Below, piece by piece: positions 1-64,000 of a stretch of 64,000 nucleotides of DNA (the first letter of the stretch is position 1; every line of letters begins with the position of its first letter). Below the pieces are notes generated by a model. The model did not search any database. It saw only the letters and a program-made list of their open reading frames with translations, and had not been told where the DNA came from. The position numbers and the translations under genes are program-made. The stretch is from positions 304-64,303 of the forward strand of contig DATDWZ010000008.1 of NCBI GenBank assembly GCA_036517295.1. Reading direction: 5' to 3'. Source of the stretch: Minisyncoccota bacterium. GTDB lineage: Bacteria; Patescibacteriota; Minisyncoccia; Phycocordibacterales; DATDWN01.

Positions 1-240
1 GTTCGAACAATTCCTCGACCAGAGCCTTCGCGACCTCCGGAGTCCGCGCTTTAGAGCGCAGAGAATCTGTGAGCGACCGTTCTTCTTCAAGCAGCGTGCG
101 TTTACGGCTCTCGAAATCTTCCTTGTTGAGAGTGCCGTCAACGAACGCGTCGATGAGACGGGTCAACCGCATCTGTATCGCGCCGATTTGCGCTTGCAAA
201 TGTGACTTCCGCTCGTCCTCACTCGCGTCGTCCTGCCGCT
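1..240 (-). pseudogene. Fragment of a large serine recombinase coiled-coil region (partial, runs off window start)
   Basis: Minus-strand translation of 1..240 gives ...QRQDDASEDERKSHLQAQIGAIQMRLTRLIDAFVDGTLNKEDFESRKRTLLEEERSLTDSLRSKARTPEVAKALVEELFE. This heptad-like coiled coil is typical of the C-terminal part of large serine recombinases. Its N-terminal side would lie where the + strand fragment sits, so it is a remnant or rearranged. Confidence 0.35.
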
Positions 241-242
241 GA

Positions 243-730
243 ACGGAATACACCTGCCAGAAGTGTAAGAACAAGATTCCGGCCGCTGACCTCGAAACCG
301 TGTTCCGGGAACAGCTCAAGGAATTCTTCCTATCGTCCGAGGAGCTGACCAACTACCTCGAACAGGCCGACGAGAAGGTAGTGGAGAAGCGCGAACTCCT
401 GGGAACCCTGGAGACGGACCGAGCGACCGTCCAGGCCGAGATGGAGAAGGTCTACAAGCTCTACGTCTCGGACCAAATCAGCGCCGATGGGTTCGGCCGG
501 ACATACAAGCCGCTCGAAGAACGCCTCAAGGCGCTCGACGACCAGCTCCCCAGGCTCCAGGCCGAACTCGATTTCCTGCGCATCAAGAACCTCTCCCGTG
601 ACGAAATCGTAAGCGAGGCCCAGGACCTCTATGGCCGGTGGTCGGATCTCCTGCCGGAGGAGAAGCGCCAGATTATTGAGAACGTGGTCGACCGCATCAC
701 CATCGACCTTTCATACGTTCCCTCTCCCTC
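243..730 (+). pseudogene. C-terminal fragment of a large serine recombinase (zinc-ribbon CxxC plus coiled coil); N-terminus missing
   Basis: The frame opens right after an in-frame TGA at 240-242. It reads ..TCQKCKNKIPAADLETVFREQLKEFFLSSEELTNYLEQ...RLQAELDFLRIKNLSRDEIVSEAQDLYGRWSDLLPEEKRQIIENVVDRITID, the recombinase zinc-ribbon/coiled-coil tail. It is oriented head-to-head with the minus-strand fragment at 1..240. Confidence 0.45.
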
Positions 731-756
731 TGAAATAGCCACAAAAAGGCAACGCG

Positions 757-792
757 ACCACACCCCTGCGTTGCCTTTTTGTACGGCGACCA
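757..792 (+). terminator. Putative intrinsic terminator hairpin (aggcaacgc/gcgttgcct) followed by TTTTTGT
   Basis: 9-bp GC-rich inverted repeat with a 12-nt loop and a T-tract. It lies inside the six-frame ORF 300..1214, which argues that ORF is really two genes. Confidence 0.4.
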
Positions 793-1214
793 TGAGAACC
801 GAACGGAAGCCAGAGGGATATCCCAGTGTTCTCAATAACTTAGCGGACCATTTGAAGAAGAGAATCCTCGACCTCGGAACCAATCAGAAAGAGGCGGCGA
901 GGCAGATTGGCGTCGGGACCGGGAGCTTCACGCATTGGATGAGAAAACACCGCAACCCGACCATTCGTCGCTGGCCGAAGGTCATCCAGTTCCTTGGATA
1001 CGACCCACGGCAGGCGTCGGAGGGCATCGGACAGGGCCTCGTTCGATGGCGACAGGGCAGAGGGATGTCACAGAAGGAATTGGCGGCGCAGCTCGACGTT
1101 GACCCGACCACGCTGGCCAAGTGGGAGCGTGGTGAACGTTGTCCGTCGGGCGACCGCCAGATGCAATGCACCATGCTCCTGTGCAATCTAGGCTTTCCGC
1201 GATTGCATCTGTAA
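792..1214 (+). CDS. Tandem helix-turn-helix (XRE-like) DNA-binding protein
   Basis: Starts at ATG 792, after the hairpin. There are two XRE-like HTH motifs: KKRILDLGTNQKEAARQIGVGTGSFTHWMRK and RWRQGRGMSQKELAAQLDVDPTTLAKWERGE. High GC. Confidence 0.45.
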   Translation: MRTERKPEGYPSVLNNLADHLKKRILDLGTNQKEAARQIGVGTGSFTHWMRKHRNPTIRRWPKVIQFLGYDPRQASEGIGQGLVRWRQGRGMSQKELAAQLDVDPTTLAKWERGERCPSGDRQMQCTMLLCNLGFPRLHL

Positions 1215-1321
1215 GCAGTTGACAATAAAGGACTTAGGAGGTACTCTAGTATTAGAAATCGTCTCGTCGGTAGGAGGAAGCGTTCCTTTTTCGAACGTTT
1301 CCTCGCTGCCTAGGAGGCGAC

Positions 1322-1525
1322 ATGCAGGACAAAGCGCAAGACTGCCTTCGATTTGAAGAACTACTTCGGCGTCTGGAACTCACAGACGACGAGGTCGATT
1401 TCTGCCTCAACCATCCGGGGGCGTGCGCGATTGGCGTACACACCCGAGAGGCTCAGACTCGGACCAGAAACGCCTTGCTGAGGTGGGTCGAAAGTCTCGG
1501 TCAACGGAGAGAACGGACCACGTAA
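1322..1525 (+). CDS. Small hypothetical protein (67 aa) with strong SD
   Basis: AGGAGG sits 7 nt upstream of ATG 1322. A terminator hairpin with T-tract lies at 1549..1572. Confidence 0.45.
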   Translation: MQDKAQDCLRFEELLRRLELTDDEVDFCLNHPGACAIGVHTREAQTRTRNALLRWVESLGQRRERTT

Positions 1526-1548
1526 CTTGCCACCGGCAGGTCCTGAAA

Positions 1549-1572
1549 GCCACCATTGCGGTGGCTTTTTTG
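1549..1572 (+). terminator. Intrinsic terminator gccacc-ATTGC-ggtggc + TTTTTT
   Basis: Perfect 6-bp GC stem, 5-nt loop, U-tract. Confidence 0.55.
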
Positions 1573-1669
1573 TGCTCTCGCGTCCCTACATCTTGCCAAA
1601 TAGACGAGACTTACCGGCGGCAGCCAAAAAAGATTCCCACGCTCGTCCAGGCCGGCCGAATATCCTTCC

Positions 1670-2806
1670 GTGAACGCCGCGCACTGTGCCATGGATGAAC
1701 ACAGCGAGCCACAGTTCAGGGACCTTGAGGAAGTCTTCGCGACCGGCGAGGACCAGGCGGCTGAGATCGCCCTCGAAAAGCTGCTTGAAATCCATGGACA
1801 CCGCGTCCGCCATTTTCTTTACAACGTCACGGATGTGGATGGCGCACATGAAGAGATATACGGAGACGCTTACGCGCAGGCGATCGACGACACGACCACG
1901 AACCAAATCACCAAGAAGAGTACCGAGCTAACGAAGAAGGTCATCACAGACAAGCTCAGACGCAGCTTCCAGGACGAACTGGTCGGCCTGGAATTCACCC
2001 ACCTCGCGGTTGAGATCCAGGCAGCGGGCGGCGCGAAGGGTGCGCTCCTTCACAAGCTGGCTTTCAGTAATGCTCCTGGCGTCACCGTCACAGATGTTCT
2101 CAGCGAGGGCGAATCGCGGGCCCTGTCCCTTGCGGCGTTCTTGACCGAATTAAGCACGGCCCCGACAAAGGCCGGGATCATATTCGACGATCCTGTGTCC
2201 TCATTGGATCACGTCTGGCGGGAGCGGATTGCCAAACGACTCGTGGCGGAAGCGAAGGACCGCCAGGTCATCGTCTTCACGCACGACCTGTTTTTTCTTC
2301 GAAGTCTGCTCGCAACATGCGACAGAGAATCTGTTCCGCTTCAACATCAGTACGTTCGCCGCGATGGCCAGGCTGGCATCTGCTCACCTGACCTCCCGTG
2401 GGTCGCGATGAACGTGAAGAGCAGAATTGGCGTCCTCCGACAGCGCTGGCAGGCGGCCGACAAGCTCCAGAGAACCGTGGGAAACCAAGCGTACGAGCCT
2501 GCTGCCCGCGAAATATTTGGTCTGCTTCGCGAGGCCTGGGAGCGTGGCGTGACCGAAGTCCTGCTCAATGACGTCGTCGAGCGTTACCGCCCTGCAATTG
2601 AAACGAAGAAGGTCGCGATTCTGCACGACATCACGAATGCGGACTGCAAGGCAGTTGATGATGGGATGGCAGAGTGCTCGCGGTGGATGCGTGGACATGA
2701 CGAGTCGATGGCAGACGGGACGCCGTTTCCGACGCCGGCACAGCTTAAGACAAGGATCGACGAACTTGAGGGCTGGGCAAAGGGCATTCGAGCCAAACGG
2801 ACCTGA
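1670..2806 (+). pseudogene. 5'-truncated PrrC/RloC-like ABC-type ATPase with C-terminal HEPN-like domain (no Walker A)
   Basis: ABC signature LSEGESRAL, Walker B IIFDDPVSSLD (D-loop) and H-loop VIVFTHDLFF are present. There is no GxxxxGK[ST] anywhere in the 378 aa. The C-terminal domain contains SRWMRGH (an Rx4H HEPN-type motif). The fold assignment is an inference. Confidence 0.45.
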
Positions 2807-2925
2807 GTCGACGGGTGGCACTGGCCGCACATCAGGCTGCTTCGCCACGGCCTGCTAGGCCATGCCGTGGTCAGCTTGCCGTCGTGATGGCCGCGTGAAG
2901 ATTGTTCAGGCGTTCAAAGCCGCAT

Positions 2926-4074
2926 TTACTGCCAAGGCCACGCGCCTTTTGCGGCGAACCCGAGAAGCACAGCCGCGGCTCCCCAAAGTACCGCCCTGTT
3001 ATGGACAAGTCTCAGGCTCACGGGGTCGTGTGTGGCGCGCACTAGAATGGGCAACACTGCGCGGTCGACCACAAGTACCACAGCCATCACTAGAGTTCCG
3101 AATGGGATTAGGGTTACGTAAAGATTCGATTCCGCTGCTATCGAAAGTGGAGCAGCAAGGAACTCGACAACGCCCGAAGGTATGGGCAGCACACCATTCA
3201 TGGCGAGCATCAGGGGAATGCGCGGCAGGATGTTCAGGGCGACAAGTAGACCAAGACTTGAGACGATTAGGCCGAATGCTCGCCACCTGCTCGATCTCGA
3301 TGCTCGCGTGAGAATCCGTCGAAAGACAGCGATGACTGCGAAATCTGCAAGGGCTCCGATGAGCCAGCCAGGAAGAAGTGGAAGTAGGACCGCAGGCGAG
3401 GTTACGAAAACATACTTTGTGGTGCTCGTAGGCTGTGAGCCGACCTCGATAGTGAACCAGCCGCCGATGTGGACCGCGAATGGGGAAAACAACGGTGAGA
3501 ACGACGCAAATAGAGTCAAGCAGATTAAGAGAGCCAAGGTCAGATTCTGAAGCGCCCTGGCGATGATTAGCCAGAACCGTCTTGTGGCAAAGACAGTCAC
3601 AACAAACGTCGAGGCGAGTATCGCCCCGGCCGCGCTGAGGAAGAGCCCGGCGACCTTCGCTGATGCTCTGGTGATCTCGCTTTGCACTATGCCGCGCAGA
3701 AATTGAAGGGGCTCGCCGTCTGTGAAATCATCCGGCGACAATAAGAACGCAATAGCGTACAAACCAACACCTTCTGTGACGAGCACTGACGACAGTGACA
3801 GAAGGAGCGCGGCATTGAAGGCGCGTCGAGACCATATGGTTGGGCCATAGACCTTATTGAGGAGGAGCGTTCCTATCGAGGCAAAGCCACGCATCCAACC
3901 TAAGTGACGGTTCGTTGTTGTTGCGCGGACTTCGGCAAGTCGGAGCCACCAAGTCTCCAGCGAGCTTTGGAGGACGCCTCGTTCGTCTGGGAACATGAAT
4001 AGGGCGATGTAAATCAGCAATAAAGCTGCACATAGTGCGAGACCCCGAAGAACGACCTCGGCTACGAGCAGCAT
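2926..4074 (-). CDS. Polytopic integral membrane protein, function unknown
   Basis: 382 aa with about 10 hydrophobic segments. High GC. No recognisable motif. Confidence 0.55.
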   Translation of the reverse strand: MLLVAEVVLRGLALCAALLLIYIALFMFPDERGVLQSSLETWWLRLAEVRATTTNRHLGWMRGFASIGTLLLNKVYGPTIWSRRAFNAALLLSLSSVLVTEGVGLYAIAFLLSPDDFTDGEPLQFLRGIVQSEITRASAKVAGLFLSAAGAILASTFVVTVFATRRFWLIIARALQNLTLALLICLTLFASFSPLFSPFAVHIGGWFTIEVGSQPTSTTKYVFVTSPAVLLPLLPGWLIGALADFAVIAVFRRILTRASRSSRWRAFGLIVSSLGLLVALNILPRIPLMLAMNGVLPIPSGVVEFLAAPLSIAAESNLYVTLIPFGTLVMAVVLVVDRAVLPILVRATHDPVSLRLVHNRAVLWGAAAVLLGFAAKGAWPWQ

Positions 4075-4696
4075 GGCTTTATTTCAATGAAAGGAAAGTG
4101 CACGAGTCCGGCCCGACGCAGAGAATACATCAGTCGCCTCAGGCAATCAGACTTTCCACGCCGGGGCGCCAGTGGTGGGCGGCTCCGGGCAATGGAGTTA
4201 AGCACGAGCGCACCGGCGCATCTCGGTGCACTTCTCTCTTCGCCCATTCCCAGGGTTCTCTCGCGATGCGTTTGACTTCGTCGATGGAAAGATCAGACAC
4301 CGGTTGACTGGTGTTCATGATGGTGGTGGGTTAGCTGATATGCCGCCAGCAGCATCCTGAATCGTACCGCCAGACCGCGATCTGTCACCAATTCCTGGCC
4401 GCTGAAGCTCCTTCTTGGCCCAGTCGAGGAGAGCGCGAGCTTGTACGTTCAATTCCTCGGTGTCATACTGGACGGATGAATTGGTCGAATCGGTTCGAGC
4501 CCTGTCCTGAAGACGGTCACAATCTTACGGAGTAAAAAAGTCACGGGAGTTGAAGCCTGTTTGAGATATTTTTAGAGTGAAACGAATAAAAATATCCAAA
4601 CACGGGGACTGACCGAGTAGCGGTCAACTCCCGGTAAGGTCACAAAGAGAAACTTCGGCAGAAGTGAGCGAAAAAATGGGTATATTTTCTGATGCT

Positions 4697-7600
4697 TTAT
4701 GGCACAATCCGAACAGAGTCTTTGGCTTGGAATAAGGCTCCGCTCTTGGTCTTACCATTCAATACTCCAGCAGTATCCTGGGCCTGGAAATTACTGACCT
4801 TGGTTGAGAAGTGACAAATCAAATCTTTCCTTCCGTCATTATTAACATCTTCACCATTAGAATTGCAGAGACTTAGGGACTTTTCATCACCGACATGGCC
4901 GAAAGTAAGAGAAGAAAGATCAATTTGAGTTAGGGCGTTGAAATTAACCGAGGAAAGAATCGCTACAGGAATCTTGCCACTACTTTTTGGATTAATTGGA
5001 TTCGGAAAACTGCCGGGCTTGATGTCAATTTTTACGACAATATCTTCTGGCGGGGTTTCAACAGGTTCGGTAATGACGAATGGTGAAAGAGAATTAGCAA
5101 CTCCGCAAATTATTTTATTTACCTTATCTGGATAACCCGATTTGGTTATGTCCACCCAGCTCGTACCGTCAAAATGCCTTAATTTAAGATTATTTTCATT
5201 TTGATAATTTACTCCTGCATAACTAAAGCAGACTTCAACGGGTGGAGTGTAGATGGCGGTAGTACTGATATCATAATAAATTGCCGGATTCCCTAACTTA
5301 AACTGTGTCGGCAAAGCCGGTCCAGCCGAACTAGTAGTAACCGTCGTTATGCCACCAGTTAAAACATTTGAGAATGTCACATTTACATTTGAATCAAGAG
5401 CAACAGAAACACCAGCGCCTGTTTCAGTATAACCCGGCGGTAATGGAAGCACCTGAACTTGCTGAGTTGCTTGGGCCGAATTACCAGCTTGATCTTGCGC
5501 CATCCAAATAACCACAGTGATTCCGATTGGAAATATGGCTGGAGCATTATTTGTCACCGTTGGATTTGGATCAATGTTGTCCGAAACAACTGGGATCCCG
5601 AGAACAACACCACTGGCACCGGCTGAACTTGTAGCCGGTACAACTACATCTTGAGGAGCTATGATGGTTGGCGACTCCGTATCTGCTGGCGGAATATACG
5701 ATACCGTTACAGTAAATGAAGCATTTGCTATATTTCCAGCAGCATCACTAGCTGAACAATTAACCGTATTTTGACCAATTGGAAATGTAGAGCCGGATGC
5801 AGGACTGCAGGAAAAACTAATTACGCCAACATTATCCGTGGCCGAAGCGTCATAATTAACTATGACGCCCTCGGGCGAAACAGCTTCAACGGTGATTGGC
5901 GCTGGTACTGTAATCGTTGGGGCTATGGTGTCTGCCGGAACTGTCCCGCAACTTATGCCGTTTTGATAACGCTGCTCTATTTCGGATGATGTAAGAGCAC
6001 GATTATAGATTTCCACCTCGTCCAGCAGTCCTGGAAATGGCTGAATTTGGGTATCAAAATTACCCAGTGTAAAGTTTGAGTTGAACACGAAGCCGGGGTT
6101 ATAGGAAATAACGGGTGTTCCCCCGCGCTGTGCTCCGGCCGCTATGCCGTCAAGATAAAAAGTCACTGTACCGCCACTTTTGGTGACAGCCACATGGTGC
6201 CATCCTGTGTCATTTACAGAGAGAGGAGCAGCAACCATGTCGAAACCGGGTTTGTCCAAGCTGAGTTGCCGAACCGCGGTCGCCCCATTAGTATTCACGA
6301 CGCTTGGGCCAGACAAGAAGAATCCGTAACCGCCGATCCCATATCCCGCGATTCTTTCGGCAAAGCCGTCAATAGACAAAGTATTGAGTTTGATCCAGGC
6401 ATCAATGGTAAAATCCTGGAAGCGAAGATTGACTGGATTGCCGATAAGTACTTTATCATCCACACCATCAAAACTAAACGCCTGGCCAACTTGTCCTGAC
6501 GCAAATGTAGCGCCACCTTGTAATGTCCCATTATTTACGCCGACAGCATCATTTGCATTTCCCTCGCCGGACCACTCACTAACTATTCCGGACAATGGAA
6601 CAACGCATGCCCCTACCACTCTCGGCACCACAGCAATGCCGTGCGGGCTACTGCCAAAACTTGCCAAAACTGTCGCCACTCCTGTGGTTGGATTCAGTTT
6701 AATAACAGCCCCCGGCTCATTACACGGATCATCGACTAAGAGATTGCCGGAATTATCAAATGCTATTCCTGTCGGACAAACAAATGGACCACCCGAAGCA
6801 ATCACCGTTTGCGCTCCTGTTGTGGGATTGACTTTAATTACCTTACCAATATTGTCAGACACAAAAATATCACCGTTAGGAGCAACCACGACACCTACCG
6901 GATCAACAAAATTTCCACCCGACGAAACCACAGTCCAGGCACCGGTTGCGGGATTGACGCGGATTATTCCCCCAAGTTGTCCGAAACCACTTACATCGGC
7001 CACCAGAACATCCCCATTAGGAGCAACTGTTAGGTAATACGGTCCTGCATTTTGGTCTGTGCTAACATAGACCGGTGTTTGTACTCCTGTTATTGGATTA
7101 ACTTTAATAACTCCGCCATAATAATTGAAGGCGTCGCTATCGGCCACAAATATATCACCGTTGGCGGCTACTGCCACGCCACGGGGATCAACAAAATATT
7201 GTCCCTGTGAGACTACCGTTTGGACTCCATTTGTTGGATTTATTTTAAATACGGCTCCACCTAAACTAAATGCTTGAGGATCACCGACAATAAGATTTCC
7301 GTCTCCATCAATAGCAACTCCCATTGGTTCTTCAAGATCAGGACCTGAATAAACCGCTTTTTGATTTCCTAAAAAATCAAAATGATAAATACCGCCCTGA
7401 TCGGAGGGAGCACTCGGGTCAGCGATAAACATATCACCGGGGATTAATGGCGTGGTCTGAGGAGAAACACTTTCAATAACTAATTTAGGTCTTAATGAAG
7501 CTGTGCCATAATCTGAAGAAGCAATTGTGTTAAGCCAAACACCCCCATCCCAAGTAGATCCTAACCTAGTAAACCCGATTCCGTGGTTTGTAATCGTTCC

Positions 7601-8176
7601 ATTTTTCCAACCATTATATAAATCTGTAATATCAACGGATACCCATTGATCATGTCCACTTTCATTTAACGCGCTAGGTGAAGCCGGAATATTCAATGTA
7701 CCATAAGACCCACCTAAAGTCGGACGATTATTCCAAGTTGCGCTCATTTCATCCCAAGATGAAGTAATACTATTAACGGTCCAACTCATTGCGGGGCACG
7801 AGCCGCCACCACAATTAGCAGTTGAATATAAATACAGCTTGGCAGATACTATGTCGCTAGGCAAAGTTGAAACATCAAATTTCAATATTGGATAACCGTT
7901 ATAGCTAGCGTAGTAATCAAAAATCAATTCGGATCTTGTTCCAAAATTCAGACCCGACCCAAGGTCTACATCGGTATCGCCATATCTAGTAAAACTAACA
8001 TAATTATCCTTTCCTCCAGATACAGTACCCTCATCCGTTCCATTATTCAAACCGCTGGATGGTTGAAAGACGATTTCAGAATTAGGCGCCGCCTGAGAAA
8101 TTGTAATGAGGCTAAAATTAAAAATTAAAACGCTTACAATTATACCAACTTTAAAACTAAAAAGTTTATATTTCAT
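4697..8176 (-). CDS. Large secreted cell-surface protein: signal peptide, DNRLRE-like domain, NHL/SMP-30-like beta-propeller repeats, LamG/concanavalin-like domain, HYR-like domains
   Basis: N-terminal MKYKLFSFKVGIIVSVLIFNFSLITISQA. Repeated GDIFVADS../GNLLVDD.. NHL-like blades. LDEVEIYNRALTSSEIEQRY LamG motif. PTITVPAPITVEAVSPEGV..NASFTVTV HYR-like. ILKFDVSTLPSDIVSAKLYLY DNRLRE-like. Confidence 0.85.
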   Translation of the reverse strand: MKYKLFSFKVGIIVSVLIFNFSLITISQAAPNSEIVFQPSSGLNNGTDEGTVSGGKDNYVSFTRYGDTDVDLGSGLNFGTRSELIFDYYASYNGYPILKFDVSTLPSDIVSAKLYLYSTANCGGGSCPAMSWTVNSITSSWDEMSATWNNRPTLGGSYGTLNIPASPSALNESGHDQWVSVDITDLYNGWKNGTITNHGIGFTRLGSTWDGGVWLNTIASSDYGTASLRPKLVIESVSPQTTPLIPGDMFIADPSAPSDQGGIYHFDFLGNQKAVYSGPDLEEPMGVAIDGDGNLIVGDPQAFSLGGAVFKINPTNGVQTVVSQGQYFVDPRGVAVAANGDIFVADSDAFNYYGGVIKVNPITGVQTPVYVSTDQNAGPYYLTVAPNGDVLVADVSGFGQLGGIIRVNPATGAWTVVSSGGNFVDPVGVVVAPNGDIFVSDNIGKVIKVNPTTGAQTVIASGGPFVCPTGIAFDNSGNLLVDDPCNEPGAVIKLNPTTGVATVLASFGSSPHGIAVVPRVVGACVVPLSGIVSEWSGEGNANDAVGVNNGTLQGGATFASGQVGQAFSFDGVDDKVLIGNPVNLRFQDFTIDAWIKLNTLSIDGFAERIAGYGIGGYGFFLSGPSVVNTNGATAVRQLSLDKPGFDMVAAPLSVNDTGWHHVAVTKSGGTVTFYLDGIAAGAQRGGTPVISYNPGFVFNSNFTLGNFDTQIQPFPGLLDEVEIYNRALTSSEIEQRYQNGISCGTVPADTIAPTITVPAPITVEAVSPEGVIVNYDASATDNVGVISFSCSPASGSTFPIGQNTVNCSASDAAGNIANASFTVTVSYIPPADTESPTIIAPQDVVVPATSSAGASGVVLGIPVVSDNIDPNPTVTNNAPAIFPIGITVVIWMAQDQAGNSAQATQQVQVLPLPPGYTETGAGVSVALDSNVNVTFSNVLTGGITTVTTSSAGPALPTQFKLGNPAIYYDISTTAIYTPPVEVCFSYAGVNYQNENNLKLRHFDGTSWVDITKSGYPDKVNKIICGVANSLSPFVITEPVETPPEDIVVKIDIKPGSFPNPINPKSSGKIPVAILSSVNFNALTQIDLSSLTFGHVGDEKSLSLCNSNGEDVNNDGRKDLICHFSTKVSNFQAQDTAGVLNGKTKSGALFQAKDSVRIVP

Positions 8177-8626
8177 ATTATGTTATTAATTATTTATTCT
8201 TATAAAGAAAGGGCCCTTCACTGGCATTCTACCTCTTGAATTAATAATGTCAACCCCGAACGGTGTACTAGTTTCTCGCGCAGAATACTGATTCCTAGTT
8301 CATCCGAAAGTGACGCACAGTCGCGCTTCGGTCGGAGCCTTCATCATCCAAGACGGCACCAAGACTTCTCTGTACCTCGACGTACGAGTGAACGCGTTCT
8401 AAACGACCCATCGCGCACGGCCGGCCCCAGCCATCACGTTCTAAAGACAATTCGCCACCACGGCGACGGAAGATCCGTCACTGGGGAGGCGGATTTTTTG
8501 TTATGCAAATTTATTTTCTGAAATAACTTTTATATACGAAGAACCGGCGATCATACGACCGCCGGCGAGGGTATGTCTCCCTCTACTCGATATCCGTCGA
8601 GACGGAGGGTCGTCCTAACGACCTAT

Positions 8627-10069
8627 CTAGAAATGCAAGTTCACCGGATCCTGCGACTCGTCCTGCCGTCTGGCATAGTTCAGAGTGTCAAGGAAATCTG
8701 GCAGGTTCCCAAAGCCCCTCTTGAACCGATACAACAGATGGATGAGCTTCTGCTTCGGTTCACTGCCTTGTGGTGAGATGCGCCAGTGGTTGCTGGCTAC
8801 ACGAAGCGCGCGACTGACCATCTCTTCCGAATCCTGTCCGTTCGGCACGGCGTTCCTGAGTCGCGCTTGACTCAAGTTGACATGAGGTTGCCCTTTCGAG
8901 AAGAACAGGGCGTCCAGAACCTGTCGCGCAAGTTTCAGGTCCTCATCCGTGACTGGCGCAGAAGTCGGTGGAAGCCGCTTCTTCACAGTCATCTTCTCCG
9001 AAGCCGAAGGTTTTGGTGTGGCCGCCACCGACCTCGTTGGCGGAGGCGGAGCAGGTTTTGGAGTCGGTATTTTCGTAACCAGCTTTTGTTCCGGAATCTC
9101 GATCTTGGCCAAACCGGTCGAGACTTGGGGTCTCGAAGAAGTCGGTTCCGTCAGTGCCACCTTCAGTTGATTGAGGCGAACGACACACTGCTCGATCTCG
9201 GTCGCCATGAGAGCCAGATCCTTCGGGTCGCGCCTCTGAATTGCGACCAGAGTGGGAGGTGATAGAAGAACGTCCACTCCTTCCTGTGTTCTCTGGACAT
9301 ACCGCCGCATTGACCTGAGATAGTCCGCAATCAAGTGTGGTCTTTTGGCGTTGCCCACTTGCACACCCGCCTCTTCGGCCATCTGTCTGGCCTGAACACG
9401 CGCCTGATTGATGTTCAGTCTTTTGGTCACCACCATCCTTGCAATTTCCATCTGCAAGTCGTGGTGGAGGCCGGAGATGAACACACCAAGCGTATGGCTG
9501 AGTCGGTCTTCTTCCGAAATAGTCGGCGACATCATCGCCTGAACTTCTGGATGAAGCCGGAGAAGCGCGAGATGAGAGTACACCCAGGGTTCAGACCGAG
9601 CGAAAATCTTGGCGATTTTCGCAATCTGTTCACCGGGTGAGAAACTCTCCATTCGCTTTGACTTCCTGATACGGTTGATGGCTTGAGAGATTTCCAGAGG
9701 TGTGTGACTGGACCTGCCGAAGTTGCCGACCACCGACGCGACGAACTGTTCGTCGCTATCTTTAATTGGGCGCACCCAGGCAAGCATGGTATCCACCCCG
9801 GCCATACCGCAGGCAATCCACCGACGTTCACCGTCAACAAGCTCGTACTTGTGTTTCGGGTCGCCAATGACTGCTTTAACCACAATCGGGGTTTGCTGTC
9901 CGATTTCCTCGATGCTTGCAGCCAGGTCGTTCATGTCCTTGGCATCGAAGAAGTTGCGAGGCTGGTCGGTGAAACGCCGGATTTGGTTCCGGAGAATACG
10001 CTCAACCTTGCTGACTTCCGAACCGAGAACGCTAAAACCCGCTTCTGCTTGCTCTTGTGTGGTGGCCAT
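8627..10069 (-). CDS. ParB/Srx-domain (ParB-like nuclease/partition) protein with Pro-rich linker and C-terminal extension
   Basis: N-terminal QQTPIVVKAVIGDPKHKYELVDGERRWIACGMAGVDTMLAWVR (ParB N-domain GERR motif). SD AAGGAG 7 nt upstream. GC about 55%, unlike the flanks. Confidence 0.7.
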   Translation of the reverse strand: MATTQEQAEAGFSVLGSEVSKVERILRNQIRRFTDQPRNFFDAKDMNDLAASIEEIGQQTPIVVKAVIGDPKHKYELVDGERRWIACGMAGVDTMLAWVRPIKDSDEQFVASVVGNFGRSSHTPLEISQAINRIRKSKRMESFSPGEQIAKIAKIFARSEPWVYSHLALLRLHPEVQAMMSPTISEEDRLSHTLGVFISGLHHDLQMEIARMVVTKRLNINQARVQARQMAEEAGVQVGNAKRPHLIADYLRSMRRYVQRTQEGVDVLLSPPTLVAIQRRDPKDLALMATEIEQCVVRLNQLKVALTEPTSSRPQVSTGLAKIEIPEQKLVTKIPTPKPAPPPPTRSVAATPKPSASEKMTVKKRLPPTSAPVTDEDLKLARQVLDALFFSKGQPHVNLSQARLRNAVPNGQDSEEMVSRALRVASNHWRISPQGSEPKQKLIHLLYRFKRGFGNLPDFLDTLNYARRQDESQDPVNLHF

Positions 10070-10081
10070 TGCTAGGCTCCT

Positions 10082-10100
10082 TGTGTAAGAACACTTACAA
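10082..10100. promoter_or_regulatory. Inverted repeat TGTAAG-N4-CTTACA immediately upstream of the ParB-like gene SD (candidate operator)
   Basis: Near-perfect palindrome between the SD and the upstream AT-rich region. A regulatory role is inferred, not shown. Confidence 0.3.
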
Positions 10101-10170
10101 ACGAACCCCTACAAAGGGGCGCGAAGAATCTATGTTCATACTATATTCATGAAATATAAAGTCAATCAAT

Positions 10171-11667
10171 CTACCTATTTAGCCACTCTTTCTCCTGTCT
10201 GACCAAAAGTCTATTTTTGTCTTCAGGACACATCATTACTTCCTCAACAACTTTTTCCATACGCATAGCCTGTGAACCTTTTACCAAAATCATATCTCCC
10301 GCTTGTAGTATTTTTTGTAATTCCTTGCCCGCCTCAACTGAAGAGTCAACCGAGATTATGTTTGACTGGCCAAAACCGAGATTAATAAGCTCTTCCAAAA
10401 TCTTTTTAGCACGCAAACCGACACATATCACAAATGAAGCTGAATCTTTTATTTGTTCGGCAATCTTTCTGTGTTCATCAGCCGAATATTTGCCAAGTTC
10501 CAACATATCACCAATAATAGCAATTTTTCTACCAGAAGATTTAAGCCGAGACAACACCGACATTGCTTGGAACATTGCAACCGGTGAAGAGTTATAGGAA
10601 TCATCGATTATGATACTATCTTTTAGCCCGGGAATAAAATTCATTCTACCGGGAAGACTTCTGTTTTTATTCAAAGAAGCGGTAATTACTGACGGCTGAA
10701 GTCCGAATTCAAGACCGACGGCAAAGGCCAGGAGGCTTGAGTATTCGTTTTGAACACCTATGGACCCTTGAGATGTTACCCCATAAAGATCTTTTTCCGA
10801 AATAATATCAAAAGACATACCGGTTGGGGTTGTGTATTTTTCATCGTTATAAATGATCTCAAAATCCGAACCGCCAACATCAAAAACCTTTCCTATTCCA
10901 CAAGACACTTTCCTACCTTCCCTATCCTGTAAGAGGTTCACTGTTCGCAAATCGTCAGCATTATAAATTATAACCCCATCTTTCTTCATAGAAGCCATAA
11001 TAGACCTCTGTTCAAACAAAAGAGCTTCAATATCACGGAAGGCCTCTGTATGAACCGGCACCTCACCCATAACAGTCATGACCAAGATGTCTATATTGAG
11101 ATACGATAGTCCTGAAAGATCCCCCGGCTTGTCACCATCGAGTTCGAGAATTAACCATTTTGGGTAGGCGGATTTAATGACTATGATTTTTAGTGCAAAA
11201 AAACCCGCCTGGATCAAATCAAACCAGGTAGTCATACCGTAAGGAGAGCCAATAATGGTAAGCGGTATACCCAATTCAGCGGTAAAACTCTTTTCACTTC
11301 TGCGAACAAAAAACCTCTTGGATAGCACGAGATAAACCGCCTCACGAGTCAGAGTCTTGCCGACACTTCCGGTTATGGCAATAATTTTGGGTTTATATTT
11401 TTTTAACACCAATTTCGCTTCCCACCGAAGAATATTTTTCGCTGTTTTTTTTAGAAAATCCATGTAATATTCAGGTTTTATATTTTCCGAAACCGCATAA
11501 ATCGCTGGTGCAATTTTGCTTATCTCGTCGTTCAAGGAAACAATATCCTTGATGCATAGCCCTCTCGCAAACTCAGGCTTCGCCCTCAGACAATGCTTCG
11601 GGCTTATTTCATCTTCGTCTTTGTTTCCTAAACTCCTGCGAAGTCTCTGAAAACATAAAACCCTCAC
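10171..11667 (-). CDS. murF: UDP-N-acetylmuramoyl-tripeptide--D-alanyl-D-alanine ligase (MurF-type Mur ligase)
   Basis: ITGSVGKTLTRE P-loop. DDSYNSSP motif (MurF-like DDSYNANP). Position at the end of the mraZ-rsmH-ftsL-ftsI cluster. Confidence 0.75.
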   Translation of the reverse strand: MRVLCFQRLRRSLGNKDEDEISPKHCLRAKPEFARGLCIKDIVSLNDEISKIAPAIYAVSENIKPEYYMDFLKKTAKNILRWEAKLVLKKYKPKIIAITGSVGKTLTREAVYLVLSKRFFVRRSEKSFTAELGIPLTIIGSPYGMTTWFDLIQAGFFALKIIVIKSAYPKWLILELDGDKPGDLSGLSYLNIDILVMTVMGEVPVHTEAFRDIEALLFEQRSIMASMKKDGVIIYNADDLRTVNLLQDREGRKVSCGIGKVFDVGGSDFEIIYNDEKYTTPTGMSFDIISEKDLYGVTSQGSIGVQNEYSSLLAFAVGLEFGLQPSVITASLNKNRSLPGRMNFIPGLKDSIIIDDSYNSSPVAMFQAMSVLSRLKSSGRKIAIIGDMLELGKYSADEHRKIAEQIKDSASFVICVGLRAKKILEELINLGFGQSNIISVDSSVEAGKELQKILQAGDMILVKGSQAMRMEKVVEEVMMCPEDKNRLLVRQEKEWLNR

Positions 11668-11679
11668 AAATGTAAAAAC

Positions 11680-13386
11680 TCACCGGTCGGGCGGTACTTC
11701 GTAGTAGTTAATAAGAAAATTTACTATACCCATAAAAGGTGTGGTTAGTGTTTCCGAACCGAACCTGGCACCCTTTGGATTTACAGTATACAACAAGATA
11801 ATAAATTTTGGATTATATGAAGGGAAATAACCGACAAAGGAGTGGAGAATACGATCCTCATAATACCCACCTCCCCTTTCTTTTGCCACCTGAGCCGTAC
11901 CGGTCTTGGCAGCAATACTATAGTTTGGCATACGAAGCATACCTCCCGCCAAAACCTTGTCTACGCTATAGGTAAGCATCCTGGAAAGTTCTTCCGAGGT
12001 CTCCCTTTTTATTACAGGAAAACTTCGTTGGATAGCGGTGTCTTTCGATATGCCTATTTTATAATTTATGGTTTTTACAATATGGGGATTAACTAAAACG
12101 CCACCGTTGGCCACAGCAGCCAAAGCCCGTATCGTGGCTATAGGTGTCAAGGCTATTCCCTGGCCAAAAGAAGCCGTAGCATGATCTATATCTATCGTGC
12201 TGTTTAGGTTGTCGGTCAAATCTTTTGATTCATTCGGTAAGTCGATACCAGTTTTTGTATTTATACCAAAGGCATACATATAATTGGTAAATCTTTTATT
12301 GCCAAGTAGTCTTTGAACATGCGCCGCTCCGACATTGAGAGATTGAGATAAAACATCCTGCATGCTGACTATTCCACGCTCCTTTCCGTCAAAGTTCGAA
12401 ACCTTTTTATTATTTATCATGACGAATCCTCTATCATAATAGGTGGAAGTGGCGGTAATAACCCCGGCATCAATACCCGCAGCTATGGTCAACGGTTTTA
12501 TAATAGATCCCATTTCGTATACATTTTCTACAAGTGGATTTGAGAATATAGAAACTCGTTTTTCCACTTGCGGATTATTCAAATCAAATGTGGGGTAGAC
12601 TTCCATTGCGTATATTTCTCCGGTTCCGGGGTTCATGATAATCCCACCGGTAATATCAGATTGCCATTTTCTGGTCGTACTGGCTAAAATATTTTGCAAA
12701 TAAGCCTGAACAGTTGGCTCAATAGAGGTGACTATGTCAGCCTCACTTCCACCCACATCACTGGCAACCGATTTTATGTCGGAAAAAATCTCCGCAAAAA
12801 AATTAACATAACCACCGTCTTTTCTGACCAGTTCCGACTCGTATTGTCTCTCCAGACCATACCTGCCGGCATATTCGTTTCCTTTAAAACCAAGTATCCC
12901 GATAATATGAGAAGCCGAGTCGCCTCCGGGATAAAACCTCCAGCGTTCTTTATAAGCCTCCAATCCGGGAATCTTCAAATCACTGACTTTCTGACCGAGA
13001 ATACTGTCCACATGTGTAGCTATCTCCTCATACGGGTCACCAAGTTTAGAAGCCTTAACTAAAAAGGCGTCGTGATCAATGGGTATTATTTCATTCAAAG
13101 TCTTATAGACATCTTCCGGATTTTTTAAGATTTCCGGATTGATAGCGATAATAAAACCGGCCTCTAAGGTAGCGGCTGAAACCAAACTCCCATCCTTGTT
13201 CTGAAAAAATATGGTTCCCCTGTCGAAAATCTTGATAGACGAACTGGAATACTGTCTGTCGGCCTTATTTAGATAGAAATCATTATCTACTATTTGTAGT
13301 ACATACAACCTACCAATAAGCAGAAAAGCAAAAATCAAAATACATATTGAAACAAAACGAATCCTACCTGAATAATTGGATTTCAT
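11680..13386 (-). CDS. ftsI: Penicillin-binding protein (FtsI/PBP3-type transpeptidase)
   Basis: N-terminal TM. SIIKPLT (SxxK), SxN and KTGTA motifs. dcw cluster context. Confidence 0.85.
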   Translation of the reverse strand: MKSNYSGRIRFVSICILIFAFLLIGRLYVLQIVDNDFYLNKADRQYSSSSIKIFDRGTIFFQNKDGSLVSAATLEAGFIIAINPEILKNPEDVYKTLNEIIPIDHDAFLVKASKLGDPYEEIATHVDSILGQKVSDLKIPGLEAYKERWRFYPGGDSASHIIGILGFKGNEYAGRYGLERQYESELVRKDGGYVNFFAEIFSDIKSVASDVGGSEADIVTSIEPTVQAYLQNILASTTRKWQSDITGGIIMNPGTGEIYAMEVYPTFDLNNPQVEKRVSIFSNPLVENVYEMGSIIKPLTIAAGIDAGVITATSTYYDRGFVMINNKKVSNFDGKERGIVSMQDVLSQSLNVGAAHVQRLLGNKRFTNYMYAFGINTKTGIDLPNESKDLTDNLNSTIDIDHATASFGQGIALTPIATIRALAAVANGGVLVNPHIVKTINYKIGISKDTAIQRSFPVIKRETSEELSRMLTYSVDKVLAGGMLRMPNYSIAAKTGTAQVAKERGGGYYEDRILHSFVGYFPSYNPKFIILLYTVNPKGARFGSETLTTPFMGIVNFLINYYEVPPDR

Positions 13387-13485
13387 CCCATTAGAGATAC
13401 CAGTAATTTTGGACTACTTGTATTAAAATTATTTAATAACCTTATTCCCTAAAAAGATTTTCAATAAACTGAAATCTCTAACGGG
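13387..13485 (-). repeat. Copy D of ~100-bp leader/MITE-like element (CCCATTAGAG ... CTCTAACGGG) abutting the ftsI start codon
   Basis: Terminal inverted repeats. The element ends exactly at ATG 13386. It shares the flanking GACTTGTCCCGTTAGAG with copy C. Confidence 0.55.
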
Positions 13486-13509
13486 ACAAGTCGACTCTAA
13501 TTCTAACAA

Positions 13510-13821
13510 TTAGTGGTCGCGGTAAGCAATCTTGGTTGATGGATCTCTGGAGATAAAAGATTTATTGGCCGTATCCCTGAAACCGAGGGAATAGGCAAGT
13601 TGAATATTAACGGTATTTCGCTTTGTTATATACAAAAATTCTTTGTTTCCTATATCGAGAGTCAACCTGGAAGCTTCATGTTCAAGGTTTTGACGAATAA
13701 CGACATTACTTATTGTCATCCTGACAAAATACATATAAAAACCAATAAATAAAAATAAAGTACAGAGTAGCATCCAGAATATGTATTTTTCTCTATTAAG
13801 TTGTAGTACTTTTTCAACCAT
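13510..13821 (-). CDS. Small single-TM cell-division protein, FtsL-like
   Basis: 103 aa with one N-proximal TM. Position between rsmH and ftsI. Confidence 0.5.
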   Translation of the reverse strand: MVEKVLQLNREKYIFWMLLCTLFLFIGFYMYFVRMTISNVVIRQNLEHEASRLTLDIGNKEFLYITKRNTVNIQLAYSLGFRDTANKSFISRDPSTKIAYRDH

Positions 13822-13836
13822 TTTATTGTCTTTTAT

Positions 13837-14730
13837 CTATATTTTCTCGATTATTCTCATCTTTGCGCTCCTCGATCTCGGATTTTCCTCTATTTCCACC
13901 TCGGTAGGAATGATCGGTTTTTTTGTAATCCTTTTCCCCCGACCAACCTCCTCCTGTTCTTTGAAAAATTGCTTGACGAACCTGTCTTCGAGGCTGTGGA
14001 AAGAAATTACGGCCAGCCGGCCTTTTGTATTCAAATGTTCAAAACCTTTCTTTACGCCTTCTTTCAAAGCCTCTATCTCGTCATTGACCGTGATTCGGAG
14101 AGCCTGAAATGTTTTCGTGGCTGGATGGATACGACGGGTGTGATAGAACTTTGGAGTAGCGGATTTTATAATCTCAACCAAATCAAATGTAGTCTCAATC
14201 GGTTTCGATTCCCTCCTCTCCACGATGGCCTTTGAAATTTTCCAAGCGAATCTCTCTTCGCCATAGCCTTTGAGAATAGCCTCTATGTTTTCCCTGTCCC
14301 AAGTATTCACAATCTCTCGTGCGGTCAAGTCGCTCTCGGTCAAATCTTTCTTGAAAGACATGATGAGTGATTCGTCTCTTTGAAAAGAGAATCCCCTGCC
14401 CGAGTCTTCGAACTGATTTGACGAGAGACCAATGTCTAGAAGTATCTTGTCAACTTTCGATAGACCTACGGAAGACAGGACTTTGTCTATGTTCCGGAAA
14501 CTTTCCTGTGCGTACGAAATATTGCACTTGATTCCGAACAGTCTCTGTCTTGTCCTCTCGACAGCTTCGGTATCCAAGTCAATTCCAATTATTTTAACGG
14601 AATCACCAAATCTTTTGACCACTTCCAGGGTATGTCCTCCTCCACCTAAGGTCCCGTCAACAAAAACGTCGCCGGGCTGAATCTCTAAACCATCTATTGC
14701 TTCTTGTAAAAGAACTGTCTTGTGAAGCAT
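13837..14730 (-). CDS. rsmH: 16S rRNA (cytosine1402-N4)-methyltransferase RsmH/MraW
   Basis: MLHKTVLLQEAIDGL...VDGTLGGGGH SAM-binding motif. Follows mraZ. Confidence 0.9.
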   Translation of the reverse strand: MLHKTVLLQEAIDGLEIQPGDVFVDGTLGGGGHTLEVVKRFGDSVKIIGIDLDTEAVERTRQRLFGIKCNISYAQESFRNIDKVLSSVGLSKVDKILLDIGLSSNQFEDSGRGFSFQRDESLIMSFKKDLTESDLTAREIVNTWDRENIEAILKGYGEERFAWKISKAIVERRESKPIETTFDLVEIIKSATPKFYHTRRIHPATKTFQALRITVNDEIEALKEGVKKGFEHLNTKGRLAVISFHSLEDRFVKQFFKEQEEVGRGKRITKKPIIPTEVEIEENPRSRSAKMRIIEKI

Positions 14731-14734
14731 GTTT

Positions 14735-15169
14735 TTAGAGGACTCCTACTTGACCAAGTTTCTCGGCCAAAGTATCCGCTTGCTTCTCCACAACCTTTTT
14801 GTATTCAATCCAGGCCTTCTCGTTCCAAATTTCCACACGACTGGAGACTCCTATCACCACCACCTTATTTTTTAGTCCCGCTCTATCGCGAAGAAACTCT
14901 GGAACGAGAATTCGACCAATCGAATCTATTTCCGCCTCAACCGCACTGGAAAACATTAGGCGATTGAAGCTTCGATTGTCCGCCTGGCCAATAGAAGACT
15001 GATTAAGTTTTTCTTCTATCTTCTTCCACTCCACGTGTTTGAAGATCCAGAGACAACTATCCAACCCTTGGGTCACTACTATTTTTTTCCCAAGTTCGGA
15101 ACGAAATTTCGCGGGAAGAGATAGTCTGTTTTTGTCATCTATTGAGTGTGTATACTCTCCGATTAACAT
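14735..15169 (-). CDS. mraZ: Transcriptional regulator MraZ
   Basis: Duplicated DxxxR-containing halves (SIDDKNRLSLPAKFR / IDSIGRILVPEFLR). Confidence 0.9.
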   Translation of the reverse strand: MLIGEYTHSIDDKNRLSLPAKFRSELGKKIVVTQGLDSCLWIFKHVEWKKIEEKLNQSSIGQADNRSFNRLMFSSAVEAEIDSIGRILVPEFLRDRAGLKNKVVVIGVSSRVEIWNEKAWIEYKKVVEKQADTLAEKLGQVGVL

Positions 15170-15289
15170 AAAAAGTGATGCTTATTTTCTCCTAAACCAA
15201 GACTTCGTCTTGGTCGGACGAACAATTTTTTCAAAATTGTTTTAGTCCCACTTCTTCCCACTTGATTCCTATTATATACCACTCTATCC

Positions 15290-15800
15290 CACTGTCTACC
15301 ATAGTTATCCCCCTCCTGTGGATAATTCAAGTATAGGAAAAGACCGAGAATTCTCGGCCTTTGAAAGATGGGAGGGTGGAGTTCTCCCCCGCATGGTACC
15401 TTGAGAAAACATACCAAGGCTCACACCACAGTGGTAAGACGGAACACACTGGTAACCCCGGTCAATCGCAGGGCTCCACCCTCCTACTGCGGAGAATAGC
15501 ATACTACATATAAAAATCAATTAATATAAGAAAGGGACCCGCCATTCGCCGAAGCGACTGCGGGCCCCAGTGGAAGGGCACTTCCTCTCTCTGTCTAGGC
15601 GGACCTGCAGATCCGCCACCCATCGCCCAGAAACTAAACTTCTGAGCGCAGGATTTCAACTGAGCCGTCTCTAACGCTGCACAGCGACCCGCTTTTCGAC
15701 GTCGCTTACGTCGTCACACCACGAATTCCCTGCTCTCGCGGCCCGTCCAGGCCCGCACGCTGGGGTGGCGATTGTGCGCTATGCAAACCGTTTTTATTAG
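15290..15800. ncRNA. GC-rich, highly structured non-coding island (candidate structured RNA; identity unresolved)
   Basis: ~55-60% GC within ~38% GC flanks. An 11-bp long-range pairing, gggagggtggag (15371) with ctccaccctcc (15470), encloses nested hairpins (ccttg...caagg; cagtg...cactg). Many further GC hairpins follow at 15530-15780. No convincing ORF. It lies between lysS and mraZ. Confidence 0.25.
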
Positions 15801-15916
15801 ACTGCCCGCTTCCGTTTGAAATTATAGCATAGTATATATTAGGTGTCAAGTATTTTTGGTATCCCAAAAAAGCCCTTATTTTAAGGACTTTTTAGAGTAA
15901 ACTAAAATAATCATGC

Positions 15917-17812
15917 TTATTTAAACAATTCCAATCCTTTGGTTAATTCATCCACTTCAGACTTTGGACCAAATATAAGGAGCCCAAGAAAATCAATGTC
16001 TTTTACATCCTTCGCTTTCGTCCATTCAACCACTTTGTTATCACTTGTTGTTTCTATCATCTCTTTTGTAAAGTGAGCAATTTCCAATCCCCTTTCTTGG
16101 GCCAAGTCCGATAGTCTCCAGATATCCTCCGAACTTCCGGCGGTCTTTATCATGATTGCGTGTCGGATATTCAATCTTATATTTTTATTGTCTTGAGTTT
16201 TTATGGAATCGAATTTAAAAAGATTATTTTTCGACCGTGCGCCAAAAGCCACACCGAGATGAGCGATGGTATTTGCAACCTTCCAGGGTTCCAGATTCAA
16301 CCCTTTATTTATTATGGCTGTCACGACCCAAGTCGCCTTATCTTTCTTTTTTATTTCCTCCAGAGGTCTCATCAGCGGGAAAGCTTGCAGTTCGCGAAGT
16401 GGTTTATCCGCCAGAAAAGCAAAGAGTCTCTCGCCGAAACCGAACCCACAGGTGGGAGGCATACCGTGTTCCAGCATTTCCACAAATTCATCATCCTGCA
16501 TCATGGCCTCCGTATCGCCGGCATCTATCAACCTCTGTTGAGCCTCAAATCTCTGTTTTTGATCAATCGGATCATTCAACTCGGAATAACCGTTCCCGAC
16601 TTCACTGCCGGCAATAATCGGCTGAAATCTTTGGGCGGTTTTTATATTATCCGGGTTCGCTTTTGACAGTGGTGCAACCAGAGTCGGATGGTTTATGAGA
16701 AAGGCCGGGCCGGAAATCTGCCTACGGCAATATTTCCATAAGGTATCCGTCAGCCTCTCCTTATTGTCTCCTTCATACTTTACACCGAGCTCATCCAATT
16801 TCTTTTTCATATCACCTTCGCTCGCGGTTAACAAATCAATGTTGGTCATTTCTTTCACTTTTGAAACATAGTCTATTTTTTTCCATTCATCGGCCAAATC
16901 GAAAGAGTGTCCGTGAGTGGTAAACTTTGTAGTACCAAAAACTTTTTTGGCAATCTCAATATACATTTCCCGCACCAATTCCATACCATCGTTATAATCG
17001 GCAAAGGACCAGTAAAATTCCATGTTCGTAAATTCTTGAGCGTGCTCGGGAGAAGTCCCCTCATTCCGATATGCCTTTCCTATCTCAAAAGTCTTTGGGA
17101 AGCCACCGGCCATAAGTCTCTTCTGCCACAATTCGCCTATCGATATGCGTAAATAAACATCGAGGTCATAATCGTTGTGGTGTGTTCTGAATGGAGTGGC
17201 CTCCGCGCCTCCAGTGGTGGTTTCAAGAGTCGGGGTCTCAACTTCGAGAAACCCTTTGCTCTTCATAAACTCCCGAGTTACATCCCAGAATTTGGATTTT
17301 TTTACTATCAAATCGCGTAACTCGCCGTTCATTAAAAAATCCAGGTATCGCTTTCTATACCTTTCATCAACATCCTGTAATCCGTGCCATTTTTCCGGTA
17401 ACGGCAGGATGGACTTACAGGCCATGACCCAAGAATTAACTATGATACTTTGTTCGCCTGTTTTAGAAACCGCAGGAACGCCGGTAATAGAAATAAAATC
17501 TCCAACATCGATGGTGTCCGTAAATAAAGAAAAATTATCGACCTTTATTTCATCCTTTTTTACAATAGCCTGAATCCTTTCCGTTCCATCAAAAAGCACG
17601 GCAAAAAGTATGGCCCCCTGGCCACGCAGAGCCATTACTCTTCCGGCTACAGAAACCGGTTTGCCCGATTTACTCCTTGTATCAAATTCGGATTTTAAAA
17701 TAGATATCGGAAAATCTCGTGGGACTTTTGCCGGATATGGGTTTATACCTTTACTTTTCAGTATTTCAAGCTTTTGTAATCGCGCTTGCCTTATTTCTTC
17801 TAGTGAGGCCAT
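15917..17812 (-). CDS. lysS: Lysine--tRNA ligase (class II) with ~140-aa C-terminal PTH2/DUF2000-like domain
   Basis: Class II LysRS core (anticodon-binding OB fold, then motifs through ...GMPPTCGFGFGERL). The C-terminal extension TWVVTAIINKGLNLEPWKVANTIAHLGVAFGA...LLIFGPKSEVDELTKGLELFK resembles the peptidyl-tRNA hydrolase PTH2 fold (VIVVRTDL...AQ..HA ... AIGP...VTG.LKLL). Confidence 0.85.
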   Translation of the reverse strand: MASLEEIRQARLQKLEILKSKGINPYPAKVPRDFPISILKSEFDTRSKSGKPVSVAGRVMALRGQGAILFAVLFDGTERIQAIVKKDEIKVDNFSLFTDTIDVGDFISITGVPAVSKTGEQSIIVNSWVMACKSILPLPEKWHGLQDVDERYRKRYLDFLMNGELRDLIVKKSKFWDVTREFMKSKGFLEVETPTLETTTGGAEATPFRTHHNDYDLDVYLRISIGELWQKRLMAGGFPKTFEIGKAYRNEGTSPEHAQEFTNMEFYWSFADYNDGMELVREMYIEIAKKVFGTTKFTTHGHSFDLADEWKKIDYVSKVKEMTNIDLLTASEGDMKKKLDELGVKYEGDNKERLTDTLWKYCRRQISGPAFLINHPTLVAPLSKANPDNIKTAQRFQPIIAGSEVGNGYSELNDPIDQKQRFEAQQRLIDAGDTEAMMQDDEFVEMLEHGMPPTCGFGFGERLFAFLADKPLRELQAFPLMRPLEEIKKKDKATWVVTAIINKGLNLEPWKVANTIAHLGVAFGARSKNNLFKFDSIKTQDNKNIRLNIRHAIMIKTAGSSEDIWRLSDLAQERGLEIAHFTKEMIETTSDNKVVEWTKAKDVKDIDFLGLLIFGPKSEVDELTKGLELFK

Positions 17813-17825
17813 ATGAATAAATTAT

Positions 17826-17950
17826 AGCATAGACAATTTTCAATTTCTAATTTTAAATTTTCAAACAATTTTCAATGCTTCAATGAATTAAACGGGTTAT
17901 TTTATAAATTAATTCATTAGAAATTGTTTAGAAATTAGAAATTGAAAATT
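17826..17950. repeat. AT-rich palindromic intergenic repeat (core AATTTTCAATTTCTAATTTT; central 10-bp hairpin aatgaattaa/ttaattcatt)
   Basis: Large imperfect palindrome between cfa and lysS. Related motifs occur at 26401-26460, 27080-27140 and 29975-30012. Confidence 0.6.
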
Positions 17951-17955
17951 AGAAA

Positions 17956-19068
17956 TTACCTAATCGATTCGTATCCCCCCACCACACCATCCGGTGACAA
18001 GACTATCTGCCATAGATATATTTTCCTCGCCCGAAAGGCTCCAGCGCATGATAATAGATAATACCTCCACATTCTGTAGAATCTATCGCCATATTTTTGT
18101 GACAGTTCCAACCAGTGGGTATCAAAATTCTTGAACCAAGCGCAAAGGGTCTTGTCATAGTCGGCGCCAAAATTATGCCAATCTTCGATAACAAACTTAT
18201 CTTCAATAGCCCGACTCAACTGGACAAAAGAAGGTAGTTTGCTGTTTGGAAAAATATATTTGTTCATCCAGGCGTCGGTGGCTCGGGTAGTTCTGTTATT
18301 ACCGATGGTGTGCAATAAAAACAACCCGTCGTCTTTCAGACATCTTCGCACCATCTTCATATATATGGAATAATTTTTTATACCGACATGTTCAAACATC
18401 CCGAGAGAAATTATGTGATCGAATTTTTCGTCAACTTCTCTGTAATCCTGCAATCGAATCTCGACGGGTAGTCCTGCACATCTCTCTCGGGCCAGCTCGA
18501 CCTGTTCCTTAGACACCGTTATTCCCACAACACTCACTCCGTATTTTTCTGTGGCGAATTTTGCAAAACTTCCCCATCCGCAACCTATATCCAAAACCCT
18601 CTGACCTTTTTGAAAATTAAGTTTTTTGCAAACCAGATCAAGTTTATTCTCTTGGGCTTCATCCAGATTTTTTGCATTCTTCCAATAAGCACAAGTGTAA
18701 ACCATTCTTTTATCCAACATGATTTCGAACAAATCGTTTCCTATATCATAGTGTTTCTCTCCGATCTCAAAGGCCTTAGCTCTTGCTCCTTGGTTCGTCA
18801 GCAAAGCCTTAAGATAAAGGGATAAATTGGAAAAATTCAGAGAAACCCTTTTTTGTATATCGGTTTTTAGAATGCGATTTATACACTCATCCAGTCCATC
18901 GCAATCCCACCAACCGTCCATGTATGACTCACCAAAAGCCAGAGGGCCACCGGAGATTACTCTTTTATAAAATTTATCGTTATGTACTTTTATATCGAAA
19001 GGCCTATCACCGTTTATTTTTACATCCGCACTTTGGAGAAGTTTTTCTACAAATGAGCGCGAGTTCAT
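17956..19068 (-). CDS. cfa: Cyclopropane-fatty-acyl-phospholipid synthase family SAM-dependent methyltransferase
   Basis: VLDIGCGWGSFAKFA SAM motif. CFA-synthase-like length and C-terminal region. Confidence 0.8.
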   Translation of the reverse strand: MNSRSFVEKLLQSADVKINGDRPFDIKVHNDKFYKRVISGGPLAFGESYMDGWWDCDGLDECINRILKTDIQKRVSLNFSNLSLYLKALLTNQGARAKAFEIGEKHYDIGNDLFEIMLDKRMVYTCAYWKNAKNLDEAQENKLDLVCKKLNFQKGQRVLDIGCGWGSFAKFATEKYGVSVVGITVSKEQVELARERCAGLPVEIRLQDYREVDEKFDHIISLGMFEHVGIKNYSIYMKMVRRCLKDDGLFLLHTIGNNRTTRATDAWMNKYIFPNSKLPSFVQLSRAIEDKFVIEDWHNFGADYDKTLCAWFKNFDTHWLELSQKYGDRFYRMWRYYLLSCAGAFRARKIYLWQIVLSPDGVVGGYESIR

Positions 19069-19077
19069 ATTAAAGTA

Positions 19078-19530
19078 TTACTTTATTTCTAATAATTTAT
19101 AAGTTAATTCACCATTCGGGGCCATGAAAGAAAAGGCTTCTCCTTTTTTCTTGCCGACAATCGCCTGACCAAACGGTGATTTGATAGATATTTTATTATT
19201 GACCGTATCGGCTTCTTCCGAACCAACTATGTTGTAGGTAGCTTTCTTACCATCCCTCTCTACCGTAACAACGGAACCGACATTTACCACTCCGGAGTGA
19301 CCACCGGAAACAATAGTAACGGTCTTTAAAAGGTCCTCCAATTTCATTATCCTGTCTTCAATCGTGGCCTGAACATCTCGCGCTTCGTGATATTCGGCAT
19401 TTTCTTTTAAATCGCCGAGAGATTTTGCATACTCCAAATTTTCTGCCACCTCTTTCCTACGCTTATTTTTAAGCTCCGCCAGTTCCTTTGTAAACTCGTC
19501 AAACTTCTCTTTGGTCAAATATTCAGCCAT
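19078..19530 (-). CDS. greA: Transcription elongation factor GreA
   Basis: N-terminal coiled coil (KLEDLL) and C-terminal FKBP-like domain. Confidence 0.9.
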   Translation of the reverse strand: MAEYLTKEKFDEFTKELAELKNKRRKEVAENLEYAKSLGDLKENAEYHEARDVQATIEDRIMKLEDLLKTVTIVSGGHSGVVNVGSVVTVERDGKKATYNIVGSEEADTVNNKISIKSPFGQAIVGKKKGEAFSFMAPNGELTYKLLEIK

Positions 19531-19585
19531 ATTTTTTTGTTAAATAATTGCCAAAAGTTTAGCAAAAAAACAGCTCCAGGTCAAC

Positions 19586-21325
19586 CTATTTTAGATACTC
19601 GTTGGCGTAAACAGCTATCCAATTAAAAAACTCCTGCATAACCAGTACCGCACCGAATTGATTGTTTTTTGAACCCCTTTCCATAACCACGGCATAAGCA
19701 TATTTTGGATCTTTGTATGGCCAAAAACCGACCACCCAAGAATTGACTAGGTCTTTACTGACACCCAGTTGAGCCGTACCGGTCTTTGAAACAATCTCTA
19801 CAAATGGGAAATTGATGGCTCCAGATGTCCCTTCGGTCACACCAAGTCTCATCCCCTCTTTTATTATGGTGTAAAAGTCAGGGTTAAGATCTATTTTGCC
19901 GGAAGACATCCCAACATTTGTTTTTAAAAATGTTGGTACGAGTAAAGTCCCTTCGTTGGCGATAGCGGCTACGGCTCTGACAACCTGGATCGGTGATGTT
20001 TGAAAACCGTATTGTCCTATCGCCGTGTTATATGTGTCCCCCACTCTCCAAACCTCCCCTTTGAAATTCTTAGCCTTCCAACTGGGACTTGGTATGATGC
20101 CGTCTTCCTCTCCCGGAAAATAAATACCAGTGGTACTTCCAAAACCGAACATCCGTGTATATTTTTCTATGTTCGCTATTCCTATACCTTTTTGACCTTC
20201 ATATCCACCGGTAACTTCATAAAAATAAACGTTGGAAGAAACGGCTATAGCATGCCGTAAATCAACATAGCCGTGAGCTTTCCAATCTAAAAATATCGAT
20301 GGTTTGTCGGGGAAAAACGGGTTTGGTACAGATATGGAACCGGTAGAAAGAATCTGTTTTGTGGGAGAAATAATATTCTGATCCAAAGCCCCTATAGCCA
20401 TAAAGAGTTTCATTATTGAGCCGGGGGTATAAAGACCGCCCACGACACGGTTTAGGAATGGGTAATTGGTTGAAACAACCCAAGAAGATATTCTTTTTTG
20501 ATCAGCCCCGTCGGTCATGGTCTGTGAATCGTATTCGGGGAAATTACTACTGGCCAATATCTCACCGGTATGCACATTCATAATAACCCCCGCCCCTCCT
20601 TTGTAACCGGCCCTGTCCGCTATATCTAGCAAAGCGTTGTGTAGTTCTCTTTGTAAATCAATATCGATTGATAAATCAATATTGTCGCCATCAACAGGAA
20701 GCTGGATAATACTTTCTCCAACAACATTACCCTTAACATCGGTTTCTATTATCTTTGTGCCATTGGAACCGCTAATTTCTCCGTCGTATATTTTTTCTAT
20801 ACCGTCTTTCGGATCAAATTTATCCTGATAATAAAATCCGTTGGAATCCTTTGTGGGATATTTAATATAACCCAGAACCGTCGAGAGTCCTGTTGATGTA
20901 GCATATACTCTTAAAGAAAAATCCGTAGAGTTCGGATTTATATTGTTCCAGACCAGGGGCACCTTGTTCCTGTCGTATATTATCCCACGGTCTGCATAGA
21001 CCAGAGTCTTGTGTAGACTATTGTTGTCACTCCTGTTACGAAAATTTGCTCCTTGAATGATTTCAAGATTGGATAATTTATATACAAAAATAAGACCAAC
21101 ACAAAAAATAAAAAGGGTGATGAAACTTTTAACACTGTGTGGAATCGGTTTTTCTATGCGTCCCTCAAACTGATTAGTATCGAAGTTCGGTAAGTTTTTT
21201 GAATCAAGAAAAATTTCATCCGGATCAATGTCGTGGTTAGTGTTACGGGACCGTCTTTTAAATATTTTCTTTATTTGGTGGAACATGACTTTATCTCCTG
21301 ATTTGTGTTTTAGTAAAATAAACAA
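19586..21325 (-). CDS. mrdA: Penicillin-binding protein 2 (elongasome transpeptidase, MrdA-type)
   Basis: SIMKLF (SxxK), SSN and KTGTAQ motifs. Immediately downstream of mreB-mreC-mreD. Confidence 0.85.
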   Translation of the reverse strand: MFILLKHKSGDKVMFHQIKKIFKRRSRNTNHDIDPDEIFLDSKNLPNFDTNQFEGRIEKPIPHSVKSFITLFIFCVGLIFVYKLSNLEIIQGANFRNRSDNNSLHKTLVYADRGIIYDRNKVPLVWNNINPNSTDFSLRVYATSTGLSTVLGYIKYPTKDSNGFYYQDKFDPKDGIEKIYDGEISGSNGTKIIETDVKGNVVGESIIQLPVDGDNIDLSIDIDLQRELHNALLDIADRAGYKGGAGVIMNVHTGEILASSNFPEYDSQTMTDGADQKRISSWVVSTNYPFLNRVVGGLYTPGSIMKLFMAIGALDQNIISPTKQILSTGSISVPNPFFPDKPSIFLDWKAHGYVDLRHAIAVSSNVYFYEVTGGYEGQKGIGIANIEKYTRMFGFGSTTGIYFPGEEDGIIPSPSWKAKNFKGEVWRVGDTYNTAIGQYGFQTSPIQVVRAVAAIANEGTLLVPTFLKTNVGMSSGKIDLNPDFYTIIKEGMRLGVTEGTSGAINFPFVEIVSKTGTAQLGVSKDLVNSWVVGFWPYKDPKYAYAVVMERGSKNNQFGAVLVMQEFFNWIAVYANEYLK

Positions 21326-21545
21326 TAACCAAGAAAACGGCGGATGTAGTCAATCCGATGTATGGGAATTGGAAATTTACAGCATATAGGATGTCAAAAA
21401 GGAAGCCGAAAAACAGAACTTCCGGATAGAGTGGTAAATAAATCGTCAAACTGACCAGAATCAGACAAGATATATACCACGGCAATAAAAGTAGAGACAA
21501 AAAAACAACAACGAAAAGTAATATTCTTACTAAAATACCGTTCAT
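21291..21545 (-). CDS. Small polytopic membrane protein, MreD-like (rod-shape)
   Basis: Three hydrophobic helices. Position between mreC and mrdA. The likely start is MNGILVR at 21545; the upstream MINSNG comes from the repeat element. Confidence 0.45.
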   Translation of the reverse strand: MNGILVRILLFVVVFLSLLLLPWYISCLILVSLTIYLPLYPEVLFFGFLFDILYAVNFQFPYIGLTTSAVFLVIVYFTKTQIRR

Positions 21546-21644
21546 CCCGTTAGAGTTTATCATTATATATTCTAGTACATTAGAACTTGCTTAATTCCAT
21601 TAGCATAATCACAACATCTCGGAGCCAAGTTAAACTCTAACGGG
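21546..21644 (-). repeat. Copy A of ~100-bp leader/MITE-like element with 14-bp terminal inverted repeats CCCGTTAGAGTTTA / TAAACTCTAACGGG
   Basis: Perfect 14-bp TIRs. Internal TAGAATATATAATGATAAACTCTAACGGG-ATG. About 85% identical to copy B (52343-52451) in gene-relative orientation. Confidence 0.6.
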
Positions 21645-21676
21645 ATTAATGGAATTACTATATCACAAAGACCATT

Positions 21677-22471
21677 TTATTTGGTTTTTTCTATAAAGAC
21701 AGACTTCGCGGAGAAAACATTGCCCAAACTTCTTATATACACCGTTTTAAAAGAACTTTGAGAATTAGTGTCTATGTAATACACACTACCTATGATAGAC
21801 GAGGCTATTCCCGGATACATAAAAACATCACCCCATAAAATATCAGTTTCCTTCGGAACTTCCAGTTTCATATTAGCCCCTCCCGCACCAGTAATAGTAA
21901 ACGAAGCTCCGGTACGGGATAGGGTCATTTGTTCTGCCACACCGCTACTGGAAAAAAGACGAACCAGAGATGTGTGTGGGGTGATATTGGTAACAATACC
22001 TATAATAGTTACATCCGACAAATAAACTTTATTACCGAGGACAACACCGTCAGAGGAGCCCGCGTCCACAACAAATGTATCGTACGGAGATTGTGGCGGT
22101 TTGGATAATATTCGAGCCATGACCCGACTGGTTGAGATTTTTCTTCCCAATTCCTCTTTCAGTTCCAGATTTTCTTTTAACAAAGCATCATAATCTATTT
22201 CTTTCATCCGTAGGTTGGATAACTCCTCTTTTATAGCAAGATTATCCGTAATCAACCTGCTCTTGAAAACAAAAAAATCTTTTGCATATATGAACGGTTT
22301 GGCCGATGTATTACCTATAATCCAGATAGGCCTGGAAACGGTATAAAAAAAACTTCGGAGATAACCCATAAATAAAAAACCGGAAAAGCTTAGAAGCATG
22401 AACAAGACAATGGTGAAGATCATTTTCCTGTGACCGAAAGACTTTGGTTTACTTCTTAGGAGGTAATTCAT
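21677..22471 (-). CDS. mreC: Rod shape-determining protein MreC
   Basis: N-terminal TM, coiled coil (KENLELKEEL), C-terminal beta domains. Downstream of mreB. Confidence 0.75.
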   Translation of the reverse strand: MNYLLRSKPKSFGHRKMIFTIVLFMLLSFSGFLFMGYLRSFFYTVSRPIWIIGNTSAKPFIYAKDFFVFKSRLITDNLAIKEELSNLRMKEIDYDALLKENLELKEELGRKISTSRVMARILSKPPQSPYDTFVVDAGSSDGVVLGNKVYLSDVTIIGIVTNITPHTSLVRLFSSSGVAEQMTLSRTGASFTITGAGGANMKLEVPKETDILWGDVFMYPGIASSIIGSVYYIDTNSQSSFKTVYIRSLGNVFSAKSVFIEKTK

Positions 22472-23510
22472 CTTGGTTGGCGATTAAAACATCTTTGTAT
22501 AATTCTATGTCGTCCAAGATAATACCCGTGCCACGACAAACAGCAGTCAGTGGATCGTCGGCTATGTGAACGGGGATTTTTGTATATTCATGAATAATCT
22601 CAGCAAGTCCTTTTATCAAGGCCCCTCCACCAAACAGATAAACTCCCCGATGCATCACATCAGATAGAATTTCCGGCGGAGTCGTTTCCAAAACCTCCTT
22701 AACCGATTCTATGAGTGTATCTATCGACTGCGAAATGGCTTCCCGAATATCGGAGTCGGTTATGACCACTTCGCGTGGAAGACCTGATATAAGATCACGA
22801 CCTTTTATCGATGCCTCAAGCGGAACATCACTCGGTAATATCGCTCCTATGGATATTTTTATATTTTCTGCAGTTTTTTCACCGATTAAAATTTTGAACT
22901 CGCTTCGAACATAGGAAATGATGTCGTTGTTCAATTTATCTCCTGCGATACGGACATTTTTTGAACGAACCACTCCACCGAGAGAAATTACGGCGATATC
23001 GGAAGTTCCGCCACCTATATCTATGACCATATTACCAATAGGTTCGTGAATAGGAAGTCTTATGCCAATCGCGCCGGCCATTGGCTCTTCGACGATATAT
23101 ACCTCCGAAGCTCCGGCATTTTTACACGCATCACGAACCGCACGAGTTTCCACATTTGTAATTCCAGACGGAACACCGACAACAACGCGCGGACCTAAAA
23201 GTTTTTTATTATGCTTTTGGGCTTTGTTCAAGAGATAAGTAATCATTTCCTCGGTTACTTCGAAATCAGAAATAACACCGTCCACAAGAGGACGGATGGC
23301 AACGATATGCCCCGGAGTTCTGCCGAGCATCTGCTTGGCATCTTTACCAACAGCAACCACACGACCGGTCTTTTGGTTCACAGCAACAACAGACGGTTCG
23401 TTCAACACTATTCCCTTACCGCGCAAATAGACCAAAGTATTGGCGGTACCCAAATCGATACCGATATCGTTCGAGAGAAGTCTTTTAAATTGTTCGAAGT
23501 TTTTTATCAT
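22449..23510 (-). CDS. mreB: Rod shape-determining protein MreB (actin-like ATPase)
   Basis: GIDLGTANTLVY phosphate-1 motif, DIGGGTSD and LFGGGALIKG motifs. Confidence 0.9.
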   Translation of the reverse strand: MIKNFEQFKRLLSNDIGIDLGTANTLVYLRGKGIVLNEPSVVAVNQKTGRVVAVGKDAKQMLGRTPGHIVAIRPLVDGVISDFEVTEEMITYLLNKAQKHNKKLLGPRVVVGVPSGITNVETRAVRDACKNAGASEVYIVEEPMAGAIGIRLPIHEPIGNMVIDIGGGTSDIAVISLGGVVRSKNVRIAGDKLNNDIISYVRSEFKILIGEKTAENIKISIGAILPSDVPLEASIKGRDLISGLPREVVITDSDIREAISQSIDTLIESVKEVLETTPPEILSDVMHRGVYLFGGGALIKGLAEIIHEYTKIPVHIADDPLTAVCRGTGIILDDIELYKDVLIANQDELPPKK

Positions 23511-23554
23511 AAATTAAATCAGAACAAGAAAATCTCATCGAGCACTGTCTTGAT

Positions 23555-23627
23555 GAGAGACTAGTGAGCGCGTCGGCGCGAACTCAAGGAAAATTTTAGC
23601 AAAAATTTATCCGTATCTCTCAGAGAG
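23555..23627. repeat. Copy 1 of ~73-nt structured repeat (closing stem gagagac/gtctctc; internal hairpin cgcg-tcgg-cgcg; conserved AACTCAAGGAAAATTTTAGCAAAAATTTATCCG)
   Basis: Second copy at 58766-58838 in opposite orientation. The internal hairpin there is gctc-gacg-gagc, a compensatory change that keeps the pairing. Confidence 0.5.
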
Positions 23628-23661
23628 ATAGTGTGAGAAAGAGATTTTCTCTATACAAGTC

Positions 23662-24906
23662 TTACAAAATTTTCAAAGCATCCTCAACCGACATCAATTC
23701 CGAATCTGCGGATGTCCTCATCTTCACTTCAACCTTATTCTCAGCAACGGTCTTATCGCTAACCACAAACCGAACCGGAATACCTATAAGGTCAGAATCT
23801 GCGAATTTCTCTCCCGGTCGTATATCCCGGTCATCATAGAGTACAGGAATTCCCCTCTTTCGCAAATCGGCATATAAGTTGTCTGTAAAAGAGACTACTG
23901 CCTCGTTTACACCGAGTCTCACTAGATGGACCACAAACGGAGCAACTTCTTTCGGCCAAACCATACCTTTGTCGTCGGAAAGAAGTTCAACAATTGTACC
24001 CATAAGTCGTCCGAGGCCAATACCATAAGCTCCAAGAACAACGGTACTTTCTTTACCATTTTCTTCTTTAAAATTAAGACCGAGCTCGGTAGTATAACGA
24101 GTACCATATTTGAATATATTTCCAACTTCGATTGATTTCGCCTCTACCAATGTTTCTTTTTTTAATCCTAATCCTTGTAAAATATCATTCTGCATAACCT
24201 CGTCATTTACAGCCAAACTTTTTTCTTTATCTATAAAAATATGATCCTCCCCAGCATCACAAATCGTCTGAAATTCGTGACTGAATTTACTAAACATTCC
24301 TCCTGAGGCAAAAGTTAAATAAGTTTTATCTCCAATCCCCACCCGGTTATATACATTTTTATATGCTCGAATAGCTTTTTCATAGAACGCATCTAACTCC
24401 TTCTGATTTCTATTGAAAGAGTACATGTCTTTCATTAGAAATTCTCTCCCACGCATTATTCCGGACTTTGACCTTAGTTCATTTCTAAATTTTGTCTGGA
24501 ATTGATGTGTATACCTAGGCAAATCACGATATGAACTAATGTGATCCTTCATCATTCTTACCATTGGTTCTTCGTGAGTACAGCCAAGCCCAAGCTCCGT
24601 ATCATTTTTTAATTTTGTCTTAAACCATACATCAACTTTTTCGTCGCTCCATCTATCGGTTGCTTTCCATATCTCTGGATCCTGAAGTGTTGAGAGAGAT
24701 ACTTCTTCACTACCAATCGCTTCCATTTCCTCTCTAATGATTTTTCTAAGGTTATTGATTACCCTTAAACCTAGAGGTAAGTAATCATAAACTCCAGCCA
24801 TTTCTTTGTGTATAAATCCAGCTTTAATAAGAAGCTGGGCGTTCTTTGAAACCTCATCGGACGGAGCTTCTTTACGGGTTTTTGTAAAAAGTTGTGATTG
24901 TTTCAT
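23662..24906 (-). CDS. proS: Proline--tRNA ligase (short form lacking editing insertion)
   Basis: Class II motifs. KNAQLLIKAGFIHKEMAGVYDYLPLGLRV N-terminus. The likely start is MKQSQLF at 24906. Confidence 0.85.
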   Translation of the reverse strand: MKQSQLFTKTRKEAPSDEVSKNAQLLIKAGFIHKEMAGVYDYLPLGLRVINNLRKIIREEMEAIGSEEVSLSTLQDPEIWKATDRWSDEKVDVWFKTKLKNDTELGLGCTHEEPMVRMMKDHISSYRDLPRYTHQFQTKFRNELRSKSGIMRGREFLMKDMYSFNRNQKELDAFYEKAIRAYKNVYNRVGIGDKTYLTFASGGMFSKFSHEFQTICDAGEDHIFIDKEKSLAVNDEVMQNDILQGLGLKKETLVEAKSIEVGNIFKYGTRYTTELGLNFKEENGKESTVVLGAYGIGLGRLMGTIVELLSDDKGMVWPKEVAPFVVHLVRLGVNEAVVSFTDNLYADLRKRGIPVLYDDRDIRPGEKFADSDLIGIPVRFVVSDKTVAENKVEVKMRTSADSELMSVEDALKIL

Positions 24907-25003
24907 CCCGTTAGAGTTTATGTTTATATATTCTAGCAAATAAAATAAATTTATCTGAATACTGTGACAACGGTGTCTCCGAAACGAGTAAGACTCTAAC
25001 GGG
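24907..25003 (-). repeat. Copy C of ~100-bp leader/MITE-like element (CCCGTTAGAGTTTA ... GACTCTAACGGG) abutting the proS start codon
   Basis: TIRs. Internal TAGAATATATAA. Ends exactly at ATG 24906. Confidence 0.55.
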
Positions 25004-25032
25004 ACAAGTCACTACATATTATAGCAAAAAAG

Positions 25033-25086
25033 AGAGAGGGTCAAAAAAACTCCTGGGCCGTAGGGCGCCAAGCTTTTGGCTTGGCT
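25033..25086 (-). terminator. Strong hairpin (ccgtaggagccaagc-caaaa-gcttggcgccctacgg) + U7 on minus strand; A7 on plus (bidirectional-capable)
   Basis: Long GC stem followed by TTTTTTT on the minus strand, 200 nt downstream of the rseP stop. Confidence 0.5.
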
Positions 25087-25279
25087 CCTACGGGGAGGAG
25101 TATCATCGCGCATGTCTTGTTTTGGTCGACACCTCAGCCTTCAGCCGAGGGACTGCGTCGAGGGGGATAAGAATGCCGATGGCTCTTGATCTAACCATGA
25201 TGGGCGACCATTCCCTCGGGCCGTCCAGTTAGATCTTGGAAAAATCGCTTTCGCTACTATACATTATGTCAACTTTTTG

Positions 25280-26386
25280 TCAAATCAGATTAAAAATATC
25301 ATGACCGGTAACAACTAGCATCAAAATTATTAAGCATGCGAAGCCGAGAATATTTGTCCACTTAACTATGTTCGGCGATATCGATCTTCGTAGGATAGCC
25401 TCAACTCCGACGAACAAAAGCCTTCCTCCGTCAAGCGCAGGAAACGGAACAAGATTTATTATGGCCAAGTTAACGGAAATGAGTGTGACGAGAGATAGAA
25501 GGTATGCAAATCCAAGTTGGGTTGCTTCTCCCACAATCTTTGCTATGCCGATGGGCCCGCTGACCTGAGAAAGATCGGATTTAAGCATAATCGTATTCCA
25601 TAGAAATATTCCAAGGCTTATGGCCGTACCTTTTGTCAGAAGATATGTAGTACGAGCGCCTTCAAGTAAAGCCAGATGGGGTGGAAGTTTCAAAATACCC
25701 ATTTCGTCCAATGCAACACCTATAGAACGCGAGCCAAAAACCATATCGGCGGTAGGCGCGATAAAAATAGTAGCCGGAGGATTGTCCCCTCTCTTGTATA
25801 AAACTTGTATGTTTCGTCCAGCGCTCTCAGTAATAAGATTTTTGAAACTCTGCGGATTGAGACTTTCGTTCTGTAAAGAAGTTTTGCCCGAATTAGCAAA
25901 AACTATCAGGTCGCCCGCCAACAGTCCCGACTCTTCAGCCGGTGAACCACCTAAAACTTCCGTGACAATAAGATGTGGATTTGTGATTTGGCCATATTCA
26001 GAATATCCGGCCGAGGATGGGAGGCCGATTGAAAATCCTAGAGAAATAACCAGCCAGGCAAAAATCATATTGAAAGCAACACCGGCCACTAGGACCATAG
26101 CCTGGATAAATCTGTTTTTGTGAATGAAACTTCTAGACTTATCGGCCTCCGATAAGGATTCTACATGAGAGTTCTCGCCAAATATCTTTACAAAACCTCC
26201 GAACGGGATAAGGTTCAGGGTATATCTTGTTTCGCCCAACTTCACAGAAAAAATCCTCGGCGGAAATCCTAGGCCAAACTCGTCCACCCGTATTCCACAC
26301 ATTTTTGCCACAATAAAATGCCCAAATTCGTGGACTAGGACTAAAATAGCGAGAATGATGAGGAAAATGATGATTGACATATTCAA
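25280..26386 (-). CDS. rseP: Site-2 protease RseP family (M50 zinc metalloprotease with PDZ domain)
   Basis: HEFGHFIVAK HExxH motif in the first TM. PDZ-like middle region. LDGG motif near the C-terminus. Confidence 0.85.
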   Translation of the reverse strand: MNMSIIIFLIILAILVLVHEFGHFIVAKMCGIRVDEFGLGFPPRIFSVKLGETRYTLNLIPFGGFVKIFGENSHVESLSEADKSRSFIHKNRFIQAMVLVAGVAFNMIFAWLVISLGFSIGLPSSAGYSEYGQITNPHLIVTEVLGGSPAEESGLLAGDLIVFANSGKTSLQNESLNPQSFKNLITESAGRNIQVLYKRGDNPPATIFIAPTADMVFGSRSIGVALDEMGILKLPPHLALLEGARTTYLLTKGTAISLGIFLWNTIMLKSDLSQVSGPIGIAKIVGEATQLGFAYLLSLVTLISVNLAIINLVPFPALDGGRLLFVGVEAILRRSISPNIVKWTNILGFACLIILMLVVTGHDIFNLI

Positions 26387-26400
26387 TAGAAATTTTTAAT

Positions 26401-26460
26401 TCTTAATTTTGTAATTTTTAAATAATTTCTAATGAATTAATTTTTAAACATTTGAAATTA
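26401..26460. repeat. AT-rich intergenic repeat containing TTAATTTTGTAATTTTTAAATAATTTCTAATGAATTAAT (identical 39-mer at 27093-27131)
   Basis: 39-nt identity with the repeat upstream of frr. Shares the AATTTCTAATGAATTAA core with 17918 (reverse complement). Confidence 0.6.
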
Positions 26461-26499
26461 AAATTTATTTATAAAATTAAAAATTCAAAAATTATAAAA

Positions 26500-27057
26500 T
26501 TACTCCGTAATCTCCTTCTCTTTCTTTGCAAAATTCTCCTCAAGCATCCGCCCGGCATCGTCCAACATCTTCTGAAGTTCCGCTTTAAAACGAAACTTCT
26601 CGTCCTCAGACATCCCTCCTTCTTTTTCTTGCCTGTCGATATCCTTTATAACCCTTTCCCTCTCGGCGCGTAAAGTGACTCTGGCATCCTCCAGTTTCTG
26701 CTTAGCGATTTTTACAAGATCCGCTCGCCTATCCGAAGTCAGCCCCGGAAAAGTTACCCGCAGTCCCTTATCGTCCAGAGCAACCGAAAGCCCGAGGTCT
26801 GCGAGAACTATTGCCTTTTCTATAGCCTTGGCCACCGACATGTCCCACGGAGTAATACGCAACATCCGAGCATCTTCAATGGAAATATTGGCGAGCTCCA
26901 TTACCGCCATGTCAGCGTCGTATGCCTCCACCCTAACTCCGTCCAAAATAGCCGGTGTCGCTCGTCCGGTGCGGATGGTTGTGAACTCACGCCGGAGCCA
27001 GTCTTCTGTGTCTTTAACAGACTGTTTAAATGTAGCGAAATTGTATTGCATAGTCAT
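26500..27057 (-). CDS. frr: Ribosome recycling factor
   Basis: 185 aa, canonical RRF sequence (…RTGRATPAILDGVRVEAYD…VKIAKQKLEDARV…). Confidence 0.9.
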   Translation of the reverse strand: MTMQYNFATFKQSVKDTEDWLRREFTTIRTGRATPAILDGVRVEAYDADMAVMELANISIEDARMLRITPWDMSVAKAIEKAIVLADLGLSVALDDKGLRVTFPGLTSDRRADLVKIAKQKLEDARVTLRAERERVIKDIDRQEKEGGMSEDEKFRFKAELQKMLDDAGRMLEENFAKKEKEITE

Positions 27058-27079
27058 TACAGCATAACATATTATGCTG

Positions 27080-27140
27080 AATTTTCAATTTTTAATTTTG
27101 TAATTTTTAAATAATTTCTAATGAATTAATGTCTAAAAAA
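27080..27140. repeat. AT-rich intergenic repeat (second copy of the 39-mer)
   Basis: See 26401-26460. Confidence 0.6.
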
Positions 27141-27854
27141 TTAAATGTTTAGTAATAAATTTTCCAAGATTATTTTCACCGGCGCACCGCGATCGTATAG
27201 AGAGGCCCGAGCTTCCTGACAAAGTTCTAGGACTTTAGATGATTTCTCGACGCCCAATCCATACAATTCCGATTCAACTTGATTAAGAAAGGCGATAGCA
27301 TCTTGTTTTGTCTTCTCTTCGTCACTTATGGCTTCCGTTATTTCTTTTACTCTAGCCAAACGCTCGACTAGCTTTAGTTCCAAAATACTTTCTAACTTTA
27401 TAGACTTTTGACTTTCGCCTCCTATCACCAACATTCTAGATCGTAATGTTGGTAATAACATATCCTGCGGAGAAATTATGAAAAAATGCGTCCCAACTGT
27501 CGGTTCCTCAAATACTTTGAGTAGCGAGTTCTGTGCTTCTTGTGTAATAAAATCTGCTTGAATTATAAAAATCCTCTTACTTGGAAGCCGAGCTTCCAAG
27601 TAGGTTTCGAATGGCTTACGATTGGCACTTTCCATAATGGCACGAGCGTCGTCAATGGTCAGCGTTTTAAACTCTCCGTGCCAAAAATCCGGATTGCCGG
27701 CCGTTTTAACTCCAACCGTGTTTTCCAAAAAGTCTTTAAGTTTTTCGACCAACCCCTTTGCTTTATTCTCAACAAAAAAATAGGCGTGGTGGAGATGCTC
27801 TGAGTTTTTATATAAATCAATAAGCGACTGCATGAGTTCAGTATAACAAAACAT
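27141..27854 (-). CDS. holB: DNA polymerase III delta-prime subunit-like (clamp-loader AAA+ without functional P-loop)
   Basis: IFIIQADFITQEAQNSLLKVFEEP (sensor and Walker-B-like region). No GKT P-loop. Size about 230 aa. Confidence 0.65.
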   Translation of the reverse strand: MFCYTELMQSLIDLYKNSEHLHHAYFFVENKAKGLVEKLKDFLENTVGVKTAGNPDFWHGEFKTLTIDDARAIMESANRKPFETYLEARLPSKRIFIIQADFITQEAQNSLLKVFEEPTVGTHFFIISPQDMLLPTLRSRMLVIGGESQKSIKLESILELKLVERLARVKEITEAISDEEKTKQDAIAFLNQVESELYGLGVEKSSKVLELCQEARASLYDRGAPVKIILENLLLNI

Positions 27855-27905
27855 AAAACAAAACGGCGCACCTTGTAAGGGTGCGCCCGAGTGAAACCGG
27901 CGTTA

Positions 27906-28118
27906 GGGGGAAGAATAAGCCAGACGAAGCACCGGCATGGCCCACGACGGTGTTGGGACGATGTAGAGAATCATAACCACCGACCCAAAACTGAGGTAGT
28001 ACCGATTCTGGACCGGGTCATACCTCGCACCCTCTCTCACCAACGCCTGACCGGCCAGTTCTTCCGAAGCGAAGAGGCCGTTCGGCCTCCCGAAAAAATC
28101 AATGCTGTACATCCGCAC
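27906..28118 (-). CDS. Small GC-rich hypothetical protein (71 aa) with SD
   Basis: GGAGG 5 nt upstream of ATG. A terminator hairpin ggcgcacc-ttgtaa-gggtgcgcc + T-tract lies at 27866-27895 on the minus strand. About 55% GC versus an AT-rich genome. Only moderate support for coding. Confidence 0.3.
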
Positions 28119-28172
28119 CTCCGAGAATAATGATACTGTATTCTCTCCGAAATAGAATCTTCCCAGGAGGAA

Positions 28173-29186
28173 TCAGCGCTTCGAAATTATCAATCGCTTG
28201 TATGTATCTAGATGTTCTAAAGCAATCCCTGTCCCCTTTGCCACACAATATAGAGGGTCTTTTGCCAAAACGGCTTTCACACCAGTCCGACGAAAAACAA
28301 GTTCGGGGAAATTGCGTAGTTGTGACGAACCGCCAGTCATTATGATTCCCTGATCAATAATATCTGACGAAAGTTCTGGTGGAGTTTCCTGCAAAACATC
28401 TTTTATTGCTTTTATCATTTCACGCAGGTCTTTCGATATCGCTTTGACTATCTCGTTTGTTTTTATTTCAACGCTTCGTGGAAGACCGGTCACAAAATCG
28501 CGACCTTTTATGGTCATTGAAAGTTCTTCATCGAGAGGAATGGCCGAGCCGATGTTTATTTTTATATCTTCCGCTGTCTTGTCGCCGATGCCGAGATTGA
28601 ATGTTTTCTTTATATAGTCGGTTATAGCATAATCGATTTTATTTCCTGCGCATTTAACCGATGTTGAAGAAACGATACCGCCGAGAGAAATCACCGCCAC
28701 GTCCGTCGTTCCTCCGCCGATATCAACGATCATGTGTCCCATTGCTTCGTGAATCGGAATCCCCGCGCCGATAGCGGCCAGAATCGGCTCTTTGACCACG
28801 TAGGCGTTTTTCGCGCCGGCTCGTATTGCCGCTTCTATAACCGCCCGCCGTTCGGTCGATGTCACGCCCGCAGGGACAGAAACAAGAACCTCGGGCTTTG
28901 TAAAATTCCATTTACCCAAAGCTTTATCCATGTAATATCGCAACATCGCTTCCGTAACACGATAATCAGCAATGACACCGTCTTTCATAGGACGATAAGC
29001 AATTATGTTTTCTGGAGTACGACCAATCATCTCCTTTGCTTCGATACCGATGGCCACAATACGATTGTCCTCTTCAGACACTGCCACAACGGATGGTTCA
29101 TTCAGAACTATCCCGCGACCAGGAACAAAGACCAGTATATTGGCCGTACCAAGGTCGATTCCGAGCTTTTTTGAGAAAATTCCCAT
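28173..29186 (-). CDS. MreB-like actin homolog (second paralog)
   Basis: GIDLGTANILVF, DIGGGTTD and IMTGGSSQLRN motifs. About 45% identical by eye to the mreB at 22449..23510. Confidence 0.85.
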   Translation of the reverse strand: MGIFSKKLGIDLGTANILVFVPGRGIVLNEPSVVAVSEEDNRIVAIGIEAKEMIGRTPENIIAYRPMKDGVIADYRVTEAMLRYYMDKALGKWNFTKPEVLVSVPAGVTSTERRAVIEAAIRAGAKNAYVVKEPILAAIGAGIPIHEAMGHMIVDIGGGTTDVAVISLGGIVSSTSVKCAGNKIDYAITDYIKKTFNLGIGDKTAEDIKINIGSAIPLDEELSMTIKGRDFVTGLPRSVEIKTNEIVKAISKDLREMIKAIKDVLQETPPELSSDIIDQGIIMTGGSSQLRNFPELVFRRTGVKAVLAKDPLYCVAKGTGIALEHLDTYKRLIISKR

Positions 29187-29206
29187 AATGGTATACTATA
29201 GCTGAT

Positions 29207-29971
29207 ATGCTGGATAATGCAAAAAGGGAAATCTTGAAACATAAAGAGCTTTACGCGACTATCTTGGTCGTTGTTTTAATTATTATTTCTGGTCTTGTCG
29301 GCTACAAAAAAGGCTACAGGTTCCAGAACAACTTTTTGATCGGAAAAGTTGGAACTTTATCTATAACCATACCGACAATACAGACAAATATTTTTATCGA
29401 CCAAAACCGTAAAATCACAACAATGAGCGACAACCAAACGGTGAGCATCCCACTATCCCCACGCAGTCACTCGGTCATTGTTTCTCACGACGGATACTTT
29501 CCTTGGAAGAAAGACTTTACTATGCCTAGTGGCGGAAACATCGTCCTCTCCCCTATTTTTGTAACCCAAAATGCAACGGGGCAAATTATTTTGAAAAACG
29601 ATCCAGAGTTTTGGGAAATCAGAAGCCGAATAATTCGCGACATCTTACCCACAAAAGAAAACCCCAGATTCTCTACAGATAATTTCGGAGCAATGTGGAT
29701 TGAAGACAACGCGGTAATAGTTAAGGTACAAGAAAAAATGTTCACGGTTATCCAGCCCGACACTGTAATAAAAAACCTCTACTTTTACAAAGACAGAAGC
29801 GACACCGTAGTTTTCTCAACAAATAATTCTATATATGTAATCGAGGTTAACAAAGAAGGTACCCAGAACTTCATACCCATATACAAAGGTAAAAACCCTT
29901 ACTTCATCGCCAGGGACATCGGCTTCATATATGTTCTCGATGGAGAGACTTTGATGCAGGTGATTATCTAA
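29207..29971 (+). CDS. Single-TM hypothetical protein with PEGA-like beta domain
   Basis: N-terminal TM. SHSVIVSHDGYFPWKKDF resembles a PEGA motif. Weak. Confidence 0.55.
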   Translation: MLDNAKREILKHKELYATILVVVLIIISGLVGYKKGYRFQNNFLIGKVGTLSITIPTIQTNIFIDQNRKITTMSDNQTVSIPLSPRSHSVIVSHDGYFPWKKDFTMPSGGNIVLSPIFVTQNATGQIILKNDPEFWEIRSRIIRDILPTKENPRFSTDNFGAMWIEDNAVIVKVQEKMFTVIQPDTVIKNLYFYKDRSDTVVFSTNNSIYVIEVNKEGTQNFIPIYKGKNPYFIARDIGFIYVLDGETLMQVII

Positions 29972-29974
29972 ATA

Positions 29975-30012
29975 AATTTTCAATTTCTAATTTTCAATTT
30001 TCAAAGATTTGA
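29975..30012. repeat. AT-rich intergenic repeat AATTTTCAATTTCTAATTTTCAATTTTCAAA
   Basis: Same core as 17837-17870. Confidence 0.55.
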
Positions 30013-30079
30013 CAGTGAGCGTAAAATTGACATAATAGCCTTAGATTGCGGGATAGAAACCCCATACGAGGAGAAGTCC

Positions 30080-30373
30080 ATGCTCACAGTAACACATGTG
30101 ATCTCAGTCGTTCTGATCCTTACCGGAGTGTTCACCTGGTTCAGAATCTCCAGACGGAACATCCCGCCGGCCACACCTTATCCCGTCGGTTCGGAAATCC
30201 TCCTCGGGAAGGAACTCGTAACGATCGTGGGGCACCGGCACTCCACCAGAAACGGAGACTTCCTGTACGATGTCGAGGGCGAAACGGGTGATCAGGCGGT
30301 GGCACGACATTCAGAAATGTCGTCTATGAAAAAAGTGCGGTCGTCTGGGCAAGAGAAGCAATGGCTACACTAG
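30080..30373 (+). CDS. Small GC-rich protein with N-terminal TM helix (97 aa)
   Basis: AGGAG 6 nt upstream of ATG 30080. The downstream hairpin caggaaaacc-tgccggc-ggttttcctg is a 10-bp perfect stem. About 58% GC. Confidence 0.45.
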   Translation: MLTVTHVISVVLILTGVFTWFRISRRNIPPATPYPVGSEILLGKELVTIVGHRHSTRNGDFLYDVEGETGDQAVARHSEMSSMKKVRSSGQEKQWLH

Positions 30374-30478
30374 ACTGGAAACGGTCCGCGTGTCTGCTAC
30401 GAGCGTGAGAAGCATCCCGGCACAATGGCCGCCGAGCAGGAAAACCTGCCGGCGGTTTTCCTGTTATAATGGAAAATC

Positions 30479-32386
30479 ATGCGAATTCTTACAGTCATAC
30501 CCATCAGCAAGGGCATATCCAAAGACACCCTGACCTACTTCACAAGCAAGGATGTGAGTACTGGCTCCATAGTCTCAATCCCCCTCCGAAACAAAACTAT
30601 TTACGGACTGGTAACCGCAAGCAAGGTGGCTCAGGAAATAAAATCCGAACTAAAATCGCTTTCGTACAGTATAAAAAAGATAGAGAAAATAGAGGCCAGA
30701 AACTTTTTGTCAGATGGTTTTATCGAGAGCGCACAGAAAATTGCAGATTATAACGCCGGAAGTGTCGGTGCCGTTTTGTCCGCTCTTATCCCGCGGACCA
30801 TACTGGAAGAAAGCGAGAAGTTGTCCTACACTCCACTGCAAACTCCAAAAAATACATTTCATGAAACCGTACTCCTACAATCGGATGATGAGGAAAGATA
30901 CGCAACATACAGAAGTCTCATACGTGAAGAATTTGCCAAGAATCGAAGCGTTTTTTTCTGTCTACCAACGACCGAGGATTTATTGAACGCCAAATTAACC
31001 CTAGAAAAAGGCATAGAAAAATATACATACATGTTACATTCCGGTTTGTCGAAAAAAGAACTCGTTGGTCTTTGGCAGAACATTATAGACGAACCACACC
31101 CACTGCTTATTATCGCCACAGGTTCTTTCTTGTCTCTACCCCGTCATGATCTCGGCACTATCATATTGGAAAAAGAAAGCTCGCGCGCATACAAAATGCA
31201 GGTGAGGCCGTTCATAGATATCCGTAGTGCCGTAGAAATAATAACCAAACAATTAAGTGTTCGCCTGGTGCTGGGTGATTTATTGCTTCGTACCGAAACG
31301 CTATGGGAAGAAAAGAATGGTCGATACGCGGAACTGTCCCCCCTCAAGTTCCGCTCACTTACAACGGCTGGATGCGAACTTGTCAGCATGCGCGTACCGC
31401 AGGATATGAAGAAAAAAGAGTTCACGATATTTAGTGATAAATTGAAAGATATGATTCGTGAAGCAAAAGAAAACAACGAACACACATTTTTATTTTGTGG
31501 ACGAAAAGGCCTGTACCCCGTAACTGTTTGTAGTGATTGTGGAACCGTTGTGGTGTGTAAAAATTGCAACGCCCCGGTGGTTTTGTACGGCCCTGCTTCG
31601 CGCAAGGCTACGCAGGGTAAGAGAAGCTTGTTCGTATGTAACCATTGTGGAGAGAGGCGTGATGCGGAAGAGTTGTGCGCGCATTGTGGAGGTTGGAGAC
31701 TGAATCCTATGGGACTGGGTATTGATAGGGTAGTCGAAGAAATTAAATCCATGATTCCAGAAGCTAATATAGTACTCATGGACAAAGACCATGTAACTAC
31801 CCATAAACAAGCGGTCAAGGCACGCGACCTTTTTTATTCCACCCCGGGCAGTGTTATGGTCGGCACAGAAATGGCCGCCACCTATCTTAATGAAAAAATA
31901 GAAAATGTGGCTGTCATTTCAATAGATTCATATTTTTCCATACCGGATTTTCAGGTGAATGAAAAAATATTCCATATTCTTTTGGGGCTGCGAGCTTTGG
32001 CAGAGAAAAATCTCCTGTTTCAGACGAGACAAGAGAATACCAAAATATTCGACTATGCTTTGCGCGGAAATCTTCTGGATTTTTATCGTGATGAAATAGA
32101 AGAGCGGGAGTCAATCGGCTATCCACCTTTTGTAACATATATAAAACTCAGTCTTGAAGGAGAAAAAAATGACATAAAAAAGGAAATGGCTAATATTGCT
32201 GACCAGATGAAACCGTACGAGGTCAATATCTTTGATGCATTCAATCCGGGCGGAAAATTAAAGTACACCATACACGGGCTTTTATCTCTCCCACACGGCA
32301 AATGGATGGATAAAATACTTTTGGATAAACTAAGAACGCTTCCACCGCATGTAGCGGTCAGAATAGACCCCGTCACGCTTTTGTGA
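30479..32386 (+). CDS. priA: Primosomal protein N' (PriA) homolog with degenerate helicase motifs I/II/III
   Basis: N-terminal 3'-DNA-binding domain. Cys-rich region CSDCGTVVVCKNCNAPVV...CNHCGERRDAEELCAHCG. C-terminal domain present. At the Walker A position it reads QSDDEERYATY instead of GxGKT. It reads LEKES instead of DEEH and VLGDLL instead of SAT. Confidence 0.8.
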   Translation: MRILTVIPISKGISKDTLTYFTSKDVSTGSIVSIPLRNKTIYGLVTASKVAQEIKSELKSLSYSIKKIEKIEARNFLSDGFIESAQKIADYNAGSVGAVLSALIPRTILEESEKLSYTPLQTPKNTFHETVLLQSDDEERYATYRSLIREEFAKNRSVFFCLPTTEDLLNAKLTLEKGIEKYTYMLHSGLSKKELVGLWQNIIDEPHPLLIIATGSFLSLPRHDLGTIILEKESSRAYKMQVRPFIDIRSAVEIITKQLSVRLVLGDLLLRTETLWEEKNGRYAELSPLKFRSLTTAGCELVSMRVPQDMKKKEFTIFSDKLKDMIREAKENNEHTFLFCGRKGLYPVTVCSDCGTVVVCKNCNAPVVLYGPASRKATQGKRSLFVCNHCGERRDAEELCAHCGGWRLNPMGLGIDRVVEEIKSMIPEANIVLMDKDHVTTHKQAVKARDLFYSTPGSVMVGTEMAATYLNEKIENVAVISIDSYFSIPDFQVNEKIFHILLGLRALAEKNLLFQTRQENTKIFDYALRGNLLDFYRDEIEERESIGYPPFVTYIKLSLEGEKNDIKKEMANIADQMKPYEVNIFDAFNPGGKLKYTIHGLLSLPHGKWMDKILLDKLRTLPPHVAVRIDPVTLL

Positions 32387-32539
32387 TAAATTAGGGGAAA
32401 TTGAGAATAATTCTTTCTCACCATATCCTTTTTGGAGTACGCACTTTTTTTGGTAAAAAAGATGCTCGAATCCTCGCGCCGACGGGCTTCTGAGCCTCCA
32501 AAAAGGACACGGCTCAAAGAATTATTCAATTTTATTTAA

Positions 32540-33082
32540 ATGAAAAAAATACTACAAAAAGACTCGCCCATATTACGACAGAAATCTCTGGAGGTTCCGG
32601 TGAAAGATATTAGTTCACCTAAAATCAAAAAGGTTATAAGGGAAATGAAGGAAGCGTTGAACTCCCAGGATGACGGCGTGGCTATCGCTGCTCCGCAGAT
32701 TGGGTATTCCCTTCGGATATTTATCGTCTCAAAGAAGGTCTTTGAGATAAATAAAGCAGTCAAGGAAAATCCTAGGGGGATTAGTTCAACTGGTCTTGTT
32801 TTTATAAATCCGGTCATAAAAAAAGTATCGAAGGAAAAGAAAGGATTGGAAGAAGGGTGTCTGTCGGTTAGATTTTTATACGGTAAGGTTGAGAGAAGTA
32901 ACAAAGCCACCATATCGGCATACAACGAGGCCGGTAAAAAATTCGAAAGGGGCGGAACGGGACTCTTGGCCCAAATATTCCAACACGAAGTGGATCACCT
33001 GAACGGAATCCTGTTTATCGACAAAGCAAAGAGTCTGGAAGAACTGCCACCTGGGCATGGTATAGATGAACCAAAAAAATAA
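32540..33082 (+). CDS. def: Peptide deformylase
   Basis: EGCLSV and QHEVDHLNG metal-binding motifs. Confidence 0.9.
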   Translation: MKKILQKDSPILRQKSLEVPVKDISSPKIKKVIREMKEALNSQDDGVAIAAPQIGYSLRIFIVSKKVFEINKAVKENPRGISSTGLVFINPVIKKVSKEKKGLEEGCLSVRFLYGKVERSNKATISAYNEAGKKFERGGTGLLAQIFQHEVDHLNGILFIDKAKSLEELPPGHGIDEPKK

Positions 33083-33946
33083 ATGTCGTCAAAAAATAAT
33101 TCTAGTTGGGCATTTTTCGGCACTTCACTATTTTCCGTAACTATATTGGATGAGTTAAGAAGCGCGGGCTTTGTCCCGAATCTTTTAGTCACGGTCCCGG
33201 ACAAGCCGAAAGGCAGAAAGCTAATACTGACCCCTTCGGATACAAAAATCTGGGCGGAGAAAAACGGTATTCCCGTCTTCCAACCGGAAAAATGGGACGA
33301 AGATGCGGTTTCAAAACTTTCAGATTACAGTTTTCGATTTTTTGTCGTAGCCTCGTATGGAAAAATTATTCCTCGACATATTTTGGATATTCCTAAGCAC
33401 GGCGCTTTGAATGTCCACCCCTCACTCCTACCAACACTACGAGGTCCATCCCCTATAGAGAGCGCCATATTGAAAGAAAGTGGGACCGGTGTGACAATCA
33501 TCAAGCTGGATAAAGAGATGGACCATGGGCCGATAATCGCCCAGGAAAAAGTACTGGTTGATGAGTGGCCTCCATACACCAAAGATCTCGAAAACAAACT
33601 GGGGATGGTCGGCGGACAAATACTGGTAAATGTAATCCCTGATTGGCTTCTCGGAAAAATAAAAGGGATCGAGCAAAATCACAGTCTTGCCACTTTTTGT
33701 AAAAAAATAGAAAAGGAAGATGGAAAAATAAATCTAGCCGACAGCCCTGAAGTAAATCTGAGAAAAATAAGAGCCTACCATATATGGCCGGGAGCTTTTT
33801 ATCTCCATCAATCTGGGAAAAGAGAAATCCGTGTAATCATAAAAAGGGCACATATAGAAAACGGTGCATTGATTTTGGATAGAGTATTGCCAGAGGGTAA
33901 GAAAGAAATGGGTTACAAAGATTTCCTTAGAGGATTAAGAAATTAG
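33083..33946 (+). CDS. fmt: Methionyl-tRNA formyltransferase
   Basis: Formyltransferase N-domain, HPSLLP motif, C-terminal domain. Adjacent to def. Confidence 0.9.
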   Translation: MSSKNNSSWAFFGTSLFSVTILDELRSAGFVPNLLVTVPDKPKGRKLILTPSDTKIWAEKNGIPVFQPEKWDEDAVSKLSDYSFRFFVVASYGKIIPRHILDIPKHGALNVHPSLLPTLRGPSPIESAILKESGTGVTIIKLDKEMDHGPIIAQEKVLVDEWPPYTKDLENKLGMVGGQILVNVIPDWLLGKIKGIEQNHSLATFCKKIEKEDGKINLADSPEVNLRKIRAYHIWPGAFYLHQSGKREIRVIIKRAHIENGALILDRVLPEGKKEMGYKDFLRGLRN

Positions 33947-34100
33947 TATTAATAATCATCTATTGACTGGAGAGAAAGATTTTCTGCGGTAGCTTCGGCT
34001 TTTTGCATAACATACAAAAGCACGATGGTTATTATAATGCAACCGAAGACAAAGATTACTAAAAAAGAATTGGCTTTTTGTTGCAATTTACCAATATTTA

Positions 34101-34478
34101 TCATCTCCTTCGTTTAAAGTTAATCCTTTTTAGTATCTCTTTCATCCTAATCGCTCCCTTCTTGAATAAAGTCTTGTATTTATTTTTTCGGGAAACTATG
34201 GCTCGTTCGGCCTCATCGCGAACTATATCTATGGCAGTATATAAATCTATTTCTTCCGCAACAACATATACCTGTTTATTCCCCGGTTGGAGTATGTTTA
34301 CCTCCGCCTTGAATATATCCCCCGATTTGTGATGCTTTGTAGTTCTACCTATCTCGACTTCACACAGAGTCCCATTTTTCACATTCAGAAACTTCTCCAG
34401 CGAAGATATTTTACTCGTTACATAATCCTTTATCGACGGTGTTAAGTCAAAATTTTTTGAGCGAATTTTAATTTGCAT
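34101..34478 (-). CDS. hpf: Ribosome hibernation promoting factor / RaiA family
   Basis: MQIKIRSKNFDLTPSIKDYVTSKISSLEKF... canonical HPF N-terminus. Confidence 0.85.
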   Translation of the reverse strand: MQIKIRSKNFDLTPSIKDYVTSKISSLEKFLNVKNGTLCEVEIGRTTKHHKSGDIFKAEVNILQPGNKQVYVVAEEIDLYTAIDIVRDEAERAIVSRKNKYKTLFKKGAIRMKEILKRINFKRRR

Positions 34479-34597
34479 ATACATACTATTATACACTGTC
34501 AAAAAAGGCCGACAAGGAATTGCATTACTTCATATTTTTGCTATTATCTCTAAGTGCATAAAAAATGCATATGTTAATTTGAAAACGGTTAGTAAGC

Positions 34598-34915
34598 TCC
34601 GGTGTAGCTCAGTGGTAGAGCAATCGCCTGTACCGAAAGGTTGTGCAGCTTCCTAAAGTAATTTAGGATGAAAAATGAGGTGAATTCGGGGAACCCCACA
34701 GTTTAATAGCTGAGGGCAATCCCGAGCCAAGTCCCGAGAGAAATCGAGGGAAAGGTGTAGAGACTATCTCGTAAGAGAGTAGCCGTCACGCAAGTGAGTA
34801 GGCGAAGCGCCCCACATCCCACTCAGAAATGAAGGATGATGATATAGTCCAGACCAAAGGCAACTTTGGATAAAATGTAAGCGATTGGTCGTAGGTTCGA
34901 TCCCTACCGCCGGAG
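34598..34915 (+). tRNA. tRNA-Asn(GUU) interrupted by a group I intron in the anticodon loop (exons 34598-34631 and 34878-34915; CCA not encoded)
   Basis: Acceptor tccggtg/cgccgga (U1-A72, G73 as in Asn). D-arm gctc-agtggta-gagc. Anticodon stem atcgc/gcgat with loop CUGU|UAA after splicing. T-arm gtagg-ttcgatc-cctac. 5' exon ends in U; intron ends in G. Confidence 0.7.
34632..34877 (+). ncRNA. Group I intron (IC3-like, tRNA anticodon-loop type), ~246 nt
   Basis: Conserved core strings AAUCCCGAGCCAAGUCCCGAGAG (cf. AAUCCUGAGCCAAGCCGAAG), AAGGUGUAGAGACUA (P7; cf. GGUGUAGAGACUA) and UCGGGGAACCCC. Ends with omega-G. Confidence 0.7.
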
Positions 34916-36562
34916 CAATGGTCGTGAAAGAGGTATAATTTGCCTCTGTCGTGGCTTTACCAGGGACTTTTTTGAGGTTCGAAAATGATTTCGAGGCTCC
35001 GGAAGTTCCACAAATGGTTGAGAACTCGTTTTTAACAAGGAACCGCCAGCCGTAAGGGTTTTGGTGGTTTTTTGTGCTTGTTCGAAAGTTTTCTCTTGAT
35101 CTAGTCGTTGCTGTACTCTTTCCGCAAGTTTCTGAACTGGAGTTTTCATTGTCGGAGTTACTTCTTTATCTGTAAGTATTAAGTTCGAAAAGATATGACT
35201 CAAAAGTAATCTTCTGTCTTCGGGAGACCTTTTCTCGTATATCTCTCTTGCTCTCCTAGCAAGGTCAATTATATTCAACCAGATTTCAAAATACTTTGCT
35301 TCTTCAGTCTTAATCCTACCAAGTTGTTCTATCACAGCATTTTGCTCTTCTATTATTTCCTTATTTTTTATCTCCCAACGCTCTCTTGTAATTCTCTCAT
35401 CAAGACGGTCATCATATACGTTATCTAAACGTCTCTGTAGTGAGCTGTAGCGGTCGTTAAGCCCCTTGATAGCACTTTCCTTGTACTCTATCTCTTGGGC
35501 GTGGTTTTCCTTAATTTTAACCTTAATTTGCTCTGCCTCTTCTGGTGTTATGGTTTCAAAGAACTTAAAGACTCCAAAGAGTTTGTCTTCGAGTTCCTTT
35601 TCCGGTGCATACTTTTTCTGAGAGCAGTTTCGGTAATGATTGCAGTGATAATAGACTATTCCTTTCTGTATTTCTGCCGTAATAGTCCCACTACATTCTC
35701 CACAGATAAACATTTTTCTAAATTGAAACTCGTGGCGGTTAAAGTGAGGAGTCTTTTTACCCATTCTAATATCTCTAACCTTTTCAAATAACTCTTTGGT
35801 GATAAGGGGTTCGTGAGACCCATTACTAAAAACCTCATCATTCCATTCCATCGCTCCATAGTAAAAAGGATTATTAAGAATACTCTCAATAACACTTTTT
35901 ACCATCTTCTTACCAGATCGAGTCCGAAATCCCTCTTTGTAAAACATCTCAATCACGGCTTTCATAGAATAGTTACCAGAACCATAAAGTTCAAACATCC
36001 TTTTTACGAATGGAGCGATTTCTTGATCTATTATGTGTGTTTTATGTCCCTTCTCACCAATGGTTTTATATCCGAGTGGAGGTTTTGTTGGTAACCACCC
36101 TTGAGCAAGTTTTTCTTTCTGACCCTTTTTTACCTCTTCAGATAGATTTGAAATAAACTTCTTAGCTAGAACTATTTCAATATCCCAGCGAAACTTTTCG
36201 TCAGATTTAGCGTTCTTATGGATAATCAGATTTTGCTTAACAAAATGTATTTGCCTAGAAACATCTCCCTCAACCCAATCGTTAATCGCTAGTGCTTCCT
36301 TGAAGTTGCGAGTAAGTCTATCTACTTTCTCACAGAGTAATATATTTACTTTATTTTTTTCCAAAAACTCTAACATTTCTGCAAAAACCACTCGTTGTTT
36401 TGCACCACTTGCTGACTCTGCAATCGAAAAGACTTTTATCATCTGAAAATCTTTTCGCTGAGCATATTCCTCCATAAGTTTAACCTGTGATGGCAAAGAA
36501 TAACCTGTTTCTTCTTGTTCTTTTGATGAAACTCTACAATAACTAACTGCTTTTATTTTCAT
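34904..36562 (-). CDS. Large serine recombinase (resolvase catalytic domain + recombinase domain + zinc ribbon + coiled coil)
   Basis: YCRVSSKEQ catalytic Ser motif. Recombinase domain. CGECSG...YYHC zinc ribbon. Long coiled coil. The 3' end overlaps the tRNA-Asn 3' end. Confidence 0.85.
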   Translation of the reverse strand: MKIKAVSYCRVSSKEQEETGYSLPSQVKLMEEYAQRKDFQMIKVFSIAESASGAKQRVVFAEMLEFLEKNKVNILLCEKVDRLTRNFKEALAINDWVEGDVSRQIHFVKQNLIIHKNAKSDEKFRWDIEIVLAKKFISNLSEEVKKGQKEKLAQGWLPTKPPLGYKTIGEKGHKTHIIDQEIAPFVKRMFELYGSGNYSMKAVIEMFYKEGFRTRSGKKMVKSVIESILNNPFYYGAMEWNDEVFSNGSHEPLITKELFEKVRDIRMGKKTPHFNRHEFQFRKMFICGECSGTITAEIQKGIVYYHCNHYRNCSQKKYAPEKELEDKLFGVFKFFETITPEEAEQIKVKIKENHAQEIEYKESAIKGLNDRYSSLQRRLDNVYDDRLDERITRERWEIKNKEIIEEQNAVIEQLGRIKTEEAKYFEIWLNIIDLARRAREIYEKRSPEDRRLLLSHIFSNLILTDKEVTPTMKTPVQKLAERVQQRLDQEKTFEQAQKTTKTLTAGGSLLKTSSQPFVELPEPRNHFRTSKKSLVKPRQRQIIPLSRPLLRR

Positions 36563-36600
36563 ATATATATTTATATTATCACTTTTTAATAATCAGCTAC

Positions 36601-36770
36601 AGTCCGACTTCTACCTTCTGATACTATCAACAGGTAGTGGACTCTTATGTATCAGATAACTATGAGCGAGTTTTGTGATAACCTTTTCGTAAATTATTTT
36701 ACGTTTTATATATCCAACCCCGTTCTGAACTATTCCGATACTCTTCAGATGGCAGGGCGAGAAGTCGGAC
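36601..36770. repeat. Long-range inverted repeat agtccgacttct ... agaagtcggac(a) flanking ~150 nt immediately upstream of the recombinase gene (candidate att/recombination site or structured RNA)
   Basis: 11/12-bp inverted repeat at 36601-36612 and 36760-36770. Confidence 0.3.
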
Positions 36771-36818
36771 ACTCGTTTTCCCTGCTTTCGCAAGAGTACC
36801 TGAACACCCCTTATAGGA

Positions 36819-37091
36819 CTAAACGTCCTGTTTTAAAGAACAAGTTTTACCTGATGTCCTTATAGCAGGTTTGTTATCTAAATTGTCTTCCGTTTGCGAC
36901 ACGGGCTCTCTGGGGTTGGTCAAAGAGCTTGTGTCGATAACCGAATATTCGTTTTTCTTATCTTCGTAATCAAACCTTGATAACAAATCAAAGAAAGACG
37001 CCAACCCATTTATTTCTTCTCCGCTCAAAATTGAACTAACAGATTTTTCTGTATCAACTTCATTATTAAAGTTTTGAGATTTCACTGTCAT
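36819..37091 (-). CDS. Hypothetical acidic protein (90 aa)
   Basis: ORF only. Lies between the recombinase and the RM genes. Confidence 0.3.
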   Translation of the reverse strand: MTVKSQNFNNEVDTEKSVSSILSGEEINGLASFFDLLSRFDYEDKKNEYSVIDTSSLTNPREPVSQTEDNLDNKPAIRTSGKTCSLKQDV

Positions 37092-37099
37092 TTCAATTT

Positions 37100-37140
37100 T
37101 TGATAAACAAAAACACCACCCTTTTAGGTGGTTAATTTAC
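37100..37140 (-). terminator. Intrinsic terminator downstream of res (accacc-cttttag-ggtggt + U-tract on minus strand)
   Basis: Hairpin plus TTTTTGTTT on the minus strand. Confidence 0.5.
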
Positions 37141-37287
37141 GTACAGCAAAAGAGCCCCTTGATTGGGTAACTGTATCGGATTATTTAGTAGAGCGAAGTT
37201 TCCATCGGAAACTCACAGTAGCTTGATAACTTAATTATACCCTTTCACAACAGAATAGCAATCACATCTTATCCACTTATTCTATAC

Positions 37288-39699
37288 CTAGAACAAGTCC
37301 TCAAACGGTCTCCATTCCTTACTGTCATTTACTGACTGTCTTTCCCTAAAGGAATACTTCGGACTATCGTTGTAATACCAAAGTCCTGCTTCTTGTACCG
37401 CAATACCACCTACAAACTTTTTACCAAATTGCTTGAGCTTAGCTTGCAATGATTTTGCCTTATCAGCGGTATCTGTACTTGTTGCGGTATCTCCTTTCTT
37501 CGTATCAAAAATACCTATACGACCATCAGAGAAGCGAATAATCCAGTCAGGATAAAACAGGTTTTCTTCTTTTGTTGATGAGTTTGTATATTTAATGCCT
37601 AGATAGTTTTTTCCTTGATCGCCGTTTTTGAACCACCAATCAATCTTCCCTTTTTTCTTTTCCAAGTACTCGACAAAAGCAATTTCATTTTTGCGTCCAT
37701 TATAATCTTCTAATAAGTAGAACTTGTCTAATACACATAACTTTTGAGGGACAACCTTATAATCTTCAGGATACCGATATTCTTCTTGTATAGTAAAAGT
37801 ATATGCTTGCTGTTCTTCTATCTTCTTTTTCTTGTCAGTGAGTAAACTATCTGAAATTGGTTTGTAAGCTCTAAGTGCCTTTGTTATTGCCGGACGAAAC
37901 TTACTTTCAGTACCTTTACGAATATCTTTAATAAATATCTTGTACCAAAAAATATGGTCATCAAGTAAAACTGTCTTAAACCAAACACGAAGTGCTTGTT
38001 TTAACACTGACCAAGAACGAGCTATGTTAGAGTATCTAGCTTTGTCGTCTTCTTGTTCTTTCAAGATTTGGTAACAAAGATAGTTGAATGTTTTTTCAAC
38101 ATCACTCACTGACATTTCAAGAGAAACATCACTACCTTTCTTTTTGAAATCAAAAGCAAGGTTATCGTAGTCCTCAAAACGAGCATTGGCTATAACTTCA
38201 TTTACTAAAGTATTACTAAGATCCAGCCCTGCCTTTTTTAATTTTATCTCTGATTTACCTAAAATATCTTTCTCACTAATACCAAAATGCTTGTTTAATT
38301 CTATTCTAAAAACTTTTTGGAACTCTGAAGATACACGAATATCTCCGTAATCTAAGCGAGAAATATAATCAGAAGGCAACTCTATATTACTTATTCCTTT
38401 TTTTATATGTGCAGTTTCTGTAAGAGCTTTATTCGCAGGGTTTTGATCTGGTATTACTACTTCCTTACGCTTATAGTTTGTATATAGATAACCCAATCGG
38501 AGGTTAGGATTATTTTTGTAATCTTCTTTTGCTTGAGGTTCAGGCATTCGCAAAATACGCCCAACAGTTTGAGTATAAAAAGTATTTGATTGTATCTCTC
38601 TAAACATCACAAGTACCGATGCACGAGGACAGTCCCAACCATTACCAGCAGTTTGTTTGAAGATCAGAAAATCGTGTTCATCGTCATTTTCTTCTAGCCC
38701 CTTCGGTTTATCTTGTCCCTTAGACCATTTTGCAATTTTATGTTCAGGTACTTTCATTCTAACAAGATAATCTGTAACAATTTTTTCCTTTGTCTGTTCG
38801 CCTTTTTCTATTAACTTACTGTCGTCATTCGGTATTTGTATTAACATTAAAGGATTTATTTCTTTCCCGAGTGCCTTAAGTTCAGCTTTTAATTCTTCTC
38901 TTTTATTTATTCCATTTTCAAGAAGAACTCTATCAAGGTCTTTACCGGACATACCCTTAAAATCTTCATCTGTTTGAGTAACAATAGCTTCTTTTATTAA
39001 ACCTTGATCAACCACTTCTTTTCTTGGGACTTCATAATAACTACCAAGACGGCGAGCATCCAGTTCGTCATCTCGGTTTGGTGTAGCTGTAATGTGAAGA
39101 ATTACCTTAGGATCAATCATCTCGATAATATCCTTTGCGAGCCTCGTGTCTTTGTTTTTATGGGCTTCATCAATAACTAAAATAATCTGCCTGCCATCAG
39201 CGTGTGTTTGCTCAATTACATCCTCAAAGTATTTACCCGTTTCTTTTATCCACTCTTCATCTTCAGGACGGCGAAGTAATCTTGTTTCTGCACTTTTAGC
39301 AGTAACTTTTTGCCAATTCAAAAACAAAATATCATTTTGATATAGTTTGCCTTGATTTATATCTGCAACAGTCAAAGCTCTGTTTTCAAGCATATTTTCA
39401 AAATACTCAAGAAACTTACCTTTACTTTGCATAGCCAAATCATCACTGAAAGTAATCCAAATAAATGCCTTGTCTTCTTTCCATTGTGGTAAATGATTAA
39501 GGCCACGAATAAAGAGTGAGGTCATAAAGGTTTTACCGCTACCAGTTGGCGATTTGAAAACAATAGGTAATTGTCTGCCTTGTTGTTTCCATATCGCTAC
39601 AAACATATCTGTAAGATTTTCTACAGCAGTTTTTTGGAATTGTAATGGATTAAATGTTTTCATATTAAATAATATTGTATATTTGCTTGTATACCTCAA
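37288..39699 (-). CDS. res: Type III restriction enzyme Res subunit (SF2 helicase + C-terminal PD-(D/E)xK endonuclease)
   Basis: KSPTGSGKTF (motif I), LVIDEAHKN (DEAH), ITATPN (motif III). C-terminal PDWIIRF...IGIFDTKKG nuclease motif. Confidence 0.85.
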   Translation of the reverse strand: MRYTSKYTILFNMKTFNPLQFQKTAVENLTDMFVAIWKQQGRQLPIVFKSPTGSGKTFMTSLFIRGLNHLPQWKEDKAFIWITFSDDLAMQSKGKFLEYFENMLENRALTVADINQGKLYQNDILFLNWQKVTAKSAETRLLRRPEDEEWIKETGKYFEDVIEQTHADGRQIILVIDEAHKNKDTRLAKDIIEMIDPKVILHITATPNRDDELDARRLGSYYEVPRKEVVDQGLIKEAIVTQTDEDFKGMSGKDLDRVLLENGINKREELKAELKALGKEINPLMLIQIPNDDSKLIEKGEQTKEKIVTDYLVRMKVPEHKIAKWSKGQDKPKGLEENDDEHDFLIFKQTAGNGWDCPRASVLVMFREIQSNTFYTQTVGRILRMPEPQAKEDYKNNPNLRLGYLYTNYKRKEVVIPDQNPANKALTETAHIKKGISNIELPSDYISRLDYGDIRVSSEFQKVFRIELNKHFGISEKDILGKSEIKLKKAGLDLSNTLVNEVIANARFEDYDNLAFDFKKKGSDVSLEMSVSDVEKTFNYLCYQILKEQEDDKARYSNIARSWSVLKQALRVWFKTVLLDDHIFWYKIFIKDIRKGTESKFRPAITKALRAYKPISDSLLTDKKKKIEEQQAYTFTIQEEYRYPEDYKVVPQKLCVLDKFYLLEDYNGRKNEIAFVEYLEKKKGKIDWWFKNGDQGKNYLGIKYTNSSTKEENLFYPDWIIRFSDGRIGIFDTKKGDTATSTDTADKAKSLQAKLKQFGKKFVGGIAVQEAGLWYYNDSPKYSFRERQSVNDSKEWRPFEDLF

Positions 39700-41350
39700 G
39701 GATTGGTTGCGGTATTGTTTTGAGATTTATTTTTTTGTTATCTTCAAAATCAGCAATTTCAACTCTTTCTTCCCAACTAAACATATAAACTGTTACTGGT
39801 TTTTTAAGTGATAGGACTTCTTTTATAAACTCATCAAGTTTGTTTTGTTCTTCTCTGAAATATACTGCTGTCATTCTATCTTTGTTTTCAAACACTTGCC
39901 AATAATCATTTTTCTTTACTTGCTCTAGCGTATTTTCTGCGATTGCGAGCATTTCACCTGCGTGATGAGCTAGTAGTATTTTGTCTTTATCATCTGCATC
40001 AAGAATGTTGTGCTTACCAACAAAAGCAGTTTTGTAAAACTTAACTGATTGAAACAACCCACCTTTATCATTATATCCAGTAATGGCTGTTTTAATTCTT
40101 GGTAAACAAATATCGCTCATTATGTTATTTTCGTTGTCGGTAACTAAGATAAATTGCCTTGAACCTTTTGTGTCTTCATCTTTATTTAATTGCATAACAG
40201 CGTGTCCTGTTGTTCCTGAACCAGCAAAGAAATCTAAAACAATTATATTATTATCAAAATGGTTTAGTAATTCTCTTATTAGTTTAGTAGGTTTTACTGT
40301 GTCAAAACCGTGTTCTTTACCAAGAATTAAAGATAACTCTTTTTTACCGTCTTCAGCTGTATCAACTTGTTCTTTAAGCAGAAGCGACCAAAAAGGTCTT
40401 TCAATGGATTGATTTTCGTCTTCAGGATAGATAATTTTTTTTACTTTCCCTTCCACTATAATTATTTTATCTTCTTCAATTAAGCGATTAACTTCCTGAA
40501 GTCCAATTTTCCATCTTTTACCCGTTTGTGGAATAACACCTAAGATTGGAAACTTCATAGTATCTCTTTTCTTTCTTCCTATATCTGAGTCCTCAATATC
40601 AACAAGACGAGCTAGTCCTTTTTTAGTTTGAAAATTATATTTTCTTTGACCTTGTTCTTTTAGGACAAAACCTAGATATTTTTCTTTTGGTATCGCATTA
40701 CTATAACAAAGAATGTATTCTATGTTTTGCTGTATTTGATATTTTGCCTTACCAGAATTAACTGGTTTGGTTTTATTCTGCCAATTAAGGATACCCAGCA
40801 ATGAAGTTTCGCCAAAAATACTATCAGTAAGAAGTTTTAATTGTGCAAACTCGTTATCGTCAATACTTATGAAAATAACACCGTCTTTCGTTAGAAGGTC
40901 TTTGGATAACTCTAACCTCTTTCGCATAAAAGAAAGCCAGTAGCTATGACGAAAAGGGTGGTCTTTTGGCACATCTGTTCCATCAGGATATTTATCTAAA
41001 ATCCTTTTATCTTTATAACGAAAACCGTCTTCTCCTGTGTTGTACGGCGGGTCAATATAAATAACATCAATCTTGCTCTTATGTGTGTAATTTAAGCAAG
41101 TAAGTGCGTGGTAATTATCACCCTCAATAAGTAGGTGGGTGGGTTCGGTATCTTTACTTTTAATTCCTTTTGTGGGTACATCTTCAAGAATTGGTAGTTT
41201 ATTTTCTACATCATCTTCAAAACCTTCAGGCACATCAAGCCACACTAAACCATAGTGTTGTGTTTTTACAGCTTTTTTCCATTTCTCAATTTCTTTTTCA
41301 AGCTTGAGAATGTGATTTTCTTTTTGTTGTAGTAATTCTTTTTCAGTCAT
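39665..41350 (-). CDS. mod: Type III restriction-modification Mod subunit (N6-adenine DNA methyltransferase, beta class)
   Basis: YIDPPYNTG (motif IV) lies upstream of FFAGSGTTGHAV (motif I). Overlaps the res start. Confidence 0.85.
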   Translation of the reverse strand: MTEKELLQQKENHILKLEKEIEKWKKAVKTQHYGLVWLDVPEGFEDDVENKLPILEDVPTKGIKSKDTEPTHLLIEGDNYHALTCLNYTHKSKIDVIYIDPPYNTGEDGFRYKDKRILDKYPDGTDVPKDHPFRHSYWLSFMRKRLELSKDLLTKDGVIFISIDDNEFAQLKLLTDSIFGETSLLGILNWQNKTKPVNSGKAKYQIQQNIEYILCYSNAIPKEKYLGFVLKEQGQRKYNFQTKKGLARLVDIEDSDIGRKKRDTMKFPILGVIPQTGKRWKIGLQEVNRLIEEDKIIIVEGKVKKIIYPEDENQSIERPFWSLLLKEQVDTAEDGKKELSLILGKEHGFDTVKPTKLIRELLNHFDNNIIVLDFFAGSGTTGHAVMQLNKDEDTKGSRQFILVTDNENNIMSDICLPRIKTAITGYNDKGGLFQSVKFYKTAFVGKHNILDADDKDKILLAHHAGEMLAIAENTLEQVKKNDYWQVFENKDRMTAVYFREEQNKLDEFIKEVLSLKKPVTVYMFSWEERVEIADFEDNKKINLKTIPQPILEVYKQIYNII

Positions 41351-41352
41351 AT

Positions 41353-41526
41353 TTATTTTGTGCTTGCTTTTTTTAAGAATGCTTCAAACTCAACTTTCGC
41401 TATCCGATACTCTTTGCCTATTTTATATGCCTTGAGCTTTTTTGCATCTATGTAGCGATAAATGGTCATAATGTTCAGGCCAAGTTTTTCTGCTAAATCA
41501 TTTGCTGTGTAAAAATCTTTATTCAT
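41353..41526 (-). CDS. Excisionase-family / MerR-like HTH DNA-binding protein (57 aa); possible controller of the RM operon
   Basis: MNKDFYTANDLAEKLGLNIMTIYRYIDAKKLKAYKIGKEYRIAKVEFEAFLKK is the Xis-family HTH pattern. The stop is 2 nt before the mod ATG, and the ATG overlaps the upstream gene's stop. Confidence 0.6.
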   Translation of the reverse strand: MNKDFYTANDLAEKLGLNIMTIYRYIDAKKLKAYKIGKEYRIAKVEFEAFLKKASTK

Positions 41527-42005
41527 TGTAATTGCTTAAGGTTTTTATAATACTGATCAACTTTTTTAGACCAATTTGGGTAAAATTGTTCCCAAGTAGG
41601 TATAACACTCACTGGTAATTGCCTCATCGGTGTTTCTTTGTGTTGTTGACTTTTTCTTCCGAGTGTTTTCATCCATATTTCTTGTGAATGTTTTATCAAT
41701 GGAGCAACCACCTTGCTTGGGATAATCCAGAAGTCTGGCTCTTTGTTGAATTGATTGAGGCGAACAAAAGCATAATAGAAATCATTAGACGCTCCATTTT
41801 CATCCTTAGCCGAAAGTATAAAACTTTTTGCAGTTTCTCTGTAAGCAGTTTTTATTGAAAGTTTTATAGCTCTACCGTCTGGACTCAATGCTAAAATATC
41901 ATATTTTTCAGCTCGTCCAAGCGTAAGGGTAGCAATGAAGTTTTCCGCTGAGAGCCGAGAAGCTATGTAGTATTCTCCTGCGTTACCGATATTTTGTTTT
42001 TGCAT
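41523..42005 (-). CDS. Hypothetical protein, possible PD-(D/E)xK-like nuclease fold, first gene of the HTH-mod-res operon
   Basis: GNAGEYYIASRLSAENFIATLTLGRAEKYDILALSPDGRAIKLSIKT resembles the Mrr/Hjc-type E..VA..L..G...D(i)la...K.xVK core. The fold assignment is tentative. Translationally coupled (ATGA overlap) to the HTH gene. Confidence 0.5.
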   Translation of the reverse strand: MQKQNIGNAGEYYIASRLSAENFIATLTLGRAEKYDILALSPDGRAIKLSIKTAYRETAKSFILSAKDENGASNDFYYAFVRLNQFNKEPDFWIIPSKVVAPLIKHSQEIWMKTLGRKSQQHKETPMRQLPVSVIPTWEQFYPNWSKKVDQYYKNLKQLQ

Positions 42006-42296
42006 AGTTATAATTATACTTTACTATTCTTTACAAGCCAAACTCACGAAGTGGACAACCTTATGAACACAACATAATAAAAATAGTATTGGCAGATCAA
42101 TAACCTATGATATAATTCACCCACAACTGAATAAGCAGACCTAACCCTATAGTTTTTATTATAGGTATGGTTGCAGGTCGTATAAGGCACAAAGAACCCA
42201 TCGCAGGGTCGCCTTATACGCCTTATCGGGAAACCGGTATGAGGGACTTCGGTCTCTACCTGTGGTGGGCTTTTTGTATATAAAAATAGTAAAATT

Positions 42297-43271
42297 ATGA
42301 AAAAACACTACTCCTCAAACAAGGGTTTCATACAAATACCTGTTTTATTTTTTATAATTACCGGGATAATTATTACTGGTGGTGCTGGTTATTTTGGAGT
42401 AAAAAAATATGAAAATTATCATATTACCAAAGGGAAAGAAAAAGTAACGGAAGAAATTAAACCTCAAAAAGACATAGGGGTTGAAAAATTAACGAAAGAG
42501 ACTGGGGCATCAAAAGATACTAAGCCAGATGTTAAAAAGGGGGCAATTACACCTTATGACTATGACCACCCCGAAAATAATCTTTCGTCATACCAACCCA
42601 AAATAAATGGTGCTGATGATAGTGTTTCTGTCATCAAAAAATGGAAGCCTAGAGTTGCATACATTGATTGTAAGGTTGTTTTTAATGGAAATAATATGGG
42701 AGAACAAACTGGTTCTGGGTATTTACTGGGTTACGACTCTCAAAATGGCGACATTATAATACTAACAAATCTTCACATAATTAAAGTTAATTTGTACTAC
42801 CCTGACGGTGAACCAATCGGCACATCCCTCACAGCAACTTCTTGTGATATTAAAATCCCGGGTGATACTCAGTTTGTAACAGTTTATAAAGAAGATGGTT
42901 CTTTCACTGTTTCAGATAAAGAAGATTTTGCTCAAGTAACTGTAAAAAACCCAACTCCTTATATGACTAAAACTATAAAAAGTATATCGGGTAGTAACTG
43001 TATAAGTAAAGCCGAACTGGGTGAAAGAATACTAATACTTGGTTATCCCGGAATTGGCGACCAAAATGATATAACTGTAACTGACGGAATAATATCTGGC
43101 TATGACGGAAACCACTACATAACATCAGCAAAAATTGAATACGGTAATTCTGGTGGTATAGCAATATCGCTTAAAAATAACTGTTATTTAGGCATCCCAA
43201 CTTTTGTTATTTCTGGAGAGCTGGAGTCTTTAGCAAGGATTTTGAACGTCAATGCGATATTTCCTAATTAA
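42297..43271 (+). CDS. Membrane-anchored trypsin-like (S1) serine protease
   Basis: N-terminal TM. TNLHII (His), GNSGGIA (catalytic Ser, GDSGG-like). No PDZ domain. Confidence 0.7.
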   Translation: MKKHYSSNKGFIQIPVLFFIITGIIITGGAGYFGVKKYENYHITKGKEKVTEEIKPQKDIGVEKLTKETGASKDTKPDVKKGAITPYDYDHPENNLSSYQPKINGADDSVSVIKKWKPRVAYIDCKVVFNGNNMGEQTGSGYLLGYDSQNGDIIILTNLHIIKVNLYYPDGEPIGTSLTATSCDIKIPGDTQFVTVYKEDGSFTVSDKEDFAQVTVKNPTPYMTKTIKSISGSNCISKAELGERILILGYPGIGDQNDITVTDGIISGYDGNHYITSAKIEYGNSGGIAISLKNNCYLGIPTFVISGELESLARILNVNAIFPN

Positions 43272-43274
43272 AAT

Positions 43275-43646
43275 ATGTTCAAAACAATTAACAAGTTTTC
43301 AAGATTAACAATTGTATTCACTGTTTTATATATACTTAGTGGTGTGTTTCTATTACTTCTCTCATTATCAGAAATATACCCAGTTTCAACTCCTTTTGAG
43401 TGGATACCAACCTTTGTATATGGAAACAAACTCTTATTACATCTAGTTTTGTCAATTCCTAATTACCTGTTTTGGATATTATCTACTCTTATACTTGGAC
43501 TTGTAATTACAGCAATTGTTTTAGGTATAAGAGCGATCAAACAGACAAGCAAAACAAAAGAGAAAGGTAGGTGGATAGCGTTACTGCTGACAACACTTAA
43601 TATCTTCCTACTTATAATTCTTGTGCCTATTGCTTTTATACTTTAA
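43275..43646 (+). CDS. Small polytopic membrane protein (3-4 TM), unknown
   Basis: Hydrophobic profile only. 4 nt downstream of the protease. Confidence 0.5.
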   Translation: MFKTINKFSRLTIVFTVLYILSGVFLLLLSLSEIYPVSTPFEWIPTFVYGNKLLLHLVLSIPNYLFWILSTLILGLVITAIVLGIRAIKQTSKTKEKGRWIALLLTTLNIFLLIILVPIAFIL

Positions 43647-43663
43647 TACCGAATATAGTAAGT

Positions 43664-44065
43664 CTATTTTTTCTGAAACTTAGACATAAGTCGCTCAATT
43701 AACTGTTCACGGGTATAACTAGCATAGATATTATGTTCCTCTGGAGAATATGCACCGACAACTTTGAATACTTGATCTGTTGCTTTTAATCTATCGTTTG
43801 GCTTTACTTTATCATTTAACATTATTTCTTCCACCACTTTCCTAGCAGAATACTCGTCAAAGCCTAGTGCTTTTAGTTCCTCTTGTACTCCTTTTTGAGC
43901 AATAGTCTCTCCGGGCTTTTTCTTTGCTTGCGTTTTGGTATATCCTACTTTTTCCAACAACTCACTCTTATTAAGAGGTTTAGCTCTTTTAGAGTTAAGG
44001 ACTATCTCATTTGCGAGATTTTTTTGTCTTAGTGTAGATCTATTTTTGTTTTGTTTTATATACAC
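43664..44065 (-). CDS. Phage terminase small-subunit-like HTH protein (TerS/Terminase_2-like), tentative
   Basis: LRQKNLANEIVLNSKRAKPLNKSELLEKVGYTKTQAKKKPGETIAQKGVQEEL resembles the N-terminal Terminase_2 pattern. No large subunit nearby. Confidence 0.35.
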   Translation of the reverse strand: MYIKQNKNRSTLRQKNLANEIVLNSKRAKPLNKSELLEKVGYTKTQAKKKPGETIAQKGVQEELKALGFDEYSARKVVEEIMLNDKVKPNDRLKATDQVFKVVGAYSPEEHNIYASYTREQLIERLMSKFQKK

Positions 44066-44075
44066 CTTTTTTTAT

Positions 44076-44831
44076 TTAATTCTTTTTTTTACTATTTCTG
44101 GTTCTACGACTATTACTTTTTTTAGAAATCTTCTTTACAAAAACGGTCGGTGTTATATCATCTGAAACTGGTGGATTGCTGATAATCTGATCATTATCGA
44201 TTTGATTAGTTGGTGCAGGTAATTGAGAAACAGGTTTAATTCTTTTCTCATAGTAGTTGTTCAATATCTCTGGTTGAGGAGTTACAAAGTATGTAGGTAA
44301 ATAGACTGGATAACCCTTATTATTCTCATACTCGATGGTTTTTCTTAAACCCGTAATTTCCATAAAAAATGGAGCTGGATAATCAGTAATATTTGTTGTG
44401 TATATTACCGAGTTTGTAATAAAAGCTGTAGCCCCTACAATTTTATCAGCTAATGATACTTGACCCGTAGAAATACCAATTTCTTTGTAGAAACAACCTA
44501 GTCGTCCTGCAATTCTCAAAACAACTTCGTCAATTAAAAATGTCTGTACTCCATTTAATGCATTCTCAATCTTAATTTCTTCCTCTACAGAAGACTCATC
44601 AATAAGTTCAAACAAGGTAACACTAGAGATTGCAACTCCCCAACCCGGACTTACAGCAAATACACTTTTCAAGTAGTCGATTATAAGCTTTGCAACCTGA
44701 TCGTTACTTTTACTTATTCCACCTCTGCAAGCAGATGCACGTGAAAGAGTGTTGGTATCAAAAATTAAATAACGAGATGGTTTTTCATTATTTGGTTGAG
44801 TATTATTCTGCGGTGTTTGTTCTGTGTCCAT
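44076..44831 (-). CDS. PIN-like domain protein with C-terminal extension, tentative
   Basis: RYLIFDTNTL ... LFELIDE acidic pattern typical of PIN. Weak. Confidence 0.4.
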   Translation of the reverse strand: MDTEQTPQNNTQPNNEKPSRYLIFDTNTLSRASACRGGISKSNDQVAKLIIDYLKSVFAVSPGWGVAISSVTLFELIDESSVEEEIKIENALNGVQTFLIDEVVLRIAGRLGCFYKEIGISTGQVSLADKIVGATAFITNSVIYTTNITDYPAPFFMEITGLRKTIEYENNKGYPVYLPTYFVTPQPEILNNYYEKRIKPVSQLPAPTNQIDNDQIISNPPVSDDITPTVFVKKISKKSNSRRTRNSKKKN

Positions 44832-45039
44832 CTTGTTCTAATTTATTTTCCCCTATTGAAGAAAAAACGCCACCAGAAATAGCCCTCTCAATTTGATCTA
44901 AAGCACTGTTAGTTGAGAGTTTTTTTATCTCTTTCTTTTCACTCAACAGATCATTTGGATTTCTACTAAAATCAAACTTTACTAACTCTGCGTTAGGTAA
45001 TTTGCCTTTTGAACTATATTTTTCTTCTTCTTTTGTCAT
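44803..45039 (-). CDS. Small hypothetical protein overlapping the PIN-like gene start (antitoxin-like position)
   Basis: 78 aa. 29-nt overlap with the downstream PIN-like ORF. Confidence 0.3.
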   Translation of the reverse strand: MTKEEEKYSSKGKLPNAELVKFDFSRNPNDLLSEKKEIKKLSTNSALDQIERAISGGVFSSIGENKLEQDGHRTNTAE

Positions 45040-45176
45040 AGTGGTATTATACTACACAAAAAGCAAACTTTTTATTTGTTCCAATGCTATGTTGGGATAT
45101 GGGTATTCCTTAATCCAATCTATCGTTCTAAAATCGTCCGCCAGAGCGAGCTTAATAACTGTTTTGTAAGATTCAA

Positions 45177-45500
45177 ATGACAGAACCGACACATGTAGCG
45201 GTTGACTTAGGAGTTTTTCTTATATTGATGCAGATAGGTAGTTTAAATCCGAACTACACAGATTTATCGCTTATTATTGGTTCGAATCTTGTTGATTTGG
45301 ACCACTTATTCTCTCGACCTATTTACCAGCCAGGAAGAGATTCATTTAAAACCCATTTCCTCTACAAACAATGGAAAATGGTATTACTTTTATCAATACT
45401 TATGTTGTTTGTCAGGCCATTAATGTTTCTGGGCATTGGTCTGGTTCTTCACTTTTTCTTAGATTATCTGGATACAATAAAAGAGAAAATCCATCTCTAA
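45177..45500 (+). CDS. Small membrane protein, possibly YdjM/DUF457-like metal-dependent hydrolase
   Basis: N-terminal MTEPTHVAVDLGVFL (His-containing start typical of DUF457). Two TM segments. Confidence 0.35.
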   Translation: MTEPTHVAVDLGVFLILMQIGSLNPNYTDLSLIIGSNLVDLDHLFSRPIYQPGRDSFKTHFLYKQWKMVLLLSILMLFVRPLMFLGIGLVLHFFLDYLDTIKEKIHL

Positions 45501-45636
45501 TTTAATCCTGCTCCAATTCAGAATTTGGATACCCTAAATAAAAAGTTCGTAGGGGTTATAAAACCAGTATCAACTGGAAAGCCTAGGCGTTGATCATTTG
45601 ATATTTTTCGGAATGTTTAATGTATAATTAAACTCT

Positions 45637-46017
45637 ATGAATAAACAAACCAAGTTATTCCTTGAAATAATATTCTCCATCGCTTTCGTCCTCGTCGGCA
45701 CATATTTTGTATATGGACAATTGGAATTCGTAAATTCCTTTTGGAATGCGCAAAGTATTTGGAGTTCCATTTTGGCGATTGGATGGATTATTGTTTCCCT
45801 TGGATATTTTCATCAAGGTTGGCTCATTCATGAAAAAAGAAATGCCCACAATGTATCTGCCCTACTCCCAATAGCAGTATTTTTTATACAATGCATCTTA
45901 TTTGTGAAAGGCATCTACTATCACGACTGGTCACTGATTTGGGGTGCTTTAGTAGTAAACTCCGGAGTGGTTTTTAGTCTATACCATATAATTAGAGCGA
46001 ACAGGAAAAAATTATGA
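45637..46017 (+). CDS. Polytopic membrane protein (4 TM), unknown
   Basis: Hydrophobic profile. TGTATAAT -10-like hexamer upstream. Confidence 0.5.
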   Translation: MNKQTKLFLEIIFSIAFVLVGTYFVYGQLEFVNSFWNAQSIWSSILAIGWIIVSLGYFHQGWLIHEKRNAHNVSALLPIAVFFIQCILFVKGIYYHDWSLIWGALVVNSGVVFSLYHIIRANRKKL

Positions 46018-46439
46018 TTACCCAACTCCAAAGAGAACAACTTATAAAAGAAGCCGCTCTGGCTTTGGAAAATGTTTACCCAAAAAGTTCAAAGGTTGCA
46101 TATTCTGCGGCTTTATTGACCAATACGGGAAATATCTATTCGTCGTCGCAATACGGCTCAGACACATACTCTCTCACGCTACACGCAGAACAATCCGCCC
46201 TGGCTCACGCCGCGGCCCATGGCGAAGGAAATTTAGTGGCTATCGCTGTTACCAGTAACGAAAAGTTAGAAAAAGGAGAATTTACGGCACCGTGTCATAT
46301 GTGCAAGCAGCTTCTTTGGGAAAGCAGTCTTCATTCCGGATTACCTATGCTTATTATTCTTGCGAACAGTTTTGGAGAAATAAAAGAAGTAAATCTTGAC
46401 GACTTGATGTCTCTACCTTGGCCAACTAAAAAATCCTAA
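46014..46439 (+). CDS. Cytidine/deoxycytidylate deaminase-family zinc enzyme
   Basis: HAEQSAL (H-A-E) and PCHMCKQ (PCxxC) zinc-binding motifs. Confidence 0.75.
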   Translation: MITQLQREQLIKEAALALENVYPKSSKVAYSAALLTNTGNIYSSSQYGSDTYSLTLHAEQSALAHAAAHGEGNLVAIAVTSNEKLEKGEFTAPCHMCKQLLWESSLHSGLPMLIILANSFGEIKEVNLDDLMSLPWPTKKS

Positions 46440-46444
46440 AACTT

Positions 46445-46981
46445 ATGAAAATATATATCATCAGACACGGACTCACTAACTATAATAAAATAGGCAGAAT
46501 AAATAGCCGAGGAGTAGATGAGCCTTTGGCCCCTGAAGGAGTAGCGCAAGCGGAAGAGACATCGCAAAATATGCCGGAAGGCATCGTAAAAATATACGCA
46601 TCCCCCCTACTAAGAACTAGGCAGACCGCCGATATCCTGAATAAAGACCTTGGACTGGAGATCGAGTACGCGCCCGAACTTATGGAAGTCGATTTTGGTC
46701 TGTTCACGGACAGAACTTGGGTGGAGATCGAGGAAGAGTATAAAGGGTTTCGTCGGTCTTTCACCGACCAAACATACGACTTCACCTCTCACAATGGAGA
46801 AAGTATTACGGATGTGGTGGGACGAGCAAGAAAGATGATCGAGAAGATCAAGAAAGATCATGTGAACGAGAGAGTTCTCCTCGTCACCCACGGAGGCGTC
46901 GTGCGGGCTATTCATAATATTTATAATAATGAAATATTGGGAGAAACAAAAAACGCCACGATTTACGAAATTGAGGTATAA
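46445..46981 (+). CDS. Histidine phosphatase family protein (phosphoglycerate mutase-like)
   Basis: IIRHGLTNYN RHG motif. C-terminal VTHGGVVRA. Confidence 0.8.
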   Translation: MKIYIIRHGLTNYNKIGRINSRGVDEPLAPEGVAQAEETSQNMPEGIVKIYASPLLRTRQTADILNKDLGLEIEYAPELMEVDFGLFTDRTWVEIEEEYKGFRRSFTDQTYDFTSHNGESITDVVGRARKMIEKIKKDHVNERVLLVTHGGVVRAIHNIYNNEILGETKNATIYEIEV

Positions 46982-47009
46982 AGAGTGGTTGTGGAAAATA
47001 TTTAATCAC

Positions 47010-47507
47010 TTATATCCTAACCACCTCCGCTTTCAAAATCATTCCAGAAGAACTCGGCTTCAGGGTACCGCTTACGGTTATAACATCCCCTACACGAATA
47101 TCTGTAATAGCAACTTTTTTACCTTTAGAGTCTAGAAATATGGTACCGAAATGTCGTTTACCATAATCCGACGCGTCAGTATGAATTATCCAGCTCATCT
47201 TCGTCGCTTCCCATGAAGTACCCACAACTATAGTCGTCCCCGACACAGACTCCACTAGCCCACCTTGTAAAAAGACCATGCCGTTACTTGCTATATGAAC
47301 CTCAAGAATAGATTTACTGTTAGAAACCTTAGAAACTAGAGAGGCAGGATTGGGCTCTTCCGCTTTTACGGTTTCTGCACCGGGCAGTAAATATGTAACG
47401 GTAAAAAAGAGAAGACCAACAATAAAGGTACTGACGGATACACCAAGAAAACCGGCTAGGCGAGGATTGCTTCGAAAAATTGGGAATTTTGTTATCAGAT
47501 ATTTCAT
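47010..47507 (-). CDS. N-terminally anchored/secreted hypothetical protein
   Basis: N-terminal TM then a beta-rich region. No motif. Confidence 0.45.
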   Translation of the reverse strand: MKYLITKFPIFRSNPRLAGFLGVSVSTFIVGLLFFTVTYLLPGAETVKAEEPNPASLVSKVSNSKSILEVHIASNGMVFLQGGLVESVSGTTIVVGTSWEATKMSWIIHTDASDYGKRHFGTIFLDSKGKKVAITDIRVGDVITVSGTLKPSSSGMILKAEVVRI

Positions 47508-47650
47508 AATAAAAGTTGTTTGATGGTTACATACTGTGACGGTGGTATGAGATAATTCTTACAAAAAAATCGTGTTTTAATATGTAACAATTTGCACTTT
47601 AGGACGGCTTAATCTTTATAACAATCATATTAAAAACTAACACTAAAAAC

Positions 47651-47800
47651 ATGTTAACAACAATCGCTATTATCCTCGTTATATTATGGCTTCTCGGTGT
47701 GGTGTCTTCGTTTACTCTTGGAGGATTCATACATATCCTTTTGGTAATAGCAGTCGTGGTAATACTCTTAAGGGTAATTCGCGGAGACAGACTCCTCTAG
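47651..47800 (+). CDS. lmo0937-family small membrane protein (49 aa)
   Basis: MLTTIAIILVILWLLGVVSSFTLGGFIHILLVIAVVVILLRVIRGDRLL matches the lmo0937-family pattern (LWLLG...GG.IH.LLVIA.V.L..R). Not in the supplied ORF track because it is under 60 aa. Confidence 0.6.
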   Translation: MLTTIAIILVILWLLGVVSSFTLGGFIHILLVIAVVVILLRVIRGDRLL

Positions 47801-47883
47801 ACCCTATTTAATCGTGTTAATATTAACTAACTTGCACTTTCTATGTATCGTGGTATTATAGTGGACGGAGAAAAGGAGACCTT

Positions 47884-48222
47884 ATGTATCTAGACATGAT
47901 AAGACTGAATCAAACGCAGGTGGTGCAACACCCCTGCGGGCCGGAGATCCGTCACAGGTACCTGACACATCTGTCAAACGGAACTACGGTGGCATTGTGG
48001 TCTGTGTCGGCAGACTCCTGTTTCGGCCCAGAGACACGAAACTATGACATCGTGGTCACCGTCCTTGAGGGTATGGGTATCGTCCTCATCGGCGACGAAG
48101 AGGAGCCGTACCACCCGGGCATGACCACCCACATCCCGGCCGGCACGAAGGCCTGCATCAAGCAAGCCGGCACGGATACGACCGTGCTACAGTGCAACTT
48201 CCCCACCCTCAGGATTGAGTAA
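47884..48222 (+). CDS. Cupin-domain small protein (GC-rich)
   Basis: AAGGAG 6 nt upstream. G.E..H.H...VLEGMG...G...PYHPGMTTHIPAG cupin_2 pattern. Terminator follows. Confidence 0.65.
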   Translation: MYLDMIRLNQTQVVQHPCGPEIRHRYLTHLSNGTTVALWSVSADSCFGPETRNYDIVVTVLEGMGIVLIGDEEEPYHPGMTTHIPAGTKACIKQAGTDTTVLQCNFPTLRIE

Positions 48223-48249
48223 GAGGGGTAAGTCCCCGCCCGTCAACGA

Positions 48250-48290
48250 ACCCGCCCCTGTGCTGGTAGTCGGGGGCGGGTTTTGTTTTA
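48250..48290 (+). terminator. Intrinsic terminator (cccgcccc ... ggggcggg + TTTTGTTTT)
   Basis: GC stem plus U-tract after the cupin stop. Confidence 0.6.
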
Positions 48291-48300
48291 TATAAAACAC

Positions 48301-48335
48301 AAAAGACCACCGATCGGAGGTCTTTTGTTTATTAA
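48301..48335 (-). terminator. Intrinsic terminator for 48354..49304 (agacc-tccgatcgg-tggtct + U-tract on minus strand)
   Basis: Hairpin with a T-tract on the minus strand. Confidence 0.5.
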
Positions 48336-48353
48336 ACTAAATAATAAAGCAAT

Positions 48354-49304
48354 TTATTGAACCAGAGTCTTGAATGAACCCTCTGCGCCCAGAACCGTAT
48401 TTCCTTTAACATCAGTGCTTCCAACAACATAGAAGTATGTCGTACTTGTCGCTAAGTTAGACAAAGTTAAACTGTGCCAGAATCCCATTCCACCGGAAAC
48501 CTGTGTTGGAGTTTTTGTAGTATCAATCGGTGTTGTTGTACTTACCCACAATTTACTATTCGATGATTCATCTGTAACCCAAACTATATTGGCTGATATA
48601 TCGGTTATTCTGAAAGCGGTGGAGAAGAGGATTTTTGGAGCGGTAGCATCAACTTCCATGATTGCTTTTGTCTTGAACTCATAAACCTTTGATCTGACTA
48701 ATCTGCCATCCGTACCTTGATACTCTATGAAATAGTAGTACTTGGTACTCACCGACAAATTAGACAATGTTGTTTTGTGTTCGAGAGAGAAAACTGTCTC
48801 TTCTACAAAAGATAGACCGGTTGTCGTGCTGGTTTTTGACAAATTACTGTCTGTCGAGAAGTAAACTTTACCTTTTGTTTCTTCTTTTGTCTTCCAGTTA
48901 ACTAGTGCTGTGCTCGTTCCAACTCGTTCGTTAACGGCAGAAATCCTTATGCCCGCCTTTGTGTCTGCATCGGTCTTATTGAAGAAACGGGCAAACCAAC
49001 TAACCAACGATCCTCTGTTATCTTTATTTTCTTTACTGTTCGATTTTGAATTTTTCCTGTTATCACCGCCGGACTTATCATCGTCATTCGATTTTAACGA
49101 CGCTTCTCCTCTGATACTGTTATTTGATCTTATACTATTATCACCTTGATTGTTTTCGGCGATTAAAGCCGTTCTTAGTGCAACCGAGACTTCCGCTCTT
49201 TCATCGTCATTTATTTTTAATAATGATGCATTAGCCATAAATGGTGACAAGGCCATGCTCATTACCGAGAAAGCCAGTATGTAAGACATATTTCTTTTAA
49301 TCAT
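48354..49304 (-). CDS. Secreted protein with two fibronectin type III-like domains
   Basis: Signal peptide. Low-complexity Ser/Asn/Lys linker. Two FN3/PAP-N-like repeats (STKYYYFIEYQGTDG; STTYFYVVGSTDVKG). Confidence 0.65.
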   Translation of the reverse strand: MIKRNMSYILAFSVMSMALSPFMANASLLKINDDERAEVSVALRTALIAENNQGDNSIRSNNSIRGEASLKSNDDDKSGGDNRKNSKSNSKENKDNRGSLVSWFARFFNKTDADTKAGIRISAVNERVGTSTALVNWKTKEETKGKVYFSTDSNLSKTSTTTGLSFVEETVFSLEHKTTLSNLSVSTKYYYFIEYQGTDGRLVRSKVYEFKTKAIMEVDATAPKILFSTAFRITDISANIVWVTDESSNSKLWVSTTTPIDTTKTPTQVSGGMGFWHSLTLSNLATSTTYFYVVGSTDVKGNTVLGAEGSFKTLVQ

Positions 49305-49451
49305 AAATTTTTAAGTTAATTTTAATTGAGGTTAGGGTTATGGTTGTATTCAGAAACCCACACCTACTTTTGTTATGACGCCCTGTTTCTTTCGTTCTTA
49401 CACTATTATTAACGAGAGTTTGTGGTATAGTAAGCCTTAATCAAAGATGTA

Positions 49452-49486
49452 ATATTGGTAAGAAATAGTTACTTAAAGCGTCTAAA
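49452..49486 (+). promoter_or_regulatory. Candidate ECF-type promoter GGTAAG-N16-CGTCTAA directly upstream of the sigma gene (leaderless-like)
   Basis: CGTC-containing -10 with a GGTAAG -35-like element at 16-nt spacing. An autoregulatory ECF promoter is plausible. Confidence 0.3.
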
Positions 49487-49489
49487 ACT

Positions 49490-50002
49490 ATGAAAGGCCC
49501 CGAAGAAATGTTTCTGGATACATATAACACCTATTCGGACCAAATCTTTCGGTTTGTCCTCTTTAAGTTAAGCGACAGAGAAAAAGCCAAAGATCTGACG
49601 CAAGAAACTTTCATGAAGACCTGGATCCATATTTCCAAAAATGGCAACCTGGAAAATGTAAGGGCTTTTCTCTATAAGGTAGCGAGGAATCTGGTCGTCG
49701 ACGAATATAGGAGAAAAGGTAGAGTAAACATAAGGTCTTTGGATGAACTTGTGGAAGATGGCTACGATCCAAAAACGGAGGAATCCGAATCTTTGATGGA
49801 TAAGATAGACGGCAGAGAGGCCTTAAAATTCATAAAACAACTGCCCCAAGCATATTCGGATATTTTATTTATGAGGTATGTGGAAGAATTGGATATTTCT
49901 GAAATAGCTTCCGCTCTCGATAAATCAACAAATGTCGTCTCTGTCAGAATAAATCGAGGTATAAAGAAACTGAAAGAAATAATAAGTAAAAAAAATATAT
50001 AA
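49490..50002 (+). CDS. ECF-family RNA polymerase sigma factor (sigma-70 regions 2 and 4)
   Basis: DLTQETFMKTW (region 2.x). DILFMRYVEELDISEIASALDKSTNVVSVRINRG (region 4 HTH). Confidence 0.9.
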   Translation: MKGPEEMFLDTYNTYSDQIFRFVLFKLSDREKAKDLTQETFMKTWIHISKNGNLENVRAFLYKVARNLVVDEYRRKGRVNIRSLDELVEDGYDPKTEESESLMDKIDGREALKFIKQLPQAYSDILFMRYVEELDISEIASALDKSTNVVSVRINRGIKKLKEIISKKNI

Positions 50003-50010
50003 TTGCTCCT

Positions 50011-50748
50011 ATGTACCGAAATCTATTTAAAAAAATAAAGAAAGAACAACTAAGTCCGAAAGAAAAAGCGGATGGGTTTTTGAAACTCCGAGAGTTTATA
50101 AAAGAAAATCCAATACGATTTACTCCGGAAATGACCGTGGCAGAGAAAAAAGGCGCACCCATAAAATCTCCTTTCTTTAATGGCTTCTTTTTTGGGCAGA
50201 GAACTTTCGTTTTGGCCGGGGCTTGTATGCTTCTACTCGTTGCTGGAGGAACGGCTATCGGCTCAAACTCTTCGTTACCCGGAGAAATTCTTTACCCCGT
50301 GAAAATATTGAACGAAAAAATGGAATCATTCTTGTCTGTGGGAACAAGGGCCCAGACCGAAGTTGAAATTCAGCATACCTTAAAAAGGCTGGATGAAGCT
50401 GAAAATCTATCAAATCAGAACAGACTCGACGAGAAAAAACAGATAGAAATTACCGATAATGTCTCATTAGGACTCCAGGAGATATCAAAAAAGGTCACAA
50501 AATTGCAGGATGACGGCAAGACAAAAGATGTCGAGGAGATAAATACCAGATTTAAAAAATCTCTGGAGGTACGCCGAGGAATAATACTAAAACTTGAAGA
50601 AGGGTGGAATGAAAAACAAAAATCTGCCTCTAGCACGAAAGAAGATGGGGAAAATTCATCGAATAAGGACTCGTCAAAAAACAGGGAGCAAATCAGAGAA
50701 TCGGGAGGCGTATTGAATGTAAAAACGGAAAATCCTCTTGAATTATAA
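50011..50748 (+). CDS. Putative anti-sigma factor (single TM, cognate to the ECF sigma)
   Basis: Immediately downstream of the sigma gene. Cytoplasmic N-region, TM (VLAGACMLLLVAGGTAIG), extracytoplasmic coiled region. Confidence 0.45.
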   Translation: MYRNLFKKIKKEQLSPKEKADGFLKLREFIKENPIRFTPEMTVAEKKGAPIKSPFFNGFFFGQRTFVLAGACMLLLVAGGTAIGSNSSLPGEILYPVKILNEKMESFLSVGTRAQTEVEIQHTLKRLDEAENLSNQNRLDEKKQIEITDNVSLGLQEISKKVTKLQDDGKTKDVEEINTRFKKSLEVRRGIILKLEEGWNEKQKSASSTKEDGENSSNKDSSKNREQIRESGGVLNVKTENPLEL

Positions 50749-50754
50749 GAACCC

Positions 50755-51114
50755 TTACTTATCCTGAGATTCCAGTTTAACCGCCGCTTCAGGAGTTGAA
50801 ACAGTTCTACCCATAAGAAAGAGTCTGATTATACCAACCGCCACAATCCAGTAAACGAGCATGGCCAAAAGTGTAGTCCACTCAAACACACTCCCTTCTA
50901 TTTGGGTTCTGCTAAACACCGCGTTAAATGGAGAGGTAAAAACGGATGTGGCGCCATAAATAAAGCTTGTAAATCCGGCGCCAGCATTGGCACCGAGAAG
51001 TTTCAAGACGAATCGAAAGGCTAAGAGTATTTCCAGTAACCCCAACACATACCAAACTATTTGCGTGCCACGGTATAGAGGTTTTGTTGATGAAGAATTA
51101 TATGATGATTCCAT
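50755..51114 (-). CDS. YggT-family membrane protein
   Basis: About 100-aa two-TM protein. LLEILLAFRFVLKLLGAN matches the YggT pattern. Confidence 0.65.
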   Translation of the reverse strand: MESSYNSSSTKPLYRGTQIVWYVLGLLEILLAFRFVLKLLGANAGAGFTSFIYGATSVFTSPFNAVFSRTQIEGSVFEWTTLLAMLVYWIVAVGIIRLFLMGRTVSTPEAAVKLESQDK

Positions 51115-51139
51115 AAATTTTTGTTGTTAGAATTAATAT

Positions 51140-52243
51140 TTAGTTTTTTGTCTTAAACGCCTGCCTTTCCCCTCGTACCGTACCCATACTGTTTTCGGCA
51201 ACAAGTCGGAAATAGTAGTTAGTGCCCGAATTAAGCCCCGTAACAAATTTATCAATAGGCACAACCGCTCCCCCGGCACCCACATTAACAGGATCGGATG
51301 ATTGCAATAGTACCTGCCCTAGTAATGAATTCGTGCTGTACTCAAACCAATACTTCGTATCAGCAAGATTCGGATTAACCGTACCGTGCAAGGTTGCTCC
51401 CGAAGAGGTTACCGCCGAAGCGTTACCCGTAGTGACACTCGGAACTTTTGCCGATACCGGCCCCAATGTCTTGAAATTTAATATTGAACCGTTAATCGTC
51501 CCGAATTGGTTTTGAGCATTGATCCGAAAATAATATGTCGTCAGGGGTTCAAGGGAAGAAAGGGATACGGAAGCTGATGATTTCGTATTACCGTCACCAA
51601 TAGAAGAGAAAGCTGAGGTATCCCCCAATTCCACGGTCTTACCATATTCAAACCAATATTGTGTTGATGCATTATTTGGCGTAACTTCACCATTTATAAT
51701 AGCCGTTGTTCTGGATATGGCGCTGGCTGGCAGGGTTTTTGTCCTTGGAGCACTCCCCACCGGAGTTGATACACCTTCCGTGGTCTCTAATGTATATTGC
51801 CCACCAACCACTCTTCCATAGCGGTTTTCCGCGACAAGTCGAAAGTAATATGTTGTGTTTTTAACAAGTCCTGTAATATATGCCGGGGCTTGGATTGAGA
51901 CGAAACCGGAACCAAGCGTCTGATTTAAAGTCTTACTTCCAAGGTTATTGGTATTACCATATTCATACCAATAACTTGTAAACGCCCCCCGTGGGTTGAC
52001 CGTACCATTAACAACTGCTGTTGTATCCGTTGGAGAAAATGATGAGTTAGTGACGACAATTGGCAACCCGGCTTGAGATGTCACGACCGTGTTCGTACCG
52101 GTAGTATTAGTATCGTTATTTACGGTAGTAGATGTAGTTGTGGCATTAGGAGACGGACCAACACCTCCACTAAAGCTCCAGATAGCCCACCCAACTATTG
52201 CCACCACCACGATGCCTCCAACAATCATTATTGTTTTTTCCAT
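51140..52243 (-). CDS. N-terminally anchored protein with three fibronectin type III-like repeats
   Basis: Three repeats ending NTTYYFRLVAENRYG, TTYYFRINAQNQFG, TNYYFRLVAENSMG. Confidence 0.65.
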   Translation of the reverse strand: MEKTIMIVGGIVVVAIVGWAIWSFSGGVGPSPNATTTSTTVNNDTNTTGTNTVVTSQAGLPIVVTNSSFSPTDTTAVVNGTVNPRGAFTSYWYEYGNTNNLGSKTLNQTLGSGFVSIQAPAYITGLVKNTTYYFRLVAENRYGRVVGGQYTLETTEGVSTPVGSAPRTKTLPASAISRTTAIINGEVTPNNASTQYWFEYGKTVELGDTSAFSSIGDGNTKSSASVSLSSLEPLTTYYFRINAQNQFGTINGSILNFKTLGPVSAKVPSVTTGNASAVTSSGATLHGTVNPNLADTKYWFEYSTNSLLGQVLLQSSDPVNVGAGGAVVPIDKFVTGLNSGTNYYFRLVAENSMGTVRGERQAFKTKN

Positions 52244-52342
52244 AATATTTATGTTATTTTTTAATTATGTATAATCCTACACACTAAGACGAGACGGAAA
52301 CCGCTGTATTACAGGTGTATAATTATAATTTTGTTATAATGG

Positions 52343-52451
52343 AGTAATGAATCCCGTTAGAGTTTAACTGGGCTCGGAGATGTTGTAATCATACTAATGA
52401 GGTTAAATAGGCTTTAATGTACTAAAATATATAATGATAAACTCTAACGAG
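52343..52451 (+). repeat. Copy B of ~100-bp leader/MITE-like element (CCCGTTAGAGTTTA ... TAAACTCTAACGAG) abutting the ytxJ-like ATG
   Basis: About 85% identical to copy A over the full length in the same gene-relative orientation. Ends exactly at ATG 52452. Confidence 0.6.
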
Positions 52452-52781
52452 ATGAACTATTTTTATGAAACCCCATATCTGTCGGAAATAACAGAAAAAT
52501 CTCACAGTGAAACGGTTATGATTTTTAAACACTCCTCCACCTGCACCGGAAGTGTTAAATTATATAAAAAACTGGAGGAACTAATGGAGAAGGGCGATTG
52601 GAAAACTCCGGTTTATCTAGTAACGGTTCAAGTATACCCAACATTATCAAAAAACATATCCGAAATATTTGATATAAAACATGAAAGCCCGCAAATAATA
52701 GTTTTAAAATCCGGAAAAGTCTTATATGAAGCCCATCACAACCAAATAGATATAGAAAATCTTATTAATTCACGAATGTAG
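52452..52781 (+). CDS. YtxJ-like monothiol thioredoxin-fold protein (bacillithiol-system YtxJ/DUF2847 family)
   Basis: MIFKHSSTCTGS (TCxxS) and HESPQIIVLKSGKVLYEAHHNQID match the YtxJ pattern. Confidence 0.65.
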   Translation: MNYFYETPYLSEITEKSHSETVMIFKHSSTCTGSVKLYKKLEELMEKGDWKTPVYLVTVQVYPTLSKNISEIFDIKHESPQIIVLKSGKVLYEAHHNQIDIENLINSRM

Positions 52782-52910
52782 TTTCGGAGGATTTTTGGCC
52801 AAAAGTCGCGTATAAAATAAAAACTGGAACCCGAGACATACAGTTAGTACATTGAGGGACCAGTTTTTATTTTAGACGATGAAATTAAGCAAAAAGACCG
52901 GGAACCGATA

Positions 52911-53114
52911 CTACATCTTTCCCACTGAGCAAGCCTTGCAGTTACCCTTGTGAGTGAAAATCTCATACAAAGCTGCCAAACCTACCAACAAATAGACAAG
53001 CTTAGCCAAACCTGGACCCAGCGCCTCTACGACATCATATCCCAGAGCATGAAGACCCCATGCCAAACCACCAACTATCAAGAGCACGAACGCAACCATG
53101 TGTAATGATTTCAT
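52911..53114 (-). CDS. DUF378-family small membrane protein
   Basis: GGLAWGLHALGYDVVEALGPGLAKLVYLLVGLAALYEIF matches the DUF378 consensus. Confidence 0.7.
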   Translation of the reverse strand: MKSLHMVAFVLLIVGGLAWGLHALGYDVVEALGPGLAKLVYLLVGLAALYEIFTHKGNCKACSVGKM

Positions 53115-53212
53115 ACGATAAATTAATTAAGATAACTAATAACTACCCCTTTTATTATACAATATATAGTGATTTAGTCACCAGCAGCCTGTGTATTACT
53201 TTAGATCTAAAA

Positions 53213-53755
53213 CTAGTTATTATTATCAGCTATTTTATTCTGCTGACTGAATATAACCCGCCTAATTTCATCAGGGTGACGGACGGCACTGATATAGAAC
53301 TCTCGGCTGTCTTCACTGGCCGTCTGAACCTGCACATTACCGAAACCTAAGAGAGTCGGAATAAAACCGTGAACATCCAAAGTTATGTCCTGTATCTTGT
53401 CAAAATGTAGATTTGAAACCTCTCGATCGAAAATCCGGCGTTGATCTATGGCAATAATACGCTTCTCGGTTATATACCAAACATCAAGATAAAATTTCGT
53501 CCAATCGACAAAGAAAGAGGCCCATATAGACAGAAGCCAAAGTGAATAAAAAAATAAAAACGCGGCCGAATGATTTCCTGGAAAATCAATAGCAAGTATG
53601 GACGGTATGAACACCCTTATTACAGCGAATAAAATTATCGGCAGAAGAGCTACCACCAAGAGGGCCGCCCCGTAACCTACAAAAACAATCCAATGCTTGC
53701 GCACCACCATTATGACATGCTCGTCGTGATTTAAATGTAATACTTCGTATGACAT
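53213..53755 (-). CDS. Membrane-flanked bacterial PH-domain (bPH_2/DUF304) protein
   Basis: Two TMs. YITEKRIIAIDQRRIFDREVSNLHFDKIQDITLDVHGFIPTLLGFGNVQVQT. Confidence 0.65.
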   Translation of the reverse strand: MSYEVLHLNHDEHVIMVVRKHWIVFVGYGAALLVVALLPIILFAVIRVFIPSILAIDFPGNHSAAFLFFYSLWLLSIWASFFVDWTKFYLDVWYITEKRIIAIDQRRIFDREVSNLHFDKIQDITLDVHGFIPTLLGFGNVQVQTASEDSREFYISAVRHPDEIRRVIFSQQNKIADNNN

Positions 53756-53758
53756 AGT

Positions 53759-54055
53759 TTAAAAATAATTTATGGCCAAGCCGGCAACAGTAAACAAGGC
53801 TAGCGAGACTAGCACGAAAATTGTCTCCCCTATAACAACACCGGCACTGCGCATTCCGTATGACGACCAATGATACATCAAAACCGACGAGATGATCGTA
53901 TAAATAACAAAGAAAAAAACCAGTATGGCCACAAAAACAGGTTTATTTATAAAGAGTGATAGGTCTATATCGGGTAAGGCTGGCAATGAAAATAATGGTG
54001 ACTGCATATCTATATTATAACAATAACTATTCGTTTTTAGCAAAAGCTGAGCCAA
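53759..54055 (-). CDS. Small membrane protein (2 TM), unknown
   Basis: Hydrophobic profile only. Confidence 0.4.
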   Translation of the reverse strand: MAQLLLKTNSYCYNIDMQSPLFSLPALPDIDLSLFINKPVFVAILVFFFVIYTIISSVLMYHWSSYGMRSAGVVIGETIFVLVSLALFTVAGLAINYF

Positions 54056-54144
54056 ATTATCAATAAGTGGTTTGACTTATTGTCCGAAGTTTGCTTTAAT
54101 TGAGCGGTCGCCGGCACGGGCCGGTTTTTCAAATCATCAAAATT

Positions 54145-55938
54145 ATGGAAATTAGAAATATTGCAATAATAGCCCATGTCGACCATGGAAAAACGACCCT
54201 TACGGACGCCCTTATGAGACAGACGGGCATGGTTACGGCCGAGGGTGTGACCATGGATTCTAACGCTCTTGAGCAAGAGCGGGGCATTACTATATACGCC
54301 AAAAATACATCCGTGTATTATCCCGGAAAAAACTCCGGGCGAGAAGTGACAAAAATCAACATCGTCGATACGCCGGGCCACTCCGACTTCGGTTCGGAGG
54401 TAGAGCGAGTTTTGCGCTCCATCGACACGGTGCTCCTTTTGGTTGATGCTCAAGAAGGACCAATGCCCCAAACACGATTCGTTTTGAAAAAATCTCTTGA
54501 ACTCGGACTTAAGCCTATCGTCATAATAAACAAAATAGATAAACCGGCCGCTCGACCGGACGAAGTGCACGAGATGGTTTTGGAACTTTTTATGGAACTT
54601 GGGGCCAGCGATTCGCAGTTGGATTTTACGACAGTATATGCCATAGGTCGCGACGGTATAGCAAAAATGAAACTCACGGACGAATCGAAAGACCTAACTC
54701 CCCTTTTAGAAACAATACTTCGTGAAGTGCCACCGGCGACAGGGGATAAAAATCTGCCGGCAAGAATGCAATCGTTTAATCTAGCTTATGATAACTTCCT
54801 CGGTCGCCTCGCAGTCTGTCGAATGTATGAAGGCACAATAAAAGTCGGTGATGCGGTTTTCGTCAAACAACATCACGACGAAAAAGCAGCTCAAACAGTT
54901 TCCGGAAAATTAACAAAGATGTTCTCCTTTGAGGGTACCAAACGAGTAGAAATACAGGAAGCTTCTGCCGGAGATATTGTTATGATAGCCGGACTTCCTA
55001 CGGTTTATATTGGAGACACTATTTGTAAGGACGAGAATGCGGAAATGTTGCCTTCTATCAATATAGATGAGCCGACTATTTCGTTGAATTTCCTTGTGAA
55101 CGACTCACCTTTTGCTGGCCGTGAAGGAAAATTTGTAACGGGACGACAAATACGTGACAGACTGGAAAAAGAACTGGAAATAAACGTGGGGCTTAAGATT
55201 GATTGGAATAACAACGAGTACTTTACTGTTTATGGAAGAGGTGAATTGCACATCGCCATTCTCTGCGAAAATATGCGACGCGAAGGTTATGAACTTCAAG
55301 TCTCACAACCACAAGTTATTATAAAAGAAGAAAATGGAATCAAAACCGAGCCCTTTGAAGAAGTGACCGTAGATGTTTCGGATGAATTGGCCAGTTCGGT
55401 TATCGCAAGACTTACAGAAAGGCGCGGACTTTTGATGAATATAAAACAAAGGCATGGTCAGCAGAGAATCATTTTTGAAATACCAACAAGGGGTCTTTTA
55501 GGGTATCGTGGTCAGTTTGTGGTAGATACGAAAGGCAACGGGATTTTGTCTTCACGGTTTATAGAATTTCGAGAATATGTGGGTGATATAAAAAAGACCA
55601 GCTATGGCTCTATGGTTTCCATGACGGCAGGCAAGGTCCTGGCTTTTGCCTTAGACAACCTGCAACAGAGAGGGACATTGTATGTCGACCCGGGAGTAGA
55701 GGTATACGAAGGAATGGTTATCGGAAACACTTCAAAAGGTGAAGACCTCTTCGTAAACCCGACCAAAGGCAAACAGCTGACAAACATGAGAGCCTCCGGT
55801 TCCGACGACAAAGTCTATCTCACCGCAACAATGAAACTCGACATCGAGAAAGCCATGGAGGTCATGTCCGAAGATGAATATATAGAAATCACTCCAAAGT
55901 CGGTGAGATTGAGAAAGAAGGTACTGAAGGTTAAGTAA
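54145..55938 (+). CDS. typA: Translational GTPase TypA/BipA
   Basis: MEIRNIAIIAHVDHGKTTLTDAL G1 motif, DTPGH G3. Full-length TypA architecture. Confidence 0.9.
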   Translation: MEIRNIAIIAHVDHGKTTLTDALMRQTGMVTAEGVTMDSNALEQERGITIYAKNTSVYYPGKNSGREVTKINIVDTPGHSDFGSEVERVLRSIDTVLLLVDAQEGPMPQTRFVLKKSLELGLKPIVIINKIDKPAARPDEVHEMVLELFMELGASDSQLDFTTVYAIGRDGIAKMKLTDESKDLTPLLETILREVPPATGDKNLPARMQSFNLAYDNFLGRLAVCRMYEGTIKVGDAVFVKQHHDEKAAQTVSGKLTKMFSFEGTKRVEIQEASAGDIVMIAGLPTVYIGDTICKDENAEMLPSINIDEPTISLNFLVNDSPFAGREGKFVTGRQIRDRLEKELEINVGLKIDWNNNEYFTVYGRGELHIAILCENMRREGYELQVSQPQVIIKEENGIKTEPFEEVTVDVSDELASSVIARLTERRGLLMNIKQRHGQQRIIFEIPTRGLLGYRGQFVVDTKGNGILSSRFIEFREYVGDIKKTSYGSMVSMTAGKVLAFALDNLQQRGTLYVDPGVEVYEGMVIGNTSKGEDLFVNPTKGKQLTNMRASGSDDKVYLTATMKLDIEKAMEVMSEDEYIEITPKSVRLRKKVLKVK

Positions 55939-56010
55939 GAATATTAGATTTGAGAAAAGGCATTGGCCACGCGTGGAACTGCACGCGACCAATACCTTTT
56001 TCAAAAAGAG

Positions 56011-56345
56011 CTACCTCTTCCGGCCACCAAGTCGGCGGTAGTGACACCGCCTGCACTCTTGCCGTGGGGGTGAGATGATTTTGAGAAGCCGATGGGCCTC
56101 TCTCACTCGCCTCTCCTCTTCGGCCTTGTGCAGTTCACGAAGAGCATCGACGAGCTTCACAAGATCACCAATTCTGACTTGGTGAGCCTTGCTGTGCTCG
56201 ACGAGGCAGATCGCAAACATAGGAACCCCCGCTATCTGCGCAAGGTGATCACGGCTTATGTGACCCCTCCAACTCCTCATCTCCTTTCCGAAAATGAAAC
56301 ATGCGCGCCTTCTTCCGCCTTTCACTACCGCCCCTACTTTCATAG
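56011..56345 (-). CDS. GC-rich hypothetical protein (~110 aa), possible HTH
   Basis: AGGAG 4 nt upstream of ATG (MKVGAVVKGG...). The region is about 58% GC. HLAQIAGVPMFAICLVEHSK may be an HTH. Low support. Confidence 0.3.
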
Positions 56346-56422
56346 CGCTCCTGGGGAACTTGGAGTGACCATTCACTCTGTCTATAATCTAATACTATAT
56401 AAAGCAATATGCAAACATAGAC

Positions 56423-57187
56423 TTATGCACAGTCTTCGGTGCTATACTCCCCCACTTTTACCCTTTTTATATGAAAAGTTGTAGCTTTTACGCCTAAACT
56501 CTCGGCCAAATCAGAAACGAACTGCCTAACATAAAACCCGCTCGAAACAGTTATGGAAATTTTATCAATTAGAAAGATGTCAAAGAGACTCTTTGACATA
56601 AGTTCCTGCCATTGTTTTATTATTTCCTCTTGCCTGAAATCACCGGAAACGGAATTTATATTTCTTACGATATATCGTAAGAGATCATCTTTTACAATCT
56701 CTCGTCGTGATACAAAATCCACGGAATGAACCTCAACCTCATGACTCGGTATTTCAATCTCATTCAATTTCCCTTCCCTAGCCCATTGAAAAAGTGGCTT
56801 ACTGTCCACAGGCTTCGACGAATATGCCGGATACTTTTGTTCAAACTTACCAACAAACTTTTTTAACTCTTTTTTTAAATCTTTCCTAGACACTAAATGC
56901 TGACTACTAACCCCTACTCGACCTAAAAGGTCGAGTGTATCCGTCTCAAATCCCCATAAAATCTCAAACTCATATATTTTTGGTAACCCTAAATACTCAT
57001 CCTTTTTCTTTATCTCCTCACCTGACAAAACTAAAAGTAGCCCTTCTGCCATAGGATCCAGTCGCCCGGCATATGTCATTACCACATCCGAATACTCCGG
57101 ATTCTCCTTTTTGAACCTTAAAATTACCTCGTTTGGTGTCTCTCCAATATTTTTATACAGCAGATGGACACCACTATTTTTTTTCAT
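56423..57187 (-). CDS. truB: tRNA pseudouridine(55) synthase TruB
   Basis: AGRLDPMAEGLLLVL (catalytic Asp motif), HLLYKNIGETP N-terminus. Confidence 0.8.
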   Translation of the reverse strand: MKKNSGVHLLYKNIGETPNEVILRFKKENPEYSDVVMTYAGRLDPMAEGLLLVLSGEEIKKKDEYLGLPKIYEFEILWGFETDTLDLLGRVGVSSQHLVSRKDLKKELKKFVGKFEQKYPAYSSKPVDSKPLFQWAREGKLNEIEIPSHEVEVHSVDFVSRREIVKDDLLRYIVRNINSVSGDFRQEEIIKQWQELMSKSLFDIFLIDKISITVSSGFYVRQFVSDLAESLGVKATTFHIKRVKVGEYSTEDCA

Positions 57188-57209
57188 ATATTCTGTTACA
57201 ATAACCCAT

Positions 57210-58154
57210 ATGTCAGATAAATCAAAACCAGAAAACAAAATCAGCACTGAACCGTATAAAGGTGTTCGAGATTTCTATCCGGAAGACATGGCTGTTCAAA
57301 ATTATATTTTTGACACATGGAAAAAAGTGGCCAAAGAAGCCGGCTTTGTAGAATACTCCGCATCCATCCTTGAACCTGCCGAACTGTACAGAGCAAAAAC
57401 TGGCGAGGAAATAGTAAACGAGCAAATGTTCACTTTCACGGATAAGGGTGAGCGGGAGATTGCTCTGCGTCCAGAAATGACCCCAACCTTGGCCCGAATG
57501 ATTGCAGGAAAACGAAAATCTCTCAAATTCCCCCTCCGATGGTTCTCTATCCCGAATCTTTTCCGGTACGAGAGACCTCAACGAGGGCGAAAACGTGAAC
57601 ACTGGCAGTTGAATTGCGATATTATGGGCATAGCTGACCTCTCGGCAGAAGTAGAGACTATTTCTCTAGCTCACGCCATTATGAAAGCCTTCGGGGCGAA
57701 AGACAAGGACTTCGTGATACGAATAAACGACAGAAAACTCCTGAACGAAAAATTTGGGAACGAAAAAGCCATAAAACTTCTCGACAGAAAAGATAAAATG
57801 TCTGCTGAAGAGTTCGATCAAAAATGGAGTGAAGTATCATCGGAACCTTTTGACCCGAATATCGAACCGAACGAGACTATTAAAAAACTTATCGATGGTC
57901 TGAATAAAAAAGGGATAGCAAATGTCATCTTCGATACAACCATAACTCGTGGTTTTGACTACTACAACGGCGTAGTCTTTGAAGTTTTTGATACGGACCC
58001 AGCAAACAACCGCTCACTCTTTGGTGGCGGACGGTATGATAACCTCTTGGAGATTTTTGGCGTAGAACCAATACCGACTATCGGCTTCGGTATGGGAGAT
58101 ATTACTATACGAGACTTTCTCGAAACGCACGGCTTACCAACATGCGAAAAGTAG
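57210..58154 (+). CDS. Histidyl-tRNA synthetase catalytic-core protein lacking the C-terminal anticodon-binding domain (HisRS/HisZ-like)
   Basis: Motif 1 region (KGVRDFYPED). HisA (FTFTDKGEREIALRPEMTP). Motif 2 (FRYERPQRGRKREHWQLNCD). Motif 3 (GGGRYDNL...GFGMGDITIRDF). The protein ends about 12 aa later. Confidence 0.7.
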   Translation: MSDKSKPENKISTEPYKGVRDFYPEDMAVQNYIFDTWKKVAKEAGFVEYSASILEPAELYRAKTGEEIVNEQMFTFTDKGEREIALRPEMTPTLARMIAGKRKSLKFPLRWFSIPNLFRYERPQRGRKREHWQLNCDIMGIADLSAEVETISLAHAIMKAFGAKDKDFVIRINDRKLLNEKFGNEKAIKLLDRKDKMSAEEFDQKWSEVSSEPFDPNIEPNETIKKLIDGLNKKGIANVIFDTTITRGFDYYNGVVFEVFDTDPANNRSLFGGGRYDNLLEIFGVEPIPTIGFGMGDITIRDFLETHGLPTCEK

Positions 58155-58723
58155 TTTTTGATATCGAAACAAAGAATATTTTTCAAGATGTCGGGTCAAA
58201 CAACCCGGAGGATTTGGATATATCGGTCGTAGGAGTATACGATTACGAAACGGATAAATACCTGACCTTTTTGCAGGAAGAATTCGACAAGATGTGGTCG
58301 TTTTTCAAAAAAGCCGATGTTATAATCACATTCAACGGCGAGTACTTCGATATCCCCCTTCTGAACAAATACTACAAAAAAGCAGGCCACGGCGACCTAA
58401 AGAATATTCGCTCTCTTGATATTTTCAAAGAAGTGAAACAGACCTCCGGCAGATGGTTGAAATTGGATAAAATAGCCGAAGGGACTTTTGGTATAAATAA
58501 AGTCGGCGACGGCCTGGAAGCGGTAAAATGGTGGCGGACCGGCGAGATAGATAAAATAAAGAAATACTGCACGGAGGACGTAAAAATCACGAAGGATGTC
58601 TATGAATTCGCTCTTAAAAATAAAAAGATAATGTATAAAGAAGGACCTTTCGTTAAGGAAATAAAACTTGAAACGAAACACTGGGAGCCAATCGCGGAAG
58701 TAAAAACGCAAAGTTTGTTTTAG
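58142..58723 (+). CDS. DEDDy-type 3'-5' exonuclease (RNase H-like fold)
   Basis: VVFDIETKN (Exo I DxE), ITFNGEYFDIPLL (Exo II), YCTEDVKITKDVYE (Exo III YxxxD). Confidence 0.7.
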   Translation: MRKVVFDIETKNIFQDVGSNNPEDLDISVVGVYDYETDKYLTFLQEEFDKMWSFFKKADVIITFNGEYFDIPLLNKYYKKAGHGDLKNIRSLDIFKEVKQTSGRWLKLDKIAEGTFGINKVGDGLEAVKWWRTGEIDKIKKYCTEDVKITKDVYEFALKNKKIMYKEGPFVKEIKLETKHWEPIAEVKTQSLF

Positions 58724-58765
58724 AGACCACTCACGTCCGCTAAATTTCTTTCTCATAATATTTTT

Positions 58766-58838
58766 CAGAGAGACGCGGATAAATTTTTGCTAAAATTTTC
58801 CTTGAGTTCGCTCCGTCGAGCCTCACTAGTCTCTCTTC
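58766..58838. repeat. Copy 2 of the ~73-nt structured repeat (reverse orientation relative to copy 1)
   Basis: See 23555-23627. The hairpin gctc-gacg-gagc replaces cgcg-tcgg-cgcg. Confidence 0.5.
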
Positions 58839-58954
58839 AAAATATTATTCGACAAAATTTAGCTTAGTGGTTATTTTAAATTTTTTGTACGACTTTATTT
58901 TCTTATGAGTAACGCGAATTAGAAAATAAGAAGTGCCCTTGTGGTATTAAAAAA

Positions 58955-58979
58955 GGCGGAGGTTTGCAGTCCCTCCGCC
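58955..58979 (-). terminator. Intrinsic terminator (ggcggagg-tttgcagtc-cctccgcc) with U-tract on minus strand; A-tract on plus (bidirectional-capable)
   Basis: 8-bp GC stem. TTTTTTA follows on the minus strand. Confidence 0.6.
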
Positions 58980-59101
58980 TTTGCCCGTCGCCGACGCCAT
59001 CTGGGTTGGGCTCTCCGGCCCGCTTCCTCACCAGTGACGCTCCGCGCCGTCTTACCTCTTTTGGCCCACCATACTTCGTACGCAGGGCCGGCGCCCGCCG
59101 A

Positions 59102-59269
59102 TCAGCCGCCCGCCGTCGCGTCGGAGTGCGTGCCGTGGCTGTTGGCCGCCGTCGCCGCGCGCGTCGTGTGGTTGGTCGGAATCATCGTGCCGGCGCCCTT
59201 GGGCGTCGCGTTGATGTCGAAGTTATCCAGTCCGGCGCTCGCGCCGTGATCGCTCCGCATTCGTCGCAT
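59102..59269 (-). CDS. Very GC-rich (~70%) small gene: 55-aa Gly/Ala/Thr/His-rich hydrophilic protein with own promoter, SD and terminator (could alternatively be an sRNA)
   Basis: GAGGTGA sits 2 nt before ATG. The product is MRRMRSDHGASAGLDNFDINATPKGAGTMIPTNHTTRAATAANSHGTHSDATAGG. A promoter lies upstream and a terminator downstream. Confidence 0.4.
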   Translation of the reverse strand: MRRMRSDHGASAGLDNFDINATPKGAGTMIPTNHTTRAATAANSHGTHSDATAGG

Positions 59270-59321
59270 GGTCACCTCGTTGGCTCTTGGGTCGAAACAA
59301 CAATCAGTAACAGAAGACTAA

Positions 59322-59350
59322 ACTTTACCATACCCCTCTCTTGCCGTCAA
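59322..59350 (-). promoter_or_regulatory. Sigma70-like promoter TTGACG-N17-TAAAGT with upstream AT-rich UP-like tract, driving the 59269..59102 gene
   Basis: -35 TTGACG (59345-59350, minus strand). 17-nt spacer. -10 TAAAGT (59322-59327). AT-rich tract 59351-59380. Confidence 0.45.
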
Positions 59351-59567
59351 GTATTTTATATTGTTAAATATGAGAATCGCAAAAATATGGCTTAAAATAA
59401 CGAAAATCCGCAGGAGGGCGTTACTCCCACGGATGTCTATCTCGTCATGTACTGTTCGGTCAACCTTTGCACTGCCCTTGAGGCGTGTGTGCGTATGACC
59501 TACCGTTTACTGTCCTTGCCTCCCCATTGCCTAAACGCCGGGTGGGGGTAAAAAAATTGTAGCATAT

Positions 59568-60143
59568 TCACTCAGAATCACCAATCAATTTTTTAAGACT
59601 TGGACCTAGATATACAAATGTTAAATAAGCAACTACCACACCGAGAATCATTCCACCTAAAATATCCGATGGATAATGAACTCCAGCCATAACCCGTGCA
59701 ATGGTCATGAGAAGTGAAGCTATGAGAAACCAAATCCCCCACTTTTTGTTATAGAGATAAATAGCGAAAGAAAAAGCAAAAAAGAAACTGGCGTGTCCCG
59801 ACGGAAACGAGTAAGAATTTTCCGTAAACAACGACTGTATGTCATAAGTCAGAAAAGGTCTCGGACGATGATAGAAAAGTCGGATAAACTCCTCGACTGC
59901 GTATTTTGTAAACAGAGCGGAAAAGAAGACAACCCCCGCCAGCCATATTTTTTCTCTAAAAGAAGATGATTCTCGATAAAGTAACACAAGAAATGCTATC
60001 GGTAAAACAAAAGCTAAGTAAACAGCGAAAAAAACTATCGCCTGGTCTACCACTCCATAATTCCCAACCACAGTATTAAGCATAAGAAATATGAAGACAT
60101 CAAGGTTGGTAAAGAATTGCATCATATAGTAGAATGATATCAT
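59568..60143 (-). CDS. PAP2-family phosphatase (undecaprenyl-diphosphatase/phosphatidate phosphatase-like)
   Basis: KYAVEEFIRLFYHRPRP (KxxxxxxRP), PSGH, ARVMAGVHYPSD (SRxxxxxHxxxD). Confidence 0.85.
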   Translation of the reverse strand: MISFYYMMQFFTNLDVFIFLMLNTVVGNYGVVDQAIVFFAVYLAFVLPIAFLVLLYRESSSFREKIWLAGVVFFSALFTKYAVEEFIRLFYHRPRPFLTYDIQSLFTENSYSFPSGHASFFFAFSFAIYLYNKKWGIWFLIASLLMTIARVMAGVHYPSDILGGMILGVVVAYLTFVYLGPSLKKLIGDSE

Positions 60144-60173
60144 AATAACTTTATAAATTAATACTAGAATCTC

Positions 60174-60866
60174 ATGAATATGGAAAAATTATCGGTTCCA
60201 ATAGCAATCGTCATCGCCGGAATCCTCATCGCCGTAGCGCTTTATTATTCGAATATAAACCCTCCGAAACAAGTCGTGAACACCGCGCCGACTGGCACAT
60301 CCGGCGACATAGAAATGCGGGCTATTACGTCGGAAGACCATATTCTAGGAAATCCTAATGCGGATATAATTATCGTCGAATATTCTGACCTTGAGTGTCC
60401 GTATTGTAAGGCCTTCCACTCAACACTGAAACAGGTCATGGCGGACTATGGTTCAAATGGTAAAGTAGCTTGGGTATACAGACACTTCCCTATTGATCAA
60501 CTGCATTCCAAAGCTAGAAAAGAAGCCGAGGCTACCGAATGTGCCAACGAACTAGGTGGTAACGAAAAATTCTGGCAATATATAAATATGCTTTACGATA
60601 CTACAAACTCGAACGACTCTCTCGATTTGGCCCAACTCCCAATCATCGCTAAAAACGTAGGTCTAGATGTTAAGGCTTTCAACGAGTGTCTCTCCAGCGG
60701 AAGATACTCTGCCAAAGTCGAAGCTGACTACCAAGACGCGGTCAAAGCTGGAGGAAAAGGCACCCCAAACTCGATTCTGGTCTCGAAAGACGGTACAAAA
60801 ACAACGGTCCAGGGAGCACAGCCATATGCAAACTTGAAAGCAATAATCGACGCCCTACTTAAGTAG
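60174..60866 (+). CDS. DsbA-family thiol:disulfide oxidoreductase (membrane-anchored)
   Basis: N-terminal TM. CPYC active site in a thioredoxin fold. Confidence 0.85.
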   Translation: MNMEKLSVPIAIVIAGILIAVALYYSNINPPKQVVNTAPTGTSGDIEMRAITSEDHILGNPNADIIIVEYSDLECPYCKAFHSTLKQVMADYGSNGKVAWVYRHFPIDQLHSKARKEAEATECANELGGNEKFWQYINMLYDTTNSNDSLDLAQLPIIAKNVGLDVKAFNECLSSGRYSAKVEADYQDAVKAGGKGTPNSILVSKDGTKTTVQGAQPYANLKAIIDALLK

Positions 60867-63809
60867 TTTTCTATAAGCACAATACTGACAATTTTTATCT
60901 TCACAAGTCTCACTCCAAAAAGCCAGAGTGGTTATTTCTTGAACTACGGTTTTTATAGTTCCTGATAGCGCCTCCAGATCTTTATCTTCTATTTCAAATT
61001 CTTCTCGGTTGTAACCCCCCGAGTCGTTTGGCTCCAAAAACTCGATAATTCCGGATACCATCTCCGTCCCGTCATATAGTTTCAAAAGCAGTTTGTAGAA
61101 TTGCAATTGACGAATCAAATCTCCGTTGGAATTTCGAGTCTTACCTTCTATGTCGTTACGGGATCTTTGCTTACCTGTCTTATAATCCGTAACTATCACT
61201 TTGCCTTTTTTCAAAACTTCAACCTTGTCCAAGTTTCCGGATAGGATGACACCGTCGGATAGCTCGACGCCGTTTATTTTAAACTCTGTAATTACCGGAT
61301 TGGTTAGTATGGGCCTGGACCAGTCAAACCAGCCGGAAAGAGACTTTTTACCGCGGGCCAGAGCCTCCTCTGCCTCCCTAGGCGACAATATGCCTAAAAG
61401 TCCTAAATGCCTCTCATAAGAATCAAGAAGGAATTTTAAACTCGGTTCCCTATCTTTTGCCACTCGCCACAAATCCTCAACCGCCGAGTGTATAGCAATA
61501 CCATAAATCTGATGTTTTTCGGGAGAACTGGGAATACGCAGTAGGTTTCTATAAAAATACTTCCACGGACAAGATAAGTAGTTATTCAGAGCACTAACCG
61601 ATAAGGGGTGTGAGTGAAATAATTCCCCAACAAAATCCTTATCTATCTTCAATACTCCCGGAGCCTTTCTTTCGGTAAATAATTTCTGCGGATTCTCCAA
61701 GAGACTTTTTTCGAACTTGGTCGTATCCACTATTTCCTTTTTATCATCCCTTATTTCCAGAATAAAAGGCGACGGCAGAACATCCCTACCGTTTTCGTCA
61801 TACGAAGAGTAAGTTATACAAACTGACTTCTTGGCTCGGGTCAGGGCCACATAAAACAACCTCCTTTCGTCTTCTATTGAATTTTTCTCCATACTGACAT
61901 CGCTATCGCCTTTAATATACACCGCCGGAAGGAGGGGCAGATGGTCCCTGTCACTTTTTTCACCAAAAGATGTCTCGGTGGCATTCACGATAAAAACATG
62001 CTCAAACTCCAAACCTTTCGAGCCGTGGGCTGTCATAAGACGAACGGCATTTTCGGCAACATTGTGTCTTGGGCGCTTTATAAACAATTTATGCTCCCGT
62101 AAAACATCGATGTAGTGCATAAAATCTTTAAACTCCGCGCCGGCCTTATTAGTGGCAATCCTTTTACCTTCGGTAAACAATTTTTCGATACCGAGAAAGG
62201 CTCCGGCGTCACGCGAAGAAATCATTGAATCCAAAATGCCGGACTCCCGCAATATCTTTTCCAAAAATTCCGACAGGCTCGATGTATTGGCCGACTTGGC
62301 CCATGATTTGATTTTTCCTCCCAACTCTTTTATTGCTTTATTTTCAGAATCAGAAACCAGGTCGTAAAGAGAAACTTTACTTTTTGACGATTCGGCGATA
62401 AGTCGATATGAATCCAACGGGTCGATATCGAACTCGTCTATATGTAGAACCGGAGTCAAAAACTCTCCATCGCCATAGTGGTAGACGGCATCAAAAACAG
62501 CCAGGAGTTTCCGGACAAACCTCTCCGAGAGCAGGTCCTCATCGGATTCTATGGTATATGAAACCTTGGCTCTTTCCAAAGCCTCGGCCACGACAAAAGC
62601 CTCCCTGTTGGACCGATATAATACCGCAATCTCTCTCGGCGACACGCCTCCCGTTTCGATAAGACCCTTTATTTTATCGGCCACAAAATGAATCTCGTGA
62701 TTTTTATTTTTGAATTCGGCGATGCTTATCCCGGGATTATTTTTTATTCCACCTCCGGCTTTTAGTGCATTTTTTCCGGGCAAAACAGAATGAGCTCCAT
62801 CCAGTATGTTCTGTCCAGAACGATAATTTGTGACTAGTTCTATTATTTTCACCTTCGGATATAACTTCTTTATATAGAAAAAATTCTGAATAGAGGCTCC
62901 TTGAAAACGAAATATTGCCTGCTTCTCATCGCCGACAATAAAAATGTTCGGGTTTTTATGAAAATCACACAAAAGCTCCATGATTTTGTTTTGGGCATTA
63001 TTGGTATCTTGATGTTCATCAACCAAAATATATTGATGGTTTTCCTGAAGTTGTAGTTTCAAATCGTCGTTTGACTCCAGCGCACGCCGAACCTCCATTA
63101 TCATGTCGCTCCAATCATACAGTCGTTTCTCTCTCAACACCTTTTGATACTCGGCGTATAGCAACTGTAATTCCATATTCTTCGCGATAGTTCTTTCGAG
63201 CTTCTTATAATCCCCCTTCATTTTACCCTTATGGGCTCCTTTTTCATGATATAAATCATCTTTTTTTCTGAACTTTTTTTCTTCGGTCGCTACGATTTTT
63301 TTGAACTCTTCCGGAGTTATATCTTCCCGCTTTAATTCCTCTATTTTTTTATTTATGTCACGCAGATAATGCAAAGGCTCTCCCCATGGCCGTAAAATGT
63401 CCAAAGTCAGTTTCTCGACCAATCCTTCCAAAATAGAAAGTGATTCAACTTGGGTTATGTGAGCCGAACCTATAATAGTCGGAAAATATTCCGGATAATC
63501 TTTTATTATGTTGTTACAAAACGAATGAAATGTCTCTATAACCGTCCTGTACGCCAAAGCACCTATAAGTTGAGAAAGTCTTCGGCGCATATTCCCTGCC
63601 CCGGCGTCGGTAAAAGTAAGGGCTAAAATATTTTCCGGTCGAGTATCTGTCTTTTTTAAAATATTGGCAATACGAAGCGTAAGTATCTCCGTCTTGCCCG
63701 TTCCCGGACCGGCCACAACCAAAACCGGACCGTCTATGGTATTGACGGCTTTTTTCTGCTCGGCGTTTAAGTTTTTATATCTCTCTTCAAAATTATCAGT
63801 AATCGACAT
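60855..63809 (-). CDS. UvrD/PcrA-family SF1 helicase fused to a C-terminal PD-(D/E)xK (Cas4/AddB-like) nuclease domain with 4-Cys cluster
   Basis: VVAGPGTGKTEIL Walker A and UvrD motifs. C-terminal VIVTDYKTGK nuclease motif and CEDKNCQYCAYRK cysteines. The likely start is MSITDNF at 63809. Confidence 0.85.
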   Translation of the reverse strand: MSITDNFEERYKNLNAEQKKAVNTIDGPVLVVAGPGTGKTEILTLRIANILKKTDTRPENILALTFTDAGAGNMRRRLSQLIGALAYRTVIETFHSFCNNIIKDYPEYFPTIIGSAHITQVESLSILEGLVEKLTLDILRPWGEPLHYLRDINKKIEELKREDITPEEFKKIVATEEKKFRKKDDLYHEKGAHKGKMKGDYKKLERTIAKNMELQLLYAEYQKVLREKRLYDWSDMIMEVRRALESNDDLKLQLQENHQYILVDEHQDTNNAQNKIMELLCDFHKNPNIFIVGDEKQAIFRFQGASIQNFFYIKKLYPKVKIIELVTNYRSGQNILDGAHSVLPGKNALKAGGGIKNNPGISIAEFKNKNHEIHFVADKIKGLIETGGVSPREIAVLYRSNREAFVVAEALERAKVSYTIESDEDLLSERFVRKLLAVFDAVYHYGDGEFLTPVLHIDEFDIDPLDSYRLIAESSKSKVSLYDLVSDSENKAIKELGGKIKSWAKSANTSSLSEFLEKILRESGILDSMISSRDAGAFLGIEKLFTEGKRIATNKAGAEFKDFMHYIDVLREHKLFIKRPRHNVAENAVRLMTAHGSKGLEFEHVFIVNATETSFGEKSDRDHLPLLPAVYIKGDSDVSMEKNSIEDERRLFYVALTRAKKSVCITYSSYDENGRDVLPSPFILEIRDDKKEIVDTTKFEKSLLENPQKLFTERKAPGVLKIDKDFVGELFHSHPLSVSALNNYLSCPWKYFYRNLLRIPSSPEKHQIYGIAIHSAVEDLWRVAKDREPSLKFLLDSYERHLGLLGILSPREAEEALARGKKSLSGWFDWSRPILTNPVITEFKINGVELSDGVILSGNLDKVEVLKKGKVIVTDYKTGKQRSRNDIEGKTRNSNGDLIRQLQFYKLLLKLYDGTEMVSGIIEFLEPNDSGGYNREEFEIEDKDLEALSGTIKTVVQEITTLAFWSETCEDKNCQYCAYRKLLK

Positions 63810-64000
63810 GAATATAGAATAGCATTTTTTAGAAAAAGCCTCATGGCCCGGGTGTGACCCAAAAATCGGGTACACCCGGAACACGAAGCTCACTTCCCGC
63901 CAGCCATGGACTCCGGAGCGACCAGCCGCAGAACCCGATTGGCTAGAACCTCCGCCGAATCATGGCGGGACAGGAACATTACCAGACCCGCAAAGACGAC

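Follow-up and report, generated by a model that had tools for sequence, protein, structure and literature searches.

The GC-rich islets scattered through the window (the whole 64,000-nt stretch of a Minisyncoccota bacterium contig analyzed here) are, on balance, best regarded as eight small self-contained transcription units of two classes rather than as one element, and we lean to the same degree towards two kinds of stand-alone gene, namely five genes for small, fast-evolving proteins and three for unnamed structured RNAs. The five units of class A (i27, i30, i47, i55 and i58) code for proteins of 55-112 aa, and in all of them significant three-base GC periodicity (p 0.0005-0.02) goes together with a Shine-Dalgarno (SD) site and a terminator. 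The three units of class B (i15a, i15b and i25), which are non-coding candidates, each have a promoter close to the consensus and a terminator, fold stably (z −3.0 to −4.8) and show no codon periodicity (p 0.38-0.99).

The initial annotation had listed GC-elevated islets at seven places, and all seven are present and are composition outliers. Their mean GC contents are 0.538, 0.531, 0.547, 0.545, 0.570, 0.518 and 0.584 compared to 0.403 in the window at 10-64 kb, and when set against every segment of the same length within 10.2-64 kb they reach z values of 2.2-3.7, with the same GC found at only 0.2-2.9% of positions. The GC content of 55-70% ascribed to them earlier applies to local peaks (0.59-0.74 in the best 150-nt windows) and is overstated for entire islets, since the whole-islet means are 52-58% against a background of about 40%. 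The GC content at third codon positions (GC3) of the five islet ORFs is 0.59-0.88 versus 0.42±0.05 in 38 core ORFs, i.e. 3-9 sd above the mean, the top core value of 0.55 belonging to the highly expressed RRF gene. The canonical order GC3>GC1>GC2 is found in i27, i30 and i47, while i55 has GC1>GC3>GC2 and i58 has GC3>GC2>GC1. Equally GC-rich windows occur in the core genes for RRF (26631-27053) and mreB (28630-28962), and much larger GC-rich blocks are located at 1-4566, 8245-10127 and from 63794 onward; neither these nor a tRNA with an intron at 34598-34917 had been listed before. The larger blocks carry mobile/defence-type domains (HTH_3, AAA_21 and ParB/KorB-like), and the ORF-bearing islets share their compositional class. 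Chimeric joins, named at the outset as a possible refutation, were checked and ruled out, as the independent MEGAHIT, JGI, Logan and ANAN16 assemblies share the islet joins at no less than 99.93% identity.

Seven of the eight units sit in gaps between core genes of a strongly syntenic Paceibacteria (CPR) backbone, the exception being the cupin unit i47, the neighbourhood of which was not matched in relatives. Dozens of species share the gene orders fmt-def-priA-h254-mreB-holB-RRF-M50-proS and bipA-truB-hisS-exo-(pap2)-dsbA-uvrD, with gap lengths at these junctions varying from about 10 bp to more than 3 kb across related species. The short gaps are AT-rich, with a GC content 0.10 below that of the locus, and among gaps of 200-1500 bp, 66-82% show elevated GC. 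Larger inserts are found in the same gaps of relatives, including a 2.7-kb insert with a GC content of 0.54 and SPFH-like and membrane ORFs in locus L006 and a 700-aa flotillin-like ORF in L024. The islet DNA itself had no match in any of 160 related loci, and no positional homologues of i30, i47 and i58 were found in relatives. There are neither integrases adjoining the islets nor convincing flanking repeats, only one weak 14-nt AT-rich inverted pair bracketing i55.

Two of the RNA candidates are neighbors on the minus strand. The transcript of i15a (about 288 nt, 15525-15812; 15525-15849 with the promoter) would start from a perfect TTGACA-17-TGnTATAAT promoter at 15849-15821 (12/12 positions) and end at a GC hairpin with a U-run near 15566-15527. 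Its fold of −125 kcal/mol (z −3.2) was equalled in stability by 0/200 shuffles, three-base GC periodicity is absent (p=0.99), all the ORFs are of 53 aa or less, and no genes were called here in four assemblies. The second one, i15b (about 160 nt, 15325-15490; 15325-15520 with the promoter-like site), is preceded by TTGATT (15520-15515)-16-TGcTATTCT with the −10 element at 15498-15493 and sits immediately upstream of the mraZ promoter with its GTGGG boxes. It has a closing stem of 11 bp, formed by a perfect 11-nt inverted repeat (15474-15484 pairing with 15371-15381), and a palindromic terminator hairpin at 15339-15362, with a fold z of −3.0 and a periodicity p of 0.38.

The third candidate, i25 (about 205 nt, minus strand, 25043-25252; 25043-25283 with the promoter), contains three helical domains and is flanked by the promoter TTGACA-16-TATAGT at 25283-25256 (11/12 positions) and a terminator (about 25101-25050) with U7 after it. 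It has a stable fold (−82 kcal/mol, z −4.8), ORFs of 37 aa or less and no significant periodicity (p=0.38). Downstream of it there are two promoter-like sites for proS, namely TTGACC-17-TAATAT at 25044-25016 and an extended −10 element, TGCTAGAAT, adjoining the start. In five related loci (L015, L016, L020, L021 and L042) the M50-proS gap contains other GC-rich, structured, non-periodic units with a promoter and a terminator. No homologues of the three candidates were found, their sequence conservation being absent even where MreB is 96% identical between species, and none of them is a tmRNA, an RNase P RNA, both suggested earlier as a possible cause of the high GC, or a match to any other Rfam family. 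The more general suggestion of structured RNA genes fits these three units (two at 15.3-15.8 kb and one at 25.0-25.25 kb).

Among the protein genes, i27 and i55 are linked by profiles to ORFs occupying the same positions in relatives. The i27 unit (27865-28122, minus strand) contains a 69-aa ORF at 27903-28112, or 71 aa if the GTG at 28118 is used, with the ATG 3 nt downstream of the SD GGAGGTG (28122-28116) and a terminator of 8 pairs, 7 of them G-C, at 27887-27865. The initial annotation was right about an ORF with an SD here and inexact about its limits (27906-28118), which are 27903-28118 for the GTG or, better, 27903-28112 for the ATG. The gene is probably co-transcribed with mreB, its product has a hydrophobic C-terminal half, and the GC1/2/3 values are 0.54/0.44/0.67 (periodicity p=0.02). 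In a search of 13,790 ORFs, i27 was the sole further match of an HMM built from seven same-position ORFs of relatives (E 2.9e-4), and BLASTP showed 32% identity over 56 aa with the gap ORF of L014; there was no direct match in Pfam. This weak profile link suggests that i27 may be a diverged member of a small-protein family located after mreB.

The i55 unit (55952-56352, minus strand), downstream of truB and convergent with bipA, codes for a basic, helical protein of 110 aa (56011-56343, the end having been given before as 56345) with the SD AGGAG and a terminator hairpin at 55993-55962 followed by a U-run. Its GC1/2/3 values are 0.63/0.44/0.59 (periodicity p=0.018), and gene callers disagree on the strand. 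The protein was the best non-self match among 13,790 ORFs of an HMM from the same-position ORFs of L097 and L107 (E 9e-4; reciprocal phmmer E 0.006), the former of which matches HTH_3 with 33 bits, so i55 is probably a diverged XRE-type HTH protein as judged by this weak profile link. Pfam scored directly on i55 gave nothing, a search of 5.8 billion proteins left it an orphan, and the AF2 model, all-helical with a pLDDT of 56, is too poor to confirm the fold and had no significant Foldseek match. Family members of i27 and i55 in relatives are 0.02-0.12 GC-richer than their own genomes, with the window copies being extreme at +0.16.

The remaining three protein units include one cupin-like gene and two orphans. 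The cupin-like i47 (47832-48290, plus strand) has a 112-aa ORF at 47884-48222, which had been reported at exactly these coordinates as a cupin with its own SD and terminator, and both signals (AAGGAGA; 48251-48289) are there, together with an extended −10 element TGgTATTAT ending at 47859 and a weak −35 element TTGCAC. The upstream neighbor at 47651-47800 is a clear member of the lmo0937 membrane protein family (NF033488, 62.9 bits), as had been noted. The GC1/2/3 values are 0.55/0.42/0.73 (periodicity p=0.0005). The cupin assignment is backed by a distant relative, the bona fide Cupin_2 protein L115:2713-3111 (43.5 bits), to which i47 shows 26% identity over 80 aa (pairwise E 1e-6); the match to Pfam Cupin_2 itself is 23.1 bits, under the cut-off of 27.2, and the best PDB match is the small cupin 1v70 (E 0.049). 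The AF2 model is all-beta and, with a pLDDT of 41, too poor to confirm the fold, and in the 5.8-billion-protein search only i47 itself was found.

The orphan i30 (30009-30462, plus strand) codes for 97 aa at 30080-30373, the coordinates reported earlier being exact, with the SD GAGGAG at 30069-30074. It has the promoter TTGACA-16-(TG)CATAAT at 30009-30036 (11/12 positions) and a terminator at about 30427-30462 with priA immediately after, GC1/2/3 values of 0.56/0.42/0.64 (periodicity p=0.003) and a hydrophobic N-terminal segment that is probably membrane-spanning. When 1.84 billion representatives were searched in full with HMMER, only i30 itself (99% identity) and a junk repeat came up, and Pfam, PHROG and NCBIfam gave no match.

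The other orphan, i58 (58945-59350, minus strand), is a G/A/T/H-rich ORF of 55 aa at 59102-59269, and its previously described signals are all readable: the promoter TTGACG-17-TAAAGT at 59350-59322, which also has a TG extension, the SD GAGGTGA at 59278-59272 and a frame staying open for 60 codons past the TGA, a normal stop here that ends 6/37 core genes. The GC-rich 3′ UTR (58983-59101) is followed by a terminator at 58952-58982 with U6, the description of which as bidirectional is generous, since a good U-run is present on the minus strand only. The ORF has a GC content of 0.70, a GC3 of 0.88 and a periodicity p of 0.002, which fits the antisense frame alike because of shared third positions, so that the minus strand is favored by expression signals only; gene callers picked an antisense ORF of 143 aa without a coding-like GC pattern. 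Periodicity is absent from the 3′ UTR (p=0.59), and no homologues were found, even for the read-through version. GC-rich tails are also present downstream of PAP2 (59400-59567).

The composition of the islets suggests a horizontal origin. Recent acquisition from a high-GC donor had been proposed, and that all the islets came in this way from an unrelated organism, possibly the host or partner of a reduced-genome bacterium, seems quite improbable. It agrees with the foreign-looking GC3, with the absence of the islet DNA from all the related loci and with the mobile/defence-type domains in the larger blocks of the same window; moreover, species-specific orphan genes generally match the GC of their genome (Genome Res 2024, PMC11293555), and a 15-30 point excess is therefore unusual for native genes. 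However, for four of the ORFs searches of either 5.8 or 1.8 billion proteins yielded only near-identical self copies or nothing, and no homologue outside the same population, all five were without homologues in PHROGs and NCBIfam, neither i15 DNA among phages nor i58 DNA among plasmids gave a match, and sampled GC-rich Paceibacteria had no matches to the islets, so no donor was identified. The families of i27 and i55 at the same position in AT-rich relatives argue against a host or an unrelated organism of high GC as the source and already weaken this explanation for both units, three islets are non-coding with GC explained by structure, and adjoining integrases and convincing flanking repeats are absent. 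Recency is not borne out, the nearest of the available relatives being already only about 55-77% identical in flanking proteins, and nothing favors a host or partner as the donor. The amino-acid variants in near-identical copies (H24Y, S88L and R28S) are all non-synonymous, and purifying selection is not evident from these three, which are too few to decide.

Native fast-evolving small genes with GC raised in place, for instance by high-expression selection or because repair or recombination is GC-biased where gaps are prone to recombine, would need no transfer, and we consider this unlikely, for all that the positional families, the GC excess of family members in relatives, the GC-elevated longer gaps across the clade and the high GC3 of RRF are consistent with it. 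GC3 values of 0.73-0.88 are far above any core gene, i30, i47 and i58 have no positional homologues, and i55 is much more diverged from the L097 and L107 ORFs than these are from each other (53% identity) despite hisS of both being 68-76% identical to that of the window, which replacement fits better than steady drift. It is hardly credible that all the islets are structured RNAs with chance open frames: stop codons are scarce in GC-rich sequence, every islet has overlapping ORFs on both strands, gene callers disagree on the strand of i55 and i58 and three islets do resemble RNAs, yet periodicity marks the five ORFs and is missing from the ORF-less units, a well-placed SD precedes each ORF, i27, i55 and i47 have protein-level links, and the fold of the i58 transcript is not better than those of shuffled sequences (z −1.6 versus −3.0, −3.2 and −4.8 for the RNA candidates). 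Just as doubtful are decaying pseudogene stubs of larger GC-rich cassettes resembling the 1-3 kb inserts of relatives, for which the larger genes of L006 and L024, the open frame past the i58 stop and the tails behind PAP2 could speak; no six-frame similarity between islets and larger inserts was found, promoter, SD, start, stop and terminator are intact and correctly spaced, the i58 3′ UTR lacks periodicity, and AT-biased decay is expected to wipe out the GC signal.

In streamlined free-living bacteria, hypervariable gaps or flexible genomic islets separate core genes that are otherwise syntenic, and acquired DNA is usually AT-richer. Here too, small strain- or species-specific segments of varying content lie at fixed junctions with collinear flanks, but the inserts are very small (0.2-0.5 kb, one gene each), have their own promoter or terminator, are GC-richer than the backbone, and at two or more gaps retain one gene family in diverged form instead of unrelated cargo. 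GC-rich ncRNA genes stand out in AT-rich genomes, which is the basis of composition-based ncRNA screens; i15a, i15b and i25 are likewise ORF-less units of high GC and significant structure, each having its own promoter and terminator, although the background is only moderately AT-rich (40% GC) and they match no known family and lack sequence conservation. Of the known protein families, i55 is linked by profile to HTH_3-positive same-position ORFs (XRE-family regulators, HTH_3/HTH_31) and i47 aligns with a relative's Cupin_2 protein and weakly with TTHA0104 (PDB 1v70), a small single-domain cupin, both being themselves under curated family thresholds. The GC of species-specific prokaryotic orphan genes tracks the host genome almost one-to-one, with phage-like or de novo candidates having lower GC (PMC11293555); i30 and i58 are similarly short and without detectable homologues, whereas GC3 here is 0.17-0.46 above core genes.

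Returning to the two classes of stand-alone gene, each class A ORF would be translated from its own SD and closed by its own terminator, and the set would comprise two small proteins specific to the clade, each a highly diverged version of one encoded at that position in related species, one small cupin and two orphans, membrane-anchored (97 aa) and hydrophilic (55 aa). Their high GC3 would reflect alleles acquired by exchange, the source being a gene pool of higher GC content. Rather than an unrelated host, this pool would most likely consist of other Paceibacteria or of the mobile elements that these carry, and gap content would turn over by replacement. Class B units would give RNAs of about 160-290 nt, each from a near-consensus sigma-70 promoter to an intrinsic terminator, with a GC content owed to their helices. 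The predicted functions are those of accessory small proteins (a regulator, envelope or membrane proteins and a small ligand-binding barrel) for class A and of trans-acting or insulating small RNAs for class B.

The seven GC-rich islets reported in the initial annotation in fact lump together eight small putative transcription units, which are of two kinds: five units each predicted to code for a small protein (class A: i27, i30, i47, i55 and i58) and three non-coding RNA candidates (class B: i15a, i15b and i25). All seven islets exist, although the mean GC content is 0.52–0.58 and not 55–70% as proposed, with the high values found only in local 150-nt peaks reaching 0.59–0.74. The background is 0.40 (40.3% for positions 10–64 kb), and compared with windows of equal length the islets show z-scores of 2.2–3.7, which puts them in the top 0.2–2.9%. 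The ORFs, Shine-Dalgarno sites, promoters and terminators described previously are also present, with minor corrections of their coordinates. The observation is real, if overstated, and concerns a heterogeneous set of islets. According to the neighboring genes and 160 related loci, the window comes from a member of Patescibacteria, class Paceibacteria, near Zambryskibacteria and Taylorbacteria, and the source samples, judged by their names, appear to be groundwater.

Chimeric assembly, which would have explained the islets as false joins, is excluded by the identical islet-flank joins in the MEGAHIT, ANAN16, JGI and Logan assemblies of different samples, with an identity of 99.93–100%. The population is nearly clonal; three amino-acid variants were seen, all of them non-synonymous, a number too small to inform on selection. 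The possibility that the islets are copies of a single repeat or mobile element was rejected, as all-against-all BLASTN returned only chance matches of no more than 20 nt.

Three-base GC periodicity splits the islets cleanly. The five ORFs have p values of 0.0005–0.02, namely i27 (27903–28112, 69 aa, p = 0.02), i30 (30080–30373, 97 aa, p = 0.003), i47 (47884–48222, 112 aa, p = 0.0005), i55 (56011–56343, 110 aa, p = 0.018) and i58 (59102–59269, 55 aa, p = 0.002), versus 0.38–0.99 in the ORF-less units i15a (15525–15812, minus strand, p = 0.99), i15b (15325–15490, minus strand, p = 0.38) and i25 (25043–25252, minus strand, p = 0.38). The latter three fold into structures far more stable than those of shuffled controls (z-scores of −3.2, −3.0 and −4.8, respectively), while the transcript of i58 is not unusual in this respect (z = −1.6) and its 3′ UTR lacks periodicity (p = 0.59). 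The order of codon positions is the canonical GC3 > GC1 > GC2 in i27, i30 and i47, GC1 > GC3 > GC2 in i55 and GC3 > GC2 > GC1 in i58. A Shine-Dalgarno sequence is located 3–7 nt ahead of the start in all five ORFs, and the open frame, ribosome-binding site and codon-position periodicity together mark class A as probably protein-coding. Structured RNA, the alternative offered earlier for the islets as a whole, holds for i15a, i15b and i25. As for promoters, that of i15a is a perfect TTGACA-17-TGnTATAAT, and those of i25 and i30 match 11 of the 12 consensus positions.

TGA is an ordinary stop codon in this genome, terminating 6 of 37 core genes, which is why the 55-aa ORF of i58 truly ends at its TGA in spite of the frame remaining open beyond it. 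Two public gene calls overlap class A on the plus strand: one of 143 aa at 58964–59395, antisense to the i58 ORF and with codon-position GC that is not coding-like, and one of 130 aa at 56092–56484 over i55, with codon-position GC weaker than on the opposite strand. By these compositional signs, both are probably miscalls. No gene was called in four assemblies in the 748-bp gap between the LysRS gene and mraZ.

Pfam, PHROGs and NCBIfam yielded nothing for the class A ORFs except a sub-threshold Cupin_2 match in i47. In public protein collections the i58 ORF has no match, even with its read-through extension included, and the i47 and i55 ORFs return only near-identical copies of themselves. A full HMMER search with i30 against 1.84 billion representatives gave only i30 itself and a junk repeat; its marginal match to P0003 was rejected, P0003 being a translated tandem repeat. 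Distant relatives within the clade, connected by weak links, were found for three of the five ORFs (i27, i55 and i47), two of them at the same position, while i30 and i58 have no profile links.

The i27 ORF is the sole further match with E < 1, among 13,790 six-frame ORFs, to a profile of seven small ORFs located at the same position after mreB in six other species and built without the window ORF (E = 2.9e-4, 20.7 bits), which places it in an unnamed clade-specific family of small proteins encoded after mreB. It is also linked by BLASTP to one of the related loci, L014; jackhmmer started from the single L014 seed did not reach it, and the seven-sequence profile did. The product would be a 69-aa protein accompanying mreB with a hydrophobic C-terminal half.

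Likewise, i55 is the best non-self match of a profile made from the ORFs in the bipA–hisS gap of two relatives, L097 and L107 (E = 9e-4 among 13,790 ORFs; reciprocal phmmer E = 0.006), with which it shares strand, size and the C-terminal motif EA(Y/H)RLL..SP(R/P). The L097 ORF codes for a bona fide HTH_3 protein (33 bits). The i55 ORF itself matches no Pfam family, HTH_3 and HTH_31 included, even at E ≤ 5, its AF2 model is helical and of low confidence (pLDDT 56), with no Foldseek match below E = 1, and pairwise comparison with the gap ORF of another relative, L114, gave nothing. It is the L097/L107 profile which suggests that i55 may encode an XRE-like regulator.

The cupin assigned previously to 47884–48222 does not reach the Pfam threshold (Cupin_2, PF07883, 23.1 bits, E = 6e-5, gathering cut-off 27.2), but the i47 ORF aligns with a relative's Cupin_2 protein (L115:2713–3111, 43.5 bits), with a pairwise E = 1e-6 and 26% identity over 80 aa. 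Its similarity to the small PDB cupin 1v70 is weak (E = 0.049) and the AF2 model is all-beta, of a confidence too low for a fold search (pLDDT 41); the product may be a small cupin. The neighboring ORF 47651–47800 indeed belongs to the lmo0937 family of membrane proteins, as proposed, according to NF033488 (62.9 bits, cut-off 30) and Pfam DUF5670 (53.7 bits, cut-off 23.5). Of the remaining two, i30 would code for a protein of 97 aa with a hydrophobic, probably membrane-spanning N-terminus, and i58 for a putative hydrophilic peptide of 55 aa.

The gene order fmt-def-priA-h254-mreB-holB-RRF-M50-proS is kept across dozens of species, and so is bipA-truB-hisS-exo-(pap2)-dsbA-uvrD. Seven of the eight units lie within gaps of these two backbones or at the LysRS–mraZ junction, with the only exception of i47, which could not be placed as no synteny match to its neighborhood was established in relatives. 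The corresponding gaps of the relatives range from about 10 bp to more than 3 kb. The islet DNA of the window is absent from every relative compared, even at 96% MreB identity, and six-frame comparisons were negative as well. Short gaps are rich in AT, with a GC 0.10 lower than that of their locus, and gaps of 200–1500 bp in AT-rich relatives are GC-elevated in 66–82% of cases. The same gaps in two of the loci, L006 and L024, hold large GC-rich cargo such as SPFH/flotillin-like genes. Among the sampled species of the clade, GC content is as high as 59%. What the units have in common is their position in flexible gaps and their GC-rich composition.

An AT-rich tandem repeat, AATTTTCAATTT, is located at 29975–30000, upstream of the i30 promoter, and occurs again in both orientations at 17840–17865 and 17939–17957, in the gap at 17.8–17.96 kb. 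A palindrome of about 99 nt, its 32-nt arms 78% complementary, is present at 58742–58840 and about 23550–23647; the two copies are in opposite orientation, share 87% identity and are both intergenic after a gene. It is reminiscent of small REP- or MITE-like repeats.

Known structured RNAs such as tmRNA or RNase P, which could have accounted for the GC content, were not found in the islets. At the gathering score, the Rfam 15 scan of the whole window, with tmRNA, RNase P RNA, SRP RNA, 6S RNA and T-box among the families tested, detected only a group I intron (34630–34870) and a LOOT RNA (42138–42257), both outside the islets. Scans with permissive E-values over 13.0–18.2, 24.9–30.6 and 47–60 kb and over the two RNA islets alone gave nothing credible, and ARAGORN found no tmRNA in the window. 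The three candidates i15a, i15b and i25, predicted to be structured, have no homologues and belong to no known family, their GC-richness being explained by their helices.

Analogous units were found in relatives. The M50–proS gap of L015, L016, L020, L021 and L042 holds GC-rich, non-periodic units, mostly significantly structured, with their own promoter and a terminator abutting the conserved proS promoter. In three related species this gap contains an RNA with a closed stem, about 90 nt long, 5′ GGGAGAGG..UUGAC.. / ..GAACAA..CCUCUCCC 3′, along with a terminator (L015 13697–13818, L016 6767–6903, L024 14963–15077), apparently a small RNA family not described before. It is tied to the RNAs of the window neither by sequence nor by structure. 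A family uniting it with i15b was considered and rejected, since the sequence HMM returned its three seeds only and RNAalifold recovered no more than a closing stem of 9 bp, in which one pair is compensatory. In the LysRS–mraZ gap, where the window has i15a and i15b, L022 and L027 contain a small basic ORF, and L036 contains only a terminator.

Conserved GTGGG direct repeats with a −10 box are located upstream of mraZ (window 15255–15300, L027 20780–20830, L062 about 13410–13480); they look like the known MraZ operator repeats and mark where the native sequence borders the i15 insert. The 631-aa LysRS-like class II aminoacyl-tRNA synthetase (15917–17812) carries a C-terminal DUF2000 domain (15917–16360); its homologues in relatives align over residues 1–483 only and appear to be devoid of DUF2000. 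A perfect 12-nt inverted repeat pairs 24906–24917, immediately before the probable start of proS (an ATG near 24906), with 24993–25004, an arm 75 nt upstream that lies between two promoter-like sites. Such a hairpin could possibly sequester the proS start site.

By composition, the genes of the window fall into three classes: core genes (GC3 of 0.42 ± 0.05, n = 38 ORFs), AT-rich mobile-element genes (eight genes, GC3 of 0.26) and GC-rich genes. The mobile element is a 10.2-kb AT-rich region (34917–45147, about 33% GC) whose insertion point coincides exactly with the 3′ end of a tRNA gene (34598–34917, plus strand); this gene is split in the anticodon loop by the group I intron (RF00028, 75.6 bits); the exons, read by eye, give the anticodon GUU (Asn), and the gene was not reported by ARAGORN. 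The element contains a large serine recombinase (34904–36562), a ResIII/SWI2-SNF2 helicase (37288–39699) and the LOOT RNA, and is missing from L002, assembled from the same population, where the junction shows a 4-nt overlap. GC-rich blocks at 1–4566 and 8245–10127 (GC 0.54–0.57, GC3 0.60–0.74) lie on either side of a gene of native composition for a LamG/HYR/CBM96/NHL surface protein of 1159 aa. They include genes for an HTH_3 protein (300–1214), an AAA_21 (AbiEii-like) ATPase (1670–2806), a 382-aa ORF of no known identity (2926–4074) and a 480-aa ParB/KorB-like protein (8627–10069), only 25–30% identical to plasmid partition proteins. Another such block (0.52–0.70) runs from 63794 to the window end and continues in L086 (15700–16772); the 239-aa ORF beyond it has no Pfam match.

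The GC3 of class A, 0.59–0.88 versus 0.42 ± 0.05 in the core, is a genuine anomaly. In orphan genes, the GC content normally follows that of the genome (PMC11293555). Recent horizontal acquisition from a high-GC donor, as put forward in the initial annotation, is plausible for the coding units by composition, as both GC and GC3 deviate from the host genome, but no donor was found, and the probable positional homologues of i27 and i55 contradict an out-of-clade origin for these two. Searches of i30, i47, i55 and i58 in public proteins returned no donor or homologues beyond the same population, the 20-kb stretch 27000–47000 and i15 have no match in phage DNA, and i58 has none in plasmid DNA. The 10.2-kb element possesses a recombinase and a tRNA target, whereas the islets have neither: no recombinase adjoins any of them, and the repeats around them are only short, AT-rich and at chance level. 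Candidate target-site duplications and terminal repeats at the islet flanks were not convincing. The suggestion of the partner organism as the donor finds no support, and the data identify neither host nor donor.

It may be suggested that the class A alleles were imported from a GC-richer gene pool, for which other Paceibacteria or their mobile elements would be the likeliest source, because two of the ORFs fall into positional families specific to the clade and no out-of-clade relative was found for any of the five. It is also possible that the GC content of class A was raised in place, with no import. In both positional families the window copy is the GC-richest, +0.16 over its own genome versus +0.02–0.12 elsewhere.

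The case is one of modest interest, with small accessory genes of fast turnover in a CPR genome, and reveals no new mechanism or new kind of system. Automatic gene prediction missed the islets or took the wrong strand, as with the antisense 143-aa ORF of i58. Composition together with codon-phase periodicity cleanly tells small protein-coding orphans from small-RNA genes that were left unannotated. At least two of the apparent orphans are probably hyper-diverged versions of genes holding their position across species. Unusually, the variable gaps of this clade tend to exceed the backbone in GC, which could shed light on how CPR bacteria gain and renew small accessory functions. A broader reading, which we consider rather unlikely, is that in this Paceibacteria family fixed backbone gaps hold position-keeping small protein and RNA genes, diverging or replaced so quickly that they look like orphans, with alleles systematically GC-richer than the core, opposite to the AT bias that accessory DNA usually shows. 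If true, it would mean at least three new structured RNA classes to describe and a clade-wide, cassette-like exchange or diversification of small regulators, envelope proteins and small RNAs, a process possibly tied to the symbiotic lifestyle.

Follow-up and report, generated by a model that had tools for sequence, protein, structure and literature searches.

An intact and conserved PriA homologue without ATPase motifs in Parcubacteria/Paceibacterota: a probable motor-less scaffold for replication restart

Introduction

Can a PriA protein lose every motif by which ATP is bound and hydrolysed and still be kept by a bacterial lineage? The question is raised by an open reading frame in a 64-kb stretch of DNA from a Minisyncoccota bacterium (the whole stretch is referred to below as the window). 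A preliminary description, made from the sequence alone, took the encoded protein for a PriA homologue in which all ATPase motifs have degenerated while the 3'-DNA-binding N-terminus, the Cys4-Cys4 zinc region and the C-terminal domain are kept, and regarded it as a helicase-dead scaffold. It proposed alignment with curated PriA sequences, inspection of relatives for the same substitutions and a search of the genome for another copy of priA, and it named two ways in which the impression might mislead, namely intact motifs displaced by an indel and frameshifts indicative of a pseudogene.

Results and Discussion

Identity of the reading frame

The reading frame runs intact from ATG to TGA, with no frameshift and no internal stop (Table 1). 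By phmmer the 635-aa protein matches a PriA of the PDB at E=1e-27 (Klebsiella PriA, 4nl4), and in hhalign the canonical PriA profile aligns with it over 586 columns (probability 100%, E=8.7e-48). Its AF2 model (pLDDT 82.5, pTM 0.75) has E. coli PriA (8fak_H) as the top Foldseek match, with E=1e-37 and TM 0.78. PriA structures occupy ranks 1-9, and the next family, Mfd, follows at E=2e-8, with other SF2 helicases at E>=2e-8. The overall PriA fold, in which two RecA-like lobes, the cysteine-rich region (CRR) and the C-terminal domain (CTD) are packed with the 3'-DNA-binding domain (3'BD), is therefore predicted by AF2 and Foldseek to be present. Identity to canonical PriA (E. coli/Klebsiella) is only 16-18%, and curated cutoffs are not reached, the score being 197.4 bits for the TIGR00595 PriA equivalog (cutoff 230.35) and 223.5 bits for NF004066 (cutoff 813). 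The 3'BD is the sole PriA model of Pfam that the protein matches. Sequence, profile, fold and genomic position all mark the product of the reading frame as a bona fide PriA homologue, and the degeneracy of its ATPase motifs, as first described, is borne out by phmmer, MAFFT and hhalign.

Table 1. Features of the priA homologue and its downstream neighbours, in coordinates of the window.
Feature	Residues (aa)	Coordinates	Strand	Basis or remark
ATPase-motif-less PriA ('pseudohelicase')	635 aa + TGA	30479..32386	+	ORF, PDB, hhalign, AF2/Foldseek
3'-DNA-binding domain	1-110	30479..30808	+	Pfam PF17764, 33.2 bits vs cutoff 22.7, aa 15-105
Short linker in place of winged helix	111-126	30809..30856	+	E. 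coli ~106-221 opposite gap
RecA1-like lobe, catalytically degenerate	127-300	30857..31378	+	Aligned to PriA HD1 (hhalign)
Former Walker A / motif I, QSDDEERYATY	134-144	30878..30910	+	Aligned to E. coli G224-Y234 (GVTGSGKTEVY)
Former motif Ia, CLPTTEDL	161-168	30959..30982	+	Aligned to E. coli MVPEIGLT; P163 conserved
Former motif II (DExH), LEKESSRAYKM	230-240	31166..31198	+	phmmer, MAFFT, hhalign
Former motif III (SAT), VLGDLLLRTE	264-273	31268..31297	+	Aligned to E. coli ILGSATPALE
RecA2-like lobe with CRR insert	301-520	31379..32038	+	Aligned to PriA HD2 (hhalign); fold match
Cysteine-rich region (CRR), two Cys4 zinc sites	347-410	31517..31708	+	Cys alignment with E. coli
Former motif V, VGTEMAATYLN	461-471	31859..31891	+	Aligned to IGTQMLAKGHHF
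Former motif VI (arginine finger), LLGLRALAEKNL	501-512	31979..32014	+	5-residue deletion
C-terminal domain (CTD)	521-635	32039..32383	+	Aligned to canonical PriA CTD (hhalign)
def		32540-33082	+	Pfam Pep_deformylase; downstream of priA
fmt		33083-33946	+	Pfam Formyl_trans_N, Formyl_trans_C; downstream of priA

Loss of the ATPase motifs

Motif correspondences were taken from phmmer against Klebsiella PriA 4nl4, from MAFFT with E. coli PriA and from profile-profile alignment in hhalign, and all three agree. Walker A has changed from AGVTGSGKTEVY to LQSDDEERYATY (aa 133-144); E. coli K230 corresponds to R140, a replacement shared by 79 of 81 sequences, G229 is E or D and G224 is aligned with Q, and Q, D, E and E stand in place of the P-loop glycines. 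The core of motif Ia, VPEIGLT, reads LPTTEDL. In motif II, IDEEH has become LEKES (aa 230-234), with D320 replaced by E/D, E321 by K/R and H323 by S; E322 corresponds to E233, which is invariant in the 81 sequences. Motif III has GDLL for GSAT (aa 266-269), and motif V has GTEM-AATYLN for GTQMLAKGHHF, where replacement has spared G462, T463 and E464, which are conserved. In motif VI, E. coli G583-G586 stands opposite a gap in 81/81 sequences, and the arginine finger GRAGR lies inside a 5-residue deletion.

Alignment with 4nl4, E. coli PriA and the canonical profile thus upholds the substitutions originally reported. The reading of QSDDEERYATY at Walker A and of LEKES for DEEH is the same in all three alignments. 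For motif III the loss of SAT holds and the register does not, since SAT corresponds to DLL, one residue away from the GDL first given. The statement that all ATPase motifs are degenerate stands for motifs I, II and III and has to be widened by the losses of Ia, V and VI, which had not been listed.

Displacement of intact motifs by an indel found no support. There is no displaced P-loop in the query, no GK[ST] anywhere in it by a regex over the whole protein, and chance GK[ST] matches occur in only 4-5 of more than 350 relatives, all at non-homologous sites. Regex searches of the whole protein and of 427 relatives for a displaced P-loop, DExH, SAT or GRxGR returned nothing homologous (GRxGR in 0/427 family members, SAT in 1/427). 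None of the Pfam domains DEAD, ResIII and Helicase_C is found in the 635-aa protein, and the E. coli and Bacillus PriA controls match all three. An AddA-like helicase and BipA encoded in the same window have intact P-loops; the motif loss thus concerns PriA specifically.

Because motifs I, Ia, II, III, V and VI have all been replaced or deleted, ATP would be neither bound nor hydrolysed, and we infer, from the alignments and from analogy with studied ATPase-dead PriAs, that the PriA of Parcubacteria/Paceibacterota is devoid of ATPase activity. An NTPase or helicase that still works through non-canonical residues, for example with R140 serving as the Walker lysine, appears to be a very remote prospect. 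Conserved residues do stand where K230, D320 and E322 are found in E. coli (R140, E/D231 and E233), and E. coli PriA has been suggested to contain a further nucleotide site, weaker than the first (PMC5778457). Against this stand the replaced P-loop glycines, a K or R at the catalytic glutamate E321, the missing SAT and the deleted arginine finger; moreover, K230R alone abolishes the E. coli ATPase (PMC5778457) and the Deinococcus protein with the same K to R change is inactive (PMC4504706).

Domains retained and lost

The three domains said to be kept can all be aligned with canonical PriA. The 3'BD exceeds its Pfam cutoff (Table 1), and in its pocket E. coli Y18 corresponds to an invariant Y20, K61 to K/R66 and D17 to T/S19. 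All eight cysteines of the CRR (C351, C354, C360, C363, C387, C390, C400 and C403) align with E. coli C436-C479; across 81 sequences they vary little or not at all, and the four CxxC pairs are found in 417 of the 427 members. The Pfam model Zn_ribbon_PriA is not matched at threshold, and the zinc sites are predicted from the cysteine alignment. The CTD is alignable to that of canonical PriA by hhalign and is matched in fold, with PF18074 of Pfam not matched at threshold; its signature ERxxxxYPPF is conserved, R543, P549 and P550 being invariant. The residues W82, Y86, K370, R697 and Q701, which we take to be those of the SSB-tail pocket, disagree with the E. coli residue identities in the alignment.

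The catalytically degenerate RecA1-like lobe is predicted by AF2 to retain an alpha/beta fold (pLDDT 80-94) and is at least as conserved as the other domains. The CRR carries a conserved patch specific to the family, formed by D353, W406 and R/K407, of which D353 and W406 are invariant. These are the positions where E. coli PriA docks PriB (PMC10175261).

The winged-helix (WH) domain, in contrast, has been replaced by a linker of about 16-30 aa (19-33 aa in most representatives), which is the least conserved segment of the protein. The WH model PF21213 has no match in the query, compared with 105.6 bits in the E. coli control; the Bacillus control is also unmatched despite a long insert there. 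The WH domain of E. coli PriA contacts the parental duplex, and because it is absent here, fork recognition may differ from that in E. coli. The loss of the WH was not among the observations of the preliminary description.

Conservation and selection

The degenerate state is common to 427 unique full-length relatives from Patescibacteria/Paceibacterota, which take in the genomes of 80 species and, at 50% identity, 149 clusters. At species level, 80/80 loci are intact with the same degenerate state and without a single frameshift, and the same intact, degenerate form is seen in 149/149 representatives at 50% identity. The best 150 representatives are all degenerate, as are the 120 listed matches of a profile built from the most divergent members, and no transitional form between canonical and degenerate PriA stood out among the matches listed. 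The 2,192 clusters found at E<1e-30 cannot be counted as family size and probably include some canonical PriAs, because the latter would score at about E 1e-20 to 1e-36 (phmmer E-values rescaled to the size of that library). Degenerate PriA is a lineage-wide state of Parcubacteria/Paceibacterota and is not peculiar to one genome. A literature search on PriA in CPR/Patescibacteria/Parcubacteria returned nothing relevant.

Estimates of dN/dS lie at 0.045-0.067 (about 0.05, with dS saturated), and the dead ATP cleft and its lobe are constrained to the same degree as the remainder of the protein. The former ATP-site residues Q134, E139, R140, E233, R236 and D267 are among the best conserved of the family, with Q134, R140 and E233 each at 90% or above. 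The gene is thus intact, strongly conserved and under purifying selection, and the relatives carry the same substitutions in conserved and selected form (427 sequences, omega about 0.05).

Decay into a pseudogene or relic, or an error of assembly, might be suspected where all catalytic motifs are lost and the score falls under the family cutoff. The probability of this is negligible: the reading frame is intact here and in 80/80 loci from independent assemblies, so that frameshifts occur neither in the window gene nor in the related loci, 427 unique full-length homologues exist, dN/dS is low with saturated dS, the replacement residues are themselves conserved, and the predicted fold is confident. 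Pseudogenization and assembly error are accordingly ruled out by the intact related loci, the dN/dS and the full-length homologues.

Genomic context

Downstream of priA lie def and fmt, an order identical to that of Bacillus and shared by most related loci (def in 68/80 and fmt in 67/80). The priA-def-fmt arrangement is the ancestral position of priA, so the gene is orthologous by place. The 507-nt gap upstream of priA holds a small ORF, and no RNA family of Rfam was found in it. Also upstream lies orf254, considered as a candidate partner in the primosome; its product has a membrane-anchored appearance and is without a Pfam match. Within the 64-kb window, none of DnaB, DciA and SSB was identified as a partner.

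A further reading is that of a degenerate paralogue serving as an accessory or regulatory subunit, with a canonical, active priA elsewhere in the genome. Paralogues are rarely kept in the small genomes of CPR bacteria. The search for a second priA by tblastn, with E. coli PriA and the query, covered the 64-kb window and found only the present ORF, which leaves the paralogue some room. The gene occupies, however, the very slot held by canonical priA in Bacillus; DEAD, ResIII and Helicase_C were found in 0/240 listed matches of two protein searches, all named sources among those 240 being Patescibacteria-type or unplaced MAGs; and the protein is itself annotated as 'primosomal protein N'' by its sources. 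A paralogue is therefore considered highly unlikely.

Comparison with other PriA proteins

Canonical PriA (E. coli/Klebsiella; 4NL4, 6DGD, 8FAK; TIGR00595, PRK05580) shares with the present protein the 3'BD, two lobes, the eight-Cys CRR and, by hhalign and fold, the CTD, and differs in having the ATPase motifs and the WH domain that are missing here. In domain composition the protein resembles the delta-WH form of E. coli PriA (6DCR), which is its second-best structural match (TM 0.72), but 6DCR is an engineered deletion whose helicase core is still active.

A close published parallel is the PriA pseudohelicase of Deinococcus-Thermus (Lopper, Boone & Morrow, 2015; PMC4504706), a natural PriA orthologue in which motifs I and II are degenerate, as they are here, and in which the Walker A lysine has become arginine, the change also found at R140. 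The D. radiodurans protein has no ATPase or helicase activity and binds ssDNA, forks and DnaB, in an organism without PriB and DnaT (PMC4504706). By this likeness, ATPase and helicase activity are presumed to be absent from the present protein, and a DNA-binding and DnaB-recruiting role is presumed to be kept. The two belong to unrelated lineages, and degeneration is the more extreme in Patescibacteria/Paceibacterota, where the P-loop glycines, motifs III, V and VI and the WH are gone as well, the comparison being with the published description of the Deinococcus-Thermus protein.

The E. coli variants K230R and K230A (priA300) are altered at the same position, with K230R bearing the same replacement. 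Both are devoid of ATPase activity, and primosomes are nonetheless assembled and the PriA-PriB restart pathway supported (PMC5778457; PMC10175261). Each is, however, a lone laboratory substitution in a canonical six-domain protein that needs PriB, DnaT and DnaC, whereas the loss described here is natural, affects multiple motifs and is fixed in a clade from which PriB and DnaT are presumably missing.

Actinobacterial PriA (PRK14873 series) is also without Walker A, DExH, SAT, motifs V and VI and the WH; all three proteins examined (Tsukamurella, Nonomuraea and Microbacterium) are degenerate and match only the 3'BD in Pfam. The replacements differ, with WDDGD in place of E(K/R)ES at motif II and W in place of R at K230. 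By phmmer the query scores 36 bits against Tsukamurella PriA and 120-142 bits against canonical PriAs, and its best score in the PRK14873 series is 76.6 bits against a cutoff of 812 (NF011453). The differing replacements and the low scores against Tsukamurella and NF011453 place the query outside the actinobacterial family, and to judge from the residues involved, degeneration in Actinobacteria and Parcubacteria was probably independent.

Proposed function

The resident priA orthologue of this Zambryskibacteria-like member of Parcubacteria/Paceibacterota has probably turned into a pseudohelicase that acts as an ATP-independent, fork-recognising scaffold for replication restart. The view of the preliminary description, a helicase-dead PriA scaffold, is thus the best-supported reading, because the protein is a PriA homologue without any motif for ATP binding or hydrolysis and with the PriA architecture kept. 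DNA binding, helicase recruitment and a restart role would accordingly be ascribed to it from its domains and from analogy with the ATPase-dead PriAs above. [quoted passage not shown] The replicative helicase DnaB might then be recruited directly or through a putative adaptor, without any unwinding by PriA itself. Substrates would be restricted to forks and D-loops in which the template of the lagging strand is single-stranded from the outset; on others, a separate helicase would be needed to clear the lagging arm.

That charged residues of the dead cleft are so strongly conserved suggests that the protein does more than serve as a passive scaffold. It might be supposed that this sole PriA-like protein has been repurposed, its charged cleft and CRR surface now serving something other than classical restart, for example as an adaptor that loads DnaB at the origin in place of DnaC/DnaI, or as a fork-protection or regulatory DNA-binding factor. 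The high conservation of the six former ATP-site residues, the invariant D353 and W406 of the family's own CRR patch, the lost WH and the score under the PriA equivalog cutoff would all suit such a change of role. We nevertheless consider it decidedly unlikely, given that the residues of the 3'-end pocket, by which recognition of forks and D-loops is defined, have been retained together with the full architecture of PriA and its ancestral locus, that the two studied ATPase-dead PriAs keep functions related to the primosome or DnaB (PMC4504706; PMC5778457), and that no hint of a different pathway comes from the neighbourhood.

A bolder version of the restart scaffold, which is conceivable though unlikely, would have the PriA motor dropped at least three times independently (in Deinococcota, Actinomycetota and Paceibacteria/CPR), with the CPR cleft rebuilt and the CRR patch recruiting a partner, to give a minimal restart primosome free of both ATP and WH. 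Residues Q134, E139, R140, K/R232, E233, R236 and D267 would then form an acidic/basic cluster that acts as a built-in nucleotide surrogate and keeps both lobes and the CRR locked in a permanent 'armed' state, and D353, W406 and R/K407 of the CRR patch might recruit SSB, DnaB or a putative adaptor.

Implications

A PriA pseudohelicase was already known from Deinococcus-Thermus (PMC4504706). What is new is a more extreme loss of the motor, together with loss of the WH, across Parcubacteria/Paceibacterota, a major uncultivated lineage. In hundreds of its species what is apparently the only recognisable PriA is without ATPase motifs and WH, yet it is under strong purifying selection. The conserved motor-less PriA of this lineage and the degenerate actinobacterial PriAs together indicate that the ancestral and indispensable job of PriA is structure-specific recognition of forks and helicase recruitment rather than unwinding. 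As a naturally minimised PriA of five domains and about 635 aa, the protein offers a probe for the smallest replication-restart machinery, and it poses the question of what the CRR switch does without a motor. There is also a bearing on annotation, as proteins of the family fail the curated PriA cutoffs and are variously labelled 'hypothetical protein' or 'superfamily II helicase'.

Identity and genomic position of the PriA homologue

The priA homologue is a single unbroken ORF (ATG to TGA, 635 aa), exactly as delimited in the preliminary description, with GC and GC3 contents like those of adjoining genes. Its assignment to PriA was upheld by sequence, profile and fold comparisons and by its ancestral gene position. 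A phmmer search of all PDB sequences matched only PriA (Klebsiella 4nl4/6dgd, E=1.3e-27; E. coli 6dcr/8fak, about 6e-24), and hhalign comparison of a profile of 54 family members with one of four canonical PriAs (E. coli, Bacillus, Bacteroides and Acaryochloris) gave a probability of 100% (E=8.7e-48, 586 columns). The AlphaFold2 model from the family alignment was confident (pLDDT 82.5, pTM 0.75), and Foldseek ranks 1-9 against the PDB were all PriA structures, led by fork-bound E. coli PriA (8fak_H, E=1e-37, TM 0.78) and the engineered E. coli PriA lacking the winged helix (delta-WH, 6dcr); the next family, Mfd, reached just E=2e-8. The 3'-DNA-binding domain (3'BD) of PriA was the sole Pfam match at threshold (33 bits versus a cutoff of 22.7), while the PriA equivalogs ranked top in NCBIfam yet below cutoff (TIGR00595, 197 versus 230 bits).

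The gene order frr-holB-mreB(-)/orf254-priA-def-fmt(+)/hpf(-) is common to 80 related loci, many of them truncated (def in 68/80, fmt in 67/80, mreB in 62/80). Canonical priA of Bacillus velezensis lies in the order coaBC-priA-def-fmt-rsmB, the same priA-def-fmt slot. The window gene is accordingly the orthologue at the ancestral priA site, and this position speaks against a stray paralogue. Within the 64-kb window no other priA-like sequence was found; its remainder encodes small-genome housekeeping functions (dcw/mur genes, PBPs, mreBC, aminoacyl-tRNA synthetases, greA, frr, holB).

Coordinates of the features discussed (positions in the window unless a locus is named)
Feature	Position	Strand	Remarks
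High-GC segment	1-4100
Class II aminoacyl-tRNA synthetase	15917-17812	-
AT-rich element	17835-17865; 27080-27111; 29975-30005		intergenic
Second mreB	22449-23510	-
mreB	28173-29186	-	upstream of priA, divergent
orf254	29207-29971	+	small membrane-type ORF upstream of priA
orf254-priA insertion	29972-30478		507 nt
Promoter-like site	30009-30036		within insertion
97-aa ORF	30080-30373		within insertion
priA homologue	30479-32386	+
def	32540-33082	+	downstream of priA
fmt	33083-33946	+	downstream of def
hpf			3' of fmt, convergent
Intron-split tRNA gene	34599-34915	+
Group I intron match	34630-34870		RF00028
Large serine recombinase	34904-36562	-
Candidate island (recombinase, then low-GC stretch)	34904-~46000
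res	37288-39699
mod	39665-41350
LOOT RNA	42138-42257
AddA-type protein	60855-63893	-	1012 aa
Tsukamurella priA	L082:1940-3931		motif-less
Nonomuraea priA	L086:~502-2730		motif-less
Microbacterium priA	L087:1989-3911		motif-less

The insertion separates orf254 from priA where most relatives have a gap of 10-50 nt. It is relatively GC-rich, with no DNA match in related loci and no match to Rfam families, and carries a strong promoter-like site (TTGACA-16-CATAAT), an ORF (GAGGAG ribosome-binding site, hydrophobic N-terminus), and a GC-rich hairpin with a T-run followed by a TTATAAT box and the priA start. The two full-length MreB paralogues, both strong PF06723 matches, lie less than 6 kb apart, one adjoining mreC and the other divergent from the orf254-priA operon.

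Loss of the helicase motifs and winged helix

Three independent alignments (phmmer, MAFFT and hhalign) agree on the motif correspondences.

Helicase motifs of E. coli PriA and their counterparts in the query
Motif	E. coli	Query	Remarks
I (Walker A)	AGVTGSGKTEVY	LQSDDEERYATY	G224 to Q134, G229 to E139, K230 to R140, T231 to Y141
Ia	VPEIGLT	LPTTEDL	P163 kept
II (DExH)	D320-E321-E322-H323	E231-K232-E233-S234
III	GSAT	GDLL
V	GTQMLAKGHHF	GTEM-AATYLN
VI	GRAGR	5-residue deletion	arginine-finger sequence gone

The degeneracy of Walker A and DEEH, first read from the sequence alone, was thus reproduced in all three. The loss of SAT also stood, although the GDL assigned to it was one residue out of register; the preliminary description of the query was otherwise accurate. 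Displacement of intact motifs by an indel was not borne out: the query protein contains no GK[S/T] anywhere, and among more than 350 relatives chance [AG]xxxxGK[ST] strings occur in only 4-5, at non-homologous places. Control PriAs of E. coli and Bacillus matched Pfam DEAD, ResIII, Helicase_C, Zn_ribbon_PriA and PriA_C, and the P-loops of the in-window controls (the AddA-like helicase-nuclease and BipA) were perfect.

A further loss, absent from the preliminary description, concerns the WH, a circularly permuted domain (E. coli residues about 109-181) which is replaced in the query by a linker of 16-30 residues; PF21213 gave no match in the query versus 105.6 bits for the E. coli control.

Retained elements

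The 3'BD, Cys4-Cys4 region and C-terminal domain (CTD) had been described as present, and key residues of each are largely kept. In the 3'-end pocket (residues listed in PMC5778457), E. coli Y18 corresponds to an invariant Y20, K61 to K/R66 and D17 to T/S19 of the family alignment. All eight cysteines of the cysteine-rich region (CRR) are invariant or near-invariant, and the CTD signature ER...YPPF is conserved. Residues of kinds usually contacting nucleic acid are also kept, namely P163 (Ia), T214 and G462-T463 (V). Within the CRR, D353 (E. coli D438) and W406 (E. coli T482) are invariant in the family and variable in canonical PriAs; they map to the PriB docking site of E. coli PriA (PMC10175261).

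Distribution and selection

A search of 5.8 billion proteins gave 1,136 matches at E<=1e-5, the best 120 of which were full length, 60-77% identical and without any helicase Pfam domain; their sources were MAGs of Zambryskibacteria, Paceibacterota, Parcubacteria and Minisyncoccia. A single scan of species genomes in GTDB yielded 80 loci (36-77% identity); in every one GxGKT, SAT and the arginine finger are missing and the eight cysteines are kept. Each is in one uninterrupted reading frame, as is the window ORF, so a frameshifted pseudogene is not borne out. An exhaustive search of 1.84 billion 50%-identity representatives returned 11,802 matches. The best 150 were aligned (36-68% identity); Walker A, SAT and arginine-finger motifs were missing from 149/149 representatives, almost all with a short linker in place of the WH. 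Searching with a profile built from the 32 most divergent members added 120 more among the matches listed, all of the same motif-less type. In the 427 unique full-length family sequences pooled from the searches, GRxGR occurs in none, SAT in one and a P-loop in four (incidental, at non-homologous sites), while four CxxC pairs are present in 417.

DEEH was kept solely by P0176 among the 149 representatives and by L067, which belongs to the P0176 cluster, among the 80 loci. This sublineage, with cluster members P0270-P0273, has no Walker A, SAT or arginine-finger motif, and may represent a snapshot of the order of motif loss.

Synonymous sites are saturated between the window gene and every relative (dN 0.17-0.30); pairs with unsaturated dS gave omega values of 0.045-0.067. 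Selection on the motif-less priA is strong, and constraint on the dead RecA1-like lobe is at least that of the other domains. The substituted residues Q134, R140 and E233 are conserved at >=90% across 150 clusters, and E139, R236 and D267 within closer relatives. The substitutions are therefore a selected, lineage-wide state in the collected sequences.

Many TPA_asm MAG records with a Parcubacteria-type priA locus (L006, L011, L013, L014 and others) are titled 'uncultured Candidatus Saccharibacteria'; one (L010) bears the title 'Nitrospira sp.' and another (L049) 'Victivallales'. Wrong taxonomic labels or contaminated bins probably account for these titles, rather than presence of the gene in those lineages.

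Comparison with other PriA proteins

A natural PriA 'pseudohelicase' has already been published from Deinococcus-Thermus, where motifs I and II of PriA are poor and the Walker lysine is among the residues changed (K to R); the D. radiodurans protein has neither ATPase nor helicase activity, yet retains binding to ssDNA (Kd about 215 nM), to forks (about 109 nM) and to its own DnaB (PMC4504706). The query shares the lysine substitution (R140). In E. coli, PriA K230R (priA300), K230A and K230D have no ATPase activity yet assemble primosomes, supporting the PriA-PriB but not the PriA-PriC pathway (PMC5778457), and K230A is routine in DnaB-loading assays (PMC10175261).

Actinobacterial PriAs, from the three orders checked, also lack the WH and the P-loop, SAT and motifs V and VI, with WDDGD where DEEH stands. 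The 3'BD is their sole Pfam match, and they belong to the separate NCBIfam PRK14873 series. According to a caution in UniProt/HAMAP, PriA of mycobacteria is probably without helicase activity. The CPR family scored 36 bits against Tsukamurella PriA versus 120-142 bits against Bacteroides, Bacillus and Acaryochloris PriA, and Tsukamurella PriA in turn scored higher with canonical PriAs (about 65-104 bits) than with CPR members (13-67 bits). By these scores the CPR family is outside the actinobacterial group. Because of this pattern, and because the replacement sequences at the lost motifs differ, independent degeneration is favoured, although faster evolution of dead enzymes could distort the scores.

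Motif loss, kept domains, lineage-wide conservation and these precedents support and extend the original reading of a putative helicase-dead PriA scaffold. Judged by its sequence, CPR PriA is a more extreme, lineage-wide form of the known pseudohelicase and no new category. A literature search for PriA in CPR, Patescibacteria or Parcubacteria found no paper, and a 2017 review described helicase activity as conserved 'except in Deinococcus' (PMC5778457). The finding is useful because it broadens this exception to CPR and, from three orders, to Actinomycetota, and because it provides a natural minimal PriA.

Possible mode of action

In E. coli PriA, the leading arm, including its 3' end, is contacted by the 3'BD and CTD and the parental duplex by the RecA-like lobe HD1 and the WH, and 3'BD, both lobes (HD1, HD2), CRR and CTD form a pore around 8-9 nt of lagging-template ssDNA; the pore arises by a CRR pivot that uncovers the partner-docking surface (PMC10175261). 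With a duplex lagging arm the CRR stays put and PriB cannot bind, indicating that unwinding is needed solely for making ssDNA (2026 study, PMC13594977). A motor-less PriA should therefore act on forks or D-loops in which the lagging template is single-stranded from the outset, substrates that recombination produces (the window encodes an AddA-type helicase-nuclease); on other substrates it would have to depend on another helicase. Such structures would be sensed via the 3'BD pocket, lobes, CRR and CTD that it retains, and DnaB would then be recruited directly, as in Deinococcus, or via a partner bound at the conserved CRR patch. The conserved charged residues of the former ATP cleft suggest a role in stabilising a fixed inter-lobe geometry.

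The AddA-type protein has UvrD helicase N and C domains, a PD-(D/E)XK nuclease and an intact Walker A (AGPGTGKT), which shows that a predicted recombinational end-processing helicase activity is retained in the genome while the PriA motor is not.

Other features of the window

A tRNA gene split by a group I intron (75.6 bits) was not detected by ARAGORN. In-silico splicing by group I rules (5' exon ending at U 34631, intron at G 34877) gave tRNA-Asn(GUU); other splice choices would yield Thr or Tyr. The 3' end of this tRNA gene is overlapped by a large serine recombinase; beyond the recombinase lies a low-GC stretch (0.34 versus about 0.42) with a type III restriction-modification pair and a LOOT RNA, and the whole resembles an island that integrated at the tRNA. 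In a few related loci, too, a serine recombinase lies 3' of hpf. The first approximately 4 kb (GC 0.57-0.58, far above the approximately 0.42 elsewhere) carry genes for an HTH protein and an AAA_21/AbiEii-like ATPase as well as an ORF without Pfam match, and may be foreign DNA or a mis-join. The AT-rich, approximately 31-nt element (TTTCAATTTCTAATTTTCAATTTTCAAAG-like) recurs in several intergenic regions of the window and, weakly, in loci L009 and L029; it may serve in common as a promoter, terminator or regulatory element. The class II aminoacyl-tRNA synthetase combines tRNA-synt_2 and an OB anticodon-binding domain with a C-terminal DUF2000 domain, an unusual fusion.

What the first reader, a model, noticed from the sequence alone, without database searches (positions are those of the whole stretch)
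34598..36562. tRNA-Asn(GUU) split by a group I intron, overlapped at its 3' end by a large serine recombinase
The tRNA exons (34598-34631; 34878-34915) assemble into a canonical class I tRNA with a CUGUUAA anticodon loop, U1-A72 and G73 (Asn-like). The 246-nt insert carries group I core strings (AAUCCCGAGCCAAG..., GGUGUAGAGACUA) and 5'-U / 3'-G splice-site hallmarks. Bacterial tRNA group I introns are best known in tRNA-Leu(UAA), fMet, Ile and Arg; an Asn host is uncommon to my knowledge. The recombinase ORF (34904-36562) runs into the tRNA 3' end, the classic signature of an integrated element using the tRNA as attB.
Basis: partly seen in the sequence, partly recalled or inferred. Interest (0 to 1): 0.65.

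Follow-up and report, generated by a model that had tools for sequence, protein, structure and literature searches.

The report
Intron-split tRNA-Asn with docked recombinase island
A Patescibacteria tRNA-Asn gene is interrupted by a self-splicing group I intron, an arrangement already published, and a 10 kb mobile island has been inserted at the tRNA's last four bases by a serine recombinase whose own gene is cut by the insertion.

Summary
Both parts of the finding hold. Window 34598-34916 is tRNA-Asn(GUU) split between anticodon nt 35 and 36 by a 246-nt group I intron (Rfam 75.6 bits; ARAGORN in intron mode). Ten related introns support every core helix by covariation. Seven intron-less genes elsewhere equal exon1+exon2 exactly.

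This class is already published for Patescibacteria, with in vitro splicing of relatives (Williams 2020; Nakagawa et al. 2026), so the headline is not new.

The recombinase is a large serine recombinase (LSR) that delivered a 10,235-bp island (34917-45151) carrying a type III R-M system and a LOOT RNA. A near-identical contig from another sample lacks the island. The junctions share only GAGC, which is tRNA nt 71-74.

New here, as far as my literature searches show:
- The crossover lies inside the LSR reading frame. Integration replaces a conserved 31-residue tail with two tRNA-antisense codons.
- The tail-coding remnant sits at the far island end, in the window and in at least 30 related loci.
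- A related 7-kb circular contig carries the unbroken gene.
- Of 79 related LSR loci, 53 abut tRNA-Asn whether or not it has an intron, so intron and island are independent.

The function of the tail swap is inferred, not shown.

The parts
34598..34631 (+). tRNA-Asn(GUU) 5' exon (nt 1-35; ends in U35 of the anticodon)
   Evidence: ARAGORN on the joined exons and in intron mode. It is 100% identical to the 5' half of seven intron-less tRNA-Asn genes.
34632..34877 (+). Group I intron, 246 nt, no ORF, inserted between anticodon nt 35 and 36; omega-G at 34877
   Evidence: Rfam RF00028 at 75.6 bits against a gathering score of 50. Covariation analysis on 11 related introns gives 94.8% of cells paired and 33 of 53 pairs with compensatory change. 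The longest open frame is 40 codons.
34628..34648 (+). P1: exon CUGU plus intron A (34628-34632) paired with U-GCAG (34644-34648); U34631.G34645 wobble at the 5' splice site; ACC-GAAA-GGU tip
   Evidence: The four exon pairs are invariant and the fifth covaries (GC:5, AU:4, CG:2) across 11 introns.
34652..34667 (+). P2 hairpin
   Evidence: All 6 pairs show compensatory changes.
34676..34756 (+). 5' strand of P3 (34676-34682), P4 (34686-34691 with 34720-34725), P5 (34695-34716), P6/P6a (34726-34756)
   Evidence: RNAalifold consensus and pair counts. The P and Q elements are GAAUUCGGGGAACCCC and AAUCCCGAGC.
34762..34766 (+). P7 5' strand (GACUA, within the R element GGUGUAGAGACUA)
   Evidence: Invariant in 11 introns; pairs with 34845-34849.
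34767..34803 (+). P7.1 (34767-34778) and P7.2 (34782-34803), peripheral hairpins between P7 and P3' typical of subgroup IA
   Evidence: RNAfold gives -12.4 kcal/mol. P7.1 covaries in L018, L023, L027, L033 and L038. The paper classifies Patescibacteria tRNA introns as IA.
34808..34869 (+). P3 3' strand (34808-34814), P8 (34815-34838), P7 3' strand UAGUC (34845-34849, S element), P9 (34854-34869)
34878..34916 (+). tRNA-Asn 3' exon (nt 36-74); no encoded CCA
34913..34916 (.). attL crossover core GAGC (tRNA nt 71-74)
   Evidence: This is the 4-bp overlap of the two blastn segments of the empty-site contig L002 against the window. The core is conserved at attL and attR in 16 of 17 related loci.
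34917..45151 (.). Integrated island, 10,235 bp, about 34% G+C against about 41% in the flanks
   Evidence: Absent from L002, whose flanks are 100% and 99.99% identical to the window. Composition.
34904..36562 (-). Large serine recombinase gene, integrated form (552 aa); the last 2 sense codons and the stop are tRNA antisense
   Evidence: Pfam Resolvase, Recombinase and Zn_ribbon_recom. More than 1900 homologues, mostly Patescibacteria. Reconstruction of the C-terminus.
34920..34956 (+). Strong hairpin directly after the tRNA, in the island's P' side, antisense to the LSR linker coding
   Evidence: strand folding gives -21.7 kcal/mol, z -2.7. Related islands carry a hairpin plus T-run at this place.
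35035..35075 (+). Terminator-like hairpin plus U-run in tRNA sense, inside the LSR ORF
   Evidence: strand folding gives -22.6 kcal/mol, z -4.6.
36819..37091 (-). 90-aa ORF upstream of the LSR; the only accessory protein family shared by most islands
   Evidence: Present in 18 of 30 delimited islands. No Pfam or PHROG hit.
37288..41350 (-). Type III restriction-modification system (res 37288-39663/39699; mod 39665-41350)
   Evidence: Pfam ResIII and N6_N4_Mtase. PADLOC REase_III and MTase_III, the latter at E 7e-74.
41353..41526 (-). 57-aa HTH_17, excisionase-like protein
   Evidence: Called gene with PF12728. PHROG 66, excisionase/regulator, E 5e-8.
42138..42257 (+). LOOT RNA, 40 nt upstream of a secreted trypsin-like protease gene (42297-43271)
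   Evidence: Rfam RF03000 at 72.9 bits. Recurs in 36 of 81 related LSR loci.
45052..45150 (-). Detached 3' end of the LSR gene (tail LALADDFRTIDWIKEYPYPNIALEQIKSLLFV plus stop); also the P arm of attP
   Evidence: It continues the LSR frame when the island is circularised. Found by tblastn in the window and at least 30 loci. pN/pS is 0.31.
45148..45151 (.). attR crossover core GAGC, preceded by CCGCCAGAGC, a 9/10 mimic of the tRNA acceptor 3' strand

Best explanation
The locus holds two independent genetic elements on one tRNA gene of a Candidatus Paceibacterota (Patescibacteria) genome.

(1) The intron. tRNA-Asn(GUU) is transcribed with a 246-nt group I intron between anticodon nucleotides 35 and 36.
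- The intron's guide sequence GCAG pairs with the exon's CUGU to form P1, with a U.G wobble at the splice site.
- The P3-P9 core folds, with P7.1/P7.2 peripheral hairpins of the IA type.
- Guanosine attack followed by omega-G34877 ligates the exons into a normal 73-nt tRNA. CCA is added afterwards.
- Sequence and structure are shown here. Splicing is inferred from close relatives that self-splice in vitro.

(2) The island. A 10.2-kb island was inserted by its own large serine recombinase (LSR) through a crossover within GAGC, which is tRNA nt 71-74. The mature tRNA sequence is therefore untouched.
- The phage-type site (attP) lies inside the 3' end of the recombinase gene.
- The excised form would encode a 581-aa protein ending in a conserved 31-residue helical tail.
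- The integrated form encodes 552 aa, ending two codons into the antisense tRNA.
- The tail-coding piece is left at the other island end, next to attR.

I infer that this gives the element a built-in record of its integration state: full-length enzyme only from the free circle. What the tail does is unknown.

This LSR family targets the 3' end of tRNA-Asn throughout Patescibacteria, with or without the intron.
For: Intron and tRNA:
- Rfam hit and ARAGORN calls.
- Eleven related tRNA-Asn introns give 94.8% paired cells against 36-45% for slid controls. 33 of 53 pairs carry compensatory changes, and 0 of 500 shuffles reach the observed values.
- Seven intron-less tRNA-Asn genes in metagenomes are 100% identical to exon1+exon2 joined at 34631|34878.
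- Relatives of this intron class were shown to self-splice precisely at 35/36 (PMC13011429).

Island:
- Contig L002 from another sample has the same flanks at 100% and 99.99% identity without the 10,235 bp, with a 4-bp overlap GAGC.
- Contigs L005 and L006 end exactly at 34916, which is the assembly fork.
- The island has lower G+C.

Split gene:
- Circularising the island extends the ORF by 31 codons.
- The same tail ends intact LSR proteins P0045, P0071, P0098 and P0101.
- P0071 sits on a 6,979-nt contig with 30-nt identical termini and no tRNA, which is the signature of a circle.
- Tail remnants lie in the LSR's orientation 5-11 kb upstream of the LSR in at least 30 integrated loci.
- The distal tail has pS 0.84 and pN 0.26.

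Family-wide targeting:
- Of 79 genome loci, 53 LSR ORFs run into tRNA-Asn (37 intron-less, 15 with an intron, 1 undetermined). Another 11 run into other tRNAs.
- The P arm carries the tRNA T-arm motif GG.GGA..TCGAAC 5 bp further from the core than in attB.
Against: - Splicing of this particular intron was not tested. P3 has one A.C mismatch in the window (34678/34812).
- Only 64 kb of the genome is visible, so a second tRNA-Asn gene cannot be excluded.
- Neither the attP junction of this very island nor the 581-aa protein is present in the public data searched. Excision of this copy has therefore not been observed. The empty site could be ancestral rather than the product of excision.
- A regulatory role for the tail swap rests on analogy and on sequence conservation only. 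AlphaFold gives the tail just moderate confidence (pLDDT 66-71).
- The central dinucleotide within GAGC is not resolved.
Confidence: 0.88

Rival explanations
1. The gene is tRNA-Thr(UGU) with the intron at 33/34. Shifting both boundaries by two nucleotides gives the anticodon loop CUUGUAA.
For: The shifted splice also yields a cloverleaf. ARAGORN and tFind make exactly this call for many related genes (PMC13011429). ARAGORN did so for L033, L038, L042 and L090 here.
Against: - Under this reading the intron would end in A, not G.
- The invariant P1 places the U.G wobble at 34631.
- The tRNA body is 68/73 identical to intron-less tRNA-Asn of relatives.
- It is 100% identical to seven intron-less GTT genes.
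- It has U1-A72 and G73.
Confidence: 0.02
2. The split gene is a decaying pseudogene, and an intact tRNA-Asn elsewhere in the genome does the work.
For: Only 64 kb of the genome can be inspected. There is one A.C mismatch in P3.
Against: - The exons carry no change relative to seven intact tRNA-Asn genes.
- All core helices, the guide sequence, U-1 and omega-G are intact.
- The locus is 100% conserved across at least 7 assemblies.
- In the published genomes chosen for the splicing assays, the intron-bearing gene is the only copy of that tRNA gene.
Confidence: 0.05
3. The overlap of the recombinase ORF with the tRNA is incidental. The recombinase is a resolvase or invertase, or the island arrived by another route.
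For: There are no long direct repeats at the island ends. No excised form of this island was found.
Against: - The presence/absence polymorphism has its breakpoints exactly at the ORF's last codons.
- The same geometry, mostly a 13-nt overlap, recurs in dozens of loci.
- The detached tail at the far end continues the reading frame.
- The domain set is that of large serine integrases.
Confidence: 0.03
4. attP overlaps the end of the recombinase gene only because these elements are compact. On this reading the tail swap has no regulatory consequence, and the tail's conservation reflects att-site DNA constraints or a function irrelevant to directionality. This rivals only the 'integration-state switch' inference, not the anatomy.
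For: - The first 10 tail codons coincide with the conserved P arm and have lower pS (0.57) than the rest.
- The integrated-form endings are arbitrary, 2 to about 40 residues.
- AlphaFold shows the tail on a disordered linker at moderate confidence.
Against: - Codons 11-31 lie beyond a normal half-site, yet are conserved as protein with near-saturated synonymous sites (pS 0.84, pN/pS 0.31).
- The arrangement is kept across LSRs that are only 45-60% identical.
Confidence: 0.5

Closest known systems
Group I introns at position 35/36 of tRNA-Asn(GUU) in Patescibacteria (Nakagawa et al., mSystems 2026, PMC13011429; class 'Asn.4Ug' of Williams 2020, bioRxiv 10.1101/2020.01.27.920355)
   Same: Same host tRNA, same insertion site, same phylum, same U-1/omega-G boundaries, similar length (the published mean is 257 bp), IA-type P7.1/P7.2, and no homing endonuclease. 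Default tRNA finders miss the gene in the same way.
   Different: Nothing essential: this is a further instance. The paper does not mention integrases or islands at these genes (0 occurrences of 'integrase').
Cyanobacterial and plastid tRNA-Leu(UAA) intron, and the Azoarcus tRNA-Ile and Agrobacterium tRNA-Arg introns (my own knowledge)
   Same: Small ORF-less self-splicing group I introns in the anticodon loop. P1 is built from anticodon-loop nucleotides.
   Different: Those are subgroup IC3, inserted at 34/35 or 36/37, and lack P7.1/P7.2.
Phage large serine integrases (A118/LI, TP901-1, phiC31, Bxb1)
   Same: Resolvase catalytic domain, recombinase domain, and zinc ribbon with a long coiled-coil insert. 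Short att sites with a tiny identical core. The distal DNA motif is displaced by 5 bp between attP and attB, as in the A118 integrase model (Rutherford et al. 2013, from memory).
   Different: Only 22-30% identical to any phage integrase in GenBank phages, and E about 1e-6 to solved structures. The target is the 3' end of a tRNA gene. attP lies inside the integrase's own coding sequence. The carrier is a 5-11 kb element without virion genes.
Integrase genes that span attP: Myxococcus phage Mx8 intP/intX (integrates at tRNA-Asp) and Sulfolobus SSV1 integrase (from memory)
   Same: The crossover falls inside the int ORF, so integration changes or splits the integrase. The target is a tRNA gene 3' end.
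   Different: Those are tyrosine recombinases with longer identity segments. Here the enzyme is a serine recombinase, the core is 4 bp, and only the last 31 residues are exchanged.
Tyrosine-integrase genomic islands at tRNA genes
   Same: Island adjacent to the tRNA 3' end, integrase gene next to the tRNA, and the tRNA is kept intact.
   Different: There is no duplication of a 15-50 bp tRNA 3' segment, and the recombinase family is different.

Membership tests
Group I intron (Rfam RF00028) | Covariance-model score above the curated gathering score, over the full model | tested here: met
   75.6 bits against 50, model positions 1-253.
Group I intron (Rfam RF00028) | P1 formed by the 5' exon and an internal guide sequence, with a U.G wobble at the 5' splice site | tested here: met
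   CUGU:GCAG is invariant and the next pair covaries in 11 introns.
Group I intron (Rfam RF00028) | Conserved core P3-P4-P6-P7-P8 with the P3/P7 pseudoknot, and a terminal omega-G | tested here: met
   All helices were recovered. 33 of 53 pairs carry compensatory changes, and 0 of 500 shuffles reach the observed values. G is at 34877.
Group I intron (Rfam RF00028) | Guanosine-dependent self-splicing | not testable with these tools
   Shown in vitro for two related Patescibacteria introns (PMC13011429), not for this one.
Patescibacteria tRNA-Asn 35/36 intron class | Insertion between anticodon nt 35 and 36 of tRNA-Asn(GUU) | tested here: met
   ARAGORN in intron mode. Seven intron-less genes are identical to the joined exons.
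Patescibacteria tRNA-Asn 35/36 intron class | Host belongs to Patescibacteria | tested here: met
   The window's proteins equal NCBI HEY45051xx/HEY45052xx entries of a 'Candidatus Paceibacterota bacterium' MAG.
Patescibacteria tRNA-Asn 35/36 intron class | Subgroup IA architecture | tested here: inconclusive
   P7.1 and P7.2 hairpins are present between P7 and P3'. No formal subgroup classifier was run.
tRNA-Asn | Canonical cloverleaf with GUU anticodon and a body like known tRNA-Asn | tested here: met
   ARAGORN. 68/73 identity to intron-less tRNA-Asn of relatives, against 24-32/73 to other tRNAs.
Large serine recombinase / serine integrase | N-terminal resolvase catalytic domain with nucleophile serine, recombinase domain, and zinc ribbon with coiled-coil insert | tested here: met
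   Pfam PF00239, PF07508 and PF13408. R10, V11 and S12 are invariant in 32 homologues. The AF2 model of relative P0071 has long helices at 340-444.
Large serine recombinase / serine integrase | Recombination between short dissimilar attP and attB sites sharing only a few central base pairs | tested here: met
   The empty and occupied sites differ by 10,235 bp with a 4-bp shared core. The catalytic act itself is not testable here.
Tyrosine-integrase type tRNA island | Direct repeat of a tRNA 3' segment (about 15-50 bp) at both island ends | tested here: not met
   No repeat within 3 mismatches of the 22-nt 3' end. Only GAGC plus an offset 9/10 mimic is shared.
Integrases whose gene spans attP (Mx8 IntP/IntX, SSV1 type) | Crossover inside the int ORF, so the integrated and free forms encode different proteins | tested here: met
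   552 aa integrated against 581 aa reconstructed. Intact forms exist in relatives, including a circular contig.
Integrases whose gene spans attP (Mx8 IntP/IntX, SSV1 type) | Tyrosine recombinase fold | tested here: not met
   The protein is a serine recombinase. The resemblance is in design, not in ancestry.

The most novel reading that the evidence does not exclude
Patescibacteria carry a widespread family of small (5-11 kb) integrative elements with the following proposed properties.
- Their large serine integrase has its attP inside its own 3' coding end.
- Docking onto the last four bases of tRNA-Asn removes a conserved 31-residue tail, which acts as a covalent integration-state switch controlling directionality or re-integration.
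- The same elements carry the orphan LOOT RNA as a leader that controls secreted or membrane cargo proteins.
Probability: 0.35. Interest if true: 0.6.

Novelty: new member of a known kind. Interest (0 to 1): 0.4.

Why it matters
For the intron, this is one more confirmed case of a published class. Its practical value is as a reminder that default tRNA finders report no tRNA-Asn here, which distorts genome-completeness estimates for Patescibacteria.

The recombinase side adds more.
- It gives a precise attB/attP/attL/attR set for a serine integrase lineage that is distant from all characterised ones. The 4-bp core sits on a universally conserved tRNA end, which could interest people who mine integrases as genome-engineering tools.
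- It shows a serine-integrase version of the "integrase gene cut by its own integration" design, known so far from tyrosine recombinases.
- It gives a genomic home, mobile elements of Patescibacteria, to the function-less LOOT RNA.

Tried and rejected
- Direct or inverted repeat search for an attR copy of the tRNA 3' end: nothing beyond chance. The boundary came from an empty-site contig instead.
- Look-up of the HPF protein with the mechanical TTG start failed. fmt worked.
- The promoter/terminator scan did not flag the hairpins that folding later showed.
- The attP junction of this island was searched in JGI metagenome contigs: 0 hits. The 581-aa form is not in the protein collection.
- Literature searches returned nothing relevant for 'serine integrase + tRNA + Patescibacteria', 'serine recombinase + tRNA-Asn', 'Patescibacteria + serine recombinase + integrated', or attP within the integrase gene. 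The novelty claim for the LSR arrangement rests on these limited searches and on memory.
- The AlphaFold model of the intact relative P0071 gave only moderate confidence for the tail and no mechanistic insight. No fold search was run on it.
- Dyad symmetry between the P and P' arms or the B and B' arms was looked for. P' and B' are poorly conserved, so the central dinucleotide could not be assigned.
- The tRNA-Thr(UGU) 33/34 reading and the pseudogene reading were considered and rejected (see rival explanations).
- The LOOT entry was sought in Weinberg et al. 2017. It is not described in the main text.
Full report
**Observation**

- ARAGORN in default mode finds no tRNA in the whole window.
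- On the joined exons, or in intron mode, it calls a 73-nt tRNA-Asn(GTT) with a 246-nt insert at 34632-34877, between anticodon nucleotides 35 and 36.
- Rfam's group I intron model matches 34630-34870 over its full length at 75.6 bits (gathering score 50, E 2e-17).
- The recombinase ORF (34904-36562, minus strand, 552 aa) has Resolvase, Recombinase and zinc-ribbon domains. Its stop codon lies in the tRNA T-stem, giving a 13-nt overlap.

**The intron**

From genome loci fetched through the recombinase I extracted 14 further tRNA-Asn genes with inserts of 194-579 nt at the same site. Five other loci were involved in ARAGORN errors:
- Four had been called tRNA-Thr(UGU) with the intron at 33/34. 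This is the two-base boundary error the literature describes.
- A fifth, L028, had been called tRNA-Glu. Manual inspection recognised it as tRNA-Asn with an intron.

An alignment of the 11 short introns with 8-nt exon flanks gave an RNAalifold consensus containing the following:
- the tRNA anticodon stem;
- P1, formed by exon CUGU with the guide GCAG, with a U.G wobble at the splice site;
- P2, P3, P4, P5, P6/P6a, P8 and P9.

I added the invariant P7 (GACUA/UAGUC) by hand. Counting on this structure:

| Measure | Observed | Control |
|---|---|---|
| Cells forming a standard pair | 94.8% | 36-45% when partners are slid |
| Pairs with compensatory changes | 33 of 53 | shuffled mean 21.2 |
| Shuffles reaching the observed values | 0 of 500 | - |

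Further points on the window's intron:
- Between P7 and the 3' strand of P3 lie two hairpins, P7.1 (34767-34778) and P7.2 (34782-34803). These are the peripheral elements typical of subgroup IA.
- The intron has no open frame longer than 40 codons, so it carries no homing endonuclease.
- P3 has one A.C mismatch in the window.

**Identity and splice junction of the tRNA**

- The spliced sequence is 68/73 identical to intron-less tRNA-Asn genes of related genomes, against 24-32/73 to other tRNAs.
- A scan of metagenome contigs for the predicted exon junction found seven intron-less tRNA-Asn genes. They are 100% identical to exon 1 plus exon 2 joined exactly at 34631|34878. Their flanks are unrelated, so they come from other organisms.
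- The alternative 33/34 splice (tRNA-Thr) would leave an intron ending in A and contradicts P1.

**What is already known**

This class is published.
- Williams (bioRxiv 10.1101/2020.01.27.920355) expanded the known intron-bearing tRNA types from 4 to 21. According to Nakagawa et al., these include Asn at loop position 4.
- Nakagawa et al. [quoted passage not shown] They showed precise in vitro self-splicing for one tRNA-Asn intron and one tRNA-Asp intron, classified nearly all Patescibacteria tRNA introns as IA, and noted that standard tools miss or mis-call these genes.
- The window's proteins are identical to entries of a 'Candidatus Paceibacterota bacterium' MAG.

The intron half of the finding is therefore a correct new instance of a known class.

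**The island**

Looking up the contigs that encode the window's fmt protein returned assemblies from several samples.
- L001, L003 and L004 match the window.
- L002 has the same backbone but jumps from the tRNA straight to the cytidine-deaminase gene.

blastn against the window:

| L002 segment | Window segment | Identity |
|---|---|---|
| 1-11834 | 23083-34916 | 100% |
| 11831-20864 | 45148-54181 | 99.99% |

- The island is thus 34917-45151 (10,235 bp).
- The two junctions share only GAGC (34913-34916 and 45148-45151), which is tRNA nt 71-74.
- Contigs L005 and L006 end exactly at 34916, as expected at an assembly fork where both alleles coexist.
- The island has about 34% G+C against about 41% in the flanks.
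- Its cargo is a type III restriction-modification pair, an excisionase-like HTH_17 protein, a LOOT RNA, a secreted trypsin-like protease and small unknown ORFs. There are no virion or conjugation genes.
- The mature tRNA sequence is unchanged by the insertion. No CCA is encoded in either state.
- A strong hairpin (34920-34956) and a terminator-like hairpin with a U-run (35035-35075) follow the tRNA on the island side. The empty site has no comparable structure.

**The recombinase gene is cut by the integration**

The crossover lies in codons 549-550 (Leu-Leu) of the ORF. Joining the island ends extends the frame by 31 codons. The protein then ends ...PLLALADDFRTIDWIKEYPYPNIALEQIKSLLFV (581 aa) instead of ...PLLRR (552 aa).

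A protein search found more than 1,900 homologues at E <= 1e-10. The best 120 are 54-100% identical, and every source name that gives a taxon names a Patescibacteria lineage. Their C-termini fall into three classes after the conserved Leu-Leu:
- two to four residues and a stop;
- strings such as PRLDSNQ or REQGSNLRPIA, which are the antisense translation of a tRNA T-arm;
- the same conserved tail as my reconstruction (P0045, P0071, P0098, P0101).

Supporting observations:
- P0071 lies on a 6,979-nt contig without any tRNA. Its ends repeat 30 nt, the k-1 signature of a circle.
- tblastn with tail peptides finds the detached tail in the LSR's orientation 5-11 kb upstream of the recombinase in at least 30 integrated loci, as in the window at 45052-45150. 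Island sizes are 5.4-11.5 kb.
- Nei-Gojobori counts on 22 tails give pS 0.84 and pN 0.26 for codons 11-31, and pS 0.57 and pN 0.18 for codons 1-10. The distal tail is conserved as protein, while the proximal part also carries DNA constraint as the P arm.
- An AlphaFold model of P0071 shows a disordered linker (residues 490-518) followed by three short helices at pLDDT 66-71.

**Target choice of the family**

| Situation at the LSR ORF's 3' end | Loci (of 79) |
|---|---|
| Overlaps tRNA-Asn | 53 (37 intron-less, 15 with a group I intron, 1 undetermined at a contig end) |
| Overlaps another tRNA (Gln x4, Tyr x2, Leu x2, Val, Arg, Ser) | 11 |
| No tRNA, intact tail, or contig end | 15 |

- Rfam confirmed the introns in seven of eight loci tested.
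- All tRNA-Asn genes end in GAGC, and the core is present at both junctions in 16 of 17 loci.
- The P arm consensus carries the motif GG.GGA...TCGAAC. This mimics the antisense T-arm of the tRNA, but lies 5 bp further from the core than in attB. From memory, that matches the model for serine integrases in which the zinc-ribbon motif is displaced by 5 bp between attP and attB (Rutherford et al. 2013).
- P' and B' are poorly conserved.
- The intron is irrelevant to targeting. Intron and island are two independent residents of the same gene.

**Mechanism, and what is inferred**

Shown:
- the structure of the intron and tRNA;
- the presence/absence polymorphism and the exact junctions;
- the split reading frame and its generality.

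Inferred:
- that this intron self-splices, by homology to tested relatives;
- that the LSR catalysed the insertion;
- that the loss of the tail matters.

By analogy with Mx8 IntP/IntX and SSV1 (from memory), I propose that the full-length enzyme is made only from the free circle. The integrated copy would then make a tail-less enzyme with altered activity. The rival view, that the overlap is mere compaction, is about equally likely.

The 90-aa ORF upstream of the LSR is the only accessory family shared by 18 of 30 islands. It is a candidate directionality factor, as is the HTH_17 protein.

**Comparison and novelty**

- The closest solved or characterised relatives of the enzyme are the A118 and TP901-1 integrases (E about 1e-6). 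GenBank phage integrases reach only 22-30% identity.
- I found no paper describing serine integrases at tRNA-Asn in Patescibacteria, or a serine integrase gene spanning its attP. These searches were limited.
- Overall: the headline is already known, the island is an ordinary kind of object, and the split-gene design and its spread are a modestly new variant.

**Negative results**

- The attP junction of this island is absent from JGI metagenome contigs.
- The 581-aa protein is absent from the protein collection.

Excision of this copy has therefore not been seen.

Noticed in passing
window 42138-42257 (+); also L014, L016-L018, L020, L023, L026-L029, L033, L091, L092 and others: LOOT RNA (Rfam RF03000, function unknown) lies inside the island. 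A covariance model built from five copies finds one copy in 36 of 81 related recombinase loci, including a circular element, mostly antisense to the recombinase. An ORF starts 4-100 nt downstream in nearly every case. These ORFs are unrelated in sequence, but almost all begin with a signal peptide or transmembrane helix. LOOT therefore looks like a leader of secreted or membrane cargo genes of these mobile elements.
   Followed up: partly
window 36819-37091 (-): A 90-aa ORF just upstream of the recombinase belongs to the only accessory protein family shared by 18 of 30 delimited islands (motif SFFDLLAxFDYED). It has no Pfam or PHROG match. It is a candidate directionality factor or regulator.
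   Followed up: partly
window 34920-34956 and 35035-35075 (+): The island places a strong hairpin and a terminator-like hairpin with a U-run right after the tRNA, antisense within the recombinase coding region. Related islands have a hairpin plus T-run at the same place. The empty site has no such structure. The island may therefore supply the tRNA's terminator.
   Followed up: partly
window 1-4000: This segment has 57-58% G+C against about 41% elsewhere. It encodes an HTH_3 protein and an AAA_21 (AbiEii-like) ATPase, and may be another foreign patch or a defence locus.
   Followed up: no
L024, L027, L031, L040, L042 (upstream of the recombinase): Two or three tandem copies of the detached tail-coding remnant occur 0.7-3.7 kb apart. 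They look like scars of successive integrations at the same tRNA.
   Followed up: no
L095-L097, L099 (about 30 nt downstream of intron-less tRNA-Asn): After a terminator hairpin comes an inverted, degenerate copy of the tRNA-Asn 3' end (GCTCTCGGCG...GTAGGGATCGA). Its origin is unexplained.
   Followed up: no
L094 2273-3853: An intron-less tRNA-Asn identical to the window's is followed 72 nt later by a different serine recombinase (25% identical) on the opposite strand. The tRNA-Asn 3' end seems to be a hotspot for more than one recombinase lineage.
   Followed up: no
L036, L050, L056, L042, L064, L084, L087: Close relatives of the recombinase sit on contigs binned as Methanoperedens, Nanoarchaeia, Methanodesulfokora, Gammaproteobacteria and Bacteroidota. 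This is either mis-binning of Patescibacteria contigs or a wider host range.
   Followed up: no
L035, L052, L074; remnants in L024, L062: A second, shorter tail type (LLRTWDDVRxxIxxxN) ends some recombinase ORFs that have no tRNA next to them. Its meaning is unknown.
   Followed up: no
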